This document shows, one piece after another, positions 1 to 64,000 of a stretch of DNA of 64,000 nucleotides. Made by a program: the position numbers and the translations under genes. The stretch comes from a virus. Its lineage: Duplodnaviria; Caudoviricetes. The stretch lies in IMG/VR virus record IMGVR_UViG_3300043786_001845, positions 290-64,289 of that record; one strand, 5' to 3'. The notes under the pieces were generated by a model. That model saw only the letters and a list, made by a program, of their open reading frames with translations, searched no databases and had not been told where the DNA came from. Every line of letters begins with the position of its first letter. Positions within the stretch are counted from its first letter, which is position 1.

Positions 1-352
1 CAACTCCAATATTGGGGGTACCAATGTATTGCGCCCCCACCGCCAGCGTATTCCCGTCTGAGGACAAGGCGACAGACTTACCGAATACTTTATTTATCGC
101 TTCAGAACCCTGCAAACGGGCCTGCTGCGTCCACGTCGTCCCGGAGCGGACGAACACATACACGGAGCCAGCATCGGTACCGCCGGAGTTGTCGTCCCCG
201 TTCGCCCCCACCGCCATCGTGTTCCCGTCCGAGGACAGGGCGACGGAGTAGCCGAAGCTATCGAGTGCTGCCGCGTCCAAAGCCTGCACTCGGGTCTGCT
301 CCAGGTACATCGGCAACTCGGCACTTCCGAGAATGATGTTGAGAATGCTCAT
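1..352 (-). CDS. FG-GAP (integrin-alpha-like beta-propeller) repeat protein, N-terminal part; runs off the window start
   Basis: Hand translation from ATG 352: MSILNIILG...DSFGYSVALSSDGNTMAVGANGDD...GSVYVF...VFGKSVALSSDGNTLAVGA, i.e. two FG-GAP repeats. Not in the ORF track because the stop lies outside the window. Confidence 0.8.
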   Translation of the reverse strand, partial: MSILNIILGSAELPMYLEQTRVQALDAAALDSFGYSVALSSDGNTMAVGANGDDNSGGTDAGSVYVFVRSGTTWTQQARLQGSEAINKVFGKSVALSSDGNTLAVGAQYIGTPNIGV

Positions 353-487
353 TCCATGCTCCAATCAAACCTTACACAATACATCCACATTTTCGATTTC
401 ATGCTGTATTCCGGAATAAAGCTTATCCAGGAGCGATTGAGATTGTGTATCACTCCATCGAAACGGTTTCGATGGAGTGATTTCCCT

Positions 488-598
488 CTACCGATGAAGC
501 ACGTAGACATCGGCATTACCACTGCCGAAGAAATCATCCTGATGTGCTCCTACTACCATCGTGCTTCGAGATTCACACACTGGTCTGTCAAAATACAT
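488..598 (-). pseudogene. Short degenerate FG-GAP remnant
   Basis: 36-aa ORF MYFDRPVCESRSTMVVGAHQDDFFGSGNADVYVLHR resembles one repeat of the adjacent gene (TMAVGANGDDNSGGTDAGSVYVF). Confidence 0.4.
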
Positions 599-648
599 CG
601 ACACCTCGGCGGTACCGGTGATGAGGGTGGTAATCTCGTCGCCCTATC

Positions 649-3129
649 TCACAGCACATTTTTTGCGATGACAGTTCCGATCCACGATGAGCCGTCATGC
701 GAGTAGAAGCCGAGTACGTCCTTACCACTGACGGTCAGCGTCGGAGCCACGCCGCCCGCCCACTTCACGTCGCTCCACCAAGTAATGACGTGGCCTCCGC
801 CGTTGATGACCTCCAGAATGAAGGAGTCCACCACGCTGTCGCCGGACTTGTTCTGGAGGGTGAACGTCGTCGCTCCGGTGACGGTCTTCGTGAAGACGTT
901 GCCGGCGCTCACGTCCACTATCGTGTTGACGGTGTCGGGTCGCTTCAGCTTGACAGCACTGTTGGCGATGATGTTCCCGGTCAGATTCGTGAACGGGATG
1001 GCGATGTTCGCAGATCCGTCGAAGGGTACACCCGCGATGTTGACGGCCGTCTGCAGCTTCGTCGCCGTCGCAGCGTTGCCGGTGATCGTCGTCTGGGCCG
1101 GGTGGACGTGGTCGGAGCGAGCGGCCGTCGCGGCGGTACCGGCAGCAGCGGTACCGGCAGCAGCGCCGGCCGTCAAGCCCAGCGTTAATGCATCGGTGAT
1201 GCCATATCCGGAAATCGTCGTCGGATTCGTGCCGGCGGTGACGCGGCCGTAGGCGTCCACGGAGACCGAGCGGTACGTGCTGGGGGTCACGCCGCTAGTG
1301 GCGAGGGAGACCTGCATCCCGCTTATGCTGATACCACTACCTGCCGTCACGGTGCCCGCGCCGCTGAACTGGGTCCACGTCACAGCAGTCGTGTCGACCG
1401 TTCCGCCCTGGTCGGACGTGCAGACCCAGCCGGTGTCCTTATTCACTGTGCCCTGCTCGACGAAGACGAACGCCCCGGGGAATTCGCCCCAGTAACTCAT
1501 TTCGGCAACTCGAGTCCACGCACCAGAAGCTGCTTCGTAAATACCGTTCTGCGATGGAACCGTCTGGTTTTTCACCAGCACGCGGACGCTGCTCCCGACT
1601 GAGACGCCGTCGATAGTCTGGGAAGAGCCTGACAAAGTGATATTAGCCGTCGTGGCAACGCGGACGCTGCCCTTCGGGGTCAGACCGGTGGCCACCGTGT
1701 CCACGTATTGCTTCGTGGCTGCGTGCATGGCGCTCATGGGATCAACATATAGCGTCAGATTGCCGGTCATCACCCCGCCAGACAGCGGCAGCTTCGTCGG
1801 ATCGGCGACGATCAACCCGGGCCCGCTGAACTGGGTCCACGTCACAGCAGTCGTGTCGACCGTTCCGCCCTGGTCGGACGTGCAGACCCAGCCGGTGTCC
1901 TTATTCACTGTGCCCTGCTCGACGAAGACGAACGCCCCGGGGAATTCGCCCCAGCTATCCAAGTCGGCAGCGCGCGTCCACGTGGTGGGTGCCACCACGT
2001 AGATGCCGTTCTGCGACGGCGTCGTCTGATTCTTCACCAGCACGCGGTCGCCGGTCGCGACGGAGATACCGTCAATGGTCTGCCCGCCGCTCAGAGTGAT
2101 GTTGCCAATCGTGGCAACGCGGACGCCATTGCTGGCTGCCATTCCCGGCCCGCTGAACTGCTTCCAGGAAACAACCGATGCTTCAAGTATGTCCGTACTG
2201 TTAGCTGTGCAAACCCATCCCGTGTCCGCGTTGACCGTGCCCTCCGCGACGAAGCAGTGCGCCCCTACGAGCTCAGCGGTGGTATTAGCATCGGCAGCTC
2301 GAGTCCACGTACTGGGATCCACCACGTAGATACCGTTCTTCGACGAAGTCGTCTGATTCTTCACCAGCACGCGGTCGCCGGTCGCGACGGAGATACCGTC
2401 AATGGTCTGCCCGCCGCTCAGAGTGATGTTGCCAATCGTGGCAACGCGGACGGCGCTCTTCGGGCCGAGGCCGGTGACCATGTTGTCCACGTACTTCTTC
2501 GTGGCCGCGTGCAGGTCGACGGTCGGGTCCCCGCTCAGCGTCAGGGCGCCAGTCATCGTCCCGCCGGCCAGGGGCAGCACCTTCTCCAGAGCGTTCTGCA
2601 CCGTAGTGGTGGAGGGTAGGCCGGTGATCGCGCCGATGGTGATGGCTGCTGCCTGGCCGCCGAAGCCGCCGTTCGCCATGAAGAAGCGGTTGACCAGCTG
2701 CTGGGCGAACGTCGAGGTGAAGTTGCCCGGGAGCGCGTCGGGGAGCGGGAAGATGACCGGCATCCCGCCGACCTCTTCGAAGAGGACGCCGACGCCGTTC
2801 GGGATTGCGGAGTCGCCGCCCTGGTTCGGGTCGAGGGCTGCGTTCATCGCCCCATGGGCGTCTTCGAGCACGCAAGCCACGGTGCCGGCGGTCTGCGAGG
2901 TGACGGACTTCACACGGAGACACGCGCCGGAGTTCGACGTAGAGACCCAGTCTCCGACTTTCACATCCCGGCCGTCGTAGAAACCACCGTTGCCGAAAGT
3001 CAAGGAGCTGTGGGGCTGCGGAGTAATCGACAGGCTGGCGTTCCACGCGACCGGGGAGCCGTTGACGCTGGCGGAGACGGAGCCGAAGGTGCAGAACACC
3101 TTCAAGAGTTTGGCTGGCTTAGTTGCCAT
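649..3129 (-). CDS. Tail fibre / virion appendage protein with three internal repeats
   Basis: 826 aa, G/T/A/V-rich; three VRVAT..NITLSG.QTIDG..V..GDRVLVKNQT..S.NGIY units; LPL.GG.MTG.LTL and VSVDAYGRVT fibre motifs. Confidence 0.8.
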   Translation of the reverse strand: MATKPAKLLKVFCTFGSVSASVNGSPVAWNASLSITPQPHSSLTFGNGGFYDGRDVKVGDWVSTSNSGACLRVKSVTSQTAGTVACVLEDAHGAMNAALDPNQGGDSAIPNGVGVLFEEVGGMPVIFPLPDALPGNFTSTFAQQLVNRFFMANGGFGGQAAAITIGAITGLPSTTTVQNALEKVLPLAGGTMTGALTLSGDPTVDLHAATKKYVDNMVTGLGPKSAVRVATIGNITLSGGQTIDGISVATGDRVLVKNQTTSSKNGIYVVDPSTWTRAADANTTAELVGAHCFVAEGTVNADTGWVCTANSTDILEASVVSWKQFSGPGMAASNGVRVATIGNITLSGGQTIDGISVATGDRVLVKNQTTPSQNGIYVVAPTTWTRAADLDSWGEFPGAFVFVEQGTVNKDTGWVCTSDQGGTVDTTAVTWTQFSGPGLIVADPTKLPLSGGVMTGNLTLYVDPMSAMHAATKQYVDTVATGLTPKGSVRVATTANITLSGSSQTIDGVSVGSSVRVLVKNQTVPSQNGIYEAASGAWTRVAEMSYWGEFPGAFVFVEQGTVNKDTGWVCTSDQGGTVDTTAVTWTQFSGAGTVTAGSGISISGMQVSLATSGVTPSTYRSVSVDAYGRVTAGTNPTTISGYGITDALTLGLTAGAAAGTAAAGTAATAARSDHVHPAQTTITGNAATATKLQTAVNIAGVPFDGSANIAIPFTNLTGNIIANSAVKLKRPDTVNTIVDVSAGNVFTKTVTGATTFTLQNKSGDSVVDSFILEVINGGGHVITWWSDVKWAGGVAPTLTVSGKDVLGFYSHDGSSWIGTVIAKNVL
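1361..1954. repeat. Identical ~132-bp direct repeat (1361-1492 = 1823-1954)
   Basis: Base-by-base comparison by eye. Confidence 0.85.
2021..2452. repeat. Identical ~105-bp direct repeat (2021-2125 = 2348-2452)
   Basis: Base-by-base comparison by eye. Confidence 0.85.
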
Positions 3130-3155
3130 TAGATTCTCCAGATGTAGTCACTGTA

Positions 3156-4481
3156 TCAAAAGAAGACGTTGATGATCGCCTTGCCGCCGAGGTCTGCCGC
3201 CGCCACGCTGGTGGTGAGCGCGAACGTGAATTTCGTCGTGCTCGCGGAGTCCAGGATCGTCAGCTCGTTGGCAGCGGTCGGGAAGCGGAACCGCCAGGTG
3301 GCAGTACCCGAACCAGTGTTGTATCCCATGTAGCTCACCATGGCCGGGGCGCGGCCGACGGTGTGGGTGATCGTCACGTAGCTCCCGCTGAAAGTCGCAC
3401 TCCAGCCGGCCGGGAGGGATCCGATGATGGACGTCGGATCCATATTGGTGAACTGGACTGTGAACTTGTACGCCAGCATGACGTCGGCCGGCTTGTTGGC
3501 GATGTCAGCCCAGTCGACGTCGCCCCAGGAGATGGTACCGGCCGTCGCGCCGGCCTTCAGCACCTTCTTGTTGTTGGTCGTTCCGGTGGCCGGCACGTGC
3601 AGATTGCCGTCGCCCGCCGGGTGCGAGTACGCGGTTGGCAAGCCAGTGAGGTTCGCGTACGGAATGGCGATGTTCGCGGAACCGTCAAAAGACACTCCCG
3701 CGATGGTCCGCGCCGTCTGCAGCTTCGTGGCCGTCGCAGCGTTGCCAGACACAGAGGTCTGGGCTGGGTGGACGTGGTCGGAGCGGGCGGCGGTTGTCGC
3801 GGTGCCGGCGGCGGCGGTGCCGGCGGCGGTGCCGGCGACCGAGCCCAGCGCCAGAGCGTCATTGATGCCATAGCCGGAGATCGTCGTCGGCTTCCCCGTC
3901 ACGCTCGTCCAGGTCGGGGCTGCGCCGGCCGCGCTCGCTACCTCGACCAGGGCCGCCTGGACCGTGGTGGCGACCAGACCGGGGATCGCGTCGATGGCGA
4001 CGGCCGCCGCCTTGCCGCCGAAGCCGCCGTTCGCTGTGAAGAAGCGGTTGATCAGCTGCTGGGCGAACGTCGGAGTGAAGACGCCGGGGAGGGCCTCGGG
4101 GAGCGGGAAGATGACCGGCATCCCGTTGACCTCCTCGAAGACGACGCCCTCTCCGCTCGGAATCGCGGAGTCACCACCCTGGTTCGGGTCGAGGACGGCG
4201 TTCATCGCCTCGTGGGCGTCCTCGACGACGGCGACCACGGTGGTCGAGTTCTGAGATCCGATGGTCTTGATGCGGAGGCAGTTTCCTCCGTTGGATGTCG
4301 CCAGCCAGTCGCCGACTTTCACGTCGCGCCCGTCGTAGTACATCCCATGGCCGTTGTTCGGGTCGGAGTGGGGCTGGGGCGTGACAACGAGGGTGACGTT
4401 CCAGGACCGCGCCGGGGCAGTCCCGACCACGGTCCCGAAGGTTACGTACACGCGCAGCAGCTTGGCCGCTTTGATTGACAT
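3156..4481 (-). CDS. Tail fibre-like protein, mosaic paralog
   Basis: N-terminal ~190 aa paralogous to 649..3129; shares AARSDHVHPAQT..GNAATATKLQTA; C-terminal domain paralogous to 4500..5795. Confidence 0.75.
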   Translation of the reverse strand: MSIKAAKLLRVYVTFGTVVGTAPARSWNVTLVVTPQPHSDPNNGHGMYYDGRDVKVGDWLATSNGGNCLRIKTIGSQNSTTVVAVVEDAHEAMNAVLDPNQGGDSAIPSGEGVVFEEVNGMPVIFPLPEALPGVFTPTFAQQLINRFFTANGGFGGKAAAVAIDAIPGLVATTVQAALVEVASAAGAAPTWTSVTGKPTTISGYGINDALALGSVAGTAAGTAAAGTATTAARSDHVHPAQTSVSGNAATATKLQTARTIAGVSFDGSANIAIPYANLTGLPTAYSHPAGDGNLHVPATGTTNNKKVLKAGATAGTISWGDVDWADIANKPADVMLAYKFTVQFTNMDPTSIIGSLPAGWSATFSGSYVTITHTVGRAPAMVSYMGYNTGSGTATWRFRFPTAANELTILDSASTTKFTFALTTSVAAADLGGKAIINVFF

Positions 4482-4499
4482 GGATTACTCCTTGGAAGC

Positions 4500-5795
4500 T
4501 CAGAATTGGACGGTCACGAGGGCCTTGCCGCCGAGGTCGGCCGCGGAGATGCTCGTGTTGAGGACGAACGAGAACACGCTCGTCTTCGAGGCGTCGACCA
4601 CCAGCATCTCGTTCGCGGCCGTCGGCAGGCGATAGCGCCACGTCGGAGTGCCGGAGCCAGTGTTGTAGCCGAAGTACGAAATCGAGGTGGGCATCTTCGC
4701 CACGGAGTGGGTGATCTGCAAGGTGGTACCGCTGATCGATGCGCTCCATCCGGCTGGAAGGCCGGTCACGGAGCCCGGGTCGGAGCCCGTGAAGTTCACC
4801 TGGAAGGTGAACGAGCGTGTGCCAGAGGACGGCAGATTGGCCTCGGAAATGCGCGCGTTGGCATCCAGCCCGGCCACGCCGTTGGCGACGCCGATGGACG
4901 CGGAGAGGATGGCGTCGGCAGCAGCGGGGAGCTGGGATGTCGGAACCTTCCCGGTGGAATCCAGGGACGCCACGCCATTGGCGGCGCCGCGGGTGGTGGT
5001 GGCTAGGGCGCCGACGTCGGTCGCGCTCAGTGTGACGCTGCCGCCAGTTTTACCATTCACGCTGGCGATGAACTTCGTGTCGAGGTAGCCGTAGAGCGCG
5101 GACTTCATGCGGCCGTTGCTCTCGACGGTGAAGACCGACGCGCCCGCGACCGAGACGCTGAGGGAGCCGCCGGTACCGAGGTCGAAGTACGAACTGACGG
5201 CGGCGATGCGGAGGGAGCCGCTGACTTCGGAGAGGGAGCCGGCGGTGCCGACGCTCAGCGAGGTGACCGAGGCATCACCGGCCACACCGCCGCCGCCACT
5301 GCCGCCCTCGGAGCCGATCTTCTTGAAGGCGACGGCGGAGCTACCGAGAGTGCCGCCGCGGTCGGACGTGCACATCCACAGGGTGTCACCACCGATGGCG
5401 CCCTGCTCGACGACGACGAGTGTGCCGGCGAGGGAGTCCATGTCGCCGATGCCGACGTAACGCACCCAGGCGGAGACGGCAGCGTAGTAGAGGCCGTTCT
5501 TCGTGATGTCAGACTGGTCCTTCACCATCACCAGATCCTTGTCCTGCAGGAAGACGCCGTCGATGCTCTGCAGCCCGGCCAGCGTGATGGGAGCGGTGGA
5601 AGCTGCGCGGACCTTGACGGAGTTGGCCGCGTTCCCGATACTGATCAGGGGCGCGCTGTTGTCGCCGTCGGGGCGCTTGACGAGGGAGTTCGTCTCGATA
5701 GCGATGGCGACCTCGCCCTCGGCGAGACCCACGGGCGGTGCGGAGGAGAGGACGGCAAAAGGAGCGCGCCAGATCTTGAGTTGGATGCGTGCCAT
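4500..5795 (-). CDS. Tail fibre-like protein
   Basis: One copy of the VRAAST..ITL.G.QSIDG..DLVMVKDQ..NGLY repeat; SVNGKTG and GAANGVASLD..GKVP fibre motifs. Start taken at MARIQLK. Confidence 0.7.
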   Translation of the reverse strand: MARIQLKIWRAPFAVLSSAPPVGLAEGEVAIAIETNSLVKRPDGDNSAPLISIGNAANSVKVRAASTAPITLAGLQSIDGVFLQDKDLVMVKDQSDITKNGLYYAAVSAWVRYVGIGDMDSLAGTLVVVEQGAIGGDTLWMCTSDRGGTLGSSAVAFKKIGSEGGSGGGGVAGDASVTSLSVGTAGSLSEVSGSLRIAAVSSYFDLGTGGSLSVSVAGASVFTVESNGRMKSALYGYLDTKFIASVNGKTGGSVTLSATDVGALATTTRGAANGVASLDSTGKVPTSQLPAAADAILSASIGVANGVAGLDANARISEANLPSSGTRSFTFQVNFTGSDPGSVTGLPAGWSASISGTTLQITHSVAKMPTSISYFGYNTGSGTPTWRYRLPTAANEMLVVDASKTSVFSFVLNTSISAADLGGKALVTVQF

Positions 5796-5894
5796 ACGAA
5801 GGGTTCCTTTATCACAATTTGAATGAATGAAGTACATGGCGACTGCGGTCGCGGTCGCTTCTCAGACTTGCTCGGACGTGTCAGGGGGCGCTTT

Positions 5895-8318
5895 TCATCC
5901 ACCCTCCCGGAGGTCTAGGTCGACGTTGCCGAAATCCCCGATGAACTGCGGCGACCCTCTGGCGTCAACGACTACCAGGAGTGGCTCACGCCACCACGGC
6001 TCGGTGGCCGATGGGGGTTCTGCCAGACCACGCAAATCAACGATCGTCCCAAGCGAAGCGACAAACTCGGCCGATGGGTACGTCACGATGGTGGCGTCCT
6101 CGGCGTCCCCGCGCAGGTCCGCCGGAACGGTCGCCAAGCCGGGACCGAAGAGCTGCTCGCGCCCGTCCAGGACCACGTTCCCCTCGTCGTCGCGCCGCCA
6201 CGGGGCCAGTGCGACGGGGACGCCGACGTTGCGGGCGTCAGCCGTCAGTCCGATGGCACTGACGAACTCGCTCGACGGGTACGGAGCGGCAGCGCCGATC
6301 ATCGTCTCCGGGGAGCGGAAATCGGCGGCGGAGCTCGTGTCTATCAGATGGTACTGCTCGCGCCCGTCCAGGACCACGTTCCCCGCGTCGTCGCGCCGCC
6401 AGTCATTCAAGAAGTACGAAGGTGGCGTCCCGCGCGCGTCGGCCGTGCTGCCAAGAGCGATCACGAAAGCCGCGGAGGTATATGGAACGACGGTCTGCTC
6501 GGCGTAGATCTCGCCGCGGAAGTCGAGCGAGACATTCACCGTCGGCCCGTGGTCCTGAGGGCGGCAGTCGAGATCAATCCTACCTCCCTGCCGCCACGGC
6601 CCCATTGCTCCCGTCCCTCCGCCGTCCCTCCCCCAGAAATAAGTCGCTGGAAAGTGGCGACGGTCTCGGCGCGGCAGCACGCCGCTCGGAAGCGGCGGCG
6701 TCGGGTGGTTACGGCGGTGGATCTCGACGAGATCCCACATGTCAGTGCGGCAGGGTGTATAGCCGGCACATGGATCCGCGCCCTCTCGGAAGTCAGCAGT
6801 GCCCTCTTCGTGAGCCCCCTCGCGGAGGTCCATCGCCCCGACTCCACCGGGCCCGTCGGAGCGGAAGTCTCCACTGTACCACTCGCGGCTGAAGGAGCCG
6901 TCCGGCGGCACGGCTCCGACGGTCCTGGCGAAGCGCTCGAGGACTGTCGGGACCTCCGTCTGGCGCATGGCCGACTCGAGGGTCTCCGGCGAGAAGACGA
7001 ACCTCGCCCGGTACCGGAACTCGTCCCGGTCCCGCAGGCCGTCGAAGTGGAGCGCCAGATTGTCAGCGACGGTCTCGATGCCGTCACCGGCCAGCTCCAG
7101 GAACCCGGAGGAGAAGACCAGGCCCACGTTCTCGACGAGCCTCAGGCGACGAGCACGCGGGTCGAATCGCACCACCGCGTCGGCGTTGGGGACCGCATCC
7201 CTGACCATCTCGATAGAGGAGTCGTCGTCGCGCGGGGCGCCCGACACGGCAAGAAGATGGACGTCGCCGTAGTGGACGTCCTCGAAGACGATTCGCGGTG
7301 GGACGTCCGGAAACTCCGGGTCGCCCAGCTCCAGCCAGTAGTCGACGCCGTGCGTCAGGAGGCGCCCGCCAGCCCAGACGTCGACGTCGTCCGGCTCGTA
7401 GACGGGAGCCGGCATCCCGGTGCCGTCGACCAGATCGATCTTCCAGATGCTCTCGTCCGGGGCGACCGCTGCGTCCACTTCGTACTTCCAGAACTCGGCC
7501 GAGTCGACCGCCACGAACTCGTAGCCGCCAGACGCATACTCGCCGACGATGCCGAACACCGCCAGATCGTAGGCCGGGGTCGCACGCACAGACCAGGCAG
7601 ACCGCGGGACCGGGCGATAGTAGGCGTCACCAGATCTCCTGGTGAACAAGCGATAGTACCGAACGTCGTGGACGTGCCCCAAGTCGCCGAGGCGAAAGAC
7701 CACGGAGGCGACGGCAGAGCCGTCGGGCGCCGGCGCCTCGGCAGTTGCCGATTTGCCGGGAGGGATGGACGGGAAGGACGCCCCACGCTCGTTGAACTTT
7801 CGCAGGACAACCACGCGGACGCGCGTCCCGACGGTGACGAGCACCTCGCGGACATATACCGCGAAGCCGCCCTGAGAGGGATGGACGTGGTAGTCGCTCG
7901 GTCGGACGAGCGCGCCGTCGACGAACACGAGCAGTTGAATCGCCGCAGCGAGGAGCTCGCTGCCGCAGTCGTTGCAGTACAGAACCGTGCGGGCCTCTGG
8001 GAACCCGAGCTCCGCCCCGGCTGGGTCGTAACCGCGCCTGTAGCGCAGGGCGACTAGGTCGGTCTGGGAGAGGGTGAACTTCTTCGAGTACGCCACCTCC
8101 CAGAACGGGAGGACGAAGTCTCGGAAGTGGGTTCCGTCCGGCTGTGACGCGTAGACGGCGCTGAGCGCCATCGCGGTCGTCCTCTGGTTGGACCGGATCG
8201 CGGCGAAGCGCGCGTTCAGACCCTCGACGCTGATCTCATTCTCGTCGGCCAGACCGGTGAGCAGCTGCTCCGGGTAGAGCCGGTCGAAGAGGTCGACGTA
8301 ATTGACAGGTGTCAGCAT
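5895..8318 (-). CDS. Large putative virion structural protein
   Basis: 807 aa from MLTPVNY, just downstream of a late-promoter motif; C-terminal repeat WRRDD.GNVVLDGREQ x2. The track's extension to 8693 overlaps the lysin and is unlikely. Confidence 0.6.
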   Translation of the reverse strand: MLTPVNYVDLFDRLYPEQLLTGLADENEISVEGLNARFAAIRSNQRTTAMALSAVYASQPDGTHFRDFVLPFWEVAYSKKFTLSQTDLVALRYRRGYDPAGAELGFPEARTVLYCNDCGSELLAAAIQLLVFVDGALVRPSDYHVHPSQGGFAVYVREVLVTVGTRVRVVVLRKFNERGASFPSIPPGKSATAEAPAPDGSAVASVVFRLGDLGHVHDVRYYRLFTRRSGDAYYRPVPRSAWSVRATPAYDLAVFGIVGEYASGGYEFVAVDSAEFWKYEVDAAVAPDESIWKIDLVDGTGMPAPVYEPDDVDVWAGGRLLTHGVDYWLELGDPEFPDVPPRIVFEDVHYGDVHLLAVSGAPRDDDSSIEMVRDAVPNADAVVRFDPRARRLRLVENVGLVFSSGFLELAGDGIETVADNLALHFDGLRDRDEFRYRARFVFSPETLESAMRQTEVPTVLERFARTVGAVPPDGSFSREWYSGDFRSDGPGGVGAMDLREGAHEEGTADFREGADPCAGYTPCRTDMWDLVEIHRRNHPTPPLPSGVLPRRDRRHFPATYFWGRDGGGTGAMGPWRQGGRIDLDCRPQDHGPTVNVSLDFRGEIYAEQTVVPYTSAAFVIALGSTADARGTPPSYFLNDWRRDDAGNVVLDGREQYHLIDTSSAADFRSPETMIGAAAPYPSSEFVSAIGLTADARNVGVPVALAPWRRDDEGNVVLDGREQLFGPGLATVPADLRGDAEDATIVTYPSAEFVASLGTIVDLRGLAEPPSATEPWWREPLLVVVDARGSPQFIGDFGNVDLDLREGG

Positions 8319-8342
8319 TTCTACGTCCGTTTGAACTAAGAC

Positions 8343-8354
8343 TAAATCACTGTT
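8343..8354 (-). promoter_or_regulatory. Late promoter motif AACA-GTGATT-TA
   Basis: Matches AACA-N6-T(A/G), ~25 bp upstream of ATG 8318. Confidence 0.65.
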
Positions 8355-8412
8355 ACGCAGACCCATTTCTCGAGCGTTTCCCCGGTGGGGCAGCGCAGCA
8401 GGTCGAATTCCC

Positions 8413-8424
8413 AACAGAAACTTA
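8413..8424 (+). promoter_or_regulatory. Late promoter motif AACA-GAAACT-TA (lysis operon)
   Basis: Same motif, ~30 bp upstream of the endolysin ATG. Confidence 0.65.
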
Positions 8425-8453
8425 GACGGAAAGAGAAAAAGGAAAGGTGTGCA

Positions 8454-9128
8454 ATGATTCTGACCCAGAAACAACTTCTCAACATCATGCCGAGGGCCGG
8501 CGCGAGGGCCTCCTACTACATCGTCCCCCTGAACGCAGCCATGGAGCGTTTCGGCATAACAACCCCGCTGCGAGCCCAGATGTTCATCGCCCAGGTGGCG
8601 CACGAGAGCGGCGAGCTGCAGTACACGGTCGAGAATCTCAACTACTCGGCGCTCGGCCTGTGCCAGACCTGGCCTAAGCGATTCGCGGAGCACGACGCGA
8701 ATGGCAAGGCGTTTCCGTCCCGGCCGAACCAGCTCGCCGTCCGGATCGCACGAAACGCCGAGGCGATCGCTAACTACGTGTACGCGAACCGCATGGGCAA
8801 CGGCGACTCCGCATCCGGCGACGGGTGGGCGTACCGCGGGCGCGGCCTGATCCAGCTGACCGGCCGGGACAACTACGTGAGGGCCGCCGCCGGCACGGGC
8901 CGCCCGTACGTGGCCGAGCCGGCCCTGGTGGCCGAGCCGGATGACGCGGCAATGACCGCGGCCTGGTTCTGGGATGCCAACGGCCTGAGCAATTTCGCCG
9001 ACAAGAACGACTTCGATGGCGTGTGCGACGCCATCAACGTCGGACGGAAGACGGAGGCGATCGGCGACTCCATTGGATACAAGGAGCGCCTCGCCTACTT
9101 CAAACGGGCGCAGCAGCTGATCCCATGA
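8454..9128 (+). CDS. Glycoside hydrolase family 19 endolysin
   Basis: FIAQVAHESG, ENLNYS, YANRMGNG..SGDGWAYRGRGLIQLTGRDNY and AAWFW motifs. Confidence 0.92.
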   Translation: MILTQKQLLNIMPRAGARASYYIVPLNAAMERFGITTPLRAQMFIAQVAHESGELQYTVENLNYSALGLCQTWPKRFAEHDANGKAFPSRPNQLAVRIARNAEAIANYVYANRMGNGDSASGDGWAYRGRGLIQLTGRDNYVRAAAGTGRPYVAEPALVAEPDDAAMTAAWFWDANGLSNFADKNDFDGVCDAINVGRKTEAIGDSIGYKERLAYFKRAQQLIP

Positions 9129-9604
9129 GCGCTGCTCTCGACATCCCGGCGCTGACGGCGATGCTGTTCGCTGCTCTCGACATCCCGGCGCTGACGGCGA
9201 TGCTGTTCGGGGTCCTCCTCCTTGCCGTGTTGATAAAGTGGCACGTCGACGAGACTCCGTTCGACATACGCCACGTGCTCATCGACATCGAGACGGGGAG
9301 GGTCAGCCTGCACAAGTTCGGCCAGTTCCTGGCCCTGTTCACTTCCACCGGGCTCCTCTGGTACGAGGCGGTCAACGGCCGCCTCAGCGAGTGGCTGTTC
9401 GGCGGCTACATGGTGGCATGGGCCGGAGTGGCCCTCGGGAACTCATGGCTGAAGAACCAGAAGGGGTCTTCTTCCCCTGACTGGGAGGCGGGCAGGAGCA
9501 CGGAGCGGCGAGAAGCTGAGCGCCGACAGATGGCGGCAGAGGATTGGGAAGCCGACAGCGAGAATGCCCCGCAGCGGAGGCATTCCAGAAACGAGGAGGA
9601 CTGA
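9125..9604 (+). CDS. Putative holin
   Basis: About three hydrophobic segments and a charged C-terminal tail; ATGA overlap with the endolysin stop; lies between lysin and spanin. Confidence 0.65.
   Translation: MSAALDIPALTAMLFAALDIPALTAMLFGVLLLAVLIKWHVDETPFDIRHVLIDIETGRVSLHKFGQFLALFTSTGLLWYEAVNGRLSEWLFGGYMVAWAGVALGNSWLKNQKGSSSPDWEAGRSTERREAERRQMAAEDWEADSENAPQRRHSRNEED
9130..9208 (+). repeat. Perfect 39-bp tandem duplication (AALDIPALTAMLF x2)
   Basis: Read directly from the sequence. Confidence 0.9.
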
Positions 9605-9607
9605 AAG

Positions 9608-10168
9608 ATGGTACCATTACTGGCAGCGGGCGCGATCAGCAAGCTCTCAATCGGCCGGAAGTTGCTGATCGCAACGGTGATCGCGCTTGTCGCACTGGCG
9701 ATGATCGGCACTGCCTGCTATTTCGTGTGGCAGGCCGGGGCCGACTCGGTGCGCATCAAGTGGGAGGAGGAGAGGACCCGGGAGGCCGCGGAGGCCGCGC
9801 GTCGCAAGGGGGAGGCTGGCAAGGTCACCCTCAAGGAAGTCACCAAGTACGTCGACCGAATGCGCACCGTCTACAAGAGCGGCGACACCATCATCAAGGA
9901 GATTCCAGTCTATGTCACCAAGCAGAATGATGCTCGTTGCACTGTCAACGATGGCTTTGTCAGCGTGTGGAACTTGTCCAACCAAGGTGAGCTTCCCGGC
10001 CCCCCCGGCCCAGCTGATGCAGCCCCCTCCGCCGTTGTCCTCTCAGATATTGCGACCCAGCACACCAGAGAGTCGACCCAGTGCAGAGCGGTAGAAGCCC
10101 AGCTCATCGCCCTCGAGGCCTGGATAACCAAGCAGTGCGCGATCCACGACTGCTACGCCTCTGAGTGA
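9608..10168 (+). CDS. Rz-like inner-membrane spanin
   Basis: N-terminal TM helix, coiled coil, TKYVDR...IIKEIPVYV...C.V..GFV pattern; position after holin and lysin. Confidence 0.8.
   Translation: MVPLLAAGAISKLSIGRKLLIATVIALVALAMIGTACYFVWQAGADSVRIKWEEERTREAAEAARRKGEAGKVTLKEVTKYVDRMRTVYKSGDTIIKEIPVYVTKQNDARCTVNDGFVSVWNLSNQGELPGPPGPADAAPSAVVLSDIATQHTRESTQCRAVEAQLIALEAWITKQCAIHDCYASE
9927..10094 (+). CDS. Rz1-like outer-membrane lipoprotein spanin embedded in Rz (+1 frame)
   Basis: MMLVALSTMALSA-C lipobox followed by a Pro-rich mature part (PAPPAQLMQPPPPL); fully nested in Rz. Confidence 0.8.
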   Translation: MMLVALSTMALSACGTCPTKVSFPAPPAQLMQPPPPLSSQILRPSTPESRPSAER

Positions 10169-10174
10169 TCGGAC

Positions 10175-10204
10175 GCCCCATCCCCGCTTGGGGGTGGGGC
10201 TTTC
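10175..10204. terminator. Intrinsic terminator between convergent genes
   Basis: GCCCCATCCCC-gctt-GGGGGTGGGGC hairpin followed by TTT. Confidence 0.6.
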
Positions 10205-10208
10205 CAGC

Positions 10209-11486
10209 TCAGTACAGGGGCGACGGCGTGGGCGCCCGGGTGGTGCGCCGGTCCTTCACCGCCTTCCACTCGGTCAAGTCACAGTAGACGCCGAGGTGGT
10301 ACTCGTAGTTGTAATACAGCCCGGGCGGGAAGATGGTGAGTTCCCACGTCAGCGGGTCGAAATTCCACTGGTCGTCCGGAACCTCGACACCGCCGCGCCA
10401 CAAGATGGCCGCGACAGAGTCGGGATCGGCCCCGAGCGCGTGGGCGGTCACAAACTCCTTCAGGTCGTCCGGCAGGAAGCTGCCGAGGGCGGTCACGTCC
10501 GGTGCCGGGGTCTCCCCCACGGCGGCCGGGCGGGCACCCGACAGGAGCGCGGTGTGGTAGGCCAGCCCAAGGCGGTCCCGGATGACGGACGGAGCCCGGA
10601 GGACCACCGTGTTGGTGAAGTAGACGGAGCTCCCCGCGATCCCGAAATCGGGCGCCACGGGCTCCGGGAGCAAGGCCCGCTTCTGCTGGTACGCGTACGC
10701 CACGGGGATCTCCAGGTCGGCAGTCATCGAGAAGTCCACCTGGGCTGAGCGCACCACGTTCCCATCACGATTCACCGAGATGGACGGGGCGTCGATCACG
10801 AGGATCGGGTTGCAGAAGTACCCGAAGCTGAAGGCGGTGCGCCCTGACGCAGAATTGATGGTGCGGCGCACGTCTCCGGCCGTGACGGCGCTGAGGTACT
10901 CCTGGAAGCGATCGGAGTCGGTCGGGTCAGAGCCGTCGCCGAGCCCCATGTCGGCCCACACCTGGCGGAGGATGTCGGTCGGGATCTCCGTGTAGATCAC
11001 GACGTCGTTCAGGAAGACCTTGTAGTTCGTCGGCATCGCGCGCCGGAGATACATCAGGACCTCCCGCGCCTTGAGGTCGGTCTCGACCACGAGGGAGACG
11101 GCGAAGCGCACCACGATTCGATCCGACTGGTAGCCGGCGTACCGCAGATGGTTGTCGTCGTGGATGAGTCTCGCGAGCCTGTCCGGCTGGAGGAGGAAAC
11201 GGTTCCCGGTGTGCCAGCTGACCCCGGTGGCGAAGTCTGACACGTCGGCGGTCGGTTCCATTCGGACGGACAGCAGCGGGAGGCGCCGGGTGGCGAGTTG
11301 GCTAGAAGAGAACGGGCGAAAGTGGCGCCGCCGCCGCAGCATCGGCAGCTCCGAGTCGACCGAGTAATCGTGCAGGTAGCCGGCCGGCATGAGGCCCTCG
11401 ATGTACCCCCGCGTCGCGCCGAGCAGGCTGCTCAGCATCGGAGTTACGGATGACACCGGGCGCGAAGTCAGAAGATCGCTCAGCAT
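10209..11486 (-). CDS. Late protein, probably virion (neck/tail-completion-like)
   Basis: 425 aa with GAGG RBS and an upstream late-promoter motif; function inferred from context only. Confidence 0.55.
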   Translation of the reverse strand: MLSDLLTSRPVSSVTPMLSSLLGATRGYIEGLMPAGYLHDYSVDSELPMLRRRRHFRPFSSSQLATRRLPLLSVRMEPTADVSDFATGVSWHTGNRFLLQPDRLARLIHDDNHLRYAGYQSDRIVVRFAVSLVVETDLKAREVLMYLRRAMPTNYKVFLNDVVIYTEIPTDILRQVWADMGLGDGSDPTDSDRFQEYLSAVTAGDVRRTINSASGRTAFSFGYFCNPILVIDAPSISVNRDGNVVRSAQVDFSMTADLEIPVAYAYQQKRALLPEPVAPDFGIAGSSVYFTNTVVLRAPSVIRDRLGLAYHTALLSGARPAAVGETPAPDVTALGSFLPDDLKEFVTAHALGADPDSVAAILWRGGVEVPDDQWNFDPLTWELTIFPPGLYYNYEYHLGVYCDLTEWKAVKDRRTTRAPTPSPLY

Positions 11487-11510
11487 TTAATTTCCTCAAG
11501 TCTCATTTCT

Positions 11511-11522
11511 TATTAGGCTGTT
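11511..11522 (-). promoter_or_regulatory. Late promoter motif AACA-GCCTAA-TA
   Basis: Motif ~25 bp upstream of ATG 11486. Confidence 0.65.
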
Positions 11523-11523
11523 C

Positions 11524-11556
11524 AAAAAAAAAAGGAGAGGGTACACCCTCTCCTTT
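11524..11556 (-). terminator. Intrinsic terminator closing the Ubl-system operon
   Basis: AAAGGAGAGGG-loop-CCCTCTCCTTT hairpin followed by a long U tract on the minus strand. Confidence 0.8.
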
Positions 11557-11578
11557 CTCACTGCTGCCGTCCGAAGCG

Positions 11579-12253
11579 CTACCGGCCGAAGAGCTCGTGC
11601 TGAGACGAGTCGTCCCCGGCATACACGTCGCCGAGGTCGCTGCTTTCAACCATTCGGAGGCCGAGCTCGTTCAGCGGGCGCCCGCCGTTCTTCCGCTTCT
11701 GAGATGCGAACCGGAGAGGATTAGGCGACAGGACAGGCTGGAGTTCCTGCAGACGCGTCTCGACCGCCCTGCGAAGCGCGTCGCTCGGCTCCAGAATGCC
11801 ACCGTGCACGACGACCCTGGCGGGGGCCTGAAGCTTCGATCCGACAACCAGCGGCACGTTCACGACCGCGGACGGGAACTCCCACGGCGGAATGAACAGG
11901 ATGGAAGCCAGGAACTCCTCGTTGATGCTGTTCCGGTCGACCGTGCTGAACTGGCGGTAGTTCTCGGGGTGTCGGTGCATGATGACGTTCCACTCCGGGC
12001 TCGGAGGGGGCTCGGTGAACTGGATGCTCGTGGAGGTCGTCGTCTGGAACGGAAAGTACACCTCACCGGGCGCGATCGTGACGGTCGCGGCGGCGGCGTC
12101 CCAGGTCCCCTTCAGGTAGACCCCATACTCCAGGGACGGCGACGGGAGCGCGGGCTGGATGGACAGCATCGTGCGGGCCACATCCGCCGGGATTATCACC
12201 GTTGCTGCATGGTGGATAGCCAGCCCGGTGCTAATGAGATGGGGGTTGACCAT
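11579..12253 (-). CDS. JAB/MPN+ (JAMM) metallo-isopeptidase
   Basis: N-terminal catalytic E (LEYGVYL) and exact H-x-H-x7-S-x2-D motif (HRHPENYRQFSTVD). Confidence 0.85.
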   Translation of the reverse strand: MVNPHLISTGLAIHHAATVIIPADVARTMLSIQPALPSPSLEYGVYLKGTWDAAAATVTIAPGEVYFPFQTTTSTSIQFTEPPPSPEWNVIMHRHPENYRQFSTVDRNSINEEFLASILFIPPWEFPSAVVNVPLVVGSKLQAPARVVVHGGILEPSDALRRAVETRLQELQPVLSPNPLRFASQKRKNGGRPLNELGLRMVESSDLGDVYAGDDSSQHELFGR

Positions 12254-12254
12254 C

Positions 12255-13001
12255 TCAGGCCCCGGCAGCAGTGAGCTGCGGCGTGACCTTGTACTTGCCG
12301 CCGTTCACAAAGTCGGCCAGACCGACCAGCCGCCCGGACCGGTCCGAGATCAGCATCTTGCTGAGATTGAGCTCGCGCAGCTTGAGCATGAACTTGTCAG
12401 TGGCTTCACCGATGGTAGCCCCGCTGAATTGGTAGTACTGGTTGTAGATCGTGGCATCGAACCCCACCACGCCAGGCTTGCCGGCCGGAGTGGCATTGGG
12501 AACGGCGGTCGCGGGGGCGGCGGTCGCGGGGGCGGCGGTCGCGGGGGCGGCGGTCTTGTCAGTCGCACCGCCACCGATGGCGCCGGAGGCAACGGCAGTC
12601 TCGCCGATGGCGCCGGAGGCAACGGCAGTCTCGTCGGGCTTGCTCCCGGCCCCGCTCATTTCTCGCGTGGCGTCGAGCATAGAGGGGGCGGCGTTGACCA
12701 GGCCGGATGACGAGTCGACCTTGGGCGTCGTGCTCGGCTTCGGGACGACGGTGCCGTCCGAGCGCCACGCAGCGGCCTCAGGCGTGAGCTCGGAGGCCGC
12801 GAGTTCCCGGGGACATCCGCCCGAGCGCCCGCCCACCCGCATCTCCACGGTGAGGTGCTTCTTGAGGCGGTCGCTGCGGAGCTTCACACCGATGGCGGTC
12901 CAGTCGGTGTCCAGCTTCTGCATCACATCGTCGTTGGTGAGCTTCGCGTCGTTGTAAGCGGTGAGAAATTCACTATCAGTAATCTGGCTGGCACCACGCA
13001 T
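12255..13001 (-). CDS. Candidate ubiquitin-like modifier: helical N-domain, low-complexity linker, ~70-aa beta-grasp-like C-domain ending TAAGA
   Basis: C-terminal beta-beta-alpha-beta-beta-like pattern ending KYKVTPQLTAAG-A; A/T/P-rich repeat linker; lies between E1 and JAB. The fold is inferred. Confidence 0.6.
   Translation of the reverse strand: MRGASQITDSEFLTAYNDAKLTNDDVMQKLDTDWTAIGVKLRSDRLKKHLTVEMRVGGRSGGCPRELAASELTPEAAAWRSDGTVVPKPSTTPKVDSSSGLVNAAPSMLDATREMSGAGSKPDETAVASGAIGETAVASGAIGGGATDKTAAPATAAPATAAPATAVPNATPAGKPGVVGFDATIYNQYYQFSGATIGEATDKFMLKLRELNLSKMLISDRSGRLVGLADFVNGGKYKVTPQLTAAGA
12505..12634. repeat. Tandem repeats in the linker: 15-bp x3 (TAAPA) and ~30-bp x2 (ETAVASGAIG)
   Basis: Read directly from the sequence. 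Confidence 0.85.
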
Positions 13002-13016
13002 GCCTCTTCTCCTAAA

Positions 13017-13694
13017 TCAAGTTTCAAAACCCCGGAAGAATATCCGGAGCATATTGAGTTCGGCGGCCGAGACATCAACTCCGAGCCGCACGTTGGACAT
13101 CAGGTCCCGCACTGTAATAACGTCGCCGATCATGCTCGGCCCATCCTCCGAGCTGAGCGAATTGAGCAGCTCAGCGTTTGCGAACAGAATCCACGCGCCC
13201 CGCGAGGCGCGTATTGCGATCTCCAAACGGTCCAGCAGCTTTCTCTGGACCAGCAGCTTTCTCTGGATTTCATACGCGACATCGAAGACTATCGTCCATT
13301 CGACGAATTCGATCTCCTCCGAGCCAGTCTGCGTCTGAACTCTTTCCACGGTGCCGAGCATGAGTGACTGGGAGTATGAAGCCTGTCTGACGCAGTACCC
13401 GGCTACAGCCAGCTCCGCCACGAACTGCTGAAGGTCGTCGACGCAGAGCCCGGTGACCTCCTCGGCGGCGTACCGCTCGTCCAAAGTGAGTGCTGCGACG
13501 ATGCCGATATTGCAGGTGAATTTAGTGAGTTCTCGAAACGACTCACTGCTGCGCTTCGTGGACGACACCGCCGTTGCGTAGAGCTCGCGGAGCCGCTCGA
13601 GGCAGGCTGCCGGTCCGGCGTCCGCCAGGGTCATGGCCTCGTCGTATGCGGCCTTGTTGCGCTCGAAGATCTCGTCCGTAATGGTGTTAAGCAT
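13017..13694 (-). CDS. Hypothetical protein of the Ubl operon
   Basis: 225 aa; TAATG overlap with the E1 stop; contains an 18-bp tandem duplication (QRKLL x2) near 13232-13267. Confidence 0.7.
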   Translation of the reverse strand: MLNTITDEIFERNKAAYDEAMTLADAGPAACLERLRELYATAVSSTKRSSESFRELTKFTCNIGIVAALTLDERYAAEEVTGLCVDDLQQFVAELAVAGYCVRQASYSQSLMLGTVERVQTQTGSEEIEFVEWTIVFDVAYEIQRKLLVQRKLLDRLEIAIRASRGAWILFANAELLNSLSSEDGPSMIGDVITVRDLMSNVRLGVDVSAAELNMLRIFFRGFET

Positions 13695-14413
13695 TATTCG
13701 TCCTCCTCACCGTCTGGAGACCAGGCGAACGAGACCGAGCGCGCGAGCTCGTCGATGTCCGTGGTGTAGGTCCCCGCACGATGCTCCGTGATGTCTGCGA
13801 AGTTCCGGAACTCGAGAAAGCGGATCGCCATCAGGGCCAGAATGGCGGCCGGAACGTAGAAGCTGGGGGTCACGGCGTAGGAGTTGCCGCCCTGTAGGAC
13901 GACGACCTTCTTGGCCACGATGTCCGGCCGGAAGGTGAAGCTCATCGCGGACCCGCCGTCGTAGGCGAGCTTTAGCCACGTCCCCGGAATCATGCAGCTG
14001 GGGTCGATGGTGTCGCGGGCGTCGATGATGGTCCCGGTGGTCAGCTTCGTCTCGGGTCCGACCCGCTCGGTCGAAGCATCGGCGAGAGCTCGGGTGGCGT
14101 CGTTTCCGCCGTTGGTGATGGTGGCGAGCGCCTCCCTGATCGCGTTCACCTTCTCAGTGCGCCCGACCGCGTCGAGCCTGAACAGCTGGGTGCGGTTGAG
14201 ATTGTGCAGCTCGACCGTGTCGTGGTCGTACACGCGGAACATCATGCGCTCGTACATGGAATTGTACGTTCTCGTCCGTGCCGCGAACCTGAGGACATTC
14301 GAGCCGACGCCGCCCGCACCGAGCAGATTGATCCGGTGGCGCATCTTGCCGCCGCCGATTCGCTGCCTCGCGAGGTTCCGCACGTCCTCTCTGCTGATAT
14401 CAGGCATTCTCAT
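13694..14413 (-). CDS. ThiF/MoeB/E1-family adenylating enzyme
   Basis: LLGAGGVGS, YDHDTVELHNLNRT, K-V and IIDARD motifs; no CxxC zinc motifs and a single Cys. Confidence 0.9.
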   Translation of the reverse strand: MRMPDISREDVRNLARQRIGGGKMRHRINLLGAGGVGSNVLRFAARTRTYNSMYERMMFRVYDHDTVELHNLNRTQLFRLDAVGRTEKVNAIREALATITNGGNDATRALADASTERVGPETKLTTGTIIDARDTIDPSCMIPGTWLKLAYDGGSAMSFTFRPDIVAKKVVVLQGGNSYAVTPSFYVPAAILALMAIRFLEFRNFADITEHRAGTYTTDIDELARSVSFAWSPDGEEDE

Positions 14414-16127
14414 TCATCCTTCTGTCTAGTTCGGCGAAGCTGGCTGCGGTTATCGCGCCCAGCTCCCGCAGGCCGGGGACCGTCACCTCAGGATTCTGCT
14501 TCCCAAAGTCCCTCCAATCATCATCGGAAATCATCCCAGGATGTTCCAGCACGAAGCCCCTCTCGGAATTGTATGCGCTGTCCAGATTGCACTGGCGGAG
14601 CATCTGGATGAACTCCTCGAGGGTGGCGTGGCGAAATCCGCCGCGCGATTGCACCTCCATGTCCGACATCGTTCTATTGATGTCTCCGAGGCACACAGCC
14701 CCGCTCGACGAGATGTTGGTGTGTTTGGCCGAGATCGTACACTTCTTGTCGCTGTACGCCTGCGCGCTCGGGAAGCTGGTATTGTTCTTGGCGAACTTCA
14801 AGTCGAACGCGTGGATCCCTAGCTCGTGGTGCAGCGTCCCGGGAATGTCCTCGATGTAGGTGCGCCCGCGGCGGACGACCGTGACCGGTCGGACGAACTC
14901 CCTCAACACCACGCGCAAGACCGCCGCGCTGATCGAGGTCACGCTCTCCACAAACGGGTGGTCGGTCATTTCCTCCTTGAAGAACTTCGCGAGGTTGGCG
15001 GTGTTGACCTCGATCCTCGCGTAGCCGTTGACGTACCTCACGAAGTTCGAAGCCATATTTCCGAGCTCGGGTCTTGCCAGCCAGCCCAGCAGAGACTTCG
15101 CCCAGTCTGTGTGGGTGATGGTGACGCCGAATCCATTTGATGCCATCTCCGGAATGTGCGCGAGCAGCGTTTCCCATTGGGCGAGGTCGTTGATAGACCA
15201 GGTGCCGCACTGGGAGAGAATGAAATCAAGCGTGACGCCGCTCTCGCGTATGCGCTCCCGCAGCTCTCCTAGCGGATCAGCCCTGTTCGCGATGTTCAGC
15301 GTCTTGATGGTGGTGTTGTTGGACTGGAATTTATCGAAGAGGCGACAGATGGCATTGTGCGCGGTCGGAAGACTACTCGCGTCCATATCGTACTTTCGCC
15401 ATGTTATCTGCCCGGAGCGGTCGACGTAGGCGAGCCGCGTCTCCCCAGCCCGCCACTCGACGCGCTCGAGGCGCCCGAGGATCGGGTCGGAGATTCCCCA
15501 CTCCGCGACCATGGCGCCGGTGTGGGAGAGCTCGCAGTATCGGAACCGCGGCGACGGGATTCCGAGAATGCCGCAAGCCGCCGCCAGGTCCAGAGAATTC
15601 ACCAGTATTTCCTGGCCGGCATGGAACCAGTTGATCAAGTCGTCCACGTTGCTCCGCGGCGGGGTGCCCCAGCTCCAGATGAACCTGAAGGCGTCGCCGG
15701 GGTTGAGTGCGTCCAGGTCCTGCACCAGCTCGTAGCTGCATGAAGCCAGGAAAATCACTGCGAATCGGAGATCGTCCGACATCATCCACGAGTCGTAGGG
15801 GAATGACACCATGCGCCGTGGGCGATCGAACGACGGACCGGTGACCAGAATCATGTTCCACGTTGTGTGGCGATTGGAGAAGCGCGTCTCGCCTTCCCCC
15901 GCTCTGACGATGATCTGCGAGACGGCGACCCTCTCGGTCCCGCCCGGTGGAATGCAGTGCATGTCCATCCAGGACACGTCGATGGCGATCTCGGAAGGCT
16001 GCTGCTCGCGGTGACGAGCGAGCACTTCGTCGTACTTCCCCCTCACGACGGAGGAGGGAACCACGGTCGGCCTGAAGGAATGACCGGGGTAGCGGCTCTC
16101 CGGCATCCGCGCTGGGAGGCTTCTCAT
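14400..16127 (-). CDS. Large protein with C-terminal prokaryotic E2/UBC-like domain
   Basis: HTNISSSGAVCLG (14687-14723) matches the E2 HPN(I/V)xxxGx(I/V)CL active-site signature. 575 aa from MRSLPARM; ATGA-coupled upstream and overlapping E1 downstream. Confidence 0.75.
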   Translation of the reverse strand: MRSLPARMPESRYPGHSFRPTVVPSSVVRGKYDEVLARHREQQPSEIAIDVSWMDMHCIPPGGTERVAVSQIIVRAGEGETRFSNRHTTWNMILVTGPSFDRPRRMVSFPYDSWMMSDDLRFAVIFLASCSYELVQDLDALNPGDAFRFIWSWGTPPRSNVDDLINWFHAGQEILVNSLDLAAACGILGIPSPRFRYCELSHTGAMVAEWGISDPILGRLERVEWRAGETRLAYVDRSGQITWRKYDMDASSLPTAHNAICRLFDKFQSNNTTIKTLNIANRADPLGELRERIRESGVTLDFILSQCGTWSINDLAQWETLLAHIPEMASNGFGVTITHTDWAKSLLGWLARPELGNMASNFVRYVNGYARIEVNTANLAKFFKEEMTDHPFVESVTSISAAVLRVVLREFVRPVTVVRRGRTYIEDIPGTLHHELGIHAFDLKFAKNNTSFPSAQAYSDKKCTISAKHTNISSSGAVCLGDINRTMSDMEVQSRGGFRHATLEEFIQMLRQCNLDSAYNSERGFVLEHPGMISDDDWRDFGKQNPEVTVPGLRELGAITAASFAELDRRMNENA

Positions 16128-16837
16128 GACGCTGCCCCTGCTGTCGGGACCGAGCTCTCCCACCTGGCCCGCAGCTGGAAGTTGTTGAACGCCTCGGCCA
16201 CCAGCTGGTCGGCGAAGTCGCCGGTGAATAGCAAACTGTCCTCCACGAAGGACTCCGGCTTGCACAGCATGTTCACGGAGAGCAGCACGATCAGCTGCCT
16301 GAGTATCTCAGCCGAGACGATGTCCTTCCAGTGCGGCTGGTCCCAGACCGCCTCCGCGGCGGAGACCGCGTCGCGGAGCATCTGAGACGGGCGGGACGTC
16401 TTCCCGACGAGCCCGCTCTCCACGTCCACCGCGATGCACCACTCGTCCTCCCCCCAGGGAGGAGTCACCAGGGGGCCGTCCTCTCCCCGCAGGTAGAGAC
16501 CGCGGCCGGCCAGGACGCTGTCCGCATTCGCCCTCATGAAGTTCTCGTCACACACGATCGCCGTGAAGTAGGGCCGCGTTTCACGACAGACGCGGATGAA
16601 GTTGCCGAAATAGGTGATGGCGCTCTGGAGGGCCGAACGCTCGTTCTCTGGATCAGAAAGCGAGCGGAGCACGACGGAGATGCCGCGCACGCCGACCGTG
16701 GCGATGGCCTCCGCCATGTCGACCAGAAACGAATTGTCGAGTGACTTGACACTCTCGAACGAGACGAACATGGTCACCCACTCCGGGATGACGAGCCCCG
16801 GTGGATGCCTCCCAAAGAGTCCTACTTGTTGCGACAT
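16124..16837 (-). CDS. Hypothetical protein, first gene of the Ubl operon
   Basis: GGAGG RBS before MSQQVG; ATGA overlap with the E2 gene. Confidence 0.7.
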   Translation of the reverse strand: MSQQVGLFGRHPPGLVIPEWVTMFVSFESVKSLDNSFLVDMAEAIATVGVRGISVVLRSLSDPENERSALQSAITYFGNFIRVCRETRPYFTAIVCDENFMRANADSVLAGRGLYLRGEDGPLVTPPWGEDEWCIAVDVESGLVGKTSRPSQMLRDAVSAAEAVWDQPHWKDIVSAEILRQLIVLLSVNMLCKPESFVEDSLLFTGDFADQLVAEAFNNFQLRARWESSVPTAGAAS

Positions 16838-16894
16838 GTGAGGTTTCCTCCAATACAGACCCGTTTCCGAACTGGAAACGGGCGCTATCACAGA

Positions 16895-16904
16895 GATAAT
16901 ATAA
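16895..16904 (-). promoter_or_regulatory. Possible early promoter (TATATTAT) of the Ubl operon
   Basis: AT-rich TTTATATTATCT ~60 bp upstream of ATG 16837; resembles the TATATTA(C/T) early motifs recalled for phiKZ/AR9. Confidence 0.35.
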
Positions 16905-16906
16905 AG

Positions 16907-17749
16907 CTAAGTCGGAGCTTTGAATTGGGACCGCTCGACGATGTTCTGGAGCCACCGCCACTGGGGGTCCGTCGGAGAGAGGTGGCCGTCCTTCTTCAGC
17001 TTGTCGACCATCTGCTGCACGAAGTCCCCTTCCTTGCTACCACTCTTTGCCACGAGGACAGCCTGCCCGAGGACCGCTCGGACCTCCGCCTGGTCTCGCT
17101 CGCCCTCCGTAGGCGGCAGGACTGGGGGCTGAGGGGTTACGCCGAGGGCGCGGAGCGCGAAGAAGACCGTCGCGCAGGCGCGCACGTCAGCCAGGGCGTC
17201 ATGCGCGCCGGAGAAGTCACTCCCGGCGAGATGGCGGTGGGCCTCGGTCAGGGTGGGCCTCTTGTACCCGCTCCCCCCGTTCACCTTGGGAAGCCGGCAG
17301 ACCTCCACGGAGGAGACCATCGTGTCATAAGCCGGGAGCTCGAGGAAGTAGTCAGCGGCTGCCTTTTGTCCGAGCTCGAGGAACATCCGCCGCAGGACGC
17401 GGATGTCGAATCCGAGATTGTGTCCGACGAGGACGCACCCCTTGCTCGCCCCGACGGCGAGTAGCAGCTCTCGTACCTTGTCGGGTGCGATGCCCCGGGC
17501 GCGGTGCTCTCGGGAGATGCCGTGTATCCCAGCCGACTCCGTCGTGACGTCCGGCCAGCCAGGGAGCGGGGCGACGATCGCCGACGCGGCGGTGATCTCC
17601 CGGCCGCGCTCGTCGTAAGTCGCGAACGCCACCTGGATGGGGCGGGGCTGACGCGGGTCCGTCTCGGCGGCGCCGGAGACCCAGAGCCGGTCGGTCTCCG
17701 TGTCGGCAAAGAGGTACTTCATTGGGACTTCTGCTGTTGGTTGGGTCAT
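16907..17749 (-). CDS. DEDDh 3'-5' exonuclease (DnaQ-like)
   Basis: ADTET (ExoI), GHNLGFD (ExoII), YDTM, AHDALADV (ExoIII). Confidence 0.92.
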   Translation of the reverse strand: MTQPTAEVPMKYLFADTETDRLWVSGAAETDPRQPRPIQVAFATYDERGREITAASAIVAPLPGWPDVTTESAGIHGISREHRARGIAPDKVRELLLAVGASKGCVLVGHNLGFDIRVLRRMFLELGQKAAADYFLELPAYDTMVSSVEVCRLPKVNGGSGYKRPTLTEAHRHLAGSDFSGAHDALADVRACATVFFALRALGVTPQPPVLPPTEGERDQAEVRAVLGQAVLVAKSGSKEGDFVQQMVDKLKKDGHLSPTDPQWRWLQNIVERSQFKAPT

Positions 17750-17758
17750 GTGACTCTC

Positions 17759-18261
17759 TCAGGTGATTTTTCGGAGGCGGAGCGGGCGCTGACCAGAGCC
17801 GCTGTGCCGGTGGAACACGAACTCCCCGATCCGGGCGGTCCGCTTCATCTTGCCCGCCCAGCCGGGTGGCCCCTTGTAGTCGAGCTTCTTGCGCAGCTTC
17901 GGGGTCCAGAAGTGGGTGGCGCCCCCGGTGGGGTCCGGGATGCGACCCGCGTAGACCAAGGCACCAAAGGCCTGGATGCGGCGGTGTTCGTGGGCATCCT
18001 TCTTCTTCGGGGCGCTGGCGTGCTGGGGGGAAATTGCCCCTTCTGGTGCGTGACGGCGCAGACCGTCCGCGGGTAGACCGGGCTCCTGGTCCGGTTCATG
18101 ATGGCGTACATGACCGCGGCAACCTCCGCCATGGGCCGCCCCCGCGCCTCAATCCAGGCGGCCCTGGTGAGGCACCCGAGCTCAGACTTGGACGCCTGCG
18201 CGCATTGTGAAACGACGATGCCGATCAGCATCGCGACGATCATCTTTGTGTGCTTTTTCAT
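17759..18261 (-). pseudogene. SleB/Hydrolase_2-family cell-wall hydrolase with a 1-nt frameshift
   Basis: Signal peptide, CL..A.W.EARG, V...IMNR...YP.TVC.V..Q.GQF in one frame; DPTGGATHF..P.W....ARIGEFVF in the -1 frame; junction at or near the C6 run at 18025-18030. Confidence 0.8.
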
Positions 18262-18400
18262 ACAGTTCCTCAGTGATGAGGACCGCGCCGTCGTGGAGAC
18301 TGTCAAGGTCCGGCGCGGTCGGTGGTCAGTGGTTGTGTCGCGAGTGCGCGATTGCTCCTTCGGATGATAGAAAAGCCGCCCTCGTTGGGCGGGTCGCCGC

Positions 18401-18949
18401 TCAATTCGGTAGCGGGTCCTCGATCAACTCACCATCCTGGTTGTAAAGCTCATCCAGCGTGTAATGCACGATATGCGTACAATCCTGCTTGGTAATCTTG
18501 GTAAAGGCCAGTTCCACACCGTCGTCGCCATCGGGATCTGCCTTGGCGTAGTCATCGACCAGCGAGAGCGGGATGAGTACGAATCGGCCAACACCGTTGT
18601 AGTCGCCACCGATATAGAGCGGATCGTACTCGACACGAATGTGGACTTGCCGCTCAGCCAGCACATCACGAGCATGCCTGTCGATGGCCGTCCAGTCGGA
18701 TTCCTTGCATTCGTAGTCCTGGATGAAGCGCGCAATAGCTTGGCGTTTCTCCCCTTCGGTCAGACCCATTTCGTCGCCGTTATCAACATCAGACGACGAC
18801 CAGAAAGCCGGCGAGCCAAAGTTTTCGAATTCGCGCAGTGCCTTTTCGAGCACGGTCCTTTCTGGATCGGGCAGATGGGGCATGGCGGCCATACAGGCAT
18901 TCAGCAGATCCTCGACGGAGGAGGACTGCGGCATGAAGTTGAAGTTCAT
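18401..18949 (-). CDS. Hypothetical acidic protein
   Basis: 182-aa ORF with AAGGAG RBS; visibly lower GC than its neighbours. Confidence 0.7.
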   Translation of the reverse strand: MNFNFMPQSSSVEDLLNACMAAMPHLPDPERTVLEKALREFENFGSPAFWSSSDVDNGDEMGLTEGEKRQAIARFIQDYECKESDWTAIDRHARDVLAERQVHIRVEYDPLYIGGDYNGVGRFVLIPLSLVDDYAKADPDGDDGVELAFTKITKQDCTHIVHYTLDELYNQDGELIEDPLPN

Positions 18950-19259
18950 TTACTCACTGCTCCTTTTTGAAAATGAAGGAGGAGTCCTGACCCGGAGGGG
19001 CTAAAGACCCCTCGTGGGTGGTTAAATTCTTAGTGACTATTACAGGAACCTTTGCGCTTGTGCTCCATCCACTCAGCAAATCCGAGCTTGGTGTTACCCT
19101 CGCTCACTTGGAACTGCCAATCCTTGATTGCCACATAGACAGCGTTACCGTCTGCGCAAGCATCGCAGATCAAGCCAACACTAGTCTGGACGCCGTTTTC
19201 GATGTCAGATCGTCCGCCGTAGTGCGGGCAAACAAACTGGTCATCAACTGCCAGGTTGG

Positions 19260-19554
19260 CTACATCTTCGGCAGCGGGTCCTCGGTCAGGACCGAGACGC
19301 CAAGCGCGTGGTCCTTGTCCAATTTCATAGCCCCGTTGAGGCCCGAGCCGCACCGACTGACGTACATCGTCCGCGGGTCGAACACCCGGTACGCCTCCGC
19401 CAGATCTCGGTCGAGCAATGGGACTAGGGAGAGCACGTCTCCGTCGTAGTCGCCACCCATGAGTTTGAGAACGCCGTTGTGGATGCTCATAGTCAGGTCG
19501 CGCATATCCCGTTTGACGTCGGTGATGCGCACCCGGAGGATCGAACCGTAATTG
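19260..19554 (-). CDS. RNA polymerase beta' N-terminal (catalytic) subunit, exon 2
   Basis: NYGSILRVRI...GGDYDGDVL carries the catalytic DxDGD motif. Confidence 0.9.
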
Positions 19555-19858
19555 CAATATTGTTCACGCAGTCTTCGCTAGAGACGCGCCGCCCTCGGAT
19601 CCTCTGCCGAGAGCCGCCCGCCGATTTCCGGCGGGGACAGACTATATCTTCTCCGGACGGACCGGAGCTCCGCGCTTGGGGGCCGCTTGGCCCCTACTCT
19701 ACTCGGTTCGCCTTCCGGCGCCTTTCGATAGTCGTTGAACCTTCGCCTCGATGAGGACGCTCGGCTGCTGATTACCCAATCCCCCGCTTTCTCGAACCGT
19801 CACGCTCGCCCTCGCGGGCCACGTTGTGGTAGAGGAGGCTTCAGGGCGTCCCAGCAAT

Positions 19859-20791
19859 TCACGGAGTTTTACGACGACCAATTTTCTTTCCGGCAGCCCT
19901 GCCGAAATACAGTGTAGTGATGTCTGGACGGTATGTGCAGTTCTTGAACTTGCAGAATATCGTGCGCCAACCGAGACGCAGCCCGTTTTCCTGGATGATG
20001 TCCAAGTAGGCTTTTCCGTCTCGTATCTCGGTACAGATCTTGTGGATCTGGGCGTCGGTCAAGCGCTGATTGGAGGTCGGCCTGAGACCCAGCTTGACCG
20101 CGTGCTGCAAATTTTCCGCAGCGGTTACCCATTCGAGATTCGAAGCGGCGTTGTTGGTCTTGACGCCGTCGATGTGGTTGACCTGCAAGTTCGGCTCGTA
20201 GTCCTCGCCCTTGAACACCTTGGCGAGGACGATGTGCAGCGTGTAGTTGACGCCGCCCACCTCGAAGCGGATGTAGCCGTTCACGGTGGCCGGCGACCTG
20301 AGCTGCAGCAGACGCTGGAACTTCAGGTTGCGCACGCGGCCGCTGGAGCTGAACTCGTAGTTCGCGAAGATCCTCGCTTCCTCGGGGAACAGGAGCGGGT
20401 CGAACCGTCTCCACTCCTCCAGGTCGCACTGCTCCGCGTCCTGCTCGCCCAGGCCCTCGTCGACGTACTTGCGAGTCTTCGACAGGCCGAGCTTGCTCAG
20501 GATCGAGTAGAGCTTCGTCGCCCTGTCGACACCCAGCTCTCGCGCGAGCTCCTTGACATTGCTGCCGTCGTAGTTGTCGCGCAGGAACTGGCAACGCTCC
20601 TCCGTCCAGAAGCGCTCGCGCCCCGTGCCGCGGCCCTGCACCAGGCCCAGCTCGGAGCACTTCCGGGTGACGACCTTGCGGTCGACCCCCAGCGCGTCAG
20701 CGAGCTCCTGGCGGCTCATGCTGTCGTGGTTGGCGACCAGGAAGTCCACATTGTCCTTCGTCCATTTCACTGCTAACTGTAAATCGGGCAT
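19859..20791 (-). CDS. Intron-encoded HNH homing endonuclease
   Basis: HIVLAKVF...VNHIDGVKTNNAASNLEWVT..EN..HA (HNH_3 type), NUMOD4-like FSSSGRVRN, two N-terminal WT..E..FL..N HTH-like repeats. Confidence 0.9.
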   Translation of the reverse strand: MPDLQLAVKWTKDNVDFLVANHDSMSRQELADALGVDRKVVTRKCSELGLVQGRGTGRERFWTEERCQFLRDNYDGSNVKELARELGVDRATKLYSILSKLGLSKTRKYVDEGLGEQDAEQCDLEEWRRFDPLLFPEEARIFANYEFSSSGRVRNLKFQRLLQLRSPATVNGYIRFEVGGVNYTLHIVLAKVFKGEDYEPNLQVNHIDGVKTNNAASNLEWVTAAENLQHAVKLGLRPTSNQRLTDAQIHKICTEIRDGKAYLDIIQENGLRLGWRTIFCKFKNCTYRPDITTLYFGRAAGKKIGRRKTP

Positions 20792-20817
20792 AAAGCTAAC
20801 CTTCGAGTGTGTGAGAA

Positions 20818-20829
20818 CAATCGAATGTT
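20818..20829 (-). promoter_or_regulatory. Late promoter motif inside the intron (AACA-TTCGAT-TG), upstream of the HNH gene
   Basis: Motif ~27 bp upstream of the HNH ATG. Confidence 0.55.
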
Positions 20830-20855
20830 AGTGCTTGAGGCTTGAAAGTTCGGGA

Positions 20856-21958
20856 ATCGTCGGGTTCCGATTCAATAAACACGGCAGGCCGCCGCTCTCG
20901 CTGCGCTTGATCATTTCCTTCATGGCCTGGTACACGGATCGGTCGAACTTCGTCTGAGCGCGACTCCACACCGCGTTGGCCTCCCGCACGTCCACGCCGC
21001 GCAGCCGGCTGATCAGATTCGTCAGCTGGAAGCGATACAGCTCCAGGAACGCCAGGTATGGAATCTCGACCTCGTCCTGCTCGTGGCCCGGACGCAGCGG
21101 GACGATGACGCAGCGAGACGAGAAGTTCACGCGGACGCCGAGGAGGCTGCTGCGCAGGTAACCACCCTTCCCGGAGAGGACGTGAAGGACGTGCTCGAAG
21201 ACCTCGTTGGCCCGCTCCTGGATACGCCAGAGGACGCTGTTGATGTTCGCCTCGGTGCGCTCCGCGTCGCTGTACTCGTCGAGAGCCTGGACATTCGCCA
21301 CCAGTAGGTTGAAGACGTTGTTGACCTCGTCGAAGATCAGCTGGCGGTCGACCACCAGGGCCGGCCTCAGGATGTGGCTGAACACCGGGATCTTGCTGGT
21401 GAGGAGCTTGTCGGCGTTCTCGCGGATGAGGGTGGCGTACTCGGAGACCCGTGGGTCCTGGCGGCCGCGCTTCTGCTCGTAGTGGTCGAGGACCTCTTCC
21501 CATCGCTGCTCGAAGCCGAGGATGCCGATTCCGTCGTACGGCCCGGCTGACTCGTCCTCGCGGGTGAGACCGTCCACCGTGAGGATCTTCTTCTGGTGGA
21601 GGATGCGGATCAGCTGGGAGGGGCCGACGACCTTGCCGACGTAGGTGAAGAACAGCGGGCTGAGGATCTTGTAACCGCCGAGGTCGACCCAGCCTCGCTT
21701 GCTGAACACGGTGTCGCGGCAGGTGACGACGGTGTCGCACTTCTGGCACGTCGTGCCCTCGTGGAATCGGCCCTCGACGGCGCCGCACTCGCACGCGTAT
21801 TCCCGTCCCGAGCTGGGCATCCTCCCGAAGATCCGCTCGCTGAAGACGCCACCGTCCGAGAACTTCCCGCTCCTCTCGACGACTGGCGTGGGGTCGTCGA
21901 CGACCCCGTCCTCTCGGAACCCATCATCCAAATTGATCAGACTCACAAACACTTCCAT
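20856..21958 (-). CDS. RNA polymerase beta' N-terminal (catalytic) subunit, exon 1; spliced product 465 aa, probably non-virion RNAP
   Basis: GVFSERIFG, Zn ribbon CECG...CQKC, GWVDL, KGGYLRSSLLGVRVNFSSRCVI, LLNRNPT. Confidence 0.9.
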
Positions 21959-21959
21959 C

Positions 21960-22110
21960 TCTCCTCTAATACATCCAGGATCTGGATAAAATATCGTTCA
22001 CGATATTTACTAAATTAAATTTAGTCTAATATCATAGTAATAGTAGTCTCACCTTTTCCTTTACGGAGAAGGTTCTTTCAACTTCATGATATATCACTCT
22101 AAAGGAATAT
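21960..22110. promoter_or_regulatory. AT-rich divergent promoter region
   Basis: Strongly AT-rich gap between divergent genes with short palindromes (e.g. ATCCAGGATCTGGAT, AAATATCG..CGATATTT); no late motif seen. Confidence 0.5.
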
Positions 22111-22113
22111 CAA

Positions 22114-23355
22114 ATGGAGAAGCTAATAGTGGCGTTCGCGGGCCCGAGCGGTGCCGGAAAATCGGAGCTCGCCAACTTGCTCCTCAAGGCACACCCCGAG
22201 GTCTGCACGCGGTGGAGGCAGTTCACGACGCGAGCGCGCCGCCACCTCCAGGAAGAGTACGTCTTCCTGGATGACGCACGATACGAGGCCATCGCGGATC
22301 TGCTCACCTGCCGGACGCACTTCGGCGGCAACAACTACGGGACCCTCCCTGAGGAGGTAGGTGCGGAAGCAGTCGTGCTGACCATCGTCGACGTCGCGGG
22401 GCTGAGCGACCTCCGAGAAGACGTGGCGCGGCACAACACCGATCTCGACGAGACCGGCCGCGGGAAATTCGGCTCGAGCCCGGTCCGCCTCCTGCAGGTC
22501 CTCGTCCACTACGACGTAAACGACGACAGTATCGAGCGCCGCGGTCGCAAGTCTCGCGGCACCGAGAGCATCCAGAAGGAGCTCGAGAGGCTACTCCGCC
22601 TCTTCCAGTGGGACGACTCTGTGGACACGACGTCGGCGTGGCCCGATCCGGCCCACTTCTTCCAGACAGTCATCGAGCCGGCAATTTCAGCGCGCTCGCG
22701 GCAGTCTGTGGCCTCGGGCATCTGGAAGCTCGTGTCGGAAATCGAGGAGAGTCAGCTGGATACGGTCTCCGACGCCAACCTCGTCGCCGCTCAAAAACTG
22801 CTCCAGCAGGCAACCGCTCTCCTGCTTCCCACCCCCACCCCCTCCAGCGACGCGCGGGACGCCGACATGGTGGACTCCATCCTGAGCCACACCGACATGG
22901 GGGGCGACGCCCACAGCGGGGAGCTGGAAGTGACGACGGAATACCTCAATGACCGGGTGACTGATCCGCTACAGTCTGAGAGCGGGCCGACCGATGACAA
23001 GGCGACGGAATCGCCACAGTCTGATGGCGAGACCCCTAGCGACGAAGACTCGGCAGCTCGGCCGCCGGAGATTTCCGACCTCATCACCGCCAGTTTCGAG
23101 CCGTGGCTTCTGGAGAACGGGATCGGGGCCAAGGCGTTCAATTCCATAGAGGCATTCACCGCCGCCATCCTCGACTTTCTCGGTGATGCGTCTGTCCGCG
23201 TGAAAGAGAGCGATCTGTCCGTCACCCGCAGCATGGAAGAGAGCGATAGTGGCCCGGTTGTCCGCTTCTGCGGCATCTTCGATTCCGGTGCGAGCTTCGA
23301 GATCGTCTACAGCGATCGCCTCCGGCGGATCGTCGGTATCATGGGCGAGGGTTGA
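22114..23355 (+). CDS. Guanylate-kinase-like nucleotide kinase with an acidic C-terminal extension
   Basis: GPSGAGKS P-loop, FTTRARR, EYVF and GNNYGT motifs. Confidence 0.7.
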   Translation: MEKLIVAFAGPSGAGKSELANLLLKAHPEVCTRWRQFTTRARRHLQEEYVFLDDARYEAIADLLTCRTHFGGNNYGTLPEEVGAEAVVLTIVDVAGLSDLREDVARHNTDLDETGRGKFGSSPVRLLQVLVHYDVNDDSIERRGRKSRGTESIQKELERLLRLFQWDDSVDTTSAWPDPAHFFQTVIEPAISARSRQSVASGIWKLVSEIEESQLDTVSDANLVAAQKLLQQATALLLPTPTPSSDARDADMVDSILSHTDMGGDAHSGELEVTTEYLNDRVTDPLQSESGPTDDKATESPQSDGETPSDEDSAARPPEISDLITASFEPWLLENGIGAKAFNSIEAFTAAILDFLGDASVRVKESDLSVTRSMEESDSGPVVRFCGIFDSGASFEIVYSDRLRRIVGIMGEG

Positions 23356-23358
23356 GCC

Positions 23359-23649
23359 ATGGAGGCATCCGACCGCAAGGTGCTGATAGAAGCACTGGCA
23401 GAGCACTCGTTTCTGGATCTCACGAACCCCGCGAATTCCATCAAGCTCCGTTCATTCATCAAGAACGGGTTCGACGGCCTGAACGACATGAGCAACCCGG
23501 AACTGCGCGAGTTGGCCGGGATCCTCAATCTGAGGACCCATCCGAAGTTGCCGCCTGCAATGTGCGCGGCGGTGCGCGCCGCCCTCGACGCGCCTCCCAG
23601 CCAGCGGCCCTCATGGCGGGAGAGATTCGTCCGCTGGCTGGCAGCGTGA
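23359..23649 (+). CDS. Hypothetical protein
   Basis: 96 aa, closely packed between its neighbours. Confidence 0.6.
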   Translation: MEASDRKVLIEALAEHSFLDLTNPANSIKLRSFIKNGFDGLNDMSNPELRELAGILNLRTHPKLPPAMCAAVRAALDAPPSQRPSWRERFVRWLAA

Positions 23650-24416
23650 GACTCCCGGGGATGAACTGGACGGCCGACGTCGACGTGCTCGCCGGCATCC
23701 AGATCACGGAGGTGGACATGGCCGATGCCGGGATGACGGTGATCCGCCAGGAGCGTCTCCTTGACCCGGCGGAGATAGCCAGGCTGGAGGCGCTCCCGAA
23801 GGCTGAGCGGGCGATCATGGTCGGTCGCCGTTCCAGAGACCCCGGATACGAGCGCCTGGGGGAGATGATCACCCAGGGGATTCGGAGGAGGGTCGAGAGC
23901 CTCCTCGACGCGAACGACATCGGGATCGACCGCCTGCTCTCCGTGAAGAGGGACGCGGTGTTCGTGACTGGGCCGTCCCCGGCCCGGGTCATCCTGCAGG
24001 ACGGGACAGTGTTCAAAAAGAAGAACGGCTATACCGCGTTCGCCAGGCTCGGGCGCGTGGAAGTGTACGCGGTCCCGAAGCGCGGGGCCTTCGATCTGAA
24101 AGGGATCCCCGGAGAGAAGCGCGAGCTGCACCGCGAGAGCACAATGCGGATGGTGCTCGATGTGCTCGGGCTGCTCGAGCTCGGGCGCATCGACGAGGCG
24201 GCGGACACGCTGCGCCTCTTCCGAGAGGACTACGTGAGCCGCCGGTTGCCCGTGGCTTTCTACAGAGAGTTCAACGCCGACAGCGCCTTCGCCATGCGAG
24301 GCGGGAAGAAGGTGTTCCTTTTTGACGGCACCGGGGGCGACCTCGACCCGGCCGATCTCGAAATCTCGCACAACATCCATCACGTCATCGGGCCCCTCGT
24401 CAGGGCGCTCGCTTGA
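23646..24416 (+). CDS. Small divergent family-B-polymerase-like palm protein
   Basis: ITEVDMADAG (motif A-like) and LLSVKRDAVFV (motif C-like); GTGA overlap with the upstream stop. Confidence 0.45.
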   Translation: MRLPGMNWTADVDVLAGIQITEVDMADAGMTVIRQERLLDPAEIARLEALPKAERAIMVGRRSRDPGYERLGEMITQGIRRRVESLLDANDIGIDRLLSVKRDAVFVTGPSPARVILQDGTVFKKKNGYTAFARLGRVEVYAVPKRGAFDLKGIPGEKRELHRESTMRMVLDVLGLLELGRIDEAADTLRLFREDYVSRRLPVAFYREFNADSAFAMRGGKKVFLFDGTGGDLDPADLEISHNIHHVIGPLVRALA

Positions 24417-24447
24417 CACTTTGCACACTCCACTCTGAGAATTTCCA

Positions 24448-24954
24448 ATGGAACTCTGGTTCTTCAATCGAACAAGAATGCTGTCCGTTCGCCTCGCCAA
24501 ACCCTGCCAGTGGCGACTCTTGCCGAGAGTCGTCACGGCTGACTTCACGAAGAAGTGGAAGCGAACGCGAATGCGCCGCAGGCTCGGCTCGACCACATTC
24601 CACTGGTTGTGCACCGTCATCGACGTCTCAACGTGGACCGGGCTCGAGTACGCGGAGGTGCAGCTCTGGCCTAGCGACTACCACAACATGCTCGCCGGCG
24701 GGCCGATCGTGCACGTGGGACCGCTCGATCTCCCGTCCCCGTCTTCTGGAGACGTCATCAGAGTCACGGAGGTGATCCCGCCACTCCAGATGGGCACGGG
24801 GCGCAGTTTCGAGGCCGTCGTCAAGCGCGTCCTGGGTGTCAGGGTCACTTCGATGGTCGAATTGCGCAGGACTGAGTTGGAAATCTGGCCCGCGGACTGG
24901 CTCCGCGTCTTCATCTTCAAACTGCGAAAGTCCTGGCCCCTGGTGAGCCGATAA
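24448..24954 (+). CDS. Hypothetical protein
   Basis: 168-aa ORF followed by a terminator. Confidence 0.55.
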   Translation: MELWFFNRTRMLSVRLAKPCQWRLLPRVVTADFTKKWKRTRMRRRLGSTTFHWLCTVIDVSTWTGLEYAEVQLWPSDYHNMLAGGPIVHVGPLDLPSPSSGDVIRVTEVIPPLQMGTGRSFEAVVKRVLGVRVTSMVELRRTELEIWPADWLRVFIFKLRKSWPLVSR

Positions 24955-24960
24955 GTCGAT

Positions 24961-24994
24961 AGCAGGAACGGGTGCGCCCGTTCCTGCTTTTTTT
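24961..24994 (+). terminator. Intrinsic terminator
   Basis: AGCAGGAACGGG-tgcg-CCCGTTCCTGCT followed by a T run. Confidence 0.85.
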
Positions 24995-26744
24995 ATTTGA
25001 GCTTATAGACGTAGCGCAGCTGCCCGCAGTCCCAGAGGCGCGCGTACCCGAGTGCCTGGGCCATCTGCCACTCGGTCATGGACGCGTCGAAGCTCGGCTC
25101 CATGGCGAGCAGCTTGTGCCGCTGCAGGCTGGAGCGGTGGAGGCGCTTGTTCGAGTCGTTCTTGTGCACGTAGTCGTAGGAGACCTTCGTCTGCCTCTCC
25201 AGCCGGAAACCGACGAGCTCGTAGCCTCGGCTGCCCCGGAGGGGGGTCCACCGGAGATCCGCGTACGTTACTAATTCCTCGTGGTCGGAGAGGTCGTACG
25301 AGCGCCGGAAAGCCGCGATGATGCGCCCCAGCGCGCCCCGGACGACGCTGCCGCCGACGGTGCAGAAGCGCAGCAGCTCGAGCTGCCGCCCGGCCGAGCC
25401 GCCGGTGATCGCCCTCTCCCCGAAGGTCGCCAGGGCCAGCAGGAGGCCGTCGTCTCCACGGAGACCGACTGCCGCCTCGAGGAGGGGGATGCTCCCCTGG
25501 AGGTGGTTCGCGTCCAGGAAGGCGCGGGCCTCGCGAGCTGGGACGAAGGCGTCGACGGTCGTCTTCCTGGCGTCGAAGACCGCCAGCGGACGGCAGAGAA
25601 TGGCGCGCAGGCGGGACTCCACCGTGGAGCGCCGACCCGCCCACTCGTCGGAGTAGACTCGGATCAGCTGGACGCCCAGGTCAGCCAGCCGCCGCGTCTT
25701 CTCCAGGGCAGCCCCCGGGCGGGCGGCCTCCCTCCCGCTGAACCACCGCTCCCTCGAGCGGCCCTCCGAGTGCCACCAGACGCCGTCGAAATCTATCGCC
25801 ACCCCCCTCTCGGGAATGTACATGTCGACCTTGACCCTCGGGCTCTCCGGCATGAGCCCGGGGAAGTCGGATTGGACCCCGGGCGCGAGACCTCGGACGA
25901 AGTCGAGCAGCTGCAGCTGCCCGCGGGACGCCCGTCCCAGGCGCGCGCACGCCGGGCAGCGCACGCCGCCCTCGTCCCTCTGGAAGTTGTCCGGCCTGGC
26001 ACGCCACTCGGTCCCGCAGGTCTTGTGCCGGTGGAGCACGGGAGTCTTCCCGGTCCTGTACGGCTCGAGCAACTCGTACTCGCCGAGGGACCGCACGAAG
26101 GCCGCGTAGGGCTCGCCGTACCTCTGGCACGCGCACTGCCTCGACGCGGTGGAGCCCTCGTCGAAGGTCTCCCGCACGCGCACCCAGGTCACGCTCTTCG
26201 TCTCGCCGCACGACGTGCACGCGAACGAGATGGTAGTCTTCTCGGAGGCGGCGGTGGCTTTCCAGGTGGTGCCGCGCTCGTAGGCGGCCACGACGTCGCC
26301 GATGACGTGGTCCTGGGGATTGCCCGAGCAGGATGGGCAGCGCTGCCCTCCCCGCAGATTGGACGGCGACACCCTGAACATCCGGTCGGCGTGCGCCGCG
26401 CAGCGGAAGACCACCGGCTCGAAGAGGCCGCGGTACTCGCTCTCGATCTCGTATCCCAGTTCGGCGCAGAGCGCCTCGAGCCGCGCCCGGCCGGCGTCGC
26501 GGTTCTTGTCGGCGGTCCTCCGGGCGGCACACGCCGGGCAGCCGCTTTTCTTTTTGTCGTTTCTGACCACGCTGTGGATTTCCGTCTGCCACGTGGAGTC
26601 GCAGTGGAGGCACCGGAAACTGGCGAGCGTCCGGATGGTCGCCCCGTCCAGGTGCGAGGGGGACACGCGGACGAAGTGCCCCTCGAGGCACGCGGCCTCT
26701 AGGCGCATCGGCAGCGGGCGCGGATCTTTCGTGCTTGTTTTCAT
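24993..26744 (-). CDS. Free-standing homing-endonuclease-like protein (multiple Zn ribbons, Vsr/PD-(D/E)XK-like domain, C-terminal Hef-like domain)
   Basis: Repeated CxxC/CPxC units; VDMYIP..VAIDFDGVWWHS; FLDANHLQG, ELLRFC, TYADLRW, RLWDCGQ. Confidence 0.8.
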   Translation of the reverse strand: MKTSTKDPRPLPMRLEAACLEGHFVRVSPSHLDGATIRTLASFRCLHCDSTWQTEIHSVVRNDKKKSGCPACAARRTADKNRDAGRARLEALCAELGYEIESEYRGLFEPVVFRCAAHADRMFRVSPSNLRGGQRCPSCSGNPQDHVIGDVVAAYERGTTWKATAASEKTTISFACTSCGETKSVTWVRVRETFDEGSTASRQCACQRYGEPYAAFVRSLGEYELLEPYRTGKTPVLHRHKTCGTEWRARPDNFQRDEGGVRCPACARLGRASRGQLQLLDFVRGLAPGVQSDFPGLMPESPRVKVDMYIPERGVAIDFDGVWWHSEGRSRERWFSGREAARPGAALEKTRRLADLGVQLIRVYSDEWAGRRSTVESRLRAILCRPLAVFDARKTTVDAFVPAREARAFLDANHLQGSIPLLEAAVGLRGDDGLLLALATFGERAITGGSAGRQLELLRFCTVGGSVVRGALGRIIAAFRRSYDLSDHEELVTYADLRWTPLRGSRGYELVGFRLERQTKVSYDYVHKNDSNKRLHRSSLQRHKLLAMEPSFDASMTEWQMAQALGYARLWDCGQLRYVYKLK

Positions 26745-26829
26745 GAAGGTGTTTCCAACTGGAGACGGGTGGGATGGGCGAGCCGGGTGACTCGCCTATC
26801 ACACTATTCCCTCGGCTTCACCGTTTAAT

Positions 26830-28098
26830 TTACCGCAGCTCGCGCGTGTACTTCGCAAAGTCAATTTTTGCATGCTTTAGCGAGGTGTCGTGGAATGCCT
26901 TCAAACTTGCGTTCAACAGCACAGTTCCCACTCGGCTCGCCACCAGCCCGATGTTGGTTATGCCCATGCGGTAATGGAGCGTGCCGGCGCACCTCGAGCA
27001 GATGCCCTTCTTCGACCCGCAGAACAGCGGACTGCGGAGCTGCAGGGTCTTCCCCTTGATCGTCCCCGCCGACTCCGCCGTGATCTCGACGAGCTTCCCC
27101 CCCTCCTTGTAGAATCGGTACAGGTACTCGCGCGGCTCGTCCACCTCGACCCGCAGCGTGAGCGGCGTCCTGCAGTCCGACTCCGGGTCCGGGTCGAGCT
27201 GGAGGCCCTGGAACGCGGCGTTCAGCTGCTTTGCGATGTAGCCGCCCTGGGCGGTCATCATGGAGCGGCCGTACGACGCCTGGACGATGAGGTCGGCGTA
27301 CGCCGGAATCTCCCTCTGCGGAATCCCCTCCTCCAGCGACGCCGTCGAGACCGTGATCTTCGACGGGTCGTCGGACTTGCGCATCGCGCCGCGCATCAGC
27401 GCCGTCGACTTGAAGTTGTTGCCGAGGGACCCCCTGGCCCCAGACGCGAAGATGTCGTACCCGGGGTCCTTCCCGTCGAGCTCCTTCGTCGACACCGCGA
27501 TCAGCTCCTTCTCGGCGGCCGCCAGCTCCTTCAAGTCGCCGCCGCGGATCCGGTCCCCGCGCTCTCCGGAGAGGATCTCCTTCTTGAGCCTCCGCGCGGC
27601 CGCGGGCGCCCGGATGGTGTCGATGGTCATGGACGGGGCCAGGAACGAGGTCGGGGCGTAGCCGAGCCACTGCATCCGGTCGATCGCCCACGCCATGTCC
27701 TCGTGATCGATCTTGCCGTCGAGGCGCGCGTCGACGAGCTGCTGCTCGATTTTCTTGATCGTCTTGCCGTCCCACGGCTGGTCGTGGTACGGAATCGCGG
27801 AGCGGAGAGCCCTGGACCTGGAGAAGATCAGATTGTTGGCCAGGAATCGGCCGACGGTCGTGCTCCTCACGGACTCCCATCCCGGAGACCAGCGGACGTC
27901 CCACTCCCCAGTCCCGCGGTTGCCGGGCGGGGGGCTGCGGAAGTCGGCCGGGATGTCGAGGATGGCCTGGGGGTCGTACTTGGACGAGCCCTTCCGCGTG
28001 GCGGCCAGCCACGAGCGGAGCAGCGAGAGCGTGTAGTCGCCGGGCTGGACGCGCACCAGCTCGGCGGCATCCGCGGCCTGGGTGATCTTGCGTTCCAT
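26830..28098 (-). CDS. RNA polymerase beta' C-terminal subunit, probably virion RNAP
   Basis: SGARG, bridge helix TAQGGYIAKQL, DCRT, LRSPLFC...ICSRCAG, trigger-loop-like LLNASLKAFH; lies downstream of a late motif. Confidence 0.88.
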   Translation of the reverse strand: MERKITQAADAAELVRVQPGDYTLSLLRSWLAATRKGSSKYDPQAILDIPADFRSPPPGNRGTGEWDVRWSPGWESVRSTTVGRFLANNLIFSRSRALRSAIPYHDQPWDGKTIKKIEQQLVDARLDGKIDHEDMAWAIDRMQWLGYAPTSFLAPSMTIDTIRAPAAARRLKKEILSGERGDRIRGGDLKELAAAEKELIAVSTKELDGKDPGYDIFASGARGSLGNNFKSTALMRGAMRKSDDPSKITVSTASLEEGIPQREIPAYADLIVQASYGRSMMTAQGGYIAKQLNAAFQGLQLDPDPESDCRTPLTLRVEVDEPREYLYRFYKEGGKLVEITAESAGTIKGKTLQLRSPLFCGSKKGICSRCAGTLHYRMGITNIGLVASRVGTVLLNASLKAFHDTSLKHAKIDFAKYTRELR

Positions 28099-28099
28099 C

Positions 28100-28591
28100 T
28101 CAGGCCTCCGAGGCGCGGAATCCGGCCTCGCCGAGCAGTTTCGCGAGCTCGGCGCGCCCATTGGATGCCGTTCCGCCCAGGTACCGCAGCCGCACCTTCA
28201 GGCAGCCGTCCTCGGATGCGAACGAGCACGCGCCGTCCGGTGCCTCGCCGGAGAAGGCGGCCCGCGCGGCGTCCGCGTCTGGGCTGGCAGCCGGGGCCGT
28301 TATCTCGGCGTCCGCGATTGCCCTGCGGAGCGCCCACTCCCGCCCGCCGGCGCCCTCGTCGTGGTCCGCGTCGACCAGCCTGGCCGCGCAGGCGTCCTTT
28401 CCGTCCCACCCACCTGCCCGCAGCGCCGCGGGCAGTCGCCCGAGAAGCGCCGCGAGCCTGGCTGGCCCGTCGACGCGGCCGGCCGCGGCCCGCAGGCGCT
28501 CACCGACCTCGGCGCTGGCGGTGAAGCCAGCGGTGGAGTGGGAGTGCTCCCAAAGGCCGAGCTCAAGCATCAATTCAATTTCGTCACTCAT
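28100..28591 (-). CDS. Hypothetical protein
   Basis: Starts MSDEIELM after AGGAG and a late-promoter motif. Confidence 0.55.
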   Translation of the reverse strand: MSDEIELMLELGLWEHSHSTAGFTASAEVGERLRAAAGRVDGPARLAALLGRLPAALRAGGWDGKDACAARLVDADHDEGAGGREWALRRAIADAEITAPAASPDADAARAAFSGEAPDGACSFASEDGCLKVRLRYLGGTASNGRAELAKLLGEAGFRASEA

Positions 28592-28611
28592 TCTCTGTCT
28601 CCTAGACTGTC

Positions 28612-28623
28612 CAAGGAAATGTT
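28612..28623 (-). promoter_or_regulatory. Late promoter motif AACA-TTTCCT-TG
   Basis: Motif ~20 bp upstream of ATG 28591. Confidence 0.65.
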
Positions 28624-28707
28624 CAGACGGATTGGACGGATGGGCCCGGGCCCATCCGCCTTCCAGGTATGGAAACACCGTCTCCAATGGGCGCCGTAGG
28701 ATCGCGT

Positions 28708-29496
28708 CTACGCGTACACGTTGTACGTGATCTCCAGCGCCTTGTTCGCCGACAAGAACTCGGTCGGGAACGTGATGCGGGAGAACATCTCGGGGTTGTT
28801 GAACACCGAGCCGCCGCGGGCGTCGCGGTTGCCCGGGCGGGCGAAGTACAGGCAGAGCTCGTTGATCCAGTTCGACGTTGCCGTGCGGCAGTCGTCCGGC
28901 GTCACGCTCATGATGATCTGCTTGTACACCGTGTTGGCGGCCTCGTCGAAGAACCACACCGGATCGCGGCTGTCGAAGTGCTTCAGGTAGTACTTGAAGC
29001 CGGAGCCGTCCGCCTCGGCGTTGCCGTAGTTCTCGATCTCGCCGGCCGGGACGTAGGTCAGCGGGTCGCCGTCGCTGATGGCGGCCTGGGAGTGGAAGCG
29101 GAACGGGACGCGGTCAGCCAGGCCTACACCGCTGGCGCCGATGGGCGGCGGGGCGTACGGAGAGAAGGGGTCGGAGGCGGGGGCGCCACCGCGGCCGACG
29201 CCGAAGGCGATGATGCGGCGGTCCAGGTCGCTCACGTAGGGCCGGACGCCATCATTCACGCCGTAGGAGTCGATCGTGTCGTTGAACAGCCGCTCGAGGG
29301 CGAACGTCCGGCCGCGGAGGACGATGAGGTTGTGCCGCCGCGTGAAGCAGACGCGCCCGGTCTCGTCCCTCATCGTGACGATGCCGGTCATTCCACCGAG
29401 GGCGTCGCCCTGCTCGCGGACCTCCCGATTGACGTGCTCATCGCGGGCGATGTCCATCGCGTCCTCGAAGGTGATGCGCTTTGGTGTGATTTCCAT
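28708..29496 (-). CDS. Baseplate/tail structural protein
   Basis: From MEITPKR: HNLIVLRGR, FGVGRGG, INELCLY, MFSRITFP, a pattern typical of myovirus fibre-attachment domains. Confidence 0.65.
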   Translation of the reverse strand: MEITPKRITFEDAMDIARDEHVNREVREQGDALGGMTGIVTMRDETGRVCFTRRHNLIVLRGRTFALERLFNDTIDSYGVNDGVRPYVSDLDRRIIAFGVGRGGAPASDPFSPYAPPPIGASGVGLADRVPFRFHSQAAISDGDPLTYVPAGEIENYGNAEADGSGFKYYLKHFDSRDPVWFFDEAANTVYKQIIMSVTPDDCRTATSNWINELCLYFARPGNRDARGGSVFNNPEMFSRITFPTEFLSANKALEITYNVYA

Positions 29497-29504
29497 TTCG
29501 GTTC

Positions 29505-32504
29505 CTAGTGTTCTGTGATCTTCACGAGGTGGTCGTCCAGACCGTGGCCTCCTCGGCCAGGCCGGCCGAGGCCGCGGGTGCGAATGCAGAGCGAGTCCCG
29601 GCGCGGCACCCCGGCGCGGATGGCGATCGTGTCCCGCCAGCCCGCGGCCGGCGACACGCGCAGCCACGCCGTCCGGACGCGGCCGACGCGCTCCAGTATC
29701 TCGACAATTTCCTGTTTCCCGAGCTTGCCGAGGATGCCGCGGGCCTCCTCCAGCCAGACGCCCTCTTCCGACCTTGACCATTCGATCAGCCAGTCGTGGA
29801 CCTCGAGGAGGCCCAGCGGGAGGTCGTCGCGGGTCCAAGACGCCTCGACGCCGGAGAGGAGGTTCATGAGCCGGAGAGACTCCACGGCCGGGCGGTCCAC
29901 GAGGAAGAACGTGCTGAAGTCGTGCAGGTCGGTCGTGTAGGCCTTGAAGAATCGGACCATCCGCTCGACGTACACCTTCATGATGTCGAACGACCCCAGG
30001 ACGGTGGAGAGGTCCACGAGGTCGGTGCCCTCGAGAGCGTCCTCGAGCAACACAACGATGTCGATCAGCCCGCGCTCGTGACCCCCGGTCGCGTCGACGG
30101 AGCGCACCCAGGCACCGAGCTCCGGGTTGGATCGGTCCAGCCACTCCGAGTACCGCTCGGCGCCGGCGAACGCCTCGGTCTGGTAGCGCGCGACGAACTT
30201 GTGATCCCACAGGCGGCGGACCTCGCCGTGCCACGCCTCGGCGGTCGACTCCTCGCCGCCGCGCAGCGGGTCGGCAGGACCAGCCACGCGTCCTATCACG
30301 GAATCTGCTCCGTCGATCTTCGTCGCAACATCGATATTGCGCTTGAGCACCTCGACGATGTTGCGCGGGACGAGCGGGTCCGGCTGCTCCGCGACGCGGG
30401 CGAGAGTGGTCGAGAACGGGAGGAGCGAGACCTCGCCCGGGAACGCGACGCCGTCGGTCCTGGCGGCAAGGACGGTGGCGACGCCACTCTCGCCGTGAGG
30501 GATGATGTCGTCGACGCCGAATCTCCAGAGGAGGACCGTCAGGGCGGCCACAAGCGCCTCCAGTAGATTCATCGAAGAGACACCGATGCCCACGGATCCG
30601 GACACGGCGAGCGCCCCGTCGCGACCGCGCACGGTCGCGTCCTTCAACGTCGACCACAGGATCGCCATCGCCATCCCATTTCCGACCGCGTCGAGCGCCG
30701 CGCTCAGCGAGAAGTACTTCGTCTGCAGGATGGAGAATGCTGTGTCCCTCGCCTCCTGTCGCGTTGTCTCCCACGTGGCGTCCGCCGACACGAACTCGTC
30801 GTAGTCGCGGATGTAGGAGATGTCGACGTTGGCGATGGTGCTCTCGGCCAGCTGGTCGTCAATGTCCGCCTTCTGGAAGCCCACCTCCGGGCTGCCGAAG
30901 TCCACGGCGCCCGGAGTCACGGCGCCGAGCTCATTGGTGAGCAGGCTGTCAGCGTCGAGGAACGCCAGCCACGAGATGGCGATCTTCGTCTCCTGCTCCT
31001 TCAGAAGCGCAATCAGTCCGCGACCGTCTCCGGTCGGACCGATTCGCGTCACGGCGGCGCTTTGTGAGAGGGCTACCGCTGCTTCTGTCGCCCACCCGGT
31101 ATTTCCTCTGGTGCTCCTGAAGACCGTACCGTCCGTGAGCGCGAGCTCGACGACCTCGTCGGGGGTGGGGTCGCGGGGAAGGGACGCGACGACGGTCCGG
31201 TTCGGGAAGTACTTTACGAGGTAGTGCGTCCAGATGCGAACGTCCCTGTTCAGGCCGAATAAGCTCAGGATGTCCAGGAAGACCTGCGGGGTCCCCTTGT
31301 TCCCGATCAGGCCCTCCAGGTTCTTCGCGAGCCGGCGGCGGTAGGCCAGTGGGATGTCGTCGAACTGGTAGATCCCGAAACTGTAGAGGAGGTTCGTGAT
31401 CTCGTAGTCCGTCATGCGGTCGACGTTCCCGACGCCGGAAATGCGGTCATCCACAGTCCGCAGGACTGCCATCCAGGCGATGAACAGGCGGCAGTAGTTG
31501 TAGTACAGCGGGTCGCCCTCGAGCGCCTCGTTGTAGAACGCGCTCTTGAATACCTTCGCCGAGACGGAGTGGAGGCCGACGTATCGCTGGTAAGTCTCGC
31601 GCGGCAGTGCGGGGGACATCTGCCCCCACTCGAGGATCTCAAACTGCTCCGCGGTCCTGGCGACGAACGGGTCGATGTTGCCGTCCCGGACGAGGCGACG
31701 GTAGTAGCCGTTGAGCTCCCCGCGGTAAGCCACATCCACCACGCGGAGCGGGTTCACCATCGGCCGACCATCGTCGCCGAAGACGATGTTTCCGGACGGA
31801 TCCCGGAGGAATAGTGGCTGCCGTACGTCCTCCCACGGACCGACGGCCTCGAAGCTCGAAATGGCGGCGCGGAGCGCCACCTCCTCCGACGTGCCGAGAC
31901 CACCGGCTGCGATGGTCAGGCGGGCCGACACGTACTCCTGGGGGGTCGAGATTAGGCTGCTCAGCCCATCTGGGTAGACGATCGAGCCGTCAGCCCCGCC
32001 GACGAATTGGGACCCACTAGCCGGGCCGAGAGTCGAGAACTCCCCGGTGACTGAGTCGTACCACACCAGGGTCGGGACAAGGACCCTCGCCTTGACGGCG
32101 TCCACGTAGCACTCGCCCGCGGGGACCCGGAGATGGATCCACCCGTCAGGAACCGCGCTGCGGATCGACCCGGACGGGATGCACACCCACGAGTTCGTCC
32201 CAGTCTGCTCCCACAGCAGGCCGTCGACGTCCACCGCGAGCTCGGAAGCGGAGCTCGCCCCGCCTCGCCTGTACCAGCTCGGGTCCCTCTTCGTTTCGGT
32301 CGAGCCGTCGCTTCCGAAGTAGGCCACGATTTGCTGCCAGTTTCGAGGCTGGGCGTCGCCAGGGGCGTAGCCGGCCCCGGCTCGGACGAGCGCGTCCAAC
32401 TCGTACGCGTCGGCCTCCTCCTGTTCCTTGACCACCATAGTCCTCGAGAAATCCACCAGAGCCCGGAGCTCGGCCGTAGTATTCAGTTCGAGCGCGCTCG
32501 CCAT
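29505..32504 (-). CDS. Large baseplate wedge-like protein
   Basis: ~1000 aa; LYSFGI...NKGTPQVF..I..LFG (gpI-like KGT motif) and FFKAYT. Confidence 0.65.
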   Translation of the reverse strand: MASALELNTTAELRALVDFSRTMVVKEQEEADAYELDALVRAGAGYAPGDAQPRNWQQIVAYFGSDGSTETKRDPSWYRRGGASSASELAVDVDGLLWEQTGTNSWVCIPSGSIRSAVPDGWIHLRVPAGECYVDAVKARVLVPTLVWYDSVTGEFSTLGPASGSQFVGGADGSIVYPDGLSSLISTPQEYVSARLTIAAGGLGTSEEVALRAAISSFEAVGPWEDVRQPLFLRDPSGNIVFGDDGRPMVNPLRVVDVAYRGELNGYYRRLVRDGNIDPFVARTAEQFEILEWGQMSPALPRETYQRYVGLHSVSAKVFKSAFYNEALEGDPLYYNYCRLFIAWMAVLRTVDDRISGVGNVDRMTDYEITNLLYSFGIYQFDDIPLAYRRRLAKNLEGLIGNKGTPQVFLDILSLFGLNRDVRIWTHYLVKYFPNRTVVASLPRDPTPDEVVELALTDGTVFRSTRGNTGWATEAAVALSQSAAVTRIGPTGDGRGLIALLKEQETKIAISWLAFLDADSLLTNELGAVTPGAVDFGSPEVGFQKADIDDQLAESTIANVDISYIRDYDEFVSADATWETTRQEARDTAFSILQTKYFSLSAALDAVGNGMAMAILWSTLKDATVRGRDGALAVSGSVGIGVSSMNLLEALVAALTVLLWRFGVDDIIPHGESGVATVLAARTDGVAFPGEVSLLPFSTTLARVAEQPDPLVPRNIVEVLKRNIDVATKIDGADSVIGRVAGPADPLRGGEESTAEAWHGEVRRLWDHKFVARYQTEAFAGAERYSEWLDRSNPELGAWVRSVDATGGHERGLIDIVVLLEDALEGTDLVDLSTVLGSFDIMKVYVERMVRFFKAYTTDLHDFSTFFLVDRPAVESLRLMNLLSGVEASWTRDDLPLGLLEVHDWLIEWSRSEEGVWLEEARGILGKLGKQEIVEILERVGRVRTAWLRVSPAAGWRDTIAIRAGVPRRDSLCIRTRGLGRPGRGGHGLDDHLVKITEH

Positions 32505-32529
32505 TGTCGGTCCCAACCCAGTATGTGTC

Positions 32530-32578
32530 TAAGCATCTGTTCGATTTTCACGCCATTGACGAAATGAACAGATGCTTA
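32530..32578. promoter_or_regulatory. Back-to-back identical late promoters (AACA-GATGCT-TA on both strands)
   Basis: 13-bp inverted repeat TAAGCATCTGTTC...GAACAGATGCTTA between divergent genes. Confidence 0.75.
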
Positions 32579-32605
32579 AATTTCGGAAAGGCTTTCGAGG
32601 GACAA

Positions 32606-33346
32606 ATGATGACGACCAGACAACCAACGCCAACTGCGGGGCTGCCGGTGCCGGCGGCGGTCTCTACCGGCCTAGAGGCGATACGGTCATTCGAGGGCCG
32701 CGACGAGGAGCTGTGCATCACCGCCGGCGGGTTCTTCGAGGAGCCGTTCATGACGGGCCAGATGGTGACCGCGGAGGAGGTGACCCGGTTCATCAAGAAG
32801 ACGGAAGCGCTAGTGCGCGGATGCCGGGAGTACAAGGCTTTCATCGCGCACCTGCGGATCGACCTCGGGATGGACCGTTGCTCGTTCCTCGCGAACGCGG
32901 ACGTGAGCGACGGCGTCGCGCTCGAGTTCCACCACTGCCCGCTGAACCTGTACGAGATCATCGACCTCATCCTGACTCACCGGCTCGCCCGCGGTCAGGC
33001 GGTGACGAGCATGACCGTCGCGGACGAGGTCCTGCAGGCCCACTTCGCCGGAATGGTCGGCGTGGTCCCGCTGCTGCGCAGCATCCACAAGCTGGTGCAC
33101 GGCGGGACGCTGAAGATCCACCCCGCGATGGTGCACGGGAACTGGCTGGAGCTTCTGCGGTCGTACCCGGACGGCGCCAGCGAGGAGATCGTCGCCAAGC
33201 TCATCGCGTTCTGCGAGACTTCCGAGGAGGAGGTAGCGGCGGCGGCCGCCCGCGTCGACGGGGCCACCGCCAGCCCGCGGCTGCGCGGTGACTCCGTCCC
33301 GACTCCGGGGCAGATCGGCCTGCTCCTGACGCTTCCCGCCGCCTAA
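32606..33346 (+). CDS. His-Me/HNH-like fold protein, paralog 1
   Basis: C...LEFHHCPLNLY...VGVVPL..SIHKLVH. Confidence 0.6.
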   Translation: MMTTRQPTPTAGLPVPAAVSTGLEAIRSFEGRDEELCITAGGFFEEPFMTGQMVTAEEVTRFIKKTEALVRGCREYKAFIAHLRIDLGMDRCSFLANADVSDGVALEFHHCPLNLYEIIDLILTHRLARGQAVTSMTVADEVLQAHFAGMVGVVPLLRSIHKLVHGGTLKIHPAMVHGNWLELLRSYPDGASEEIVAKLIAFCETSEEEVAAAAARVDGATASPRLRGDSVPTPGQIGLLLTLPAA

Positions 33347-33387
33347 TGAGTACCGTTTCCCAACCACTGATGTAAAAAGGAGCACAC

Positions 33388-33693
33388 ATGAGCGTCGAAG
33401 AGCAGAAATTCACCCCGCCGCCCATCAAGGGCTACCGGTCTCTCACCCAGACCGAGGTCGACCTGATGAACGAGATCAAGCAGAAGGGCATCGAACTCCA
33501 GGAATTGATCCTTCTGGTACAGAATCACATCATTGCCCAGCAGAATAAGGCGGACGCCTCACCGTATGGGGCAGAGGAGTGGGAACGTCTCGACGCTGCG
33601 CAGCCGGAGCGCTGGATGGCCATCGGTCGCACCCACTTCCAGGAGGGCCTCATGGCACTGACTCGCTCGGTGGCGCAGCCGGGCTTCTTCTAA
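33388..33693 (+). CDS. acb2: Anti-CBASS protein Acb2 (cyclic-oligonucleotide sponge)
   Basis: IKGYRSLTQTEVDLMNEIK...PERWMAIGRTHFQEGLMALTRSVAQP closely follows the recalled Acb2 pattern IKGYRDLS.EEID.MN..K...RWLAI.KT..Q.G.MA..RA.AQP; AAGGAG RBS. Confidence 0.9.
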   Translation: MSVEEQKFTPPPIKGYRSLTQTEVDLMNEIKQKGIELQELILLVQNHIIAQQNKADASPYGAEEWERLDAAQPERWMAIGRTHFQEGLMALTRSVAQPGFF

Positions 33694-33710
33694 AATAAAA
33701 TTGAGAGATG

Positions 33711-33736
33711 CAGGTGGAGCCGCGAGGCTCCACCTG
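33711..33736 (+). terminator. Hairpin/terminator after acb2
   Basis: CAGGTGGAGCC-GCGA-GGCTCCACCTG with a GNRA loop; weak U tract. Confidence 0.6.
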
Positions 33737-33786
33737 GAATTCCATCACTCACACAAGAGTAAGACCTTAGAGGACTCTCACGCCTC

Positions 33787-34482
33787 ATGAATAATGCCGA
33801 CACCCAAACCCGGACACCGCCCCAGGAAAACGACGCCGTCGTGACGCTCCCGACGTACGGCACTCCGTCCTTCTACGGCGGCGCCCTCCTCGACGAGGCC
33901 GAGCGGACGAAGTTCCTGAAGGAGATCGTGTCGACGGCTCGCAAGAGTCCGGAGTATGCCAGGTACCGCCAGTTTCTCATCGAGAATCTCGACATGGGCA
34001 ACTGCTCCATCCTCTCCGGGCTCTCGGACGAGGAGTCGCGGACAGCCGGGCTCGAGCTCCACCACGCCCCCCTCGACCTCTACTCCATCGCCGAGCTCGT
34101 CCTCGGCCAGATGGAGTACGACGGCGACAGAATCACCACCATGGCAGCGGCGAACCGCGTCATGGCGTACCACTGGCGGGGAATGGTCGGGCTCGTCCCG
34201 GTCGTAGAGTCCGTCCACGAGATGCTCCACACCGGACAGCTCCGGCTCGACCCGCGCATGATCCACGGAAACTGGCAGGGCCTGCTCAGCGAGTGCGCAC
34301 ACGGCATCACCGAGCACCTGGCGGAGAAGCTGCGGACCATGGCCGAGACGTGGAGCGAGGGAGTGGCGGAGTACAATGCCCAGGCGCTGTCTGTGAACCT
34401 GCAGCGCTGGGTTGCCCTGCCGGTGACTACGGAGATGCTACTAGAGGGGCCGCCAGATGGTGCCGACGAAGAAGCCGGCTAG
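33787..34482 (+). CDS. His-Me/HNH-like fold protein, paralog 2
   Basis: EY..Y...L...C...LELHHAPLDLY...VGLVPV..SVHEMLH...MIHGNW; clearly paralogous to 32606..33346. Confidence 0.6.
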   Translation: MNNADTQTRTPPQENDAVVTLPTYGTPSFYGGALLDEAERTKFLKEIVSTARKSPEYARYRQFLIENLDMGNCSILSGLSDEESRTAGLELHHAPLDLYSIAELVLGQMEYDGDRITTMAAANRVMAYHWRGMVGLVPVVESVHEMLHTGQLRLDPRMIHGNWQGLLSECAHGITEHLAEKLRTMAETWSEGVAEYNAQALSVNLQRWVALPVTTEMLLEGPPDGADEEAG

Positions 34483-34957
34483 CCCGGCAAGGGCGGTTGT
34501 CGAGGCCCTCGTGGCGGGGGGACTGATCCCCCAAGAGCGAGTCGAGGACGCGGTCCGAATCGCGGAGGCGAAGCTCCCCCGCCAGTCGGCCCCCCAGTCG
34601 TTCACTGCGGATACCGAGTTCCTCCACGCCTCGCTGGGGCACCACGTCACGTCGTACTTCAAGCAGGTCATGGCACCGCTGGCCCGCACCCACCACGCGA
34701 AGGACCGCACCGGGCGCCTGCTGAAAGACGCCGAGGTCGAGGAGGCGGCCGTGACCATCGCGTCCCTCGTGGTGGGAGAGCTCGGCGAGAGCTACCTGGA
34801 GCATCTCTTCCGCTACTTCGGCGACGGGGAGGGCCTGGCGGCCTACGTCTTCACGCGCGTCCGCGACCGCCTGCTGGATGAGGCGACGAAGCACAACGAG
34901 GAGTATCTGAATTCGATCGCCCGAAACACCGGGTTCAGGAAGATAGCCGAGGCGTGA
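34457..34957 (+). CDS. Hypothetical protein
   Basis: 166-aa ORF overlapping the upstream gene and followed by a terminator. Confidence 0.65.
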   Translation: MVPTKKPASPARAVVEALVAGGLIPQERVEDAVRIAEAKLPRQSAPQSFTADTEFLHASLGHHVTSYFKQVMAPLARTHHAKDRTGRLLKDAEVEEAAVTIASLVVGELGESYLEHLFRYFGDGEGLAAYVFTRVRDRLLDEATKHNEEYLNSIARNTGFRKIAEA

Positions 34958-34997
34958 AAAAAGAAACCCCGATCAGACATCCTGATCGGGGTTTCTA
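34958..34997. terminator. Bidirectional intrinsic terminator
   Basis: AGAAACCCCGATCAG-loop-CTGATCGGGGTTTCT between convergent genes. Confidence 0.8.
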
Positions 34998-35009
34998 CAT
35001 TCACCGAGC

Positions 35010-35351
35010 TCAATCGAGAACCGGCCGGCCGATCATGCGACAGACCCCCAGGATCTCCCCAGGGGACGCCATCCGAAATTTCTCAGATCGGCCGTGCGCG
35101 CAGTATTCGTCAACTGGCATCGTTTTCCAGTCGGGGTTCGGTCGATCGTCGCACATGATCCACACACACTGCTCGGACGCGCGGTGATACACATCGACGC
35201 TTATCGATTGGTGAATGGCAGACTGGTACTGGGCCACTATCTTCACCTGGGATCCGTCGGGCCGCGTGATGACCCTCGTGACTTTTGACACCGTGGAATG
35301 CCCCAATGAATTCTCCGTTTCGTTTCGGATGATGCGCCAGTGGCGCATCAT
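35010..35351 (-). CDS. Hypothetical protein (start uncertain)
   Basis: 113-aa ORF in a run of co-oriented genes. Confidence 0.5.
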   Translation of the reverse strand: MMRHWRIIRNETENSLGHSTVSKVTRVITRPDGSQVKIVAQYQSAIHQSISVDVYHRASEQCVWIMCDDRPNPDWKTMPVDEYCAHGRSEKFRMASPGEILGVCRMIGRPVLD

Positions 35352-35363
35352 CCGCTTTCATCG

Positions 35364-35642
35364 TCAGGCCTGCACCCACACCCAGGCGGAGATCCACACT
35401 CCGTCTCCGGCGTCGCTCGTAACTGGCTTGTCGTCGATTGCGAGGTCGTCGTCGACGTATTCCTCCCGAGCCCTGGCGATCTCGCTCTTGTGGAAGGCGC
35501 GGTAGGCGGCGGCCTTTTCGCACTCACCCAGGGCCTCGGAGAGCTCCTGACATTCGATGCCGTTCGCGCCCAGCGCCGCGGCGGCCGCCTTCGCCGCCTG
35601 GTAGAGACGCTCAGCCGGCTCGTACGTCATGAAGTCGCTCAT
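35364..35642 (-). CDS. Hypothetical protein
   Basis: MSDFMTY...DDLAIDD...GVWISAWVWV; ATGA-coupled to RNase H. Confidence 0.6.
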   Translation of the reverse strand: MSDFMTYEPAERLYQAAKAAAAALGANGIECQELSEALGECEKAAAYRAFHKSEIARAREEYVDDDLAIDDKPVTSDAGDGVWISAWVWVQA

Positions 35643-36238
35643 GCCGCACCCCCGTTCTTTCCGATCGTCGCCAGCTCGTCGGCCCGCTCGTTCATGACAT
35701 CCCCGGAGTGGCCCTTCACTTTGCAGAAGACGACGTTGAGACCGCCCAGCGACTGGGCTAGGACGATGGCGTCCTCGGCCCGCAGCCGCGCCAGCGTCCT
35801 CGGCCCGATCGGTCCGAGCTTGGATGCGTAGTGGTCGGCAGCGTGGTTCGTCATGGAGATGAGCGCTCTCCAGAGGCCGATGTTCTCGACGTCCTTCCCG
35901 GACGAGTTCTTCCATCCAGTTTTCGTCATCCAGTTGAACCACCAGTTCTTGCCGAAGCAGTTCACCAGGTACGCACTGTCGGAGAACAGGATCACCGAGC
36001 GGACTCGGTAGTGGTCTCGCACGACGCTGAGCCCGTCGATCGCCGCCTGGAGTTCCATTCGCTGATTGGTCGTCTGCTGCGGGTAGAACACGGAATTCTC
36101 GAACAGCGTGTCGCCGGTGTCGTCGCATACCGCGACGAAGCCGGTGCCGCCGTAGCCGGTGCCCAGGGGCATGGACGGATCCGGGCGGATGCCGCCGTCG
36201 GTGTAGAGATGAATCGTGCTGAACTTGGCGGCTGTCAT
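35639..36238 (-). CDS. rnhA: Ribonuclease HI
   Basis: YTDGG, TTNQRMEL.A, SDSAYL, GWK...V.N..LW, VKGHSG..MNERADELA. Confidence 0.92.
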   Translation of the reverse strand: MTAAKFSTIHLYTDGGIRPDPSMPLGTGYGGTGFVAVCDDTGDTLFENSVFYPQQTTNQRMELQAAIDGLSVVRDHYRVRSVILFSDSAYLVNCFGKNWWFNWMTKTGWKNSSGKDVENIGLWRALISMTNHAADHYASKLGPIGPRTLARLRAEDAIVLAQSLGGLNVVFCKVKGHSGDVMNERADELATIGKNGGAA

Positions 36239-36510
36239 GCTGCGACCCACCGCTGTCTGGCAAAATTCCCCATCCACCCCTCGACGGACGCGCGCATCTC
36301 CGCCGACGGACCCTGGGGCATCTGCGCGATCGCGTCGTCGGACAACCAGCTGTGCATGAGAGGCGTGGCGTCGAGCGCGTCGACCGGGCGGTAGGTGAAG
36401 CTCCAACGCTGGCCACCCGGAACGGGAGTGGGCGAGAAGGTGACCGTGGCAAATGGGAATCGCGCTTCAAGCTCGGCGGCGTACCGCTCGAACGCTCCGA
36501 TGTCGATCAT
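36235..36510 (-). CDS. Hypothetical protein
   Basis: 91 aa, ATGA-coupled on both sides. Confidence 0.6.
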   Translation of the reverse strand: MIDIGAFERYAAELEARFPFATVTFSPTPVPGGQRWSFTYRPVDALDATPLMHSWLSDDAIAQMPQGPSAEMRASVEGWMGNFARQRWVAA

Positions 36511-37145
36511 GGCGTGCCCCGCTGGTGACGCGCGAAGAGCTCGGCCTGCTGGCCGTTGTAGACGCCGCTGTACAGCTTCGATGGGACCGCCGCCGTCCTG
36601 GCGAACGCGATCTGCATGACCCGCATCCCACTGCGAATCGAGTATGGGCGAGGGCCGTTGTTGCGCAGCTCGTAGGTGATCGTCCCCTGGAAGCCGGGCT
36701 GGATGAAGTCGGCGGCCGAGTGGTCGAGCCACTCGCGAGCGTACGTGCTGCGCAGGGCGAGTATTCCGACCGCGCCCGGCGGAATGCGCACGTACTCGGC
36801 GGAGTGACAGAGGAGGACCTGGTTGGGCTCGAGAAGAACCTCCACGGCCTCGCCCGGGCGGAGCTGGTCGGTCGCGTCGAACTCGACCGGGGACTGCATA
36901 GCGAGGGTCCTGGACCGCTCGGCCCCACGGACGATGTAGGCGTTCAGGGCCTGGGGGCTAGCGAAGCGAGATCCCACGCTGAGGTCGTACGAGGCCGGAC
37001 CGAGAAACTGGCTGGAGAAGGGCTCGATCAGCGGCCCCGCACCCTCGAGCGGGAGCTCTTGCCCCACGCCCTCGCCGTGAGACGGGGACCACGTCAGTGA
37101 CGGGTGCTCGCACATCTCGGCTATCTGAAAGTCAACTAGGAACAT
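36507..37145 (-). CDS. dcd: dCTP deaminase
   Basis: PASYDL, RSTYAR, A.FIQPGFQGTITYEL.N, R.MQI.F, YSG.Y.GQ. Confidence 0.88.
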   Translation of the reverse strand: MFLVDFQIAEMCEHPSLTWSPSHGEGVGQELPLEGAGPLIEPFSSQFLGPASYDLSVGSRFASPQALNAYIVRGAERSRTLAMQSPVEFDATDQLRPGEAVEVLLEPNQVLLCHSAEYVRIPPGAVGILALRSTYAREWLDHSAADFIQPGFQGTITYELRNNGPRPYSIRSGMRVMQIAFARTAAVPSKLYSGVYNGQQAELFARHQRGTP

Positions 37146-37214
37146 GGCTTCTCCTATAGAAGGGGGCGGAGCACCCGGATGGGCACTCCGCCTCGTGGAC
37201 GCGATAATAGACCG

Positions 37215-37442
37215 TCAGGCCGCCAAATTGGCGAAGCTCACGTTGGTGGCTTTCTCTTTACCGGTTTTGCCGTCGGTGCCGAGCTGGAAGGAGAGCACGT
37301 CGCCCTCGTTCACGGTCTCGATCCCGGAGCGCCGCAGGTCAGAGATGTGCAAGAATACGTCCTTGTCACCCTCGGTGCTGATAAAGCCGTATCCCTTGCT
37401 GGGTTTGAACCACTTCACTTTTCCTTGCTTGGTGTCACTCAT
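37215..37442 (-). CDS. Cold-shock domain protein
   Basis: GKVKWF...KGYGFI...DVFLHIS. Confidence 0.92.
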   Translation of the reverse strand: MSDTKQGKVKWFKPSKGYGFISTEGDKDVFLHISDLRRSGIETVNEGDVLSFQLGTDGKTGKEKATNVSFANLAA

Positions 37443-37557
37443 TGTAGCGATCTCCGCATTACGTTGATGAAATGTTTGACGCTCAGTCTTTTGTTGGCAC
37501 GCGATCGTCCCTCGTCGGTGCAGAATCTCGACTTCCTTGATCGCGCGTGCTGCTGTA

Positions 37558-37935
37558 CTACTTCCTCCACTCCTTGCACGGATTGGGGCAAATCTCGCTC
37601 ACGCAGTAGCTGGGGCTGGGGGCCGCCAGAATGCACCCCCAAGGGCGCGGCGTCTTGTCGATGCTCCAATTGTGCGGCACCGGGATGTGTTGCGCCGCCA
37701 GGGTGCAGATCTCCTGCAGCCGGTTGGAGGCCGCCATTGCCTTCGCGCTCATCTGCCGCTTCAGCTCTGCGTATTCTTCCTCGTTCAGTAAATACTGCAT
37801 GGTCTTCTTCTCCTCTACTTCGAGCGCCGGCAACAGCGCGTTCCTGATGCGCTCGCGAAGTTGCTGCGTGTAACCATACTTCTTGGCGACACGCGTCAGC
37901 TCGTCTACCAACTGGCGCTTTTCATGGTCCAACAT
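37558..37935 (-). CDS. Hypothetical protein, Cys-rich C-terminus
   Basis: From MLDHEKR in a run of small genes. Confidence 0.55.
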   Translation of the reverse strand: MLDHEKRQLVDELTRVAKKYGYTQQLRERIRNALLPALEVEEKKTMQYLLNEEEYAELKRQMSAKAMAASNRLQEICTLAAQHIPVPHNWSIDKTPRPWGCILAAPSPSYCVSEICPNPCKEWRK

Positions 37936-37945
37936 GTTTCGCGTC

Positions 37946-38161
37946 CTAGTGTCCCAGCGCGCCAGCCGCCGTTTCCTCAAGCATGTCCAGGTCGGTGTCC
38001 AATACTTCACACCACACGGGTCTCGGGTCACCGATCTTCGCGAACTGGTGCCAATAGCCATTACCGCTCCAGTTCTTACCCAGGTAGATAAGCCGATCCG
38101 GCTGGCCCTTCCAGTTGTAGTGACCGCCGCGCTTCATCACCTCGGGCGTCAGGTTGCTCAT
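37946..38161 (-). CDS. Small hypothetical phage protein
   Basis: GG.YNWK.Q..RL.Y.G...WHQF...VWCEV; AAGGAG RBS. Confidence 0.65.
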   Translation of the reverse strand: MSNLTPEVMKRGGHYNWKGQPDRLIYLGKNWSGNGYWHQFAKIGDPRPVWCEVLDTDLDMLEETAAGALGH

Positions 38162-38202
38162 CTTCAGTCTCCTTGTTCTGCCACAAAGTGGTAGACACTT
38201 CG

Positions 38203-38436
38203 TCAGAGAAAGCGTGCCGAGACGGCCGCGATGGCCGCCATGTCCACGACCGTGCGGCAAATCTCTTCGGTGCCGTCATCGTCACGGACATACGCGTCCA
38301 TGACGATGTAGTCATCGTCAAGGAGTGTAAGCGGTCCCTCGAGGACCGCCCCACCGATGAGCGTGACCCTGAGGTCGTACGCCGCCCCATCCTGGTCCAT
38401 CGGACCAACGAGCGCGGCCAGTCCGGTCGGGCTCAC
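38203..38436 (-). CDS. Small hypothetical protein
   Basis: GTG start overlapping the upstream stop. Confidence 0.5.
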   Translation of the reverse strand: MSPTGLAALVGPMDQDGAAYDLRVTLIGGAVLEGPLTLLDDDYIVMDAYVRDDDGTEEICRTVVDMAAIAAVSARFL

Positions 38437-38735
38437 TGCTGCCCCCCGCCCGACTGCACTCGATAGAAACTGCATGGCGGGGCATCCGTCTGGGTCTGGA
38501 CCTTGATTTTCTCGCGCACGGCGTCCCATGGCGTCTTGAGGGTCGCGTCGGTGTAGACTTGGCCGAGCCCGGTTGTCTCGAGGTACTCGAGGACATCGTT
38601 GAAGGTCTTGAAGAAGCGCGGCGTCTTCCCGTCCTTAATGGTCTTCCAATAGAGCCCGGCGAACCCCTCCAGCTCTATCTGCCAGGCGCCGGCAGTGGTG
38701 TTGAATCGGGCACGCAAAATTGTTCTTCCACTCAT
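38433..38735 (-). CDS. Hypothetical protein
   Basis: 100 aa, GAGG RBS. Confidence 0.6.
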   Translation of the reverse strand: MSGRTILRARFNTTAGAWQIELEGFAGLYWKTIKDGKTPRFFKTFNDVLEYLETTGLGQVYTDATLKTPWDAVREKIKVQTQTDAPPCSFYRVQSGGGQQ

Positions 38736-38764
38736 TCTTATTCCTCTCTAGATAAAGTAAGGCT

Positions 38765-39025
38765 CTACGGAGCGCCAGTCTCAGACCCGGGTTTGCACTC
38801 TGCACGCATGGCTTCGCGGAACTCCACGGTGCGCGTCACGTCTCCGTCATGTGTATAGGCACCGAACGTCGCACATATTTCCACAGCCGCGCTTTCCTGC
38901 CCGGCATCAACGGGATAGATCCTCACCCCGCCGACTGTCTCCCCGCACTCAATACCCGCATCGCGCAGCGCATCACGCAGCGCGATGACCACTGCGTACT
39001 TGAGACGCATCGTTTCAGCAATCAT
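38765..39025 (-). CDS. Hypothetical protein
   Basis: 86 aa, AAGGAG RBS. Confidence 0.6.
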   Translation of the reverse strand: MIAETMRLKYAVVIALRDALRDAGIECGETVGGVRIYPVDAGQESAAVEICATFGAYTHDGDVTRTVEFREAMRAECKPGSETGAP

Positions 39026-39086
39026 CGATTCACTCCTTGGAGGTATCTAACCGCCAATGTCAAATCTCCCGCCGCGCACCCCTGCT

Positions 39087-39539
39087 TCAGTAGGTGTCGA
39101 CGTCTATGGCGTGCTGAATCACTTCGACGCCTGAACCGGCCGTCAATAGGCCATCGCCGACTGCGCGCTCGCACTCTCTGTGCACTGCCGCCTCCATGAC
39201 GGCGATGTCCTCTCCGTTCAGATCGTACTCGACGTCGATGATGATGCGCAGCCTGGAGTGTGGCGGATGGGGGATCGGGCCACCACCCTCGATGTGCACG
39301 TCCCTCTCCAGAAATAGCGCCCCGCTATCAGTAACGAATACGCGTCCGAGACCGTTGTCGTGGTTCACCGGCTTCTGCGAGTTCCAATCGATGCGCGTCT
39401 CTCCCTCGTATACGATATCCATGGTTCCACCATCCTCAGTGACTCCGAGGATGCCGGCGACTCCGAGGACCGTGTCGAGAGTTCCGACGATCTTCTCGCC
39501 GTTAGGTCCTACAAGCGTTTTGACTTCCAGTTCAGGCAT
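39087..39539 (-). CDS. Hypothetical protein
   Basis: 150 aa, TAAGGA RBS. Confidence 0.65.
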   Translation of the reverse strand: MPELEVKTLVGPNGEKIVGTLDTVLGVAGILGVTEDGGTMDIVYEGETRIDWNSQKPVNHDNGLGRVFVTDSGALFLERDVHIEGGGPIPHPPHSRLRIIIDVEYDLNGEDIAVMEAAVHRECERAVGDGLLTAGSGVEVIQHAIDVDTY

Positions 39540-39576
39540 TCCTTACTCCAATCAGATAATGCGAAATTATGGTCAC

Positions 39577-40671
39577 TCACACCTTCACCTGGACCCGGCG
39601 TATGAATTCCCGCCGGACACCCATGTCCTTGACGGGCTGACCCTTGTGGTCCACCCCTGCGAAGGTGTTTTGAAAGACGCGCATGCGAAAGCCGGGGGTG
39701 CGAAAGAACGGACTCGCGCCGGGGATTCGCCTGACGCGTTCCAGCATTCCGGACTCACGGTCAATGTACAGATCGACGTCGAGCGTGAGCAGGCCGGCGG
39801 CCGTCACCTGGCGGAGTATCGTCTCGTGGCTCGCGCCGCAGGTCGCCAGCCCGACGAAGTCCGGCTCCCAACGCTTCTCAGTATAGAACACACGCTCCGT
39901 CTGGATCAGGTCAATGATGCCCTCGGTCACGACGACGCGGTGCGACGGTGCGAGCAGGCTGACGTCCGCGCGGCAGGCGAATGACTTGCTACCCTCCCAC
40001 TCGGGCCAGACGCGATAGTTGGTGTAGCGGCGACCCCTGTGGTTCGGGTCTACCGAACGAAAGATGACGTACGACTCGTCTGAAGACAAGAACCCCACGC
40101 AAGTCTCGTTCAGGCGGTCAGCCTCCCGCTGAGACTGGGTTAGAGACCCTACCCCGTTCGCCTCGAGGAAACCATAGAGACCGCACGCGATGATCTTGTA
40201 GCGCTGGATTTCAGCATGGCTCAGTGGATCGCCACCGATTCGATCCTCGATGTACTCCAGAGCCATGAGGTCCAGCGGATCGCTCCTGCTCGGTTCTGGG
40301 ATCACCAATCTGCCGGCCCCCGGCCCCAGGGTCGCAGCCTGCCTGCGCTTGGATCTACCGGAGCGGCGCTCCGCCTTCTCTACCTCTCGCACGTAGACGG
40401 CCGCGTCCCGCTCGGCGGCTCCGAGTCCGTCCAGAATCTCGACGGTCAGGTGTCCGCCCTTCGCGCCGCACCTCTGGCACATGTACGGATGGGGCGGGGT
40501 CAGGCTCAGGTAGAAATGGTGGTGGAGGGCATTCTTCGTGCTGTCGCCGCATATCGGACACCGCGTCGAAATCTCGCCATTCCTGACGAAACAGGGGCGC
40601 CCCGACCGCTCGACGGCCGCCACCACCGCTTCTATCCCCCCGCTCACGAGCTGGAGTCCTCCAGCTCCCAC
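39577..40671 (-). CDS. DNA primase (Zn finger + TOPRIM)
   Basis: RCPICGDS...H.Y...CQRCG; RYTNY; VVTEGIIDL; DLYID. Start uncertain. Confidence 0.8.
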   Translation of the reverse strand: MGAGGLQLVSGGIEAVVAAVERSGRPCFVRNGEISTRCPICGDSTKNALHHHFYLSLTPPHPYMCQRCGAKGGHLTVEILDGLGAAERDAAVYVREVEKAERRSGRSKRRQAATLGPGAGRLVIPEPSRSDPLDLMALEYIEDRIGGDPLSHAEIQRYKIIACGLYGFLEANGVGSLTQSQREADRLNETCVGFLSSDESYVIFRSVDPNHRGRRYTNYRVWPEWEGSKSFACRADVSLLAPSHRVVVTEGIIDLIQTERVFYTEKRWEPDFVGLATCGASHETILRQVTAAGLLTLDVDLYIDRESGMLERVRRIPGASPFFRTPGFRMRVFQNTFAGVDHKGQPVKDMGVRREFIRRVQVKV

Positions 40672-40982
40672 CAGGAGAAGGTGACGCCGGCGACGGACCT
40701 GCCATCCGCGTTGTCCACGCCGATCTCGAACGCGGCCTCTTTGGGGATGTCGATTTGAGCTTCAGCAATCACCTTACATTGCTCTTTCAGCAAGTCAAAT
40801 TGGACATGCAGGACTCCTGGAGTGTCGGCTGTTTTCCCGATGACCACACGTACGGATCGCCCGTGCTTGTTTTCTGGTAACATCAGCGTGCCCGCCCTCG
40901 CTGCCCTCGCCGCCTCGCGCACCTCAGTGCGGCTCAGGAGCACACGTACCAGAGTGCCGTGCTTACGGCGTTCTATTCTCAC
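40644..40982 (-). CDS. Hypothetical protein
   Basis: 112 aa, GTG start after TAAGGAG. Confidence 0.55.
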   Translation of the reverse strand: MRIERRKHGTLVRVLLSRTEVREAARAARAGTLMLPENKHGRSVRVVIGKTADTPGVLHVQFDLLKEQCKVIAEAQIDIPKEAAFEIGVDNADGRSVAGVTFSWWELEDSSS

Positions 40983-41046
40983 TTGAATCTCCTTAATTTG
41001 GACCCTCCAACTTTCGCCGGAGGGTCCGATGTGAGTCGATGGATGA

Positions 41047-42540
41047 TCAGCGAACGCCGACCGAATGTGCGGCGAACCGCAGTACCTCCTGGGCCACAGT
41101 CTCGATACGATGCTCGACGATGCGGTGGTCGGGCTCGCACCCGCGTTCAGGTAGGCTCTCGAACACGCCGCTGTGAACGGCTCCGATCATCTCGATGATC
41201 ACGCCGCTGTCGATGATGGACTGGCTGGTCTGCCCATACAGGCTACCGAGCAATTCCTTGTATTGGGCACTGTCCATGAACTCCCGGATGAACTTCTTCC
41301 GACTCAGCAGGCGCCGACCGTCGGCGGCCTCGACTACGCGCGCCCCGGCGTAGTCGTAGAGCGCCGGGAAGTCATTCACTGCCAGCCAGTGTCGCACAGT
41401 GAGGAGCATCCGGACGTAGTCATTGATCGTTCGCGTCTTGATCATGTCGATGCGGCCGACCTTGGGGGCGAAGAACTTCGCCACAAGGCCTCGCTGCCAC
41501 GAGCTTATACCGCTCTCACGGAGAACCGTGGACCAGTGCAGGACGTCCTCAGCGTCTGGTTGCCAGTGCAGCTCCCGGTACGTCCCGTGGAGGGCTGAAA
41601 CGAACACCACATCTCCAAGGACGGCGAGACCCTCGTCCTTGCGCACGAGCTCGGTCTCCAGGTGCTCCATCGCACCGACGCCCTCTCCGTCCATCACGTC
41701 AGGTCTCACCGGCTTGTAGTGCATCCCGAACTTGGCCGTGAACTGGAACTTGATCTGGTTCTTCAAGAATGCCTGGAAGAACTTGATGATGTTCGTCCCC
41801 TGCTCCAGCTTCGGAATGCCCTCCGCGATGAATTTGCGGAAGAGACGGTCGATGAAGATCTGCGGGTCCACGGCGATGTTGCGCAGGTAGTTCCACATCA
41901 CCTTGTCGGAGTACCGGGTCTGAAGGACTCGCGACTCCACCAATTTCTTGATCTTGGCGAAGATGTCCACGCTACCGTCAGCCGGCTCGAAGCGAGCCAG
42001 CAGGGCACCGAAGCAGCTGACGATGACGCCGACGGAGTCGCGCGCTTGAATGTCGCGCTCGTCCATGAATGCCGTGATGACCGGCACTATCGCCACGCAG
42101 GCGTACGACCAGCGCAGTATGATGAGGGCGTGCTCGTTCGTGAATTGCAATTCCTCATTGTTGCGCCCGTCGTGCTCCGTGTCGATGTCAATTCCCTCGT
42201 CCTCGTACACGGCGTCGACGATGCCCGCGATGCGGGCCACCGTCGCGTGGTCGAAGAGGTCGCACATCCTCTCCGGCAGCTGATCGTCGGAGATGAAATC
42301 GGGGTCGTCGGGCGGCATCGCCATGTCAAAACGAAGGGCGAGGAGCCCCCATGTGAAGTCCTCGTCCTCCGTCAGCCTCTCCAGCGCGTCCTTGCTCCGC
42401 TCCGCCAGGCCAAGGAAGTTACGCTTCCTCGCCATCGGGAAATGGCAGTGGTCTTCGATGTTTCTCCGGAAGTGCCCCGCGAAGTCGATGTGGATACCAC
42501 CTTCGACTAGTGTCACTACCGGCCTGCTCGTTCCATCCAT
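41047..42540 (-). CDS. Sigma-like promoter-specificity subunit of non-virion RNAP (AR9 gp226-like)
   Basis: Collinear blocks match my recollection of gp226: NEELQFT, SRVLQTRYSDKVMWNYLRN, FTAKFGMHYKP, RKKF...S..Y..LL, AQEVL. Two genes from the chaperonin, as for AR9 gp226/gp228. Confidence 0.7.
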   Translation of the reverse strand: MDGTSRPVVTLVEGGIHIDFAGHFRRNIEDHCHFPMARKRNFLGLAERSKDALERLTEDEDFTWGLLALRFDMAMPPDDPDFISDDQLPERMCDLFDHATVARIAGIVDAVYEDEGIDIDTEHDGRNNEELQFTNEHALIILRWSYACVAIVPVITAFMDERDIQARDSVGVIVSCFGALLARFEPADGSVDIFAKIKKLVESRVLQTRYSDKVMWNYLRNIAVDPQIFIDRLFRKFIAEGIPKLEQGTNIIKFFQAFLKNQIKFQFTAKFGMHYKPVRPDVMDGEGVGAMEHLETELVRKDEGLAVLGDVVFVSALHGTYRELHWQPDAEDVLHWSTVLRESGISSWQRGLVAKFFAPKVGRIDMIKTRTINDYVRMLLTVRHWLAVNDFPALYDYAGARVVEAADGRRLLSRKKFIREFMDSAQYKELLGSLYGQTSQSIIDSGVIIEMIGAVHSGVFESLPERGCEPDHRIVEHRIETVAQEVLRFAAHSVGVR

Positions 42541-42608
42541 TTGTTTTCCTTCAATGGTCTTCTGGTTGATGGGATATCGAAGAAATTATATCCGCGCGAA
42601 GCCGGTCT

Positions 42609-43406
42609 TCAGATTTTCTTCCTGGGGCGCCCAGACCCGACGCTGCGCACGCGCTTGGCGGCGAGAGCCTGACGGCCGACCTTCGCGGCCTTCCCGGTCT
42701 TGGCCGTGCCCTGCTTGACGGCGGACTCGAGGGCTCGGTCGGCAGCCGCCTTCCGAACTGCCGCCGCCTTGGCAGAGCGCGCGGCCGCGACTGCCTTTTC
42801 TCTCTCGCGCTCGTACTCGAACATCTTCGCCTCCGCGGACAGGGACGAGTCGCGCGGATCGGGCGGCTGCGACTTCCGGACTGCCTCGAGGTCTGCAAGC
42901 GTGACTAGCCCGCCTGGCCCGTTCAGATACATGATGGCCTTGTGAGTCACCTTGTCAAATCCGTATTGCAGATCCTTGTTGACGCTCGACGGCGGCTCGA
43001 CGGCGGCTCGACCAAGCGCCCCCTTCCAGCCTCGGGCGAGAAGGTCGGTCTTGGTTGCGACGTACCCGAGCGTGAAGACCCAGCTCGGAGAGTTGCAGTA
43101 CAATCGGACGGCCGCCGACATGACCGATCGAACGCCGTCGCCGAATGACAGTACCAGCACTACGTCGTATTCGATGTCGTACTTCTCCGACGGAACCTTG
43201 ACCCACACCGTGTACGCGCCGTCGCCGGCCTCCGAGACGGAGAGCTTGTACCGGGGCCGGACAGCCGCGTCCGCGATCGATTCTCTGTACTTCCTGTCGA
43301 GCGCGTCGCGCAGCATGTACCGCGCGCCGACGTTACGCGTGCCCTTTCCGGGCGGGTTGGTCACGAGATCGCGGAGCGTGACCGGGGCCGGTGTTATCTG
43401 GGACAT
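42609..43406 (-). CDS. Hypothetical protein with basic C-terminal tail
   Basis: VPSE..YDVVL...RLYCNSPSWVFT; lies between the chaperonin and the sigma-like gene. Confidence 0.65.
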   Translation of the reverse strand: MSQITPAPVTLRDLVTNPPGKGTRNVGARYMLRDALDRKYRESIADAAVRPRYKLSVSEAGDGAYTVWVKVPSEKYDIEYDVVLVLSFGDGVRSVMSAAVRLYCNSPSWVFTLGYVATKTDLLARGWKGALGRAAVEPPSSVNKDLQYGFDKVTHKAIMYLNGPGGLVTLADLEAVRKSQPPDPRDSSLSAEAKMFEYEREREKAVAAARSAKAAAVRKAAADRALESAVKQGTAKTGKAAKVGRQALAAKRVRSVGSGRPRKKI

Positions 43407-43410
43407 CGGG

Positions 43411-45225
43411 TTAGTCCAGGCCGCCGCCGGCGACGGGTCTGGTCAGCACGATCTGGTTGCTGGAGATGAACAGGGACACGATGCTGGCTGCACCGCGGAG
43501 CACTTCCACGTCAGTGTCCACCGGGTTGATGACCTGCGTCCCCTTGACTGGCGAGTACGTCCGAGTGAGGGCGTTGTAGGCCACGCCGTCCCGGACGCAC
43601 TGCGCGATTACAGCCTGCGGATTATCGATGCCGGCATTGACCAAAACACGAGATGCGGCTTCGATATAGGCATTGTAGAACGCCTGCAGCGTCGCGAGAG
43701 CGAGGGTCTCGCACTCTGCCTCCGGGAGATTCGTGCGCAGCGAAATGCGATGGCCGACGTCGTCCGCGACGGCGTCGTCCGTGTAGAGAATGCGGACGGC
43801 AGTCATCCCCATCCCCTCGACGGTGCCGGACGAAATAGCAGCGCGAACGGCCAGGACGGCATCATCGATGAGAAATGCCAGGGCGCGTCGCTCCTGCTCG
43901 GTTGGGCCGCCCACAGCGACGGTCACCTGGGAGCCCTGGAGGGCGCGGATTCTCGATCGCAGTTCATGGATCTCCTCCGACAGTGCCTCGGCATTGTTGG
44001 ACTCGTCCAGCCTGATGAGCTGCGCACCAAGTTCGGTCGCCCGCGCGTCCGCCCCGGCAGTCGTCTCGCTGCCGAACGAGAACACGGTCTCGGAGCGCGT
44101 CGACTTGGCCGCGCGCGCAAAGCCGCAACATGACAGCACGTTGTACTCTTCGGTCGGGCAGTTGTCCCGCGTGATCACGGAGGCGCCGAGGACCGCGGCG
44201 AGATCGCCGAGACGGGCACGCGCCCCCCTCGTGCTCCCGGAATGGTCCACGAGGAGAATCTTGGCGGATGGTGTCTCCGAGCGGAATTTTGAGATGGCCG
44301 CCACGACGTCGTCCGTGAACTGGTGAGACACGGCCACAAAGGCCCGCCCGTCCGTCAGGCAGCGGTTCATCGCCATCGCCACGACCCTGTTGAACATGGG
44401 CTGGTCCACGATGAGATCCAGCACGAGCACGACGGCATCGGTGAGGCGACAAACCGTCGGAGTGACGCCGTCGGGCCCGACCTCGTTGGCGAAGCAGTCG
44501 TGGACCATCCCGCGCAGCACGCGGAACCCGGCCTCCGGTACGATCTGGATGCCCCTTTCCGATTGAGAGGTTGTCACGTTCACGCCGACGTCGGATCCGT
44601 ACTCGCTGTACAGCGCCGCTATCAGCTTCCCAACTTCGGGATCATTGTTGGCGGAGATGGTGGCAACTGCACCAACTGTCTCGTCGGTGGTGCTGAGAGC
44701 CGCCTTGCCGATACGCTCAGCGAGGCTGTCGGCGACGGCGCCGATGGCGGCCTGGATGGAGCCCGGGGCGAAGCGCTGTGAGACTCTGCTTTCGAGGAGG
44801 GAGGAGTAGAGCGCGTCTGCCATCACGACCGCGCTGGTGGAGCCATCCCCTACCTTCCGGACCATGGCGCGGCTGACGGACCGCACGTGATCCAGAACCA
44901 TCGTGGCGGTCTCCTGGACGTACGTCAGTCGTTGAAGGACGGTGTAGCCGTCCTTGGTGGCGAAGTGGTCGCCTCCCTCGTCACGCACCAGGACGTTGGC
45001 GCCGCCTGGGCCGAGAGTCCGGCCGACGGTGTCGGCCACGGCGGAGAGGGCGGATGAGACGGCCTCAATGTGATCCTGCCCGGAAAGCACATTGCCGCGC
45101 GGAGGCACAGCTCGGCTCGTCTTTGTCTCGCCCACCAGAGGGCGGGCGGCGAGAGCCAGCGCCTCCTCCAGGTGGCTGCCGGCGGCCGGCCGAATGTGTG
45201 CGCTGTCCTTCATATGTATCTCCAT
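43411..45225 (-). CDS. GroEL-like phage chaperonin
   Basis: TLGPGG, TKDGYTV, VGDGSTSA, VATISANND, IDDAVLA.RAA, VINP. Confidence 0.92.
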   Translation of the reverse strand: MEIHMKDSAHIRPAAGSHLEEALALAARPLVGETKTSRAVPPRGNVLSGQDHIEAVSSALSAVADTVGRTLGPGGANVLVRDEGGDHFATKDGYTVLQRLTYVQETATMVLDHVRSVSRAMVRKVGDGSTSAVVMADALYSSLLESRVSQRFAPGSIQAAIGAVADSLAERIGKAALSTTDETVGAVATISANNDPEVGKLIAALYSEYGSDVGVNVTTSQSERGIQIVPEAGFRVLRGMVHDCFANEVGPDGVTPTVCRLTDAVVLVLDLIVDQPMFNRVVAMAMNRCLTDGRAFVAVSHQFTDDVVAAISKFRSETPSAKILLVDHSGSTRGARARLGDLAAVLGASVITRDNCPTEEYNVLSCCGFARAAKSTRSETVFSFGSETTAGADARATELGAQLIRLDESNNAEALSEEIHELRSRIRALQGSQVTVAVGGPTEQERRALAFLIDDAVLAVRAAISSGTVEGMGMTAVRILYTDDAVADDVGHRISLRTNLPEAECETLALATLQAFYNAYIEAASRVLVNAGIDNPQAVIAQCVRDGVAYNALTRTYSPVKGTQVINPVDTDVEVLRGAASIVSLFISSNQIVLTRPVAGGGLD

Positions 45226-45270
45226 CGTGGAAAGAACTATCGATTGATAGTTCTTTCTGATTTAAGAATG

Positions 45271-45304
45271 AAAAGGAGAATCGCCAAGTGGCGATCCTCC
45301 TTTC
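45271..45304 (-). terminator. Intrinsic terminator
   Basis: AAAGGAGAATCGCCA...TGGCGATCCTCCTTT hairpin with flanking A/T runs. Confidence 0.6.
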
Positions 45305-45322
45305 TTAATAGGCAGTTGAAAG

Positions 45323-45652
45323 CTAGACTGCAATGGCGACATCCAAAATTCTCCCTGTGGAGAGAACTTTCACCTTGGCCGCACGGAACTCGCAGACGCC
45401 GTCCGGGACGCCGTCCGGGATGACTTCCATGACTTCCACAATCAGCCCGAGGTCGACGAAACCGCAGATCACTTCGATCTCGCCCTCCAAGCGGATTAAT
45501 GGTTCGAGGACCTCCTCGAACAGCCGGCGGGCATTGCGCCGGAAACGGCCGGCGCGCATGAAGTTCGCGTCGCCGTGCAACTGCTGGAGATTGTCATCAG
45601 GAAAGGTCGTCAGCTCCCGGAGGACTGCGTCCCAAGTCGTATCGAGTTTCAT
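45323..45652 (-). CDS. Hypothetical protein
   Basis: 109-aa ORF. Confidence 0.55.
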   Translation of the reverse strand: MKLDTTWDAVLRELTTFPDDNLQQLHGDANFMRAGRFRRNARRLFEEVLEPLIRLEGEIEVICGFVDLGLIVEVMEVIPDGVPDGVCEFRAAKVKVLSTGRILDVAIAV

Positions 45653-45666
45653 GGTGGGTCTTAGTC

Positions 45667-45905
45667 CTAGTAAATCTGGCCTTTCTTATTGAGCTTTTCC
45701 ATCTCTCTGGCAGCTCTCTGCGCCTTGCTCTTGCTTTCCTCCAGTCGGATCTTGGCTCTGACGAGATCCATCACGAAGGGAAGCTCCATTTTCATCACCT
45801 GCTCCGGGCTAAGGGCTCCCTCGAGCACGTCGAGCACGCTGACCACGAAGTCAGCGTGCCGATGACGTGCCTGAGTTACTCCTTCTCCCGGAGCTTGATA
45901 AAAAG
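45667..45905 (-). CDS. -1-frame extension of the tail/baseplate assembly chaperone
   Basis: Open -1 frame from CTTTTTA (45899-45905) to TAG 45667: ...YQAPGEGV...VLDVLEGALSPEQVMKMELPF...; no clear start of its own. Confidence 0.55.
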
Positions 45906-47066
45906 CAACGTCTCGAAGTCCAACACAAGATCCTCGTTCCGCTTACCGCACGCTGCACAGTTGTAGTCCGGGAGCTTGTAGGACACCTCGAGTTTCTTGG
46001 TGTCGGAGTCGACGGCCTCCACCAGGCTATTCCCGTCGGCCCGCGACAGTCGTCCGATGAGGTTCGACCTGTCCTGCTGGGAAGTGACCGGGAAGAACTG
46101 GGAGGTGTTCGGAACCGGCACTAGCAGCCGCGTGACGTACATCGTCAGCGTGCGAATCGTCTCGGCCCCAGCCAATTCCTGCGGCAGAGCACCGGTGTTC
46201 TTGTCCTGGGACGTGACGAACCACTGGACTCCGTCGAGATAGTCCTGGATGGACGGGTTGCGAATCTCGGCGACGATGCCGGAGTTCGGCAATTTGTACT
46301 GAACAGTGCGCCCGACGAGCGACCCGGCGATGGCGCCGCGGAAGTCGGTGCGGGGGTCCAGCAGGGTGCGGATCTGGGAGTAGACGTCGTCGCTCTCGGC
46401 CCGGACCAGGGTATTGACATCGGCCCGGATCTTGTTCTCGTGCCCGCAGTGGCGGCAGCGAACGTCAAAGTCGTTGTCGCCGGGGTAGGTGGCGGCATAG
46501 AGTCCGTACATCAGCGTATCGTAGTCGCCCTGGGCAGTCTGCTTCAGCCAGTCCGCGAACTTCATCTGGCCGCAGCTGAACTCGCGGATCATACCGAAGA
46601 GCGTTCTCAGAAGCTTCATGCGGGCCGCGTGGGCGTCGACGGATGAGGACTGCAACCGCGCGATATCCTCGAATGCCAGCGCCCCGATCTCGGCGGTGTA
46701 CCCGGACTGGAGAGCTGCGATCTTGAATACCGCGCCGGAATTGGCGCCCACAGCTTTTGTCAGCGCCTCGTGCAGATAGAGCGAGGAAGGGGCGCTGACG
46801 ATGTCGCTGGCCACCACATTCACGGGAGTCAGTTTCGCACCGGAGGGCGCGCTGACTGCCTTGGGCATTTCAATTACAGTCTGGGAGGCAGGCTCTTCGA
46901 GTACATTCTCGGCACTGAATGCGGCTTCCGAGCTGGTCTCTTCGGCGGCGCCGAGAGCGGCGTCGATCTCATCTTCGTCGACCTGGGTGGCAGGTGAAGA
47001 TGCCGCAGCGTTCTCGCGCGCTTGCTGCATGGCACGTTGGAGATTGGAGGGATTTGGTTTCATCAA
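45876..47066 (-). CDS. Baseplate hub / tail assembly chaperone (T4 gp26-like, two CxxC)
   Basis: D.DTL.YG.YAATYPG..F..RCRHCG...CAACG..N; next to the gp25-like gene. Confidence 0.7.
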   Translation of the reverse strand: MMKPNPSNLQRAMQQARENAAASSPATQVDEDEIDAALGAAEETSSEAAFSAENVLEEPASQTVIEMPKAVSAPSGAKLTPVNVVASDIVSAPSSLYLHEALTKAVGANSGAVFKIAALQSGYTAEIGALAFEDIARLQSSSVDAHAARMKLLRTLFGMIREFSCGQMKFADWLKQTAQGDYDTLMYGLYAATYPGDNDFDVRCRHCGHENKIRADVNTLVRAESDDVYSQIRTLLDPRTDFRGAIAGSLVGRTVQYKLPNSGIVAEIRNPSIQDYLDGVQWFVTSQDKNTGALPQELAGAETIRTLTMYVTRLLVPVPNTSQFFPVTSQQDRSNLIGRLSRADGNSLVEAVDSDTKKLEVSYKLPDYNCAACGKRNEDLVLDFETLLFIKLREKE

Positions 47067-47121
47067 TTTTCCATCGGAGACAGCGGGGATCCGCCAATAT
47101 CTACGAGTTCGGACCCGCGCT

Positions 47122-47553
47122 TTAGAGCACCAAGGTCGAGACCACGGATCTCTTCGTGGTTCTCGAGGCAGTCAATGCGAAATCGAATGTCGAGCCGTCG
47201 CTCTCCCCGAGAGATATTCCGACGAGAAGCGTGTTGGTGCCGCCCCTCCCGGTCCTGTCTCGCTTCGCGTCGAGCTTCTCCACGATGAGCGCGGCGATAC
47301 GAACTCCTGGACAGTACGTAGATATGAGACGCGAGGCCTCGTCCTGGATTTCGCTGATGGTCTGGTCGTCTGCGAGCTCCATCAGATAGGTATTCTGGAC
47401 GTTCAGTCCGAACGAGCCGTCTCCAGCTCTGGCGCTCCCGAAGAGCACGTTCTGGATGCGTCGGGCGTCAGCTGCGCTACCGCTCAATGTCTCCACGCCG
47501 CCGCGGTCATTGTATGCCAACTTGAATTCGGTGAGTCCTGGCTTTTTCGGCAT
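47122..47553 (-). CDS. gp25/gpW-like baseplate (sheath initiator) protein
   Basis: 143 aa; IQNVLF...FGLNVQ..YLME...EIQDE...I..YCP pattern. Confidence 0.6.
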   Translation of the reverse strand: MPKKPGLTEFKLAYNDRGGVETLSGSAADARRIQNVLFGSARAGDGSFGLNVQNTYLMELADDQTISEIQDEASRLISTYCPGVRIAALIVEKLDAKRDRTGRGGTNTLLVGISLGESDGSTFDFALTASRTTKRSVVSTLVL

Positions 47554-47584
47554 CTGGTTTCTCTTATCGGAGCTTCTCGCACAT

Positions 47585-47596
47585 TATCCGAATGTT
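47585..47596 (-). promoter_or_regulatory. Late promoter motif AACA-TTCGGA-TA
   Basis: Motif ~30 bp upstream of ATG 47553. Confidence 0.65.
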
Positions 47597-47603
47597 CGCG
47601 CCT

Positions 47604-47826
47604 GCGCGCGCTCACGCGCGGTACTGCGGTATAATCTCCTAAAAGGTCTTTATCTCTCTCATCTATCTGAGAAAATTAGGAGAAAAAAGGAGAAGTAGAA
47701 AACAGTAGAGTAAGGGGTTTTGAAGTATTATGTATATAAGTAATATACCTTATATAGATTTACTTTATAGAATATAAGAAAATAGAAATTCCGGATAGCG
47801 CGCGTGAGCGCGCGCTCACGCGCGCT
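47604..47826. other. Candidate replication origin or packaging site
   Basis: ~160-bp very AT-rich non-coding core, flanked by GCGCGCGCTCACGCGCG (47604-47620) and a perfect 30-bp palindrome built from the same unit (47797-47826). Confidence 0.5.
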
Positions 47827-47893
47827 GGCGAGAGAAAGAACGCAGTCAGAGCCTCAGGTGAGAAAGCTCCAATTCCAGATATAGGACGCGACG

Positions 47894-48655
47894 ATGAACA
47901 AGAGAAAATTCAGAGATCCGCTGTCGGGACGACGCTTCGCCAGCGAGAAATCCTGCATCGAGGCGCTGGAGCGAGACCACGGCCCCCAGCTGTCCGCATT
48001 CCGCGTGACTGCCAGGCAGCTCTGCTTCAATTCCAGAAATCGACTCGCACTCGGCACCAGGAATGGAAAGAGCGTCCTGAGTGGACGCCCGACGGAATGG
48101 AACGAGAAAGCCGGACGCTACGAGCGCTTCGCCGATGATGCTGAGCGCCAGCAATACAGAAAGATGTTCCTGGAGAGAATGAGATCGACCTACGGAAAAG
48201 ACCATCTACTGGACGATCCAGACCGCCAGCGAATGATGCTTGCGAACCGGTCCATATCTGGGAAATACCGCTTCGCCGACGGCTCGGAGAAGACGTACAC
48301 CGGCCAGGAGGAGCTCGCTCTTCTCCGATTCCTAAACGAGGCACTGGAGTGGCCGGGCGCCGACGTCCACTGCCCGGCCCCCCAGAACTTCCCCTACGAG
48401 GACGGTGACGGAGCCCGCCACTGGTACATCCCAGACGCTTACATCGAGACTCTCAATCTCGTGGTGGAGGTCAAGGGAGAAATGCACGACGGCTATCGCT
48501 CCAGAGACATCGCTGTGGAGAGGACGAAAGATGAGATACTCGGCACGAGCGGCTTCGCCTACGTGAAAGTGGAGAGCCAGGACTACGCCGATTTGCTGGA
48601 CGCAATGGCCTCCGCCTCCGCGAAGCTGGAAACGAGCACGGACGGCGGAAGGTAG
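47894..48655 (+). CDS. PD-(D/E)XK nuclease-family protein (TnsA/head-completion-like)
   Basis: E...L.FL...Y...RHWYIPDAYI...VVEVKG. Confidence 0.7.
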   Translation: MNKRKFRDPLSGRRFASEKSCIEALERDHGPQLSAFRVTARQLCFNSRNRLALGTRNGKSVLSGRPTEWNEKAGRYERFADDAERQQYRKMFLERMRSTYGKDHLLDDPDRQRMMLANRSISGKYRFADGSEKTYTGQEELALLRFLNEALEWPGADVHCPAPQNFPYEDGDGARHWYIPDAYIETLNLVVEVKGEMHDGYRSRDIAVERTKDEILGTSGFAYVKVESQDYADLLDAMASASAKLETSTDGGR

Positions 48656-48743
48656 GGACGCATCGTCGGATAAATTACAATACAGCCTTCACGGTCAAGG
48701 GTGGGACAATGCGATTACCAATCGCTTTCCAAGCCAATTTCAA

Positions 48744-49172
48744 ATGAAGGAAGAATGCATGATACACGATGCATTTCTCAGGATGCTTGCGATCGACCCA
48801 CGCGATTACGACGACTTCCTCTATCGTGTTCCAGCCGATGCCAAGGAGCGCGCCCTCCAGGATGCCATCCGCACCCTGGAGGATCTCGTAAATGTATTCG
48901 AATTGAACATTGAAAATGCTTTCGCAAGGCTGGACAGGAAAATAGCGGCGGTGACGGCGCTCCTGGCGGCCATCGAGAGCGACCAGGCCATCTTCTTCAG
49001 CCCGGCGGCCATCGAGGAGCGGCAGCTCGAGAAGGAATTCAATATGTGGAAGGAGCGCAACAGGTCCAAGCTTGAGGGAAAGTACGGCAAGAGATGGGAG
49101 ACGGTCGTGTCCGCCGCGGCCATTCGCGTCTACGGCTCCCAGTGGAAGAAAATCATTCTTGAAAAGGAATAA
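48744..49172 (+). CDS. Hypothetical protein
   Basis: 142-aa helical ORF. Confidence 0.6.
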   Translation: MKEECMIHDAFLRMLAIDPRDYDDFLYRVPADAKERALQDAIRTLEDLVNVFELNIENAFARLDRKIAAVTALLAAIESDQAIFFSPAAIEERQLEKEFNMWKERNRSKLEGKYGKRWETVVSAAAIRVYGSQWKKIILEKE

Positions 49173-49177
49173 GGTAA

Positions 49178-49681
49178 ATGATCATGGAAGATTTCATCAT
49201 AATGGATCTCCGCGAGGACACGCACTACAGCGGCGGGACGACGGTCGCAGCCCGGCTGGTCCGCACCGTCGCCGATCTCTACGCCACGATGTACCTCTCC
49301 CACGCGGCCCACTGGAACGTCATGGGCTCCGGCTTCCAGCACTATCACGCTCTCTTCAAAGAGTCCTACGAGCAAGTTTACGACGCGATAGACGATACGG
49401 CGGAGCAAGCTCGAATGATGGGGGCGTTCCTCCCCAGATCCATCCCGGACCTTCTTGCTACATCGGCCGTCCCGCTCCCGGCTTCAGAAGACAATGTTGA
49501 ATCTCACGTCACAGCCCTTATCGGGGCGCACTCTGCCCTCAAGCAGAAATGGGACGACCTGGCAACCAACTCCGGTGGGGACGCCGGACTGAACGACCTC
49601 GCCGGAAGAATGTCTGGAATGCACTCGAAGATGATGTGGAAGCTACGCAGTTCCCTTGGTCCTGCCAGAACAGCACCATAA
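49178..49681 (+). CDS. dps: Dps/ferritin-like protein
   Basis: HWNVMG..F..YH.LF...Y......D..AE..R..G ferroxidase signature. Confidence 0.88.
   Translation: MIMEDFIIMDLREDTHYSGGTTVAARLVRTVADLYATMYLSHAAHWNVMGSGFQHYHALFKESYEQVYDAIDDTAEQARMMGAFLPRSIPDLLATSAVPLPASEDNVESHVTALIGAHSALKQKWDDLATNSGGDAGLNDLAGRMSGMHSKMMWKLRSSLGPARTAP
49669..49680 (+). promoter_or_regulatory. Late promoter motif AACA-GCACCA-TA
   Basis: Motif ~55 bp upstream of ATG 49736. Confidence 0.55.
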
Positions 49682-49735
49682 GAATGGCCGCCTCATTGGT
49701 CCTTTTCGCTTCCCGCAAATCTCCCAGCCCTGATT

Positions 49736-50374
49736 ATGAGCCAACTTCCCTTCGGGCCGCAGGTGCTCCCGCAGCCCCCCGCTCATAGCGCGGCCTCGGG
49801 AGACCTGGCGCTGGCCTACATCAATTCACTGACCTCACGCATCGAGCGCACCGAGGACGATTTCGTAAACCATATCAAGAAGATCGAGAACAGACTTGAC
49901 CAGCTGATCGATCTGATGAAGGCGGTCGCCACGCTCCAGCAGCAGATCGCCACGCACTCTGACGTTCTGACCGAGCTGCGTTCGTCGCAGCGAGACCAGT
50001 CCGCCCGTCTTGAACAGAATTTGGTGCGTGCCCACGAACGGGTCGACGAAGCGATCGACAGCATCTCCGGTAAGGTCGCGAATACCACCTCGAAGTTCGA
50101 AGAGAAAGTGGCCGCGTTGGACAAGAACGTCGCAGAGAGCGAGCGCAGCCTTCAGAAATGGCTGAACCGCGGCTTCGGCGCCTGGGCCGTCTCGGTGCTG
50201 GTTCTCGGGTCGGTCCAGTTCTTCGGGTCCAGGTGGCTCGATCGCATCGACCAGGACCGGGCCGAGACCCAGGCCGCGATCGCCTCTCTCAAGATCGAGA
50301 CGAGCGAGATGAAGCACACCCTGCAGATGCTCCTCGAGGACCGCCACGAGAAAAACTCCGTCAAGAAGGACTGA
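49736..50374 (+). CDS. Coiled-coil protein with one TM helix
   Basis: Heptad-like pattern; GFGAWAVSVLVLGSVQFFG hydrophobic segment. Confidence 0.65.
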   Translation: MSQLPFGPQVLPQPPAHSAASGDLALAYINSLTSRIERTEDDFVNHIKKIENRLDQLIDLMKAVATLQQQIATHSDVLTELRSSQRDQSARLEQNLVRAHERVDEAIDSISGKVANTTSKFEEKVAALDKNVAESERSLQKWLNRGFGAWAVSVLVLGSVQFFGSRWLDRIDQDRAETQAAIASLKIETSEMKHTLQMLLEDRHEKNSVKKD

Positions 50375-50410
50375 GACGGTTCCCATTCAAACTTCCAGAT
50401 GGTAATTCTC

Positions 50411-50863
50411 ATGGCACTATTCATCCTCAGGGAACACGACTCCCGAAGCATTCTCCGGGAGGGGGCCACCCAGGTGCTCCGCAACCTCGCTACCGGCAAC
50501 ATCGAGGAAGAAATCGACGAGCTCGAAAAGGACGCGAAGGACATCCACACGCCGGAGCAGCAGCGACTGGTCGTGACGAAGATCGCCCGTCTCATCGAGA
50601 AGTTGGTCGTTCTCCGGCACAATCCCGGCTTTGTCCAGAAAACCGTGCACGACTCCATCTCCTGGTTCGGCCGCGTCGTTGGCCGCGACGATGCCGCGAA
50701 GGAGCTCAGTACACGCACCTCCGAGGAGCTTCGGCGTCTGGCTACGTTGCGCGATCGCGTGCTGGCGAAGAAGTGGTCCGACGACGCTTCCAACGAGAAG
50801 CTCGAGAACTTGAAGAAGCAAGCTGAAGATCTGATCGACGGCGCCGCGCGGCAGGAGCTGTGA
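50411..50863 (+). CDS. Hypothetical, probably virion protein
   Basis: Charged helical protein in a late operon; ILRE motifs near the N-terminus. Confidence 0.55.
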   Translation: MALFILREHDSRSILREGATQVLRNLATGNIEEEIDELEKDAKDIHTPEQQRLVVTKIARLIEKLVVLRHNPGFVQKTVHDSISWFGRVVGRDDAAKELSTRTSEELRRLATLRDRVLAKKWSDDASNEKLENLKKQAEDLIDGAARQEL

Positions 50864-50866
50864 GTC

Positions 50867-52264
50867 ATGTCGAAGCTCTACCTGCTCGCCACCAATACGA
50901 AGAAGGTGATCTCCCACCTCATCACTGGCGTGACGGGCGAGCGCTTCAATCACGCGTCAGTGGCCCTCGACCCGAGTCTCCGCGAGTGCTATTCGTTCTC
51001 GATGGGAGCGGGCGGGTTCGTCGTTGAGAATCCGTCAGTGTGGCCAAGTGGTACGGAGTTTCTGCTCCACGAGGTCGAGGTCACGCCAGCCGGCCTTCGC
51101 GCCGCGCGGTCTCGAATCGAGAAGGAAGCTGCCGGCGAGCGTGGGTTTTCCTACACCGGCATGCTGGGAGTGGTCCTTCGGCGGCCGATCGAGAGTGACG
51201 ACGCGCTTTTCTGTTCAGAATTCGTCGAACGCGTTTGCGTGGCCGCCGGACTCGCTCCGTCGGTCGCCAATCCGGCCCTGGCGACACCGGTTGGAGTGGT
51301 CGCCCGCGCCGATTCTAAAAAGATCGCCAGCGGCATGCTGCACCGTTACATAGCTGCGCATCAAGTAGAGAGAAATTTCCCGATGATCCTCCGAACAGAG
51401 ACTGCCGAATACGAAATGGGAGCCCTTACGGAGGGCGTGCTCGGAGACTGGTCCAAGAAGATCTCCGACCTCTCGAAGTCCAGCATCGACGCCGCGGTCT
51501 CCTCGTGGGAGAAGAAGGTGGCGGAGTCGGAGGCCGGTCTTGCGAAGGGCGGATTCGACATGGCGCGGTTCAGGGCGCACTGCGAGAAAGAAGCCTCGCG
51601 ACTGGAGCGGATCTTCGCGCCGACTGGCGGTTTCAGAGAGAGTGTTGGGGAAAATGCCGCGCCGACCTTTCAGAAACTCTCGAAGGAGGTCTCCCTCAGC
51701 TTCTCCACCGTGTTCAGGTCCATGTACGACGACCTCGGGGAGGAGGGTGAAATACCCGCCGGACTGGCTATGTTCATGGTGATACTGGCCGCCCAGATTA
51801 TCGTCGCCCCTATCGGATTCCTATTGTTAGGACCGTGGGGGGGACAGGTGTTCCTCGCCGTGGTCGCGGCTCCGCTGACCGAGGAGCTGGGGCGGCGCCT
51901 GCTCATCAAGCAGGGAAAGGGGCTGGCCGCCTACACGCTCACGATCAACGTCTTCGAGTTCCTCACCTACACCCGGACCATGCTCGCAATGGGTTACAGC
52001 CTGGGCTCCGCTGTGCTCATCAGGGGCACGGTCGCCGTGATCCACCAGCTTCTCGGCGCTCTTCAGAAGTGGGGCTACATCCGGGACCTGCAGATGGGGG
52101 TGAGCCCGGAGAAGGCTGGTGAGAAAGAATTCTACCTGGCTATTCTCGCGCACTCTCTCTACAACCTATTCAGTACTCCGATATGGGACGCCATCGTTCC
52201 CCCTCCCGTAAGAGAGTCTGCATCGGACGAGTACTTCGCGACCTCGCTGGAGCTCGCCATCTAG
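50867..52264 (+). CDS. Fusion: permuted papain-like (YiiX/NlpC-P60) domain + PrsW/CPBP-like intramembrane protease domain
   Basis: FNHASVAL ... FCSEFV (His before Cys); C-terminal TM helices with APLTEELGRR, FE, IHQ and AHSLYNL. Confidence 0.65.
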   Translation: MSKLYLLATNTKKVISHLITGVTGERFNHASVALDPSLRECYSFSMGAGGFVVENPSVWPSGTEFLLHEVEVTPAGLRAARSRIEKEAAGERGFSYTGMLGVVLRRPIESDDALFCSEFVERVCVAAGLAPSVANPALATPVGVVARADSKKIASGMLHRYIAAHQVERNFPMILRTETAEYEMGALTEGVLGDWSKKISDLSKSSIDAAVSSWEKKVAESEAGLAKGGFDMARFRAHCEKEASRLERIFAPTGGFRESVGENAAPTFQKLSKEVSLSFSTVFRSMYDDLGEEGEIPAGLAMFMVILAAQIIVAPIGFLLLGPWGGQVFLAVVAAPLTEELGRRLLIKQGKGLAAYTLTINVFEFLTYTRTMLAMGYSLGSAVLIRGTVAVIHQLLGALQKWGYIRDLQMGVSPEKAGEKEFYLAILAHSLYNLFSTPIWDAIVPPPVRESASDEYFATSLELAI

Positions 52265-52300
52265 TGCGGCGCGACTTTTAGAGCGGACAGACTCATGCTT

Positions 52301-52312
52301 AACATTCTTCTG
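52301..52312 (+). promoter_or_regulatory. Late promoter motif AACA-TTCTTC-TG
   Basis: Motif ~20 bp upstream of ATG 52333. Confidence 0.65.
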
Positions 52313-52332
52313 ATACTACCTCGGAGGAATGT

Positions 52333-53478
52333 ATGACACACCAGCACTCGTTCGGATCGCCCGAGGGCCAGTCGGCCCTCGGGTCCCTCATCGGCCTGCG
52401 CCGCCCCCGCTACGATGTCCTCGACGAGGTCCTCGCGCCATTTCTGGATGCCCAGACCACGGGTGAGGACCTGTACGTCTTCATCAATCTCAACTCAGCT
52501 CTCCGCCAGCTGTTCAGCGAGTACACCGTCGCGAAGCTCACGCGCGGCGAGCTGAACCGGCACCCGCGCGTCCTCGCCGCGGAGCTGGTCAATCTCGCAG
52601 GCCACTACAGGAACTACGCCTGGAAGATGTTCAACAAGAGGACGACCGTCCTTCTCTACCACTCCACGTGCCGGTGCGACCGGAAGATCGCCGTGTCCGC
52701 CGACTACAAGGAGAGGCTGTACGCGAAACGGCTTGGGCCGGTCGCCGACGAGTACGAGGTCATCCGACGGTACGTGGCCTTCAACCTCCTCATCGCCCGC
52801 GAGCTGTTCGACCGCGTCCCACACATGCACCTGGTCGACACCGGGCAGATCGACCCGGAGGCGTGGCCCGAGACGCTCCTCGCGGCGGGGCGCGTCCCCG
52901 GCCCGTCGCTGATCCTGAGCTCGTGGAACTGCGACCTCGCCTACGCCGCGAGGCCTGCCGAGGTGGGGTCGGGGCGAGGCATCGCTGTGATCAAGGCGGC
53001 CGGAGACCACACACGCGTCATTACGCACGAAGGCGTGTTCCTGGAGGCGCTCCGCGGGTCGAAGACGGCCGAGGCTCTCTCCTCCAGGCTGGACCCCGGC
53101 CACTTCCCATACGTCCTCACCCTCGCCGGAGAGGAGGACCTCGGAGTGCGCGGCATCCAGAAGGTCGGCATGTCCCGCGCCGCCAAGCTCGTGGCCGACC
53201 GCGTGGCCGAGGGCCGCCTTCCCCCGGACGCGCCGTCGCTCGGGGCGCTGCTCGAGGACGGGAAAATCGCGGTGGAGAACCATTCGATAGTGGAGGCCAG
53301 CTGGCGGCTGCTGGTTCACACCTCACACGCGGCCGAGGTTCAGCCGGCCGAGGAGGCATCGATCGATGCTCAGCTCGTCAATCGCAGCGGTATCGGCGAG
53401 CTGGAGCAGGCAAACGCGAAGTACTTCCACGGCTCTCCGGTGAATCTCGAGATGTGCTACGCCGGCGAGACGTACTGA
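52333..53478 (+). CDS. 5'-3' exonuclease/FEN-like protein, divergent
   Basis: H3TH-like LAGEEDLGVRGIQKVG..RA; ELVNLAGHYR; YK..R. Several catalytic acids look substituted (FINLN). Confidence 0.55.
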   Translation: MTHQHSFGSPEGQSALGSLIGLRRPRYDVLDEVLAPFLDAQTTGEDLYVFINLNSALRQLFSEYTVAKLTRGELNRHPRVLAAELVNLAGHYRNYAWKMFNKRTTVLLYHSTCRCDRKIAVSADYKERLYAKRLGPVADEYEVIRRYVAFNLLIARELFDRVPHMHLVDTGQIDPEAWPETLLAAGRVPGPSLILSSWNCDLAYAARPAEVGSGRGIAVIKAAGDHTRVITHEGVFLEALRGSKTAEALSSRLDPGHFPYVLTLAGEEDLGVRGIQKVGMSRAAKLVADRVAEGRLPPDAPSLGALLEDGKIAVENHSIVEASWRLLVHTSHAAEVQPAEEASIDAQLVNRSGIGELEQANAKYFHGSPVNLEMCYAGETY

Positions 53479-53539
53479 CCGCATCGCCCGGGCGCCATGG
53501 CGCTCGGGCTTTGTCTCTTCATTTTTATTGTGTACAGCG

Positions 53540-55315
53540 ATGACCATGCCAGAGATACAAGGAAAATTCCGGAGACACCGATACACAGTCAGCCTGGTTC
53601 TCGTCCCGAGCGGGGCTGGAGAGGCCGACGCGGTCCTCCTCGACAGAGCGGTGACCGAGCTTCGGATCTACAAGGACTACGACAACCACGTCTTCCCATA
53701 CCTCCGGCTCGAGCTCGGCGTGTCCACGGCCCAGGCCAGAACCATCCAGGCCGAGTGGCGGACCGCCCGCCTGTACCTGGGCGTCAAGAAGTGGTACGTG
53801 TCCGACGGTGCGGCGGACTCCGGCGAGCTGGTGGACGCATTCGATGACTACCTGAAGAACGCCGAGTTCCAGATCATGACGCTGGAGGGAGGGCTTCCCA
53901 GGACCCCGTTCTATCAGGAAAACGACATCCCGGAGGACCTCCCGGCCACGATCATGACGATGGAGATCGCGCCCACCATCGCGCTGTCCATCAACAAGCG
54001 GATAAACAACGGCGTGTACCACGCCACGACTCTCGGCGAGGTGGTGATGCACCTCACCGCGGACAACAAGCCGGAGGCGAAGCGCTACCCGTTCTTCTTC
54101 GCTCCGCCGGACAATCCGAAGAAGTACGAGAACGTGCTGGTCCCGCCGCTGACGTACGTCCGGGCTCTGCGGTACCTCGACGAGGTGCACGGTCTGTACG
54201 CCGGGACCCTCTCCGTGTTCCTCGACACGAGCGCCGGGTACGTCCTGAGCTCCGCCAAGAAGATCACCCCAGACAGCGGGATCAAGTCTGTCGTCCTCGA
54301 GCTCATGTCTGCCGACGAGGCCGGCCCGGGTGACGTGTTCGGGAGTGCCAGTGACGAGGGCGGCACGGCCCGCCTGCGGACCGGGCAGCGGATAGCGATG
54401 AGCGCCGACGGGCCGGCGCGCAAGGAGACGATCGGAGAGGCGGTGAAGCTCGTCGAGGCGAACCACCGCGAGAAATCCGGGAGCGACTGCCGGAGCCTCG
54501 TACCGGACGGTGTGCTATCGTCGAAGACCCCGAAGGAACGCGTGGCCTGGCAGGCGTACGACAATCCGATGACGGCAGAGAAGCTGCGCGTCGCCGCTCG
54601 CGAGGCGTATGCTCCGGCCACCGTGCGGTTCGACGGGGTGGACCTGGCGGCCTTCGCGCCTGGGCTCGAGTGGTCGGTCATCACCGCTGACCCGACCCTC
54701 ACGCCGCTGACCGGGGCGTGGCGGGTGAAGGCCGTCGAGATCGTCCTCCAGTCGAGCGCCGGGTCGGACGAGTCGGCTGAGCCGCACGTCTCCGCGACGA
54801 TCGTCCCGACGGCCCTGGCGAAGGACTCCGCCGGAAAGACGGCCGCGCCACAAGGTCTCCCCCCGGGCTCCCCCATGAACGTCGCGGCAGCCCCCGCCCT
54901 CCGCACCGAGACTGCCCCACCGGCCACTGCAGCGGAGGCCGCGTACAACAGTGGAGGGGGCGCCCCACCGAGGCAGCCGTCGGCACAGTCTGGGCCAACG
55001 GCGACGGCCGTCTCGCCGGTGGCCCTCGCGGCAGCCGGGCCTTCGCCAGCGACGAGCCTCTCCCAGGCTGGCGCAGAGGACGAGCAAAAATACAAAGAGA
55101 TGGCGCTCGCCGATACCTGGAATCGGAAGAGTAGGGCGGAAGCCGAGATCGGCGAGATCTCTCAGGATTCTCAGCGCCTGCAGGACAAGCTGGCGGTGGA
55201 GCGAAGCCCGATCGTCCGCGCCGAGCTCCGCGGGCTCCTGAGGGAGAACGAAGAGAGGACTGCGACCCTCCAGAGTGCGGTCACTGCGTATGACCAGTTC
55301 ATCGAGTCGGTGTGA
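53540..55315 (+). CDS. Putative baseplate hub/tail protein with low-complexity linker and helical C-terminus
   Basis: IYKDYDN..FPY, PPDN...Y..VL.PP; long A/P-rich stretch. Function inferred. Confidence 0.5.
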   Translation: MTMPEIQGKFRRHRYTVSLVLVPSGAGEADAVLLDRAVTELRIYKDYDNHVFPYLRLELGVSTAQARTIQAEWRTARLYLGVKKWYVSDGAADSGELVDAFDDYLKNAEFQIMTLEGGLPRTPFYQENDIPEDLPATIMTMEIAPTIALSINKRINNGVYHATTLGEVVMHLTADNKPEAKRYPFFFAPPDNPKKYENVLVPPLTYVRALRYLDEVHGLYAGTLSVFLDTSAGYVLSSAKKITPDSGIKSVVLELMSADEAGPGDVFGSASDEGGTARLRTGQRIAMSADGPARKETIGEAVKLVEANHREKSGSDCRSLVPDGVLSSKTPKERVAWQAYDNPMTAEKLRVAAREAYAPATVRFDGVDLAAFAPGLEWSVITADPTLTPLTGAWRVKAVEIVLQSSAGSDESAEPHVSATIVPTALAKDSAGKTAAPQGLPPGSPMNVAAAPALRTETAPPATAAEAAYNSGGGAPPRQPSAQSGPTATAVSPVALAAAGPSPATSLSQAGAEDEQKYKEMALADTWNRKSRAEAEIGEISQDSQRLQDKLAVERSPIVRAELRGLLRENEERTATLQSAVTAYDQFIESV

Positions 55316-55316
55316 G

Positions 55317-55345
55317 AAAAGCCCCATCCCTCGCGGGATGGGGCT
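55317..55345. terminator. Bidirectional terminator
   Basis: AAAAGCCCCATCCC-tcgc-GGGATGGGGCT between convergent genes. Confidence 0.75.
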
Positions 55346-55367
55346 CGTCTTACTTCTTGCGCGGGAA

Positions 55368-56342
55368 TTACATGTAGGCGGCCAGGATGCCGGCGGCCTC
55401 ATCTTTGCTGCTGATGGCGTGGCTCTTGCCGGCGCGCAGGGCGCTCACCAGATAGCCCATGGACTGAGCATTGACCTTGGAGACGGCGCTGATGACGGCG
55501 CTGATGGAGCTCTGGACGACCGGGCCGATGGTGGTGAGTGCCTCCAACTTGCGGTTGAGGCTCTCCTTGCCGTCCTTGTCTTCCTGGCTGTCACCGCGGC
55601 CCTTCGAGTTGGCCCAGACCGTGGTGTAGCCCTCGGCCTTCTTCACGAAGGAGTCGGCGATCTGCTTCGCATGGGGGAGGTCCTCCATGTCCTTGAAGGC
55701 GGCATGGGCGACCTTGATCATCGCCTTGACGCCGGCGGCATCGATTGCCACTTCCTTCTCGTCGCCGATGATGTCGTCCTGGAGGCTCTTGGTGAGAGAG
55801 CCATCCTTGTCGCCACTGCGGCCGTAGAGCTCTTCCACCTTCTTCTTCAGTTCTTCGCGGTCGACCTTGTCGCCGACGTCGTTGGACAGAGTGAGAGCTT
55901 TCTGAGCCTTCTCGGCAAATTCCTTGAACTTCGTGCCGGAGTAGGCCATGACCTTGCTGCCGAAGGAGTACTTGGCGTCGCCGAAGCTGGTCAGCTTCAC
56001 AAGCTCGGCCTCGTTCTTCTTCAGCCACTCGGTACGGGGGCCGAAAACCTTGCTCCGGATGCTCTCGAACGCGGCGGAGATCCAGTTCACGAACTTCTTC
56101 CAGTACTTGACGATGGTGTCTTTGACGCGGCCAAAGAATTCCTTGATGCCCTCGTTGAGGGTCTCGGGGCTGGCGCTCTCCACAATGCAGTGGTGCTCCA
56201 GGCGTGCCATGGCGATGTTGAGGTTACCGATGGTGACCATCGATTCCATGGTGTTCTCGATCAATTCCTGCGGCTCGCCGACGAAATCGCCGATGCCAAC
56301 GGACTTTCCAGCCAGGGCAGGCAGGTTGTTTTCCAAGATCAT
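55368..56342 (-). CDS. Putative internal head protein, tandem copy B
   Basis: From MILENN; TLNE/GIKEFF..IKD pattern; nearly identical to 56409..57371. Confidence 0.7.
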   Translation of the reverse strand: MILENNLPALAGKSVGIGDFVGEPQELIENTMESMVTIGNLNIAMARLEHHCIVESASPETLNEGIKEFFGRVKDTIVKYWKKFVNWISAAFESIRSKVFGPRTEWLKKNEAELVKLTSFGDAKYSFGSKVMAYSGTKFKEFAEKAQKALTLSNDVGDKVDREELKKKVEELYGRSGDKDGSLTKSLQDDIIGDEKEVAIDAAGVKAMIKVAHAAFKDMEDLPHAKQIADSFVKKAEGYTTVWANSKGRGDSQEDKDGKESLNRKLEALTTIGPVVQSSISAVISAVSKVNAQSMGYLVSALRAGKSHAISSKDEAAGILAAYM

Positions 56343-56408
56343 TACGAAACTCCTAAGGGTTGATTTACAAATTTGCAAACAGAGACGGGACGGGACGCGA
56401 CGCGGGAA

Positions 56409-57371
56409 TTACATGTAGGCGGCCAGGATGCCGGCGGACTCTTTTTTGCCACTCAGGGCGTGGGAGCGGCCTGCGCCCAGGGCGTGTACCAGATAGCCCA
56501 TGGACTGAGCATTGACCTTGGAGACGGCGCTGATGACGGCGCTGATGGAGCTCTGGACGACCGGGCCGATGGTGGAGATCGCTTCCAGTCGGCGGTTGAT
56601 GCTCTTCTTGCCGTCCTTGTCGTCATCACCTTTCGAGTTGGCCCACATTGCGGTGTAGCCCTCGGCCTTCTTCACGAAGGAGTCGGCGATCTTCTTCGTC
56701 TGGGGGAGGTTTTCCATGTCCTTGAAGGCAGCGTGGGCGACTTTGATCATCGCCTTGACGCCGGCGGCATCGATTGCCACTTCCTTCTCGTCGCCGATGA
56801 TGTCGTCCTGGAGGCTCTTGGTGAGGGAGCTGTCCTTCCCATCGCCGCGACCGTAGAGCTCTTCCACCTTCTTCTTCAGTTCTTCGCGGTCGACCTTGTC
56901 GCCGACGCTGTCAACCAGATTCAGAGCGTGCTGGGCCTTGTCGGTGAAGCTCTGGCATACGGTGCCGGAGTAGGCCATGACCTTGCTGCCGAAGGAGTAC
57001 TTGGCGTCGCCGAAGCTGGTCAGTTTCACCAATTCGGCCTCGTTCTTCTTCAGCCACTCGGTACGGGGGCCAAAGATCTTGCTCCGGATGCTCTCGAACG
57101 CGGCGGAGATCCAGTTCACGAACTTCTTCCAGTACTTGACGATGGTGTCTTTGATACCGCTGAAGAATTCCTTGATGCCCTCGTTGAGGGTCTCGGGGCT
57201 GGCGCTCTCCACAATGCAGTGGTGCTCCAGGCGTGCCATGGCGATGTTGAGGTTACCGACTGCAACCATCGATTCCATGGTGTTCTCGATCAATTCCTGC
57301 GGCTCGCCGACGAAATCGCCGACGCCGGCAGATGTTTTGCCCGGGGTGAACGTGTGGTTTTCGAGGATCAT
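56409..57371 (-). CDS. Putative internal head protein, tandem copy A
   Basis: 320 aa; TTAGGAG RBS; late motif upstream. Confidence 0.7.
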   Translation of the reverse strand: MILENHTFTPGKTSAGVGDFVGEPQELIENTMESMVAVGNLNIAMARLEHHCIVESASPETLNEGIKEFFSGIKDTIVKYWKKFVNWISAAFESIRSKIFGPRTEWLKKNEAELVKLTSFGDAKYSFGSKVMAYSGTVCQSFTDKAQHALNLVDSVGDKVDREELKKKVEELYGRGDGKDSSLTKSLQDDIIGDEKEVAIDAAGVKAMIKVAHAAFKDMENLPQTKKIADSFVKKAEGYTAMWANSKGDDDKDGKKSINRRLEAISTIGPVVQSSISAVISAVSKVNAQSMGYLVHALGAGRSHALSGKKESAGILAAYM

Positions 57372-57461
57372 TGGAAAACTCCTAAAAATTGCAAGGGGTA
57401 ATGGCGGGACGGGACGCGGGGCCTATCAGCAGCTCCGACTCCGTCAGCTCGCCTAGCCCGC

Positions 57462-57473
57462 TAACTTCCTGTT
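57462..57473 (-). promoter_or_regulatory. Late promoter motif AACA-GGAAGT-TA
   Basis: Motif ~90 bp upstream of ATG 57371. Confidence 0.6.
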
Positions 57474-57502
57474 TGACTTAGGTGGACCTTTCCCGCCAAA
57501 TC

Positions 57503-58417
57503 TCACACGACGGAGCCACCGCTCTGCGCGATGCTGAGATTCGGAGATGGGGTGATGGCCTTCTCCGCTGCCAGTGTTTGTCGCACCCCCTTCTCCGCGT
57601 CAGCATTGTCGACGCGGACGGAGTCCGCGATCGCTCTTAGCCGTTTGGCGTACTGCTCCTGCCTGTCGCGACTGGAGGACTTGTCGACGCCGAGAGCTGA
57701 GGCGTTCATGTCGAGGAAGCTGGCCTGCAGGTCGAGCCAGCGGGCGAACGTCCCGCGGAGACGGTAGTAGTACTCCGCCATCTCGCGCGCCAGTCCGAGG
57801 AGGGCAACGAGGGCGACCGCGCCGCCCGCCGCTATGGCTATGACGGACCAGACCTCGCCGAGCAACTCGCTCTCCAAGGCCCTCGCCGTCTCGGTGACGG
57901 TCTGCTGGAAGCCGTACTTGTCCGCGGCCTCGACGAATCGGGCGAGGCGGGTCGCCGGGACCCCGGTCGCTACCGCGTCCGCGCCGGCGGCGTTCGCCAC
58001 GGGCTGGTAGCGCCCGTCCGCGCCCTTCACGAAGATGACGCCCTCGGCGCAGAGGAGGGTGACGGTATGCCAGAGGGATGCGACGATCCCGACGTAAATG
58101 AGGCGGCTCGCCTCGCTGCCACCCTTGGCGAATGCCTTCTCGAAGGTCGGGCGCTGTCTCAGGAGCATGGTCTCGGCAGCGCGGGCGTCGCGGAGCGCCT
58201 TCCCGAGCGTCCCGCGGCCCCCGTCGATCGCGCTGAGGCGGGAGATGCAGCGGGAGAGGTTGTCGTAGCCTTCGACCCTCGTGACGTTGCCCTTGGAGGA
58301 CATCGCGGCCTTAGCGATCTCGTGGTCGCTCTTGCCGCGCAGCCGGTCGATGAGCTCCGCCACCTGGCCGGGGGCCGCAGTCGACTGGACGGTGGACTTC
58401 TCTGTCAGATTCTTCAT
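57503..58417 (-). CDS. Putative virion protein with one hydrophobic segment
   Basis: SKGNVT...YD; LAREMAEYYY..R; late operon. Confidence 0.6.
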   Translation of the reverse strand: MKNLTEKSTVQSTAAPGQVAELIDRLRGKSDHEIAKAAMSSKGNVTRVEGYDNLSRCISRLSAIDGGRGTLGKALRDARAAETMLLRQRPTFEKAFAKGGSEASRLIYVGIVASLWHTVTLLCAEGVIFVKGADGRYQPVANAAGADAVATGVPATRLARFVEAADKYGFQQTVTETARALESELLGEVWSVIAIAAGGAVALVALLGLAREMAEYYYRLRGTFARWLDLQASFLDMNASALGVDKSSSRDRQEQYAKRLRAIADSVRVDNADAEKGVRQTLAAEKAITPSPNLSIAQSGGSVV

Positions 58418-58418
58418 T

Positions 58419-59960
58419 TCAGGTCCTCGCGAGGATGGTCATCATGTCCTTGACAGACGTTTGGCTGCCGCGCTCCTTGATCTCGCTCATCGGGATGCGG
58501 TCGAAGTCGCCGTCGCCGTCCTCGTAGAAGCGCACCAGGCCGATGCTCTCGTCGACGATCGCGAAACCCATGAGGTTGTGGCTCTTCAGGAGGTCGCGGG
58601 CCACGGCCGGCTTGGAGAAGTCGACGCCGTACAGGCCGCGGATGCGCTCCACCTCGTCGGCGGTCACGATGACGGTCGTGGTCGGGGGCACGAAGCCGCG
58701 CTTGGAGACGGCGGCGACGACCCAGGTGCGGCGCAGGTCGTTCCACTCGGCCTGGCGGCGGAGCGTCTCGAGCATCTTCGTCCCGCCGCTGGTCTTGCTG
58801 CTGGCGCGGGCCTTCGCGGCGCCGAGGTTCAGGACGAAGTCCTTCACGAAGGACGTCTCACCGCTCGTCAGGCGCATGAACTGCAGAAAGAGGCTGTCGC
58901 GCTGCAGCGCGGTGCCGAGGCCGGTCACGAGGTCGACGCTGGGGACGACGTGGGCCACAGCTTTCACGCCGATCATCATCTTGGTCTCGTGGACGTTGTC
59001 GCCGCTCTTGTGGTGGACGGTGAGGTCGAGCAGCACGGGCGGGAAGCGGTTCACCTTGTCGAACTCGGTCGGCTTCCAGCCGGATACCCTGGCCTCGTTG
59101 GTGTACACCTCCAGGGCGTCTTTGGGGAGCTTTTCCATGGACGCGATCAGGCCGACGACTCGCTCGTCGGTCTTCTTCATCTGGTTGAGCAGATCCCTCG
59201 CGTCACCGCGCTGCATGAGCTGGGCGACGAGGCGGGTGAGCTCCTCGCTGTCGTGTTTCGCGGTGCTGTGAGTCTTTACTTTTGCTTCCTGCTCCGCCAT
59301 TTCAGCTTCCGGGCTGATCGGCGATCTAGGCTTTGAGCCGGCTCCCGGATTCGCGGAGATGTTGTTCGCCCACAGATTCTCCGCGTCCTTCCGGCTCATC
59401 GTGACGGGGTGCTGGCTCGAGCTTGGCGAGCTATTGGGCTTGAAGTTTCGTATGTTCGAGGTCCTGGGATCCTTCAGGGCTTCTGATAGTATGTGACGCT
59501 CCAGCGGCGGGCGGATCTCCAGCCCGCCGCCCATGGCGGACTCCACGAGGGACACGATGTTCTTCCGGACGTACGCTCCGACCTCGCTGGCGCTCTCGTC
59601 GAAGATGGCGTCCTTCAGCGACGACCCCTGCAGGGAGCTGACGATCGCGCCTTTCCCCCCGCCCTCCCGCGGGTCCAGGTTCGTCACGTAGAGTCGGACG
59701 TACTCGGTGGCGCGGACCTGGACGGCGCGGGAGATGGTCGCCACGGTCTCGGGCGAGAGCGACTCGGACCCGACGACCGGGAAGAGGAGGATGCTGCTCT
59801 TCGCCCTCTTGGCGACGGAGTCGATGGGGCGCTGCAAGAAGTCGTCCGGGCCGTTCAGGTCCCCGGCCGCCTTGTTGAGTTGGTCCGGGGCCGCCCGCAG
59901 GCCGCGGACCACTCCGGTTAGCTCGCCTACGAGCTCTTTCATGTCATTCAGGAAGCCCAT
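58419..59960 (-). CDS. Putative virion structural protein
   Basis: LLFPVV.S, IGVKAVAH, F..LTSGE.SF.KDF, P.TT.IVT..EVE, LMGFAIVDES; late operon. Confidence 0.65.
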   Translation of the reverse strand: MGFLNDMKELVGELTGVVRGLRAAPDQLNKAAGDLNGPDDFLQRPIDSVAKRAKSSILLFPVVGSESLSPETVATISRAVQVRATEYVRLYVTNLDPREGGGKGAIVSSLQGSSLKDAIFDESASEVGAYVRKNIVSLVESAMGGGLEIRPPLERHILSEALKDPRTSNIRNFKPNSSPSSSQHPVTMSRKDAENLWANNISANPGAGSKPRSPISPEAEMAEQEAKVKTHSTAKHDSEELTRLVAQLMQRGDARDLLNQMKKTDERVVGLIASMEKLPKDALEVYTNEARVSGWKPTEFDKVNRFPPVLLDLTVHHKSGDNVHETKMMIGVKAVAHVVPSVDLVTGLGTALQRDSLFLQFMRLTSGETSFVKDFVLNLGAAKARASSKTSGGTKMLETLRRQAEWNDLRRTWVVAAVSKRGFVPPTTTVIVTADEVERIRGLYGVDFSKPAVARDLLKSHNLMGFAIVDESIGLVRFYEDGDGDFDRIPMSEIKERGSQTSVKDMMTILART

Positions 59961-59965
59961 GTGGA

Positions 59966-60433
59966 TTATTCTCCGGAGGACGGTGTTGATCGATGTACAG
60001 CCAATGAATTGTTACCGGGACTCGCGCATCCCTCCAGGTAAGCGACCAGCTCCGCATCCGTCACCTCGGTCGGCGGCGGGACGAGCCCTTCGACGAAGAT
60101 CTCGTGACTGGCGCGGGCGTACGGGCCGCAGAAGCGAATTCCCGAGACCGGCTTTCCGGCGAGGTAGTCCTCGGTGAGCAGGCGCAGCCCGGCCAGGCGC
60201 CGTCGGCCGAGGCCGCACGGGCGGAGGACCGCGAGGAGTGCGCCGTCGCTGACTGCGGTCAGGTCCTCCGGGCGGCCGACGAGCGAGAAGAAGTCCAGCA
60301 GGACCTTCTTCGCCTGGGCTCGCGTGGTCCGGTTCAGCATCAGGCAGCCCACGAGCAGGTGCCACGGGCCGACGGCTGCCAACGTTCTCTGCACGACGCA
60401 CGGCCTACCGTCCTCTACGAATCGGATTTCCAT
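59966..60433 (-). CDS. MBD4-like HhH-GPD DNA glycosylase
   Basis: PWHLLVGCLMLNRT, LRPCGL..RR, GPYA..S..IF and VTDAEL..Y follow the MBD4 catalytic domain; the catalytic Asp appears retained. Confidence 0.8.
   Translation of the reverse strand: MEIRFVEDGRPCVVQRTLAAVGPWHLLVGCLMLNRTTRAQAKKVLLDFFSLVGRPEDLTAVSDGALLAVLRPCGLGRRRLAGLRLLTEDYLAGKPVSGIRFCGPYARASHEIFVEGLVPPPTEVTDAELVAYLEGCASPGNNSLAVHRSTPSSGE
60002..60013 (-). promoter_or_regulatory. Late promoter motif AACA-ATTCAT-TG
   Basis: Motif ~40 bp upstream of ATG 59960, inside the 3' end of the glycosylase gene. Confidence 0.6.
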
Positions 60434-60506
60434 GTGTCCTCCGAAAAAAAAGAGGGCGGGACCCAGTCGGACTTATTCTTCGGTCCCGTCGGTCGCCCGC
60501 CCTTTA

Positions 60507-60803
60507 CTACATTACGAGATTGAAGTCTTGGACGACGTCCATCCCGTCCGGCACACGGATGTGAGACGGGATGCTCCCCAGCGCTATCTCCTGGTCGACC
60601 TCGTCACAGACGAGTTTGGCCAGGTCGAAGACGTAGAAACCGACCACCCTCACGAAATAGTCCTTGAGGATGGGGGCGGTCGCCACCGTCTTAGTCCGTC
60701 CGCGGGATCCCTCCGCGGCTTCGGATAGGTTATGCAGCAGCTGGCGGGACAGCTTGAGGACGAAAACCGACGTGACGCAGTGATGCAGACTCGTCTTCCT
60801 CAA
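60507..60803 (-). CDS. Possible small hypothetical protein (start uncertain)
   Basis: Only the C-terminal ~100 aa of the 674-aa track ORF looks coding. Confidence 0.3.
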   Translation of the reverse strand: MRKTSLHHCVTSVFVLKLSRQLLHNLSEAAEGSRGRTKTVATAPILKDYFVRVVGFYVFDLAKLVCDEVDQEIALGSIPSHIRVPDGMDVVQDFNLVM

Positions 60804-60959
60804 CGTGACAGGGGTTCTTGAATTGCGTCCAGACTCGTTCAGGCGGTCCACTGGGCCGCCGCTGCGAGGCGGCGGCTGCGGTTGGATTGCATAGATCTCT
60901 CCTACCCATAGTGCTTTCCGGGAATCGGTCCGCACAAAATGATGATATTCGGGTGAGAG

Positions 60960-60971
60960 AACAGTTCGTTG
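60960..60971 (+). promoter_or_regulatory. Late promoter motif AACA-GTTCGT-TG
   Basis: Motif ~25 bp upstream of ATG 60996. Confidence 0.65.
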
Positions 60972-60995
60972 TTCAGCTTCCAAGGAGAGCGCCAG

Positions 60996-61892
60996 ATGGC
61001 AGTTCCCACCGACGGCGGGGGGCCCGACCTCCAGAGAATCTTGAATTCTCGTTTCGTCACTCCGTCCGATCTCATCGACACATTCAACCCGGAGCGCCTC
61101 AGCGCCCACGGGGCCGGCGGGCCGGGCATCGGTCCGGACCCGGCGTCCACGGGGCCGTTCTACGTGTTCGTGACGACGCCGGACCTCAACCTCGACGACA
61201 AGGACGCCGGGCTGAAGCTCGGCATCGGCACGCCGACGGCGCCGCTCGCCATCGCCCGCAAGCTGACCGGGGCGTCGGGATTCATCAAGCTGCTCACGAA
61301 CATGGCCGAGTCCTACTCGGTCCAGGACATCGTGATGGACGTCCACCAGATCGCCGACGGCTGGGACGGCTCGCGCCTCACCGTGCCGAAGCACACGCTC
61401 AACAGCCGCCAGGACGGCACCGTGCAGATCGAGTACGCGGAGTGGTCCGGGACCCCGGTGACGACCCTCCACAAGGTGTGGGTGGACTACATCGAGGCCG
61501 TGACAAAGGGCTTCATCTACCCCAAGCAAGACAGCGTGAAGCGGTACATCACTGGTACCATCCTCGACTACGCCAGCTCGATCTACTGCTTCCAGTTGCG
61601 GGCAGACGGGCGAACCATCGAATTCGGAATGCGCTACACCGGGTGCTTCCCGACCGCCATTCCGTACTCGCCCTGGAGCGGCCGCGTCGGCAACCCGGAG
61701 GGAATCAAGGTCACGGTCCCGTACGCGTACTCCTACCTGGAGGTCATGGATATGGCCATCTTCGGCGACTTCAACAGGGCCGCCGGCGGCGCGGGTGTTG
61801 TTATCAGCGTGGAGACGCCCCCCGGAGCCGTCAGATCCACTCTCTGTCTCAACTTCTCCGAGGGCAAACGACTGACCCCGGACGGGGTCTGA
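60996..61892 (+). CDS. Tail-tube-fold baseplate/tube initiator protein
   Basis: FVTTPDLNL, WVDYI, DYASSIY.F....DG.TI....YTGCFP..IP; AAGGAG RBS. Confidence 0.7.
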   Translation: MAVPTDGGGPDLQRILNSRFVTPSDLIDTFNPERLSAHGAGGPGIGPDPASTGPFYVFVTTPDLNLDDKDAGLKLGIGTPTAPLAIARKLTGASGFIKLLTNMAESYSVQDIVMDVHQIADGWDGSRLTVPKHTLNSRQDGTVQIEYAEWSGTPVTTLHKVWVDYIEAVTKGFIYPKQDSVKRYITGTILDYASSIYCFQLRADGRTIEFGMRYTGCFPTAIPYSPWSGRVGNPEGIKVTVPYAYSYLEVMDMAIFGDFNRAAGGAGVVISVETPPGAVRSTLCLNFSEGKRLTPDGV

Positions 61893-61925
61893 CTCCATCA
61901 AACATTCCGAAGGAACACCTGGACA

Positions 61926-64000
61926 ATGGCCAACACCAGTTTCTCCCCATCCGTGTATGGGGCTGAGAGCGCCTTGCTCGACCTCGCGGACCACTATCTC
62001 GAACCGGGTACCTACTCCACACTCAAGAGCGGCCTGTTTGGCTACATGACCGCAGCCATGGCCCAGGTCGCCGCCGAGGGTGCGTACCACCGCAATCTGC
62101 TGTACCGCGAGAACTTTCTCAACACGGCGACGCTCCCGCGGTCTGTCTACAACTACGCCAAGGTCTATGACTACCAGATCGCCGCGGCGACCCCCGCTTC
62201 CTGCCGGGCGCTCATCGGGCTGTACCTGGACGAGGTCCGCGCGGCATTCGGCTCTGAGACTGGCATCTTCTCGATCCCGCGCGGCCACACGGTCTACCTC
62301 GGGAAGACCCCGTTCATCGTGGCCGGGCGCGTTGACCTCACCCTGTTCGGCGGCACCCGCGTCGCCGCCGCATACAACGCTGCGGAGATGGACTTTCCGG
62401 ACGCAACTGGAGCGACCCACGTCAGAACGTACATCGCCCCCCAGGTGGTCGACACGACGGGCACCACGAGGTCGGTGGTGTACATGGAAGTGCGCTTGCA
62501 CCAGGCGGTGAGAACCGCCGTCGAGTTCCAAGTCGTGTCGTCGAGCACGCTGGAGACGACGTTTTTCCGAGTCGCGGTCCCAGCTGGGTCCCAGCTGGCC
62601 GGCTTCGACGTCTTCTACCTCGGGCCGGGCGAGACGTCCTGGAGGCCGCTGACGGCCGTCTTCAACGAGACCGGTGACCCGCCGATCGAGGACTTCTGCT
62701 ACTACTCCTACACGGGTGACGGCGCGATCGAGATCTACTTCGTGCCAGTCTCTGGGTACTTCCGCCCGGCCTTCAACAGCCAGCTCCGCGTCGAGCTGGT
62801 GCTGACGGAGGGCGCTGTAGGCAACTTCCAGTTCTCAGGCACGGCCGTGTCCGCCTTCCCCGGTCAGCTCTCCTCTATGGTCGTCCTGAGCGAGCTCTTG
62901 ACCCACCCGTCTGGAGGTACTGATGCTGAGAACCTCTTGCAGGTCAAGAAGGGGATCATGCGCAAGATCCTTCTCCGGCGCAACATCGTCATGGAGAGCG
63001 ACCTCGAGTCATACCTCTCCACGGCGGTTGAGCGTGACCGTGTGAACGACTCCATCACGACCTTCATCAAGCGTCGCGACGACGTGCAGACTCGCCTCTT
63101 CTCCGCGTTCCTCCTGCTCAAGGATGCGACCGGGCACGTCGTGCCGACGAACACCGCCCCTATGGACATCGAGCTGGCAGACCTGGACGCGCGGGGGTGG
63201 AGCGTGCGCCCGGGAAGTCTCATCGTCTACGACCGGCGCGCCGGCATATACCGACTGCTGGCCGCCGGCGAGTACCCGGACCGCATGATCTCCGACCCGA
63301 ACTCGTTCGTGTACTGCGTGCCGTTCCTGATGTCGTTCCGCCTCTACCCATTCCCGCGGCTCGTGTACTACCGCCTTGCGGCGGCCATCGACTCGGCGGT
63401 GGTGACGACTCCCGGGGACGTGATCGTCACCGACTCCTTCCTCGCGAACTCCATCACGGTGACTCGCAACGCGGTGTACGACGCCGGATACACTATCCGC
63501 ATTCCAATCGCGTCGACACTGGACGTGGCCGCCATCGGCGCCCGGTGCCTCGTCCGGTTCAGATTCCTTTCCACGAAGGGCGACGATCTCGGATACGTGG
63601 AGGCTGAGGTTGTGCAGGAAACCAACGTCTTCCAGGCCTTCGTCTCGACGGAGGACCGGTTCGACGACTACAGCCGCATGCTCCTCGTCGACTCGCTTCG
63701 GTCCGAGTTGACGGATGGAATCATCGCGCAGGCCCCGATCGACGAGGAGGTGAGACTCGTCGCCGAGCTGTACTACGACAACTCCGATCCGAACACCGCC
63801 GTTCGGCATGTCAGCCGCGGTGGACGGACATTCCAACTCGTGCAGTCATTCGAGACCGCAGACCCGGTCCGCCTGTACTCCAGCCTGGAGAGGTTCGTCA
63901 ACAGCCGCATGAGCGTCACCGAGGCCGGGACGTTCCACTGCGACGGAGTCCCCCTGGTCGGGGCCGGATACTTCCTAAACCCGGCCGCTGGCGAGGGAGT
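61926..64000 (+). CDS. Large baseplate wedge protein (gp6/gpJ-like); runs off the window end
   Basis: MANTSFSP...SGLFGY...RENFLNTATLPRSVYNYAK...TEGAVGNF...SGGTD; no stop seen before the window end. Confidence 0.75.
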   Translation, partial: MANTSFSPSVYGAESALLDLADHYLEPGTYSTLKSGLFGYMTAAMAQVAAEGAYHRNLLYRENFLNTATLPRSVYNYAKVYDYQIAAATPASCRALIGLYLDEVRAAFGSETGIFSIPRGHTVYLGKTPFIVAGRVDLTLFGGTRVAAAYNAAEMDFPDATGATHVRTYIAPQVVDTTGTTRSVVYMEVRLHQAVRTAVEFQVVSSSTLETTFFRVAVPAGSQLAGFDVFYLGPGETSWRPLTAVFNETGDPPIEDFCYYSYTGDGAIEIYFVPVSGYFRPAFNSQLRVELVLTEGAVGNFQFSGTAVSAFPGQLSSMVVLSELLTHPSGGTDAENLLQVKKGIMRKILLRRNIVMESDLESYLSTAVERDRVNDSITTFIKRRDDVQTRLFSAFLLLKDATGHVVPTNTAPMDIELADLDARGWSVRPGSLIVYDRRAGIYRLLAAGEYPDRMISDPNSFVYCVPFLMSFRLYPFPRLVYYRLAAAIDSAVVTTPGDVIVTDSFLANSITVTRNAVYDAGYTIRIPIASTLDVAAIGARCLVRFRFLSTKGDDLGYVEAEVVQETNVFQAFVSTEDRFDDYSRMLLVDSLRSELTDGIIAQAPIDEEVRLVAELYYDNSDPNTAVRHVSRGGRTFQLVQSFETADPVRLYSSLERFVNSRMSVTEAGTFHCDGVPLVGAGYFLNPAAGEG

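What the first reader, a model, noticed from the sequence alone, without database searches (positions are those of the whole stretch)
11524..16905. Phage-encoded complete ubiquitin-like conjugation operon (E2, E1, Ubl, JAB plus two unknowns)
Seen: six minus-strand genes joined by overlaps or gaps of 15 bp or less, from an AT-rich promoter-like site (~16900) to a strong terminator (11524-11556). Order: unknown; 575-aa protein with HTNISSSGAVCL; ThiF/E1; unknown; a protein ending in a beta-grasp-sized domain with TAAG-A; and a JAMM protease. Established: E1+E2+Ubl+JAB is the parts list of bacterial protein-conjugation systems (Bil, Bub, CBASS Cap2/Cap3, PRTRC cassettes), characterised mainly as host or plasmid/ICE systems, some of them antiviral. 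Inference: a lytic jumbo phage carries its own pathway, apparently early-expressed (no late motif), to tag host or phage proteins, counter host Ubl defences, or interfere with competing phages. I know of no characterised phage-encoded system with this architecture.
Basis: partly seen in the sequence, partly recalled or inferred. Interest (0 to 1): 0.95.

Follow-up and report, generated by a model that had tools for sequence, protein, structure and literature searches.

The report
Jumbo-phage ubiquitin-like protein-tagging gene cassette
An uncultured lake-water giant phage and its relatives carry their own six-gene kit that looks able to attach a small ubiquitin-like protein to other proteins, something so far described as a bacterial anti-phage weapon and not as phage equipment.

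Summary
Six tightly packed minus-strand genes (11579-16837) end at a strong terminator (11524-11556). Four carry the marks of a ubiquitin-like (Ubl) conjugation pathway.

- g3 is a short ThiF/E1 adenylase with no conserved cysteine.
- g2 (575 aa) ends in a UBC/E2-like domain with invariant H-x-N...G-x-C. Its profile hits only E2 enzymes in the PDB, and its AlphaFold model does the same in Foldseek, though weakly.
- g5 ends in a confidently modelled beta-beta-alpha-beta-beta domain.
- g6 has the full JAMM motif E...HxHx7SxxD.

Of 40 homologues, 12 stop there and 28 carry tails of 2-53 residues, so the window's final "GA" is a removable tail.

The whole cassette recurs in a complete 259-kb relative with terminal repeats and in metagenome contigs. 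None of the four proteins matches any of 50,697 GenBank phage records, and none reaches an NCBIfam cut-off.

It is not a Bil, Bub, CBASS or PRTRC member. It combines a Cys-less E1, a Cys-bearing eukaryote-like E2 with a fast-evolving 390-aa N-terminal region, and an Ala-Ala Ubl end. Targets, timing of expression and biological role remain unknown. I rate it a new variant of a known kind and of high interest.

The parts
16896..16924 (-). Sigma-70-like hexamer pair TTCAAA-17-TATTAT in the only AT-rich gap upstream of the cassette. A possible promoter, unproven.
   Evidence: 9 of 12; 2 such sites found against 1.3 expected. (TATATTA occurs twice in 64 kb). Not conserved upstream of the L002 or L003 cassettes.
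16855..16888 (-). Stable hairpin between the upstream exonuclease gene and g1. Either the terminator of the upstream gene or a 5' leader structure.
   Evidence: -19.8 kcal/mol, z -3.75, 0 of 200 shuffles as stable. Hairpins sit at the same place in L002 and L003 (read by eye).
16124..16837 (-). g1, 237 aa. A conserved accessory protein of unknown fold. Starts at the ATG after GGAGGA.
   Evidence: Homologues at the same position in L002 (30% identity, E 5e-29) and L003 (32%). No Pfam, NCBIfam, PHROG or PADLOC hit. hhalign to E1 and E2 profiles is negative.
14400..16127 (-). g2, 575 aa. A fast-evolving N-terminal region (residues 1-390) plus a C-terminal UBC/E2-like domain (about 391-560) with H469-T-N471 and catalytic-candidate C479.
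   Evidence: Family of 38 representatives. H469, N471, G476, C479, G481, N514 and S517 are invariant in 37 sequences. Profile A10 against the PDB: all 60 rows shown are E2 enzymes, best UBE2C E 0.0043. UQ_con is the only recurrent Pfam family, 8 of 37. AlphaFold pLDDT 82. Foldseek top rows are all E2, best E 3.1e-3. Mean pairwise identity is 16% in the N-terminal region against 46% in the C-domain.
13694..14413 (-). g3, 239 aa. A minimal ThiF/MoeB-type E1 adenylase with no conserved cysteine.
   Evidence: Pfam ThiF 1.7e-12. GxGGVGS, DxD, ELHNLNR and DARD are invariant in 4 sequences, and the only Cys (C149) is Lys in the other three. PDB profile hits are all E1-superfamily proteins, N-terminal half only.
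13017..13694 (-). g4, 225 aa. A poorly conserved accessory protein of unknown function with a conserved ...L..FFR(T/G) end.
   Evidence: 18-29% identity to the proteins at the same position in L002 and L004. tblastn to L004 E 2.8e-8. No family hit. hhalign to E1 is negative.
12255..13001 (-). g5, 248 aa. The Ubl precursor: a conserved N-terminal domain (about 1-90), an Ala/Thr/Gly/Pro-rich linker (91-175), a beta-grasp-like domain (176-246) ending in KQLTAA, and a 2-residue tail GA.
   Evidence: 12 of 40 end at the motif, 28 of 40 carry tails of 2-53 aa. AlphaFold of residues 174-248: pLDDT 90, order E-E-H-E-...-E. The Atlas model matches DUF2604/YukD, PB1, UN_NPL4 and Ufm1 at TM 0.52-0.59. 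Linker composition.
11579..12253 (-). g6, 224 aa. A JAMM/JAB metalloprotease with E42, H93-x-H95, S103 and D106.
   Evidence: All five residues are invariant in 43 sequences. Prok-JAB is matched by 18 of 43 members at E<=0.01, best 7.7e-5, none shown above the cut-off. It is the single Prok-JAB candidate in the record, 11.8 bits, at residues 88-121.
11524..11556 (-). Intrinsic terminator closing the cassette.
   Evidence: -22.5 kcal/mol, z -4.6, followed by U10.

Best explanation
The cassette is a self-contained, phage-encoded ubiquitin-like protein conjugation pathway. It is conserved in a clade of uncultured jumbo phages that carry their own multisubunit RNA polymerase.

Proposed mechanism. 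Every chemical step is inferred from motifs, folds and analogy; none is shown.
1. g5 is made as a precursor. The JAMM protease g6 removes whatever follows the invariant KQLTAA (here Gly-Ala) and exposes an Ala-Ala carboxylate.
2. The minimal ThiF-type E1 g3 adenylates that carboxylate with ATP. It has no conserved cysteine, so it probably holds the Ubl as an acyl-adenylate, as MoeB does. An oxyester, as in Bub E1, cannot be excluded.
3. The invariant Cys479 of the UBC-like domain of g2 takes the Ubl as a thioester. The H-x-N triad next to it is the canonical E2 arrangement for aminolysis by a target lysine.
4. No E3 is recognisable. As proposed for Bil E2s, target choice probably lies in g2 itself. 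Its first 390 residues evolve about three times faster than the catalytic domain.
5. What gets attached is not a bare Ubl. It is a 246-residue protein whose conserved N-terminal domain and flexible linker would be tethered to the target.
6. g6 could also reverse the tagging. g1 and g4 are conserved accessory subunits of unknown role.

The biological purpose is open. My guess is interference with host or rival-phage proteins (about 45%) rather than modification of the phage's own proteins (about 35%).
For: Operon: six ATG genes with junctions of -14 to +15 nt and a strong terminator.

E1: Pfam ThiF 1.7e-12. The ATP-binding and arginine-finger motifs are invariant. All 41 PDB hits are E1-superfamily proteins.

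E2:
- H, N and C are invariant in 37 sequences, with HPN in 13 and HTN in 20.
- The A10 profile finds 72 PDB sequences at E<=10. All 60 shown are ubiquitin- or NEDD8-conjugating enzymes. The best is UBE2C, E 0.0043, with FP, HxN, C and NxDS in register.
- UQ_con is matched by 8 of 37 members, every other family by 1.
- The UQ_con model finds one candidate in the record, at g2 residues 462-523.
- The AlphaFold model has pLDDT 82 and pTM 0.75, with a helix, a beta-meander and then helices. All rows shown by Foldseek are E2s, probability up to 0.99.

Ubl:
- KQLTAA is invariant. 12 of 40 end exactly there and 28 of 40 have variable tails. That is the signature of a processed modifier.
- AlphaFold gives pLDDT 90 with strands 6-12 and 15-21, helix 24-37, and strands 43-46 and 63-68.
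- The Atlas model matches ubiquitin-like families.

JAB: the full JAMM residue set is invariant, and 18 of 43 hit Prok-JAB.

Conservation:
- All six genes lie in the same order in the complete 259-kb relative. g1 to g3 and g2 to g6 lie in the overlapping contigs L003 and L004.
- Eleven further contig lengths are shared between the Ubl and JAB hit lists.
- The cassette is near identical in four other lake-water runs, with no indels.

Precedents: a DUB pre-processes the Ubl in Bil (abstract). Bil has no E3 and its E2 is proposed to pick targets. Bacterial Ubls with varied N-terminal domains are known.
Against: No biochemical step is shown. Every sequence or fold link for E2, Ubl and JAB lies below the curated or strict thresholds.
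- No Pfam hit for g2, g5 or g6 themselves.
- UQ_con scores 12.7 bits against a cut-off of 27. It was not found at all in the homologue of the 259-kb relative.
- Foldseek found nothing at E<=0.001. TM scores are 0.26-0.52 and rmsd 5-12 A.
- The Ubl domain profile found only spurious PDB hits. No fold search of the AlphaFold Ubl model could be run because the budget ended.
- Earlier whole-length profiles found nothing in the PDB.

The C-terminus is Ala-Ala, not the Gly or Gly-Gly of characterised Ubls. The E1 lacks a catalytic cysteine, so the cascade would be non-canonical. Some Ubl 'tails' may be gene-calling artefacts on short contigs. Two of the six genes and two thirds of g2 have no assigned role. 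No RNA evidence exists. The promoter is unproven.
Confidence: 0.72

Rival explanations
1. This is a sulfur-carrier system and not a protein tagger. g5 would be a ThiS/MoaD-like carrier that g6 trims, as JAMM proteases trim QbsE and CysO (recalled). g3 adenylates it and it becomes a thiocarboxylate that donates sulfur to a cofactor, a nucleoside or phage DNA. The conserved cysteine of g2 would act as a persulfide relay.
For: The E1 is of the small MoeB/ThiF type with no catalytic cysteine. Its best NCBIfam matches are ThiF/MoeB adenylyltransferases. JAB plus Ubl plus E1 also occurs in sulfur-assimilation clusters (Iyer 2006, passages read). A NifS-like cysteine desulfurase lies beside the distant compact module in L009.
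Against: g2 carries the E2 signature H-x-N...C and matches only E2 enzymes by profile and by fold. No rhodanese or class-V aminotransferase is found in the window's record or in the complete 259-kb relative. The carrier ends in Ala-Ala, not Gly-Gly, and drags a 175-residue N-terminal extension. The desulfurase in L009 is on the opposite strand, and nothing like it was seen beside the module in L008.
Confidence: 0.08
2. The E1-like enzyme is a peptide-modifying adenylase of the MccB/PaaA kind. The C-terminus of g5 would be a precursor that is chemically modified and released by g6 as a small product. The similarity of g2 to E2 enzymes would be incidental to function.
For: The best PDB hit of the E1 profile is PaaA (E 6.9e-5), and MccB is also listed. 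g5 has a conserved core followed by a variable, removable tail.
Against: The PaaA and MccB hits cover only the shared nucleotide-binding half. They score about the same as UBA6, UBA5 and SAE2 (23-26 bits). The conserved part of g5 is a folded 70-residue domain modelled at pLDDT 90, not a short core peptide. Invariant E2 residues would be unexplained.
Confidence: 0.05
3. The cassette is a conjugation system with a purely internal purpose: maturation or cross-linking of the phage's own virion or replication proteins. The chemistry is the same as in the best explanation, but the biology differs. It would be a morphogenesis device, not a weapon.
For: It lies in conserved synteny within the phage core. 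A SleB-like wall hydrolase lies upstream and the g7/PHROG_21946 gene downstream in both phages. Tail-fibre-like and virion genes lie a few kb away. Ubl plus JAB pairs act in tail assembly of lambdoid phages (Iyer 2006).
Against: The putative target-selecting part of g2 evolves fast, with 16% mean identity. The three natural SNPs seen in g2 all change the protein. That fits a conflict interface better than a fixed structural partner, but three SNPs are few and this is weak. The cassette is absent from all cultured relatives, so it is not essential to this virion type.
Confidence: 0.3

Closest known systems
Type I/II Bil (BilABCD) anti-phage ubiquitination operons of bacteria
   Same: Separate genes for Ubl, E2, JAB/JAMM peptidase and E1. 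The peptidase pre-processes the Ubl C-terminus. There is no E3, and the E2 is proposed to choose targets. Some Ubls have one beta-grasp domain behind an N-terminal domain (abstract and sections read).
   Different: The Bil E1 is a large IAD-AAD-CYS protein with a catalytic cysteine. Here the E1 is 239 aa with no conserved Cys. Bil order is Ubl-E2-DUB-E1. Here it is X-E2-E1-X-Ubl-JAB. Bil exposes a C-terminal glycine, and here the end is Ala-Ala. Bil is host-encoded defence, and this is phage-borne. Two extra conserved genes are present. I saw no sequence match to any named family.
Bub (6E/DUF6527) operons
   Same: The E1 lacks a catalytic cysteine. Ubls carry varied N-terminal domains. A JAB peptidase is present in type I. 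BubCD is among the PDB hits of the E1 profile, E 0.0021.
   Different: The Bub E2 lacks the cysteine and works through a serine oxyester. Here Cys479 is invariant with a canonical HxN. Bub proteins are fusions (Ubl-E2, peptidase-E1 or E2-E1) and include the DUF6527 serine protease, which was not detected here.
Eukaryotic UBC-fold E2 enzymes (UBE2C, UBE2S, UBE2D and others)
   Same: The FP...H(P/T)N...G-x-C...N-x-D-S motifs are in register with UBE2C. A beta-meander is followed by helices in the model. Every Foldseek row shown is an E2.
   Different: Identity is only 12-19% and TM 0.26-0.52. The domain sits at the end of a 575-aa protein. Pfam UQ_con stays below its cut-off.
Iyer-Burroughs-Aravind 2006 operon type 6d (standalone Ubl, alpha-helical protein, E2-like, JAB, E1)
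   Same: A five-part make-up with separate E1, E2-like, JAB and small Ubl, plus an extra protein that may correspond in position to g4 (section 14 read).
   Different: The 6d E2 lacks the canonical histidine, the Ubl ends in a conserved glycine, and the JAB has a JAB-N domain. Here the histidine is canonical, the end is Ala-Ala, and the Ubl has a long N-terminal extension. I made no direct sequence comparison with 6d members.
Type II CBASS Cap2/Cap3 and the 6A-MBL system
   Same: E1, E2 and JAB chemistry. There are weak matches of g3 to Cap2-type models: NCBIfam 6A-MBL_cap2_3 at 29.7 bits against a cut-off of 320, PADLOC E1-E2 at E 5e-4, and PDB Cap2 at E 0.009.
   Different: In those systems E2 and E1 are fused, and the conjugated moiety is the CD-NTase, not a Ubl. 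The matches cover only the nucleotide-binding part of g3.
Compact Ubl-E2-E1-JAB module on two low-GC Ignavibacteriae MAG contigs (L008, L009); I found no name for it
   Same: Same four functions, a short Cys-less-type E1, and a JAMM protease. The E1 is related at hhalign probability 96%, E 2.5e-9. The JAB is 29% identical, E 2e-11. Its 83-87-aa Ubl also ends in Ala-Ala-Ala, and its 268-279-aa E2-like protein has HPN...C.
   Different: It has no g1 or g4, no N-terminal domain on the Ubl and a shorter E2. Its neighbours are methylase, helicase and nuclease genes. hhalign does not link its E2 or Ubl to the phage families, with probability under 1%. It was not found in IMG/VR.

Membership tests
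E1 / ThiF-MoeB adenylase superfamily | Rossmann-type ATP-binding fold with GxGxxG, the DxD / NLxR arginine-finger block and the Mg-binding Asp | tested here: met
   Pfam ThiF 47.4 bits against a cut-off of 28.1. GxGGVGS, D63xD65, ELHNLNR74 and D131ARD134 are invariant in 4 sequences. The 41 PDB hits are all E1-type.
Canonical (thioester-forming) E1 | A conserved catalytic cysteine downstream of the adenylation core | tested here: not met
   The only Cys of g3 (C149) is Lys in the other three sequences. No invariant Cys is present (only 4 sequences).
UBC / E2 superfamily | A catalytic cysteine preceded by the HPN (H-x-N) triad, in a UBC fold (N-terminal helix, four-strand meander, C-terminal helices) | tested here: met
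   H469, N471 and C479 are invariant in 37 sequences, with HPN in 13. Profile against the PDB: all 60 rows shown are E2. The model has pLDDT 82 with a helix, a meander and helices. All Foldseek rows shown are E2, but none reaches E<=0.001 and TM is at most 0.52. The result is met at superfamily level but weakly. Pfam UQ_con stays below its cut-off.
Ubiquitin-like modifier (beta-grasp) | A beta-grasp fold with a flexible, conserved C-terminal tail that is exposed by processing | tested here: met
   AlphaFold gives pLDDT 90 with the order E-E-H-E-...-E, and the last 8 residues have low confidence. The Atlas model matches Ubl-type families at TM 0.52-0.59. KQLTAA is invariant with variable tails. 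There is no sequence-level link, and no fold search of my own model was run.
Ubiquitin-like modifier (beta-grasp) | A C-terminal glycine or Gly-Gly | tested here: not met
   The conserved end is Thr-Ala-Ala in nearly all of 40 sequences.
JAMM/MPN+ metalloprotease | The E...HxHx7Sx2D zinc site | tested here: met
   E42, H93, H95, S103 and D106 are invariant in 43 sequences. Prok-JAB is matched by 18 of 43 members, best E 7.7e-5, below the 25-bit cut-off.
Bil (BilABCD) | An E1 with IAD-AAD-CYS architecture, and gene order Ubl-E2-DUB-E1 | tested here: not met
   g3 is a single 239-aa adenylation domain with no Cys. The order differs. g1 and g4 are not IAD-like by hhalign.
Bub (6E/DUF6527) | An E2 without a catalytic Cys (serine oxyester), a DUF6527 protease, and fused Ubl-E2 or peptidase-E1 | tested here: not met
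   The E2 Cys is invariant. No DUF6527 hit. All parts are separate genes.
PRTRC cassette | Matches to the NCBIfam PRTRC system protein models and a linked ParB | tested here: not met
   Only PRTRC_ThiF matched g3, at 18.9 bits against a cut-off of 144.75, and no other PRTRC model matched any of the six proteins. That the NCBIfam library holds models for the other PRTRC proteins is recalled, not checked.
Type II CBASS Cap2/Cap3 | An E2-E1 fusion next to a CD-NTase and a JAB | tested here: not met
   E2 and E1 are separate genes, and no family hit beyond weak E1-half matches. No direct search for a CD-NTase was made.

The most novel reading that the evidence does not exclude
A clade of giant phages has its own ubiquitin-like tagging machinery, built from a eukaryote-like HPN-Cys E2 and a cysteine-less E1. 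It covalently tethers a phage effector domain (the conserved N-terminal domain of g5) onto chosen host or rival-phage proteins. The rapidly evolving N-terminal region of the E2 protein acts as a built-in E3. This would be the first viral 'writer' of Ubl marks in the prokaryotic world and the offensive mirror image of the bacterial Bil defence. It would also use a conjugation route (adenylate straight to the E2 cysteine, Ala-Ala terminus) not described for any Ubl system.
Probability: 0.3. Interest if true: 0.92.

Novelty: new variant of a known kind. Interest (0 to 1): 0.8.

Why it matters
Ubl conjugation in bacteria has so far been characterised as host immunity (CBASS, Bil and probably Bub). 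If phages also carry a complete writer-plus-eraser set, protein tagging is used by both sides of the phage-host conflict, as it is between eukaryotic viruses and their hosts.

The system is compact, needs no recognisable E3, and comes with natural diversity: 38 E2 clusters, with variable target-side regions and variable Ubl tails. That makes it directly testable in E. coli.

It could also clarify two mechanistic points: how an E2 can be loaded by an E1 that has no cysteine, and whether an Ala-Ala terminus can replace Gly-Gly. The canonical HPN-Cys motif in a phage protein also bears on where eukaryote-type E2s came from.

Tried and rejected
Whole-protein family scans (Pfam, NCBIfam, PHROGs, PADLOC) gave nothing for g1, g2, g4, g5 or g6.

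Sequence searches of the PDB gave nothing or spurious rows. This applies to single sequences and to whole-length profiles. The Ubl-domain profile found only designed repeat proteins, TetR and globin.

The word-index protein search with g2 found only itself.

IMG/VR scans:
- g2 alone: nothing.
- Alignments A1, A4 and A5: only the 259-kb record, plus a 43-residue fragment in L011.
- The compact E2 alignment A12: nothing.

Other collections:
- Genome contigs with A1: nothing.
- GenBank phages: no DNA match and no tblastn match for E2, E1, JAB or Ubl.
- Plasmids with E1: only generic ThiF on Pantoea megaplasmids.

Prok-E2_B, Prok-E2_D and Prok_Ub models found nothing in the record. The Atlas lead to Prok-E2_D (14% of one viral cluster) is therefore not confirmed.

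hhalign tests that g1 or g4 might be an inactive E1 domain, or related to g2, were negative.

Rfam found nothing in 11300-17100, and there are no tRNAs in the window.

No RNA holder was listed among the sequencing runs, so nothing can be said on expression.

No E1:Ubl, E2:Ubl or JAB:Ubl model was made.

Literature searches and passages in the Bil, Bub and Ubl-diversity preprints gave no report of a phage-encoded E1+E2+Ubl+JAB cassette. The nearest was a preprint on Asgard viruses that encode E1-like proteins only. Subscription journals and bioRxiv supplements were not searchable. The operon tables of the Bil and Bub papers might list prophage-borne cases that I could not see.

Full report
**What is there**

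The window is almost the whole of a 64,289-b IMG/VR virus record that CheckV rates 25% complete. It encodes split RNA-polymerase beta-type subunits, GroEL, HNH endonucleases, and tail-fibre and virion proteins. Its RNAP subunit is nearest (38% aa identity) to the Bacillus jumbo phages AR9 and PBS1 and related giant phages.

Between 11524 and 16924 lie six minus-strand ATG genes:
- g1 16124-16837
- g2 14400-16127
- g3 13694-14413
- g4 13017-13694
- g5 12255-13001
- g6 11579-12253

Their junctions are -4, -14, -1, +15 and +1 nt. The block ends in a hairpin of -22.5 kcal/mol (z -4.6) followed by ten U.

Upstream lies an AT-rich sigma-70-like site and then a stable hairpin. Such sites are not enriched here, and I saw no similar site before the homologous cassettes. 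Promoter and timing therefore remain open. The one change is that g1 starts at the ATG at 16837, behind GGAGGA.

**E1**

g3 matches Pfam ThiF at 47.4 bits against a cut-off of 28.1. It keeps GxGGVGS, DxD, ELHNLNR and DARD in all four available sequences. Its profile hits 41 PDB sequences, all from the E1 superfamily: PaaA, UBA6, UBA5, SAE2, MccB, BubCD, NAE, TcdA and Cap2. The hits cover only the nucleotide-binding half and score 19-26 bits, so no subfamily can be named. The single cysteine of g3 is a lysine in the other three sequences. This is a minimal E1 with no conserved cysteine.

**E2**

g2 has no Pfam hit of its own. An exhaustive HMMER search found 38 representative clusters, mostly 520-640 aa and alike only in the last 180 residues or so.

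Across 37 sequences H469, N471, G476, C479, G481, N514 and S517 are invariant. The triad reads HPN in 13 sequences and HTN in 20.

A 10-sequence profile of this domain found 72 PDB sequences at E<=10. All 60 shown are ubiquitin- or NEDD8-conjugating enzymes. The best is UBE2C (E 0.0043), aligned over about 90 residues with FP, HxN, Cys and NxDS in register.

UQ_con is the only Pfam family that recurs among the members, at 8 of 37 against 1 of 37 for every other family. It gives the single candidate in the whole record, at g2 residues 462-523 (12.7 bits). The same search found nothing in the 259-kb relative.

AlphaFold2 on this alignment gave pLDDT 82 and pTM 0.75, with an N-terminal helix, a beta-meander and C-terminal helices. 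Foldseek against the PDB found no match at E<=0.001. Every row shown was an E2, with best E 3.1e-3, probability up to 0.99, TM 0.26-0.52 and 12-19% identity.

I take this as a real but diverged UBC domain with an intact active site. The preceding 390 residues average 16% pairwise identity, against 46% for the domain. The three SNPs seen in other lake-water runs all change the protein: D301G, N357D and S454I.

**Ubl**

g5 has three parts:
- a well conserved N-terminal domain of about 90 residues
- an Ala/Thr/Gly/Pro-rich linker
- a C-terminal domain of about 70 residues

In 40 homologues the motif KQLTAA is essentially invariant. Twelve proteins stop exactly there. Twenty-eight go on for 2-53 unrelated residues. 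That is the pattern of a modifier made as a precursor.

AlphaFold2 of residues 174-248 gave pLDDT 90, with strands 6-12 and 15-21, helix 24-37, and strands 43-46 and 63-68. The last residues are flexible. That is the beta-grasp order.

The ESM Atlas model of the same part matches DUF2604/YukD, PB1, UN_NPL4 and Ufm1 clusters at TM 0.52-0.59.

No sequence method links it to known Ubls. I could not fold-search my own model.

**JAB**

g6 carries E42, H93-x-H95, S103 and D106, all invariant in 43 sequences. Prok-JAB is matched by 18 of 43 members at sub-threshold scores, best E 7.7e-5. It is also the single Prok-JAB candidate in the record.

**Unknowns**

g1 and g4 are conserved in position. g1 shows about 30% identity and g4 18-29%. 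Neither has a family match, and hhalign finds no likeness to E1 or E2.

**Conservation and range**

All six genes lie in the same order in IMG/VR record G001. G001 is 259,338 b, has direct terminal repeats and is rated 100% complete, and its RNAP subunit is 67% identical to the window's. In both phages the cassette is flanked by a SleB-like hydrolase and the g7 gene.

Two overlapping metagenome contigs hold g1-g3 and g2-g6, and a third holds the end of E2 plus E1.

The Ubl and JAB hit lists share eleven further contig lengths, up to 234,694 b. This suggests co-occurrence but does not prove it.

The cassette is near identical, with no indels, in four other lake-water runs.

None of E1, E2, Ubl or JAB has a tblastn match in 50,697 GenBank phage records.

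In the 259-kb genome there is one ThiF gene and no tyrosine integrase, rhodanese or cysteine desulfurase.

A distant compact module (Ubl of 83-87 aa ending in AAA, an E2-like protein of 268-279 aa with HPN...C, a short E1, and JAB) sits on two low-GC MAG contigs beside methylase and helicase genes. Its E1 and JAB are demonstrably related to the phage ones. Its E2 and Ubl are related only at motif level.

**Mechanism**

The most economical reading has four steps:
1. The JAMM protease trims g5 to ...TAA.
2. The E1 adenylates that end.
3. The E2 cysteine takes it.
4. The Ubl is passed to lysines of targets chosen by the variable N-terminal part of g2.

All of these steps are inferred. The missing E1 cysteine and the Ala-Ala end make the pathway non-canonical.

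The sulfur-carrier and peptide-maturation rivals explain E1, Ubl and JAB but not the E2 active site.

**Comparison and novelty**

The parts list is that of Bil. However, the Bil E1 is IAD-AAD-CYS and the gene order differs. Bub shares the Cys-less E1, but its E2 lacks the cysteine. Cap2 is a fusion acting on a CD-NTase. Only the ThiF model of PRTRC matched, and far below its cut-off. The cassette works like these systems but is a member of none.

Eight literature searches and targeted reading found no phage-encoded complete cassette.

I rate it a new variant of a known kind, with high interest.

Noticed in passing
window 17759-18306 (-): A SleB-like cell-wall hydrolase gene is split over two frames in the window. 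Contigs of three of the four other runs laid (X3, X4, X5) carry one extra G after 18024, while X2 agrees with the window. The break is probably a strain variant or an assembly error. The intact homologue lies just upstream of the cassette in the 259-kb relative (L002 4519-5049).
   Followed up: partly
L009 6081-8468 and L008 638-3367: A compact four-gene module lies on two low-GC Ignavibacteriae MAG contigs, followed by a DUF2958 protein and next to methylase, helicase and nuclease genes. It comprises a Ubl of 83-87 aa ending in Ala-Ala-Ala, an E2-like protein with HPN...C, a short ThiF-type E1 and a JAMM protease. No NCBIfam model names it. It may be the simpler cellular or mobile-element cousin of the phage cassette.
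   Followed up: partly
window 14400-16127 (g2), places 14767, 15059, 15226: The only three SNPs seen in the cassette across four other lake-water runs all lie in g2, and all change the protein (S454I, N357D, D301G). The numbers are too small for a test. The pattern is in line with the fast-evolving N-terminal region.
   Followed up: partly
window 47706-47801: This is the longest AT-rich stretch of the window (96 b in a 63% GC genome). It contains the only other TATATTA and lies in a gap between divergent gene blocks. It could be a promoter hub or an origin-like region.
   Followed up: no
window 10209-11486 (-) and L002 13586-14863: g7 (PHROG_21946, function unknown) lies just downstream of the cassette terminator. 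It is 44% identical to a gene in the 259-kb relative, where two other genes lie between it and the cassette. It is a conserved neighbour of unknown meaning.
   Followed up: no
window 19859-20791 and 24993-26744 (-): HNH/homing-endonuclease genes sit beside the split RNA-polymerase subunit genes (20828-21958, 26830-28161). This is typical of intron- or intein-rich regions of giant phages.
   Followed up: no
P0041-P0062 and others (Ubl homologues): A large subgroup of Ubl precursors shares a conserved tail of about 50 residues after KQLTAA (...WPGM.YEQGV...NP(M/L)(E/D)D). The removed piece may itself be a folded or functional peptide in those phages.
   Followed up: no

Follow-up and report, generated by a model that had tools for sequence, protein, structure and literature searches.

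A cysteine-free crossover loop with an invariant tyrosine in the E1-like protein of a candidate phage ubiquitin-like conjugation module

A thioester relay through an E1 cysteine has long been held to be universal in the transfer of ubiquitin-like proteins (Ubls), with the Bub pathway, in which E1 and E2 both use a hydroxyl, as one exception. The 64,000-nucleotide stretch of viral DNA analysed here (the window; IMG/VR record IMGVR_UViG_3300043786_001845) encodes an E1-like protein that an initial annotation, made from the letters alone, described as lacking the catalytic cysteine and the zinc motifs. How could such an enzyme pass a Ubl to its E2? The best reading of the locus, to which we give a probability of about 45%, is that the gene encodes the activating enzyme of a Ubl conjugation module in a jumbo-phage family, and that adenylation would be followed by an oxyester on Tyr179 and then by a thioester on the E2 Cys. 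The gene and its nucleotide-handling motifs are as follows.

13694..14413, minus strand: E1-like adenylating enzyme of 239 aa, tyrosine-loop Cys-less family (open reading frame, Pfam, AlphaFold2 model and fold matches)
14303..14320, minus strand: GxGGxG nucleotide-binding loop, GAGGVG, residues 32-37 (G32, G34, G35 and G37 invariant, 59/59)
14012..14023, minus strand: D-A-R-D motif, residues 131-134, with the E1 Mg-binding Asp and a clade-specific invariant Arg (D131, R133 and D134 invariant, 59/59)

Conservation was read from two alignments: one of the window protein with 58 of its 72 family matches (59 sequences; the family alignment), and one of a diverse set of 17 sequences, 22-49% identical to the window protein and long tandem-domain forms included (the diverse alignment). 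Besides the residues listed above, D65, N71 and R74 within residues 62-74 (YDHDTVELHNLNR by translation) and K88 were invariant in all 59 sequences of the family alignment. Pfam matched the protein to ThiF (PF00899) at 47.4 bits (cut-off 28.1), covering residues 26-104 only. The AlphaFold2 model (pLDDT 89.6) gave 213 Foldseek matches with E<=0.001; its fold matched that of UBA6 (Z 17.2, rmsd 3.3, 187 residues aligned), and MoeB (PDB 1jw9) and SAE1 matched at Z 15.9 each and ThiF (PDB 1zud) at Z 15.8. The E1 family profile matched UBA6, UBA5, MccB, ThiF and MoeB with E values from 3e-11 to 1e-6, and hhalign aligned it to a MoeZ-like protein (P0140) at a probability of 97.5% over a span that includes the DARD region. 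The protein has both hallmarks of the E1/ThiF superfamily, namely the nucleotide and Mg motifs and the adenylation-domain fold.

The adenylation motifs had been called intact, which holds for the nucleotide-binding and Mg-binding residues but not clearly for the N-terminal arginine finger, where R25 was kept in 46/59 and R8 in 33/59 sequences of the family alignment. A finger without clear conservation and a Pfam match confined to the N-terminal third might suit a catalytically dead scaffold, but such invariance of the nucleotide-binding and Mg residues would be unexpected in a dead enzyme, and we consider this reading highly improbable.

The initial annotation had also reported a single cysteine just after DARD and no CxxC pair, and both statements were borne out.

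13994..13996, minus strand: codon of C140, the only Cys of the protein, not conserved (Cys in 1/59, Lys in 41/59 of the family alignment)

C140 (IDPSCMI) lies six residues past D134 of DARD, and as the only cysteine available it could have been a relocated catalytic residue that forms the E1~Ubl thioester. We reject this idea because no other member of the family alignment has Cys in this column and because 4/59 members are entirely free of Cys; next to no credence is left for it. No column of the alignment held Cys in more than 21/59 sequences. In MoeB and ThiF there is a pair of CxxC zinc motifs, and in ThiF also a Cys in the loop. The CxxC pair that marks zinc-binding E1s of the MoeB/ThiF/UBA5 type was found in 0/59 sequences of the family alignment, and in one (P0117) of the 74 proteins listed from a wider set. 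Likewise, the crossover loop (residues 162-185), where a canonical thioester-forming E1 carries its Cys, held Cys in 0/59 sequences; in the AlphaFold2 model this loop is 24 residues long with no domain inserted. As far as the aligned sequences tell, the absence of the cysteine is a property of the E1 family and not the chance of a single sequence.

13859..13930, minus strand: crossover loop, residues 162-185, RPDIVAKKVVVLQGGNSYAVTPSF, between strand 156-161 and helix 186-200 (translation)
13877-13879, minus strand: codon of Y179 (Tyr in 59/59 of the family alignment)

The loop does hold an invariant tyrosine, Y179, about where a Tyr had been proposed to stand in place of the Cys. The segment in question (residues 175-186, GGNSYAVTPSFY by translation) contains two tyrosines, however, and the second, Y186, is not invariant (Tyr in 49/59, Phe in 8/59). 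P183 and S184 were each kept in 58/59 sequences, and all three of Y179, P183 and S184 were invariant in the diverse alignment (n=17). Downstream of DxRD, a Y-x3-[PT]-[ST] motif was present in 135 of the 146 proteins collected; the other 11 comprised seven fragments or frameshifts, two proteins with Y-x2-PS and two canonical ThiF/MoeZ proteins.

The model has low confidence in the loop block 171-180 (pLDDT 65). When the C-terminal half of the protein was compared with the PDB, the single sequence returned two chance rows only (E 0.7-0.9) and a 17-sequence profile found no solved chain at E<=10; because of this last result, the equivalence of the tyrosine was drawn from hand counts that start at the following helix. 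By these counts Y179 lies 9 residues ahead of P188, and the loop Cys of P0140 lies 8 residues ahead of the matching Pro. Y179 would then sit about where ThiF/MoeB-type enzymes have their loop Cys, and within one residue of that of the MoeZ-like relative.

The suspicion of non-canonical chemistry raised by the first reading of the locus was right, but a precedent for it exists in the Bub E1. According to the Bub preprint (bioRxiv 10.1101/2024.11.21.623953), the E1 proteins BubCD and BubBD have no loop Cys and carry invariant loop tyrosines (Y370 and Y342, respectively), and their Y-to-F mutants lose conjugation altogether. The preprint puts forward a Ubl~Tyr oxyester as a proposal drawn from this loss of function and from structure prediction, reports one BubA-BubCD band, which still formed with Y370F, and describes an E2 that uses a Ser oxyester, the Ser being accompanied by His/Asp or Lys/His.

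Like the phage protein, the Bub E1s ('6E'/DUF6527; BubCD in type I, BubBD in type II; PDB 9ea5) combine an adenylation fold with a Cys-free loop and an invariant Tyr that stands a few residues short of the end of the loop. In BubCD this is Y370 in a loop of residues 347-377, compared with Y179 in the phage loop of residues 162-185. The tyrosine precedes the Arg of a VIRF motif by 20 residues in five BubBD homologues and R198 of AIRF by 19 residues in the phage protein, by a hand count from the following helix that puts the two within one residue of each other, although its anchoring match was not significant (score -1.8). Both operons also contain an E2, JAMM-type peptidase activity and a Ubl, a candidate one in the phage. 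They differ in several respects: the phage E1 is free-standing, whereas Bub E1s of type I and type II are fusions with JAB and with E2, respectively; the E2-like protein of the phage retains the HxN...Cys motif of canonical E2s, in place of which Bub has a Ser, with S110 and K112 invariant in the five BubBD homologues; the phage carrier ends in Ala-Ala, whereas BubA ends in Gly (G229); and the phage module is virus-encoded, whereas Bub belongs to bacterial mobile elements or defence loci. In addition, the Bub operon has the serine protease BubE, and a Pfam scan of 10 neighbours of the phage E1 at 10209-18949 gave no match to its family (DUF6527/PF20137) at E<=0.01.

These likenesses did not extend to a close relationship. 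BubCD ranked 16 among the E1 folds that matched the phage model (Z 14.3), and it matched the E1 family profile over the Rossmann part only, with an E value of 1.2e-5, a far weaker match than that to UBA6. When the family alignment was compared by hhalign with an alignment of the five BubBD homologues, which were obtained via PF20137 and come from one bacterial phylum, 73 Rossmann columns were aligned only and the crossover loop was not reached. By these sequence comparisons, the phage E1 family is not specifically close to the Bub E1.

The Ser oxyester described for the Bub E2 also draws attention to a different hydroxyl in the phage E1, most likely S184, where the helix after the loop has its N-terminal end, which might itself form a Ser oxyester. 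It counts against a relay through the tyrosine that S184 is as conserved as Y179 and that a covalent intermediate is not visible in sequence. S184 follows P183 and stands just ahead of helix 186-200, however, in a typical structural capping place. It has less mobility there than the loop has and, by count, lies further from the position equivalent to the Cys, and we regard it as a very unlikely nucleophile.

The E1 gene lies in a conserved jumbo-phage module, in which a UBC-like E2 comes first, E1 second and a 225-aa protein third, ahead of a protein whose C-terminal domain is beta-grasp-like (...QLTAA) and of a JAMM/JAB protease. This gene order was retained in four related loci (L001, L006, L007 and L009).

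14400..16127, minus strand: E2-like protein (P0147), 575 aa by the database gene-call start, the longest open reading frame reaching 16265 (open reading frame)
14538..15017, minus strand: UBC-like domain, residues 371-530 of the 575-aa form (AlphaFold2 model, Foldseek and VIA)
14691..14723, minus strand: HTNISSSGAVC, the E2 HxN...Cys active-site motif (translation)

The AlphaFold2 model of the E2-like protein had a mean pLDDT of 65.6, with values of about 70-84 in the UBC-like part. All 48 Foldseek matches listed (50 ranks) were UBC/E2 chains, with E values of 0.011-0.13 and none at <=0.001, and VIA aligned about 120 of about 150 residues at Z 5.0-6.4; judged on this model, the match to the UBC fold is weak but consistent. 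When PDB sequences were searched with a profile of the E2-like family, and when all 26 of its members were scanned with Pfam, only chance-level rows came back. H469, N471 and C479 were invariant in 26/26 E2-like proteins, and the HxN...C motif was found in the open reading frame immediately upstream of E1 in 7 of 9 distant loci. In the window there is an overlap of 14 nt between the stop of the E2-like gene and the start of E1, and the end of E2 adjoins the E1 start in three other loci (L018-L020), an arrangement that suggests co-translation and a complex.

13017..13694, minus strand: 225-aa protein between the E1 and Ubl genes (a gene occupies the same slot in related loci)
12255..13001, minus strand: 248-aa protein with a conserved N-terminal helical domain, a low-complexity linker and a C-terminal ubiquitin-like domain (alignments)
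12258..12482, minus strand: candidate Ubl (beta-grasp) domain, residues 174-248, ending ...KVTPQLTAA-GA (translation, Atlas model)
11579..12253, minus strand: JAB/JAMM metalloprotease, 224 aa (invariant metal-binding residues)
11936..11977, minus strand: JAMM motif H-x-H-x7-S-x2-D, HRHPENYRQFSTVD (translation)

Residues 174-248 of the 248-aa protein resembled the beta-grasp clusters DUF2604/YukD, PB1, UN_NPL4 and Ufm1 in their ESM Atlas model (TM 0.52-0.59 over 65-73 residues; pLDDT 0.57 for the whole protein). The QLTAA tail was conserved in 5/6 sequences, with 0-2 further residues or an extension behind it, and ends in Ala and not in the usual Gly. The protein would make a 25-kDa carrier of a helical N-domain and a beta-grasp domain with a C-terminal Ala. 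When the Ubl domain (residues 172-246) was predicted in complex with a pair of E1 chains, the ipSAE values were 0.00 and 0.03, where the mark is 0.32; this speaks neither for nor against the complex. E42, H93, H95, S103 and D106 of the JAB protein were invariant in 9/9 aligned homologues and make up the JAMM metal-binding motif E...HxH-x7-S-x2-D; Pfam gave no match to this protein at E<=0.01. The 225-aa protein had a weak blastp match in L006 only, and its poor Atlas model (pLDDT 0.36) retrieved low-TM helical repeats only. NCBIfam, Pfam and PADLOC returned nothing for the E2-like, 225-aa, Ubl or JAB proteins, nor did PHROG for the 225-aa protein. The only PHROGs match among the neighbours was that of a 425-aa protein to phrog_21946, of unknown function.

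These neighbours bear on whether the adenylation serves conjugation at all. ThiF folds that work independently of Cys also matched the E1 model (MccB at Z 15.3, AclA at Z 15.4 with 21% identity, PaaA at Z 14.6), and the enzyme might instead adenylate a sulfur carrier for thiocarboxylation, as ThiF and MoeB do, or modify a peptide in the manner of MccB, PaaA or AclA. E1 is constantly accompanied, however, by a JAMM protease and by proteins of E2-like and beta-grasp type, the last two residues of the carrier are Ala-Ala and not Gly-Gly, and the 10 neighbours scanned had no match to a rhodanese, sulfurtransferase or peptide-maturation family. We therefore find a role outside a conjugation cascade unlikely. 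MoeB and ThiF resemble the phage E1 in size, fold, and nucleotide and Mg motifs, but the phage enzyme is without their carriers with a Gly-Gly end and their cofactor-synthesis gene context.

Three chemistries had been offered for the missing cysteine, namely direct transfer from Ubl-AMP to the E2 Cys, a relocated Cys, and a Ser or Tyr ester. With C140 set aside, an ester fits best, Y179, P183 and S184 being the invariant residues. In the relay through Tyr179 that we favour, the JAMM protease would trim the short tail beyond ...QLTAA, and the exposed C-terminal Ala would be adenylated by E1 using ATP. Attack on the acyl-adenylate by the Y179 hydroxyl would then yield a Ubl~Tyr oxyester of the kind put forward for the Bub E1; the loop would swing to the bound E2, whose Cys would take the acyl group as a thioester; and E2 would hand it to a lysine on a phage or host target.

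The main rival does without a covalent E1 intermediate: the Cys of the tightly bound E2 would attack the acyl-adenylate directly, and Y179 and S184 would keep the Ala-Ala tail in place or control entry to the active site. Such a hand-over is conceivable because the E2-like partner keeps its HxN...C motif in every member aligned, and the overlapping or abutting E2 and E1 genes fit it as well. A Cys-bearing E2 needs no E1 nucleophile if the adenylate is within its reach. MoeB-type enzymes halt at the adenylate, which an outside nucleophile attacks, and the E1 crossover loop clamps the Ubl tail, so that conservation within the loop does not by itself imply a nucleophile. We know of no E1-E2 pair, however, that bypasses the E1 intermediate, and the Cap2 E1 retains its catalytic Cys. 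BilD, which also has a Cys E2 partner, is reported to keep its E1 Cys, and an invariant tyrosine in a mobile loop, near the place of the catalytic Cys in other E1s, repeats the Bub pattern, in which Y-to-F changes are reported to kill activity. We consider direct transfer somewhat unlikely.

Other prokaryotic systems share parts of this arrangement. Type II CBASS (Cap2/Cap3; PDB 7tsq, 7to3) combines a Cys E2 and a JAB peptidase with an E1 adenylation domain about as large as the phage one (Z 14.6) and, as the phage module would, conjugates a whole protein via its C-terminus and not a free small Ubl. Cap2 is an E2-E1 fusion with a CD-NTase substrate and a role in bacterial defence, whereas the phage E1 is a separate protein. 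The Bil system (BilD/BilB/BilA/BilC; PDB 8tyz; fold Z 14.7) has separate E1, E2, Ubl and JAB genes, as the phage does, and its JAB is reported to pre-process the Ubl C-terminus; unlike BilD, the phage E1 is single-domain and without Cys.

The Tyr-loop Cys-less E1 has so far been described in one bacterial pathway only, Bub, and the phage version is new to the literature searched. That literature, with the jumbo-phage overviews PMC7824862 and PMC13282480, described no phage E1/E2/JAB module and no Tyr E1 outside Bub, and relatives may figure among the 544 operons of Table S1 of the Bub preprint. More tentatively than the relay itself, we suggest that jumbo phages encode a complete Ubl machine of hybrid design (adenylate, E1 Tyr oxyester, E2 Cys thioester, lysine) that attaches the 25-kDa protein to phage or host proteins in infection. 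The characterised prokaryotic systems are host defences, and a virus-borne set of E1, E2, Ubl and protease could, if the suggestion is true, be a viral counterpart of the Bil, CBASS and Bub pathways of bacteria, or a measure against them. In that case E1 enzymes outside Bub would also have come by the tyrosine loop, whether on their own or as members of an old, wider clade. With a Cys on E2 and none on E1, the phage family separates the two steps, and it offers a natural test between a tyrosyl ester that feeds a normal E2 Cys and an E2 that takes the Ubl from the adenylate. If the targets of the module were found, they might bring to light a new means by which large phages remodel proteins of the host or of the virion.

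The E1 family is small: besides the 72 matches, 94 representatives were counted among 1.84 billion proteins. Its members lie on contigs of viral and metagenome origin, several measuring 135-259 kb. Longer relatives have an extra N-terminal YxRQ-type domain without the HxN..C motif. Among GenBank phages, positions 10000-18000 of the window had no DNA match by megablast, and the E1 protein had no match by tblastn at E<=1e-3; no phage in culture is known to have this module. In NCBIfam, 26 distant or long relatives matched generic ThiF/MoeB models only, below threshold. Membership in PRTRC_ThiF was rejected: the scores were at most 25.9 bits in these 26 relatives and 18.9 for the window protein, against a cut-off of 144.75. 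Across 185,579 bacterial and archaeal species genomes, a first pattern scan confirmed 0/14 stretches and a second confirmed 5/126, which matched only residues about 24-102 and represent generic ThiF; both results depend on the patterns and do not prove absence. Among the viral structures of BFVD there were nine matches at E<=0.001, each with an identity of 12-17% and none a close relative, and they include a crAss001 'thiamine biosynthesis protein' and a phage protein named PRTRC_ThiF.

Within a module on the minus strand, bordered by two further proteins, the E1-like gene comes second.

Genes of the module and its flanks
16124-16891: flank protein, 255 aa
14400..16127, minus strand: E2-like protein, 575 aa in database gene calls (longest ORF to 16265), directly upstream of E1
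13694..14413, minus strand: E1-like ORF, 239 aa, its first 14 nt shared with the end of the upstream ORF
13017..13694, minus strand: 225-aa protein without a recognisable family, downstream of E1
12255..13001, minus strand: 248-aa Ubl-bearing protein, made up of an N-terminal domain (helical and conserved), a low-complexity linker and a C-terminal domain
11579..12253, minus strand: JAMM-motif protein, in which E42 and HRHPENYRQFSTVD (the JAMM motif) are invariant in 9/9 homologues
10209-11486: flank protein, 425 aa (phrog_21946, function not assigned)

The initial annotation had described an E1 with intact adenylation motifs that lacks both CxxC and the catalytic Cys. Translation and the counts in A1, an alignment of the window protein with 58 relatives, bore out all of its sequence statements: GAGGVG, the nucleotide-binding motif, occupies residues 32-37, the adenylation motif YDHDTVELHNLNR residues 62-74 and DARD residues 131-134, K88 is present, CxxC is absent, C140 (in IDPSCMI) is the sole Cys, and the loop segment GGNSYAVTPSFY spans residues 175-186. 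Pfam recognised ThiF (47.4 bits) over residues 26-104 only, and NCBIfam and PADLOC returned only sub-threshold ThiF, MoeB or E1-E2 matches in the same region. The AlphaFold2 model, built with 59 sequences as input (pLDDT 89.6, pTM 0.87), resembles E1 adenylation domains throughout. Foldseek gave 213 matches at E<=0.001, with UBA5 at the top (1.6e-8), and VIA matched UBA6 (Z 17.2, rmsd 3.3, 187 aligned); a structure search independent of Foldseek returned MoeB and SAE1 (Z 15.9), BilD (14.7), Cap2 (14.6) and BubCD (14.3). Because these Z values are effectively tied, the fold identifies an E1 and not the kind of E1.

A word-indexed protein search recovered 72 proteins at E<=0.001 from 1003 candidates, and an exhaustive search of 1.84 billion proteins gave 94 representatives, 19 of them at E<=1e-30; family members are mostly 200-260 aa long. 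The 58 word-indexed matches in A1 leave out the window's own protein (P0001), entries that were short or on very short contigs (P0017, P0037, P0038, P0046, P0050, P0054, P0063) and the six weakest matches (P0067-P0072). G32, G34, G35, G37, N39, D65, N71, R74, K88, D131, R133, D134, K148, Y151, G153, P163 and Y179 are invariant in 59/59 sequences, as are the adenylation residues in a more diverse alignment of 17 sequences; that the E1 is a dead scaffold seems very unlikely beside such conservation. CxxC occurs in 0/59. No column of A1 holds Cys in more than 21/59 sequences, none of the 59 has a Cys within residues 162-185, and four have no Cys at all. C140, the one residue of the window protein that could serve as a catalytic Cys, is unique to it (Lys occupies the position in 41/59), and we regard this role as extremely improbable.

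Around Y179, the loop end is nearly as constant, with P183, S184 and F185 each in 58/59, and at the second Tyr of the initially annotated segment, Y186, 49 sequences have Tyr and 8 have Phe. The 17 diverse sequences share 22-49% identity with the window protein and take in loci from low-G+C phage contigs as well as 339-729-aa forms bearing an extra N-terminal domain; Y179, P183 and S184 are invariant among them. With both protein searches pooled, 135 of 146 proteins carry Y-x3-[PT]-[ST] after DxRD; of the other 11, seven are fragmentary or frameshifted, two have Y-x2-PS instead, and two are canonical ThiF/MoeZ-type proteins. In 16 of the 135, some Cys falls in the 25 residues preceding the Tyr, which counts against a clean picture; these Cys occupy varying, non-conserved positions, mostly in the preceding strand. 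The absence of a canonical Cys, with a Tyr in the loop, is a real property of the whole family.

Seven long relatives (P0092, P0099, P0108, P0109, P0112, P0144 and P0146; 418-734 aa) have a long N-terminal region, opening with a YxRQ motif, ahead of a DCRD...Y-x3-PS C-terminal domain; this hints at tandem adenylation domains, one inactive and one active, on the BilD pattern except for the Tyr loop. P0090 (593 aa) and P0095 (483 aa) also have a long N-terminal region, without YxRQ, and an HxN..C motif was found in none of these nine proteins.

In the E1 model, two strands (residues 147-151 and 156-161) are followed by a short helix (163-167), then a loop, then the helix at 186-200, with a mean pLDDT of 65 for block 171-180 and above 90 in adjacent blocks; this layout and the low-pLDDT block identify residues 162-185 as the E1 crossover loop. 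Profile-profile alignment of the family with the canonical MoeZ-like protein P0140 (probability 97.5%) ends at residue 159, and the loop was compared by hand count from the next conserved element: the P0140 loop Cys (…C-S-R-G-G-V-L-G-P…) stands eight residues before the Pro opening the following helix, and Y179 nine before P188. The earlier reading of a Tyr where Cys is expected was therefore correct to within one residue, on a hand count and not an alignment.

Across 26 E2-like homologues H469, N471 and C479 are invariant in H-[TP]-N-I-x(4-6)-G-x-V-C-L-G (HTNISSSGAVC in the window), which is the HPN...Cys signature of E2 enzymes. A PDB-sequence profile search and a Pfam scan with this family recognised nothing. 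The structure model (pLDDT 65.6 overall, about 70-84 in the UBC-like part) matched a UBC/E2 chain in each of the 48 rows (50 ranks) that Foldseek listed, at weak E values (0.011-0.13), and VIA aligned residues 371-530 with whole E2 cores (Z 5.0-6.4), a few of its rows being UEV, RWD-type or Mediator. Residues 174-248 of the 248-aa protein are beta-grasp-like in an ESM Atlas model of low overall confidence (DUF2604/YukD, PB1, UN_NPL4, Ufm1; TM 0.52-0.59 over 65-73 residues). This protein ends in ...QLTAAGA in the window, ...KQLTAA in L001 (a 259-kb viral contig) and the metagenome contig L006; P0174 adds a tail after ...QLTAARP, and the metagenome contig L009 a long extension after ...QLTAAG. 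Matching ORFs of distant loci end in ...GAAK, ...GAAC, ...GASV or ...SAAN. The N-terminal domain of the 248-aa protein (residues 1-60), predicted helical by eye and without a family match, is better conserved than the beta-grasp part, with R2, G3, A4, D9, E11, F12, L13, Y16, N17, W34, K40, R42 and H49 among its invariant residues and an R-x-G-G-like stretch at its end; it may be the functional cargo being conjugated. Beside such partners, an E1 working in non-conjugation chemistry appears unlikely.

We tentatively favour, at a probability of roughly 0.45, a relay through Y179. The JAB protease would trim the Ubl protein to ...TAA, the E1 would adenylate its terminal Ala, Y179 would attack the adenylate to give an aryl ester, and the acyl group would move to the E2 Cys and from there to a target amine. 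R133 (inside the DxxD motif), K148, Y151 and H70 (54/59 in A1), conserved polar residues of the clade that canonical E1s lack, may, speculatively, be the setting in which the hydroxyl is activated. The main rival, possible but more doubtful, is that the E2 Cys attacks the adenylate directly, with Y179 and S184 binding the tail; sequence data cannot tell the two apart. S184 as the nucleophile, despite its near-invariance, is a distinctly poor prospect.

The implied Cys-less chemistry has one recent precedent, Bub (10.1101/2024.11.21.623953). According to that report, Cys is absent from the BubCD crossover loop (347-377), whose only invariant residue is Y370, the loop Tyr of BubBD is Y342, Y-to-F substitution abolished conjugation in vitro and in cells, and the catalytic E2 residue is Ser. 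As presented there, evidence for a Tyr ester consists of mutants and a predicted pose, and the sole BubA-BubCD band observed still formed with Y370F. Gathering Bub loci through PF20137 (DUF6527) from one bacterial phylum matched 18/401 genomes (16 over the cut-off), so the pathway seems fairly common there; ten regions were extracted, with E1-like ORFs in 8/10. Five proteins of 392-400 aa share invariant S110, K112, R224 and Y345, and are called BubBD homologues because S110, R224 and Y345 lie close to S106, R219 and Y342 of the paper. At L054, L055, L056, L062 and L063, type II Bub-like E2-E1 fusions adjoin DUF6527 genes. Hhalign of the phage family with the five homologues covered only 73 Rossmann columns (probability 93%), and the distance to the Arg of a common '[AV]-I-R-F' stretch is 20 residues for the Bub Tyr and 19 for Y179, by hand count from the helix after the loop; the HMM match anchoring this count was not significant. 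The phage E1 is Bub-E1-like in look and placement, but membership of the Bub family is not demonstrable. Three features of the Bub operon are missing from the phage one: a fused E1, a catalytic Ser in the E2 and, among the ten neighbouring proteins scanned with Pfam, a BubE protease.

The literature covered, including jumbo-phage overviews and excluding the Bub paper's supplements, gave no description of an E1-E2-Ubl-JAMM phage module; what appears new is a jumbo-phage-borne, Cys-less, Tyr-loop E1 paired with a Cys E2. Gene order is retained in L001 and in the metagenome contigs L006, L007 and L009. Among nine more distant loci, an HPN...C ORF lies immediately upstream of E1 in seven (L016 begins at E1, and L017 is ambiguous there by ORF picking), and a JAMM-motif ORF lies downstream in all six with sufficient downstream sequence. 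Contig and genome scans, which depend on patterns, confirmed the family at 5 loci from 45 pattern stretches on viral contigs of 135-259 kb and in 29/241 stretches on metagenome contigs; they found no full-length relative in 185,579 prokaryote species (one genome each). The 425-aa and 255-aa flank proteins occupy the same places in L001 (45% and 30% identity) and could be part of the module, perhaps as a target or an adaptor.

The window is viral, with a G+C content of 63%; the record that contains it spans 64,289 bp and is estimated to be 25% complete. With split multisubunit RNA-polymerase beta-type genes, virion proteins, a spanin-like gene, an endolysin and a GroEL-like chaperonin, its gene content is that of a jumbo phage some 250 kb in size.

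Other features of the window
20828-21958 and 26830-28161: split RNA-polymerase beta-type genes
19859-20791 and 24993-26744: HNH or homing-endonuclease genes adjoining them
43411-45225: phage-encoded GroEL-like chaperonin, 604 aa (phrog_5725, E 2.4e-81)
9130-9209: tandem duplication, 39 bp x2.1
12503-12555: tandem duplication, 15 bp x3.5
12574-12633: tandem duplication, 30 bp x2.0
13232-13267: tandem duplication, 18 bp x2.0

Endonuclease genes beside RNA-polymerase genes are typical of mobile endonucleases inserted in essential phage genes. The four duplications are perfect, in frame and within coding regions, and duplicate peptide stretches in a small plus-strand ORF, the Ubl-protein linker and the 225-aa protein. 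Such a density of exact short duplications, all within 4 kb, suggests either recent slippage or an assembly feature.

Follow-up and report, generated by a model that had tools for sequence, protein, structure and literature searches.

Known uracil-DNA phages and the phage of the present study

The phages AR9 and PBS1 (Takahashivirus) are jumbo phages with deoxyuridine-containing DNA (dU-DNA) that carry two split multisubunit RNA polymerases (RNAPs), and genomes containing U have been reported for AR9/PBS2, BpSp, phiR1-37, and S6 (PMC7598289). The DNA of LPJP1, with a reported GC content of 25.9%, is described as amplifying only with a U-tolerant polymerase (PMC8460666). Yersinia phage phiR1-37, whose host is Gram-negative, is a jumbo phage with dU-DNA, for which a CDA-type Dcd and a Ham1-type dTTP pyrophosphatase are reported (PMC12697855), neither of which was found in the sequence analyzed here or in its complete relative. 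The roseophages DSS3_VP1 and DSS3_PM1 (Naomviridae) are dU-DNA siphophages without ThyA or ThyX, but they are unrelated to the phage of this study, with 75 kb genomes, a single-subunit RNAP, a CDA-type deaminase, and an HD-type dTMP phosphatase. The initial annotation of the present sequence had described AR9/PBS1 as AT-rich, which was confirmed (26–28% GC in the AR9 stretches sampled), yet the first 50 kb of the DSS3_VP1 dU genome have a GC content of 47.5%, and dU-DNA is therefore not restricted to AT-rich phages.

The window analyzed here is a stretch of 64,000 nucleotides (positions 290 to 64,289 of IMG/VR record IMGVR_UViG_3300043786_001845) and comes from an uncultured jumbo myophage of lake water (63% GC; 59–67% in 4-kb bins of the window), which was detected in several lake metagenomes, covering about one quarter of its genome. 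Its relative G001 (259,338 bp, 65.6% GC, direct terminal repeats, CheckV completeness estimate of 100%) matches 41 of the 54 window proteins in collinear order. The phage is almost certainly an AR9-type jumbo phage, and its lineage is that of AR9/PBS1, phiR1-37, the Staphylococcus S6-like phages, and LPJP1. Since AR9-type transcription machinery and promoters have so far been seen only in dU phages, the phage probably has dU-DNA, with U in place of T. Compared with the known dU phages sampled (24–47.5% GC) and LPJP1, a dU genome at 63–66% GC is without precedent.

Gene order and RNA polymerase genes

The window encodes split virion and non-virion multisubunit RNAPs together with a gp226-type sigma-like subunit. 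A series of minus-strand genes encoding a phage GroEL-type chaperonin (43411..45225; PF00118, E 2.1e-24; phrog_5725, E 2.4e-81), a conserved 265-aa protein (42609..43406; phrog_20045), the gp226-like subunit, a DNA primase (39577..40671; phrog_19847, E 1.1e-45; placed like AR9 g225 beside g226), and a dCTP deaminase has the order of AR9 g228–g221, where g221 is a zinc-type dCTP deaminase; unlike in AR9, no RNR genes lie between primase and deaminase. The 265-aa protein has counterparts in AR9 g227 and phiR1-37 g244 ("phage structural protein"), and similarly the gp226 homologue of phiR1-37, g245, follows GroEL and the structural protein.

The gene for the N-terminal beta-prime subunit of the non-virion RNAP is split, as in AR9 g270/g271, by a group I intron with an HNH gene. 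Exon 1 (20828..21958, minus strand), a homologue of AR9 g270, has its best match in phiR1-37 (E 3.2e-71), and the translation of exon 2 (19260..19532, minus strand) contains the DYDGD catalytic motif. The intron (19533..20827, minus strand; RF00028, 52.3 bits vs. a gathering score of 50) comprises a ribozyme core (19619–19910) and an HNH homing endonuclease ORF (19859–20791; HNH PHROGs). The insertion is missing from G001, where the gene is contiguous over 3003–4391 and exon 2 matches 4137–4391, directly after the exon 1 match. A virion RNAP subunit homologous to AR9 g264 (26830..28161, minus strand; phrog_2962, E 8.7e-65) has its best tblastn matches in BpSp and AR9 (38–39% identity) and adjoins a gene for a Hef-like homing endonuclease (24993..26744, minus strand; phrog_559, E 2.7e-69), the same arrangement as with AR9 g265. 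In the virion RNAP tree, the clade falls in a polytomy with known dU lineages and a Fusobacterium phage, and the dU state is therefore not assignable by parsimony. A further gene (22114..23355, plus strand) encodes a protein with an N-terminal guanylate-kinase-like P-loop domain, common to AR9 g238, phiR1-37, and Madawaska, which may be a dNMP (dUMP) kinase.

The gp226-like subunit and the RNAP pocket

In AR9, V206 of gp226 is reported to clash with the C5 methyl, the V206G mutant to accept T, and the pocket to leave no space for any C5 substituent at −10 (PMC9209446), in agreement with the initial annotation, which had named V206 as excluding the thymine methyl. The gp226-like sigma-like specificity subunit that it had placed at 41047..42540 (minus strand, 497 aa) matched no Pfam family and was borne out by tblastn and a clade profile. 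The profile of 34 clade members had AR9 gp226 as its sole match in the PDB (7s01_A, E 8e-56, residues 14–460 of 464), a full-length alignment; sequence identity to AR9 gp226 is only 24%. A tblastn search of 50,697 phage records matched 21 and no others, namely 8 Bacillus AR9/PBS1-type, 10 Staphylococcus, 2 Yersinia phiR1-37, and 1 Listeria LPJP1 records, all within the AR9/PBS1, BpSp, phiR1-37, LPJP1, and Staphylococcus jumbo group.

The position of AR9 V206 is taken by V214 in the window (codon GTG at 41899–41901), and the alignment confirms the Val that had been read by eye at this codon. The tyrosine that stacks on −9G (AR9 Y210, window Y218) and AR9 W208 are likewise retained, M215 aligns with AR9 I207, and the Val is also retained in phiR1-37. 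Clade proteins have V (32/34) or I (2/34) at the V206 site, whereas the 173 family sequences covering it have 110 V, 12 T, 10 I, 7 K, 6 G, 5 P, 5 R, and 4 A, with eight further residues in the other 14; W216, by contrast, is found in 171 of the 173. Judged by these alignments, the V206 site is variable across the wider gp226 family, that is, without structural fixation. In the beta-N subunit of G001, R363 (which stacks on −10U) is present, but AR9 K375, which hydrogen-bonds the −10U base, aligns with Ser and AR9 N382 with Lys, so that this pocket differs from that of AR9.

Late and early promoters

The AR9 late promoter 5′-AACA-N6-T(A/G), in the AR9 template strand 3′-UUGU-N6-A(U/C), also precedes late genes of the window, as the initial annotation had noticed. 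In sense orientation, the 41 upstream regions of the window contain 11 AACA-N6-T[AG] sites, compared with an average of 1.35 in shuffled sequence (sd 1.17; 0/1000 shuffles reach 11), and spacings of N4, N5, N7, and N8 yield 1, 0, 0, and 0 sites. When the window is pooled with G001 (172 sense-oriented upstream regions, 41 + 131, 18.5 kb), 47 sites are found against a shuffle mean of 5.0 (sd 2.4; 0/300 shuffles reach 47), with 3, 1, 4, and 8 sites at N4, N5, N7, and N8; the enrichment is confined to the N6 spacing. The sites lie mostly 32–41 nt from the start codon with A and G at +1 in a ratio of 22:22, and agree with the published AR9 late consensus, which has A or G at +1 (PMC7598289).

Late-promoter-type sites of the window on the minus strand include AACAGTGATTTA (8343..8354), AACAGCCTAATA (11511..11522), AACATTTCCTTG (28612..28623), AACAAAAGACTG (37484..37495, upstream of the cold-shock and deaminase genes), AACATTCGGATA (47585..47596), and AACAGGAAGTTA (57462..57473, with a G001 site at the orthologous place, 218900+), and those on the plus strand include AACAGAAACTTA (8413..8424) and AACATTCTTCTG (52301..52312). 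In addition, AACAGATGCTTA occurs as a divergent pair (32530..32541, minus strand, and 32567..32578, plus strand) whose position is conserved in G001 (249881−, 249905+). Early-type genes of the window are preceded by an ATAT(C/A/T)AT core similar to the ATAT..AT-type core of the AR9 early promoter; for example, ATATAAT (42585..42591, minus strand) stands upstream of the gp226-like gene and also before its G001 orthologue, and AR9 g226 has an early promoter too.

dCTP deaminase and dUTP supply

The dCTP deaminase assigned by the initial annotation to 36507..37145 (minus strand, 212 aa), whose gene has that of a cold-shock-domain protein just upstream (37215..37442, minus strand; PF00313, E 2.3e-18), was upheld by its matches to Pfam DCD (PF22769, E 2.6e-25), the dCTP deaminase PHROG (E 3.4e-35), and NCBIfam TIGR02274 (96.3 bits, above the cut-off of 92.8). 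The closest known enzymes are dCTP deaminases of the dUTPase superfamily, E. coli Dcd and the Dcd:dut enzymes of M. tuberculosis and M. jannaschii. Among PDB sequences its top matches are dCTP deaminases, and it is predicted to have the metal-independent, dUTPase-like DCD fold, unlike the zinc CDA fold of AR9. At the syntenic position of AR9's enzyme of unrelated fold, the dCTP deaminase is, by sequence comparison, replaced in place. DCD-family proteins occur in two of nine genomes (G000 and G001), and the zinc CDA family in five (AR9, phiR1-37, LPJP1, Madawaska, and G003) but in neither G000 nor G001. Ordinary phages often carry DCD-type deaminases (147 phage records), and none of the 21 gp226-bearing records is among the 30 matches listed.

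Residues S133, R137, and E159 are shared by all 12 clade deaminases aligned, match the Ser, Arg, and Glu positions of M. tuberculosis Dcd:dut (2qxx), and presumably correspond to E. coli Dcd S111, R115, and E138. In the I-D-P-G-F/W motif (dUTPase motif III), the Asp position is occupied by Q149 in the window and by W, Q, or M in the other 11 clade deaminases aligned, Asp being found in none. In dUTPases, this Asp is reported to coordinate the catalytic water, and its mutation to practically abolish activity (PMC5519681); lacking the Asp required for dUTP hydrolysis, the deaminase is expected to yield dUTP rather than dUMP.

Thymidylate synthase, dUTPase, and thymidine nucleotide hydrolases

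The complete genome of G001 contains neither ThyA nor ThyX, the absence of which the initial annotation had associated with dU-DNA, and AR9 likewise lacks both. In control searches, ThyA was absent from 5/5 known dU phages and present in 2/2 jumbo phages that encode RNAPs but no gp226 (AhC3_1 and PhiEaH1). The expected lack of dUTPase was seen in part: G001 has no dimeric dUTPase, and a marginal PF00692 match (22.8 bits) was located on the DCD homologue itself. CDA deaminases, including dCMP deaminase, are also absent from G001. Neither the window nor G001 contains members of the Ham1 and YfbR-HD dT-nucleotide hydrolase families or of the HD and MazG families; NT5C also gave no match in either, in an uninformative search that missed AR9's own enzyme as well. 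Ham1, YfbR-HD, and NT5C are the three hydrolase families on which known dU phages rely. The UNG inhibitor anticipated by the initial annotation was not found, as AR9 Ugi gave no tblastn match and no other candidate could be named; unlike AR9, the phage has no Ugi or g110 homologue.

Uracil or thymine in the phage genome

The idea of an AR9-like, GC-rich phage with dU-DNA, put forward by the initial annotation, gained considerable independent support from the Val retained at a variable site, the exact-spacing late promoter, the deaminase replaced in place, and the lack of thymidylate synthase in G001, U itself being what we infer. Counting against dU are the dT-nucleotide hydrolase and UDG inhibitor not found, the change at the base-contacting K375 of beta-N, the unprecedented GC content, the DCD-type deaminases of ordinary phages, and the polytomy of the virion RNAP. 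The recovery of the phage from standard shotgun metagenomes also counts against it, as some library preparations are reported to have failed on dU genomes (PMC8460666). G003, with both phiR1-37-type dU enzymes, was also recovered complete.

Apart from the polytomy, these points speak for ordinary thymine DNA in the same AR9-type jumbo phage, with a non-virion RNAP adapted to template 3′-TTGT-5′ and a DCD enzyme, of a family found in the 147 records of phages not known to have U, that feeds dUMP to the host thymidylate synthase for dTTP or balances pyrimidine pools. This alternative is rather unlikely, given that all 34 clade members have Val or Ile at the methyl-excluding site, where G, A, and S occur elsewhere in the family, that the deaminase stands at the place of AR9's dUTP-forming enzyme with dUTP as its expected product, that a GC-rich phage would hardly need extra dT precursors from dCTP, and that G001 resembles the five dU phages and not the two gp226-less phages in lacking ThyA and ThyX. 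Pyrimidine replacement that is incomplete or of another kind (U and T side by side, or a U-derived base made post-replication with dUTP as intermediate) seems very improbable. In its favor, a dUTP supply without recognizable dTTP/dTMP removal would alone yield partial substitution, and no family could be assigned to many ORFs of the window and G001; against it, no ThyA-like dUMP hydroxymethylase was found and the gp226 pocket, as in AR9, excludes any C5 substituent at −10.

With dU-DNA as the preferred reading, the DCD-fold deaminase, at the place of AR9's zinc-dependent enzyme and with the Ser-Arg-Glu triad retained and the dUTP-hydrolysing Asp lost, would convert dCTP directly to dUTP, which the phage DNA polymerase would incorporate into the genome. 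The late promoters would then be read by the non-virion polymerase solely where the template contains U, since the thymine methyl at −10 is proposed to find no space beside Val214 of the gp226-like subunit. Such a phage would be the most GC-rich dU phage known and would have a new enzyme fold for dUTP production in dU phages.

The MBD4-like protein

The initial annotation had also named an MBD4-like glycosylase at 59966..60433 (minus strand, 155 aa), of which the likeness stood and the catalytic residue did not. Searched alone, the HhH-GPD protein scored 22.3 bits, below the cut-off of 26.2, with 15 MBD4 chains as best PDB matches (E ~1e-3). A four-sequence clade profile matched the whole glycosylase domain of MBD4, the mammalian G:T/G:U mismatch glycosylase, with an E-value ten orders of magnitude lower than that for EndoIII (2.4e-17 vs. 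1.6e-7), and the MBD4 motif G-x-Y-x-x-D-S-Y aligns with that of the clade proteins. Unlike mammalian MBD4, the window homologue is a phage protein encoded among virion genes and has no methyl-CpG-binding domain; at the position of the catalytic Asp it has Ala108 (codon GCC, 60110–60112).

The window protein, a mismatch-glycosylase homologue with the catalytic Asp lost, is probably inactive as a glycosylase, and the suggestion that a mismatch glycosylase permits the high GC content is weakened for this phage because of the Ala. In three relatives the Asp is retained, and their MBD4-like proteins could excise U opposite G while sparing U:A. Another GC-rich gp226 lineage encodes a MutY/Mig-like glycosylase, and with this gene included, a mismatch-glycosylase route to high GC is plausible at the level of the clade.

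Affiliation of the phage and the gp226-like subunit

The window is a virus record of 64,289 bp less its first 289 bases, has a GC content of 59–67% along its full length, and gave no match when 10 kb of it was compared by megablast with 50,697 deposited phage records. Coding-potential gene calling produced 66 genes, and family scans identified a jumbo-phage gene set that includes tail-fibre and virion proteins, two RNA polymerase subunit fragments, a primase, RNase H, a DnaQ-like exonuclease, a GroEL chaperonin, homing endonucleases, and a cold-shock protein, with no tRNA genes within the window. CheckV places the completeness of the record at ∼25% of the genome. A complete relative, G001 (IMG/VR; 259,338 bp, direct terminal repeats, CheckV completeness 100%, 65.6% GC), is collinear with the window, matching 41 of 54 window proteins, and its gp226-like protein is 63% identical. 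The three open reading frames (ORFs) for which the initial annotation had proposed a GC-rich uracil-DNA (dU) phage, a dCTP deaminase (36507-37145), a gp226-like RNA polymerase subunit (41047-42540), and an MBD4-like glycosylase (59966-60433), are present on the minus strand with the coordinates claimed. Several independent tests establish the phage as a member of the gp226-bearing jumbo phages of the AR9 type, with early and late promoters of the same type.

The gp226-like ORF (41047-42540) has no Pfam family, and in tblastn searches it matched 21 of the 50,697 phage records and nothing outside these, namely, eight Bacillus AR9/PBS1-type phages, 10 Staphylococcus jumbo phages, two Yersinia phiR1-37 records, and the Listeria phage LPJP1, with AR9 matched at E 7e-30 and 95% coverage. 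A collection of 5.8 billion proteins yielded the window's own protein and 38 further relatives (38–67% identity) on contigs of up to 259 kb. The profile of the clade (34 proteins, the window's included) matched only AR9 gp226 in the PDB (7s01_A/7um0/7um1; E 8e-56), covering residues 14-460 of 464.

In the AR9 enzyme, the pocket for the -10 uracil lies between gp226 I207 and beta-N R363, the C-beta of V206 is 3.9 Å from the uracil C5, and Y210 stacks on the -9 G (PMC9209446). The statement in the initial annotation that V206 excludes the thymine methyl is borne out by that paper, which places the uracil C5 beside V206 and finds no preference between T and U for the V206G enzyme (PMC9209446). 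The 2.1bis helix motif of the window reads TRYSDKVMWNY, with Val and Tyr at the V206 and Y210 positions, and a six-sequence alignment pairs V206, I207, W208, and Y210 of AR9 with V214, M215, W216, and Y218; the valine that had been read by eye as retained (codon GTG, 41899-41901) is this V214. Within the clade, the position is Val in 32/34 proteins and Ile in the other 2/34, and Val is found in all 16 of the fetched metagenome or viral loci, which range from 28 to 66% GC. An exhaustive profile search found 412 gp226-family representatives (E up to 0.001), and a residue census of 150 listed representatives together with the clade proteins from the protein-collection search gave 173 sequences spanning the site. 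Among the matches listed, these carry 110 V, 12 T, 10 I, 7 K, 6 G, 5 P, 5 R, and 4 A, with eight other residues in the remaining 14, and the neighboring Trp is kept in 171/173. Variation at the position is thus tolerated in the family, and small residues, which are expected to admit thymine, do occur there among the matches listed. The retention of a beta-branched residue throughout the window's clade is the pattern that would be expected if the promoters of the clade carry U, a correlative argument.

Split non-virion RNA polymerase subunits are represented by beta-prime N in the window and by beta N and beta C in G001, which also supplies a beta-prime C sequence. The G001 beta-N homologue (36% identity to AR9 by tblastn, 39% by pairwise alignment) keeps R363, but Ser replaces K375 and Lys replaces N382, so the beta-N half of the -10 pocket is conserved in part only. 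The beta-prime N gene of the window (19260-21958, minus strand), a homologue of AR9 g270/g271, is interrupted by a group I intron of 1.3 kb (core 19619-19910, minus strand; Rfam RF00028, 52.3 against a gathering threshold of 50 bits), which carries an HNH homing endonuclease (19859-20791, minus strand). The same kind of insertion is present in the same gene of AR9, while the gene is contiguous and intronless in G001. A second GC-rich gp226 lineage was also encountered (G002, an IMG/VR relative; 238,984 bp, 62% GC in the part sampled), in which the gp226-like protein is 29% identical and keeps the Val.

Late and early promoters

The upstream regions of the window and G001 (308 genes) comprise 172 gaps of at least 35 nt and 18.5 kb in total. 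Of 116 AACA tetramers in these regions, 53 have T at the base 10 positions downstream, with A or G as the following base. In the sense orientation, AACA-N6-T(A/G) occurs 47 times against an expectation of 5.0 (sd 2.4), a count reached in 0 of 300 dinucleotide shuffles, and other spacings in the same two sequences give 3 (N4), 1 (N5), 4 (N7), and 8 (N8) sites. In antisense, the motif is counted 19 times, for the most part owing to divergent gene pairs. The window alone contains 11 sites against 1.35 (sd 1.17; 0/1000 shuffles), with 0–1 sites at other spacings; one of the 11 (42534-42545) is doubtful because it shares bases with the first ATG of the gp226-like ORF. N6-TR follows AACA in 38% of cases and eleven control tetramers in 0–20%. 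The predicted +1 base is A at 22 sites and G at 22, the distance from AACA to the start codon is mostly 32–41 nt, and several sites occupy conserved positions in the window and G001, for example, the divergent pair 32530-32541/32567-32578 and the site at 57462-57473. The motif matches the published AR9 late promoter, for which the template strand is 3'-UUGU-N6-A(U/C) (PMC7598289); a promoter of this type would start transcription at the T(A/G) and depend on U at -11 and -10. Raw genome-wide counts of AACA-N6-TA are unenriched (11 in the window against ∼8.6 expected; 22 in G001), and the signal emerges only once counting is confined to upstream regions and takes account of orientation and T(A/G). 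The exact spacing makes the transcription program of an uncultured clade readable from sequence. The A/C-rich words ACACA and AACCAA, which are also enriched upstream of genes, were rejected as promoters; they adjoin the ribosome-binding site and are read as leader sequence.

A candidate early motif, ATAT(C/A/T)AT, is situated 40–140 nt ahead of early-type genes and resembles ATATATTAT, the core in the annotated AR9 early (virion RNA polymerase) promoters. Its occurrences in the window are 22029-22035 (plus strand), 22086-22092, 42585-42591, and 60942-60948 (all minus strand), and it precedes the gp226-like gene, the beta-prime N gene, and a kinase-like gene, as well as the beta-N gene in G001, where ∼20 more upstream copies are found. 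AR9 g226 is likewise under an early promoter, as the candidate motif would place the gp226-like gene of the window.

A dCTP deaminase of another fold

The gene order in AR9 is GroEL (g228), g227, g226, primase (g225), NrdI/E/F, and g221, a member of the zinc-type dCMP-deaminase family, and a PBS1 enzyme of this family is biochemically a dCTP deaminase (PMC12697855). The corresponding order in the window is GroEL, a 265-aa protein, the gp226-like gene, primase, five small ORFs, the cold-shock gene, and ORF 36507-37145, and the stretch from GroEL to gp226 is common to BpSp, phiR1-37, LPJP1, and the window. ORF 36507-37145 matches PF22769 (E 2.6e-25; 89.8 against a cut-off of 27 bits) and the TIGR02274 equivalog (96.3 against 92.8 bits), its top sequence matches in the PDB are without exception dCTP deaminases, and it is a member of the metal-independent, dUTPase-like dCTP deaminase (DCD) family. 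The two deaminase folds are mutually exclusive among nine genomes, with DCD only in the window's record and G001 and the zinc type only in AR9, phiR1-37, LPJP1, Madawaska, and G003 (a relative of phiR1-37), and neither fold was detected in G002 and G004 (a further one of the nine). The window's deaminase has 23 relatives, some of them on contigs that match in size the contigs with gp226-like or MBD4-like proteins.

The residues S133, R137, and E159, which align with the catalytic Ser, Arg, and Glu of the Mycobacterium tuberculosis enzyme (2qxx), are invariant in 12/12 aligned clade sequences. The motif III Asp of dUTPases (I-D-P-G) is absent, its place being taken by Q149 in the window and by W, Q, or M across the 12 clade sequences; the catalytic water of dUTPases is held by this Asp, and mutants at the position retain almost no hydrolytic activity (PMC5519681). 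We infer that the phage enzyme would deaminate dCTP and, lacking this Asp, could not proceed to dUMP, leaving dUTP as its product. A supply of dUTP is predicted, on this basis, from a phage deaminase gene at the place syntenic with that of AR9 and of a different fold. A guanylate-kinase-like domain (22114-23355), which is also present in AR9 g238, phiR1-37, and Madawaska, could conjecturally provide a dUMP kinase activity such as that described for PBS2 (PMC12697855).

Thymidylate metabolism and possible uracil protection

Neither ThyA nor ThyX is encoded by the complete G001, which also lacks a dimeric dUTPase and a uracil-DNA glycosylase (UDG). The absence of thyA, thyX, and dUTPase, which the initial annotation had named as a check, is therefore borne out in G001, bar a sole PF00692 signal, which is marginal at 22.8 bits and falls on the DCD homologue itself; the window, as ∼25% of a genome, contains no thymidylate synthase or dUTPase either. 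In a small control sample, neither ThyA nor ThyX occurs in AR9, phiR1-37, LPJP1, Madawaska, and DSS3_VP1, and ThyA is present in AhC3_1 and PhiEaH1, RNA polymerase-encoding jumbo phages without gp226. The Fusobacterium phage JD-Fnp4 likewise lacks both enzymes.

A genome of ordinary thymine DNA is an unlikely reading, and it draws on two negative searches. The dT-nucleotide hydrolase families PF06941 (NT5C), PF01725 (Ham1), and PF12917 (YfbR-HD), together with PF01966 (HD) and PF03819 (MazG), are absent from the window's record and G001; the PF06941 model also fails on AR9 itself, and a divergent dT hydrolase is therefore conceivable. In addition, no UNG inhibitor was recognized with AR9 Ugi as the query, which matches nothing in the window or G001. 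UDG inhibitors are small and sequence-unrelated between phages. Against thymine, and in favor of uracil as the best-supported reading, which we regard as probable, are the retention of the methyl-excluding residue at a variable site in company with a conserved promoter, the replacement in place of the dUTP-forming deaminase by an analogue that appears to be devoid of dUTPase chemistry, and the missing thymidylate synthase. Some other or a partial modification of the genome is very improbable beside these two readings.

Three small, very acidic ORFs, all on the minus strand and without a family match, are interspersed with the RNase H, deaminase, and primase genes: 38203-38436 (77 aa, pI 4.05), 39087-39539 (150 aa, pI 4.43), and 35364-35642 (92 aa, pI 4.29). 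They resemble DNA-mimic inhibitors such as Ugi in size and charge, and their candidacy as such is pure conjecture.

The MBD4-like protein and related glycosylases

The window's MBD4-like protein alone scores 22.3 bits against a Pfam cut-off of 26.2 and weakly matches 15 MBD4 chains in the PDB, and tblastn with it against the 50,697 phage records gave no match. A profile of this protein and three relatives, by comparison, matches the whole MBD4 glycosylase domain (E 2.4e-17, 120 positions), with EndoIII at 1.6e-7 and MutY at ∼1e-3. The motif around the Asp that follows the helix-hairpin-helix and that we take to be catalytic is G-K-Y-G-N-D-S-Y in MBD4, G-x-Y-A-x-D-S-Y in the relatives (Asp in 3/3), and G-P-Y-A-R-A-S-H in the window, where, as assembled, Ala108 (codon GCC, 60110-60112) occupies the Asp position. 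The MBD4 family assignment is therefore right, yet the window's copy, as assembled, probably cannot cut, and the proposal of an active glycosylase probably does not hold for it.

PF00730 is found in three GC-rich gp226 genomes, i.e., the window (below the cut-off), G001, and G002, and in 0/6 AT-rich genomes; this small sample fits a need for mismatch-specific repair in a GC-rich uracil genome. The G002 protein is a 229-aa MutY/Mig-like enzyme. Its gene and that of an HD hydrolase of the YfbR type, to whose family the dTMP phosphatase of DSS3_VP1 belongs, are located in G002 at 82130-82468 and 143342-143821. The AR9 'N-glycosylase' g110 was considered as a precedent for the MBD4-like gene and set aside, being a glycosylase by annotation alone; it is missed by the PF00730 model, has no Pfam match, and has no match in the window or G001.

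A probable GC-rich uracil genome in context

Sampled dU phages have a GC content of 24–47.5%, and no GC-rich gp226 phage was found in the available portions of the literature searched. To our knowledge, dU-DNA phages are few, and the cultured gp226-bearing ones are all AT-rich. An excerpt of a 2026 review treats uracil jumbo phages in general terms only, and the authors of the LPJP1 study describe low GC as typical of uracil phages (PMC8460666). A tree of virion RNA polymerase subunits was built from 12 rows (the window, G001-G004, AR9, Madawaska, LPJP1, phiR1-37, JD-Fnp4, AhC3_1, and PhiEaH1), leaving out other tblastn matches and including three very long-branched rows and one of deviant composition. 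The window and G001 are paired with a support of 96/100, in a polytomy with G002, G004, phiR1-37 plus G003, the group of AR9, Madawaska, and LPJP1, and the Fusobacterium phage, so that ancestry cannot settle the dU state.

More tentatively, and with rather less confidence than in uracil as such, a widespread freshwater AR9-like lineage can be envisaged that maintains a full uracil genome at 63–66% GC through components new to dU phages, namely, a DCD deaminase, a further exclusion of dTTP, and a mismatch glycosylase. The dUTP would come from a dUTPase-fold dCTP deaminase stripped of the dUTP-hydrolyzing Asp, dTTP would be kept out by some further route, and an HhH-GPD glycosylase, MBD4-like in the window's clade and MutY/Mig-like in the second GC-rich lineage, would remove deamination-derived U opposite G and spare U:A. 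If true, this would show how a uracil genome escapes the drift to low GC of all known dU phages.

If the DNA contains uracil, no other dU phage lineage would be as GC-rich as this one, and the chemistry would extend to high-GC genomes and freshwater hosts. Its deaminase would then supply dUTP with a new enzyme fold, the fourth such solution and one structurally unrelated to the others, which would therefore serve as a marker to predict dU phages in metagenomes. The exclusion of dT and the distinction of U:G from U:A would then become questions, with the lineage as a natural test of how legitimate U:A is told from mutagenic U:G. Similarly, the 412 family representatives, variable at the methyl-excluding site, would form a series in which to ask whether the residue predicts U or T.

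Occurrence and additional genes

Words of the window are contained in lake-water metagenomes, with at least half of them in five runs, two of which are a possible source of the record. Two metatranscriptome runs of one sample gave 11 and 8 short unitigs (151–232 nt, at least 99% alike), some mapping to the deaminase and cold-shock genes, for which DNA carry-over is possible; sequences of this length cannot reveal transcript starts. Contig scans returned only four short metagenome contigs and no genome contigs. G003 (249,347 bp, 35% GC in the part sampled), a complete phiR1-37 relative, encodes a zinc-type (CDA) deaminase and a Ham1 pyrophosphatase, both dU enzymes of the phiR1-37 type, and likely dU phages are therefore recoverable whole from shotgun metagenomes.

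Other genes of the window include a 239-aa protein (13694-14413, minus strand) with an N-terminal match to the ThiF family of E1-like adenylyltransferases (E 1.7e-12), near the DNA polymerase and exonuclease genes, and an ORF at 50867-52264 (plus strand), of which the N-terminal 129 residues match a PHROG of enoyl-CoA hydratase/carnitine racemase-like proteins (E 1.6e-11) and no Pfam family. Adjacent paralogues at 55368-56378 (336 aa) and 56409-57371 (320 aa), both on the minus strand, have a single counterpart in G001 (219027-219926, ∼30% identity) and would represent a virion-module gene that was duplicated in tandem or forms a divergent pair.
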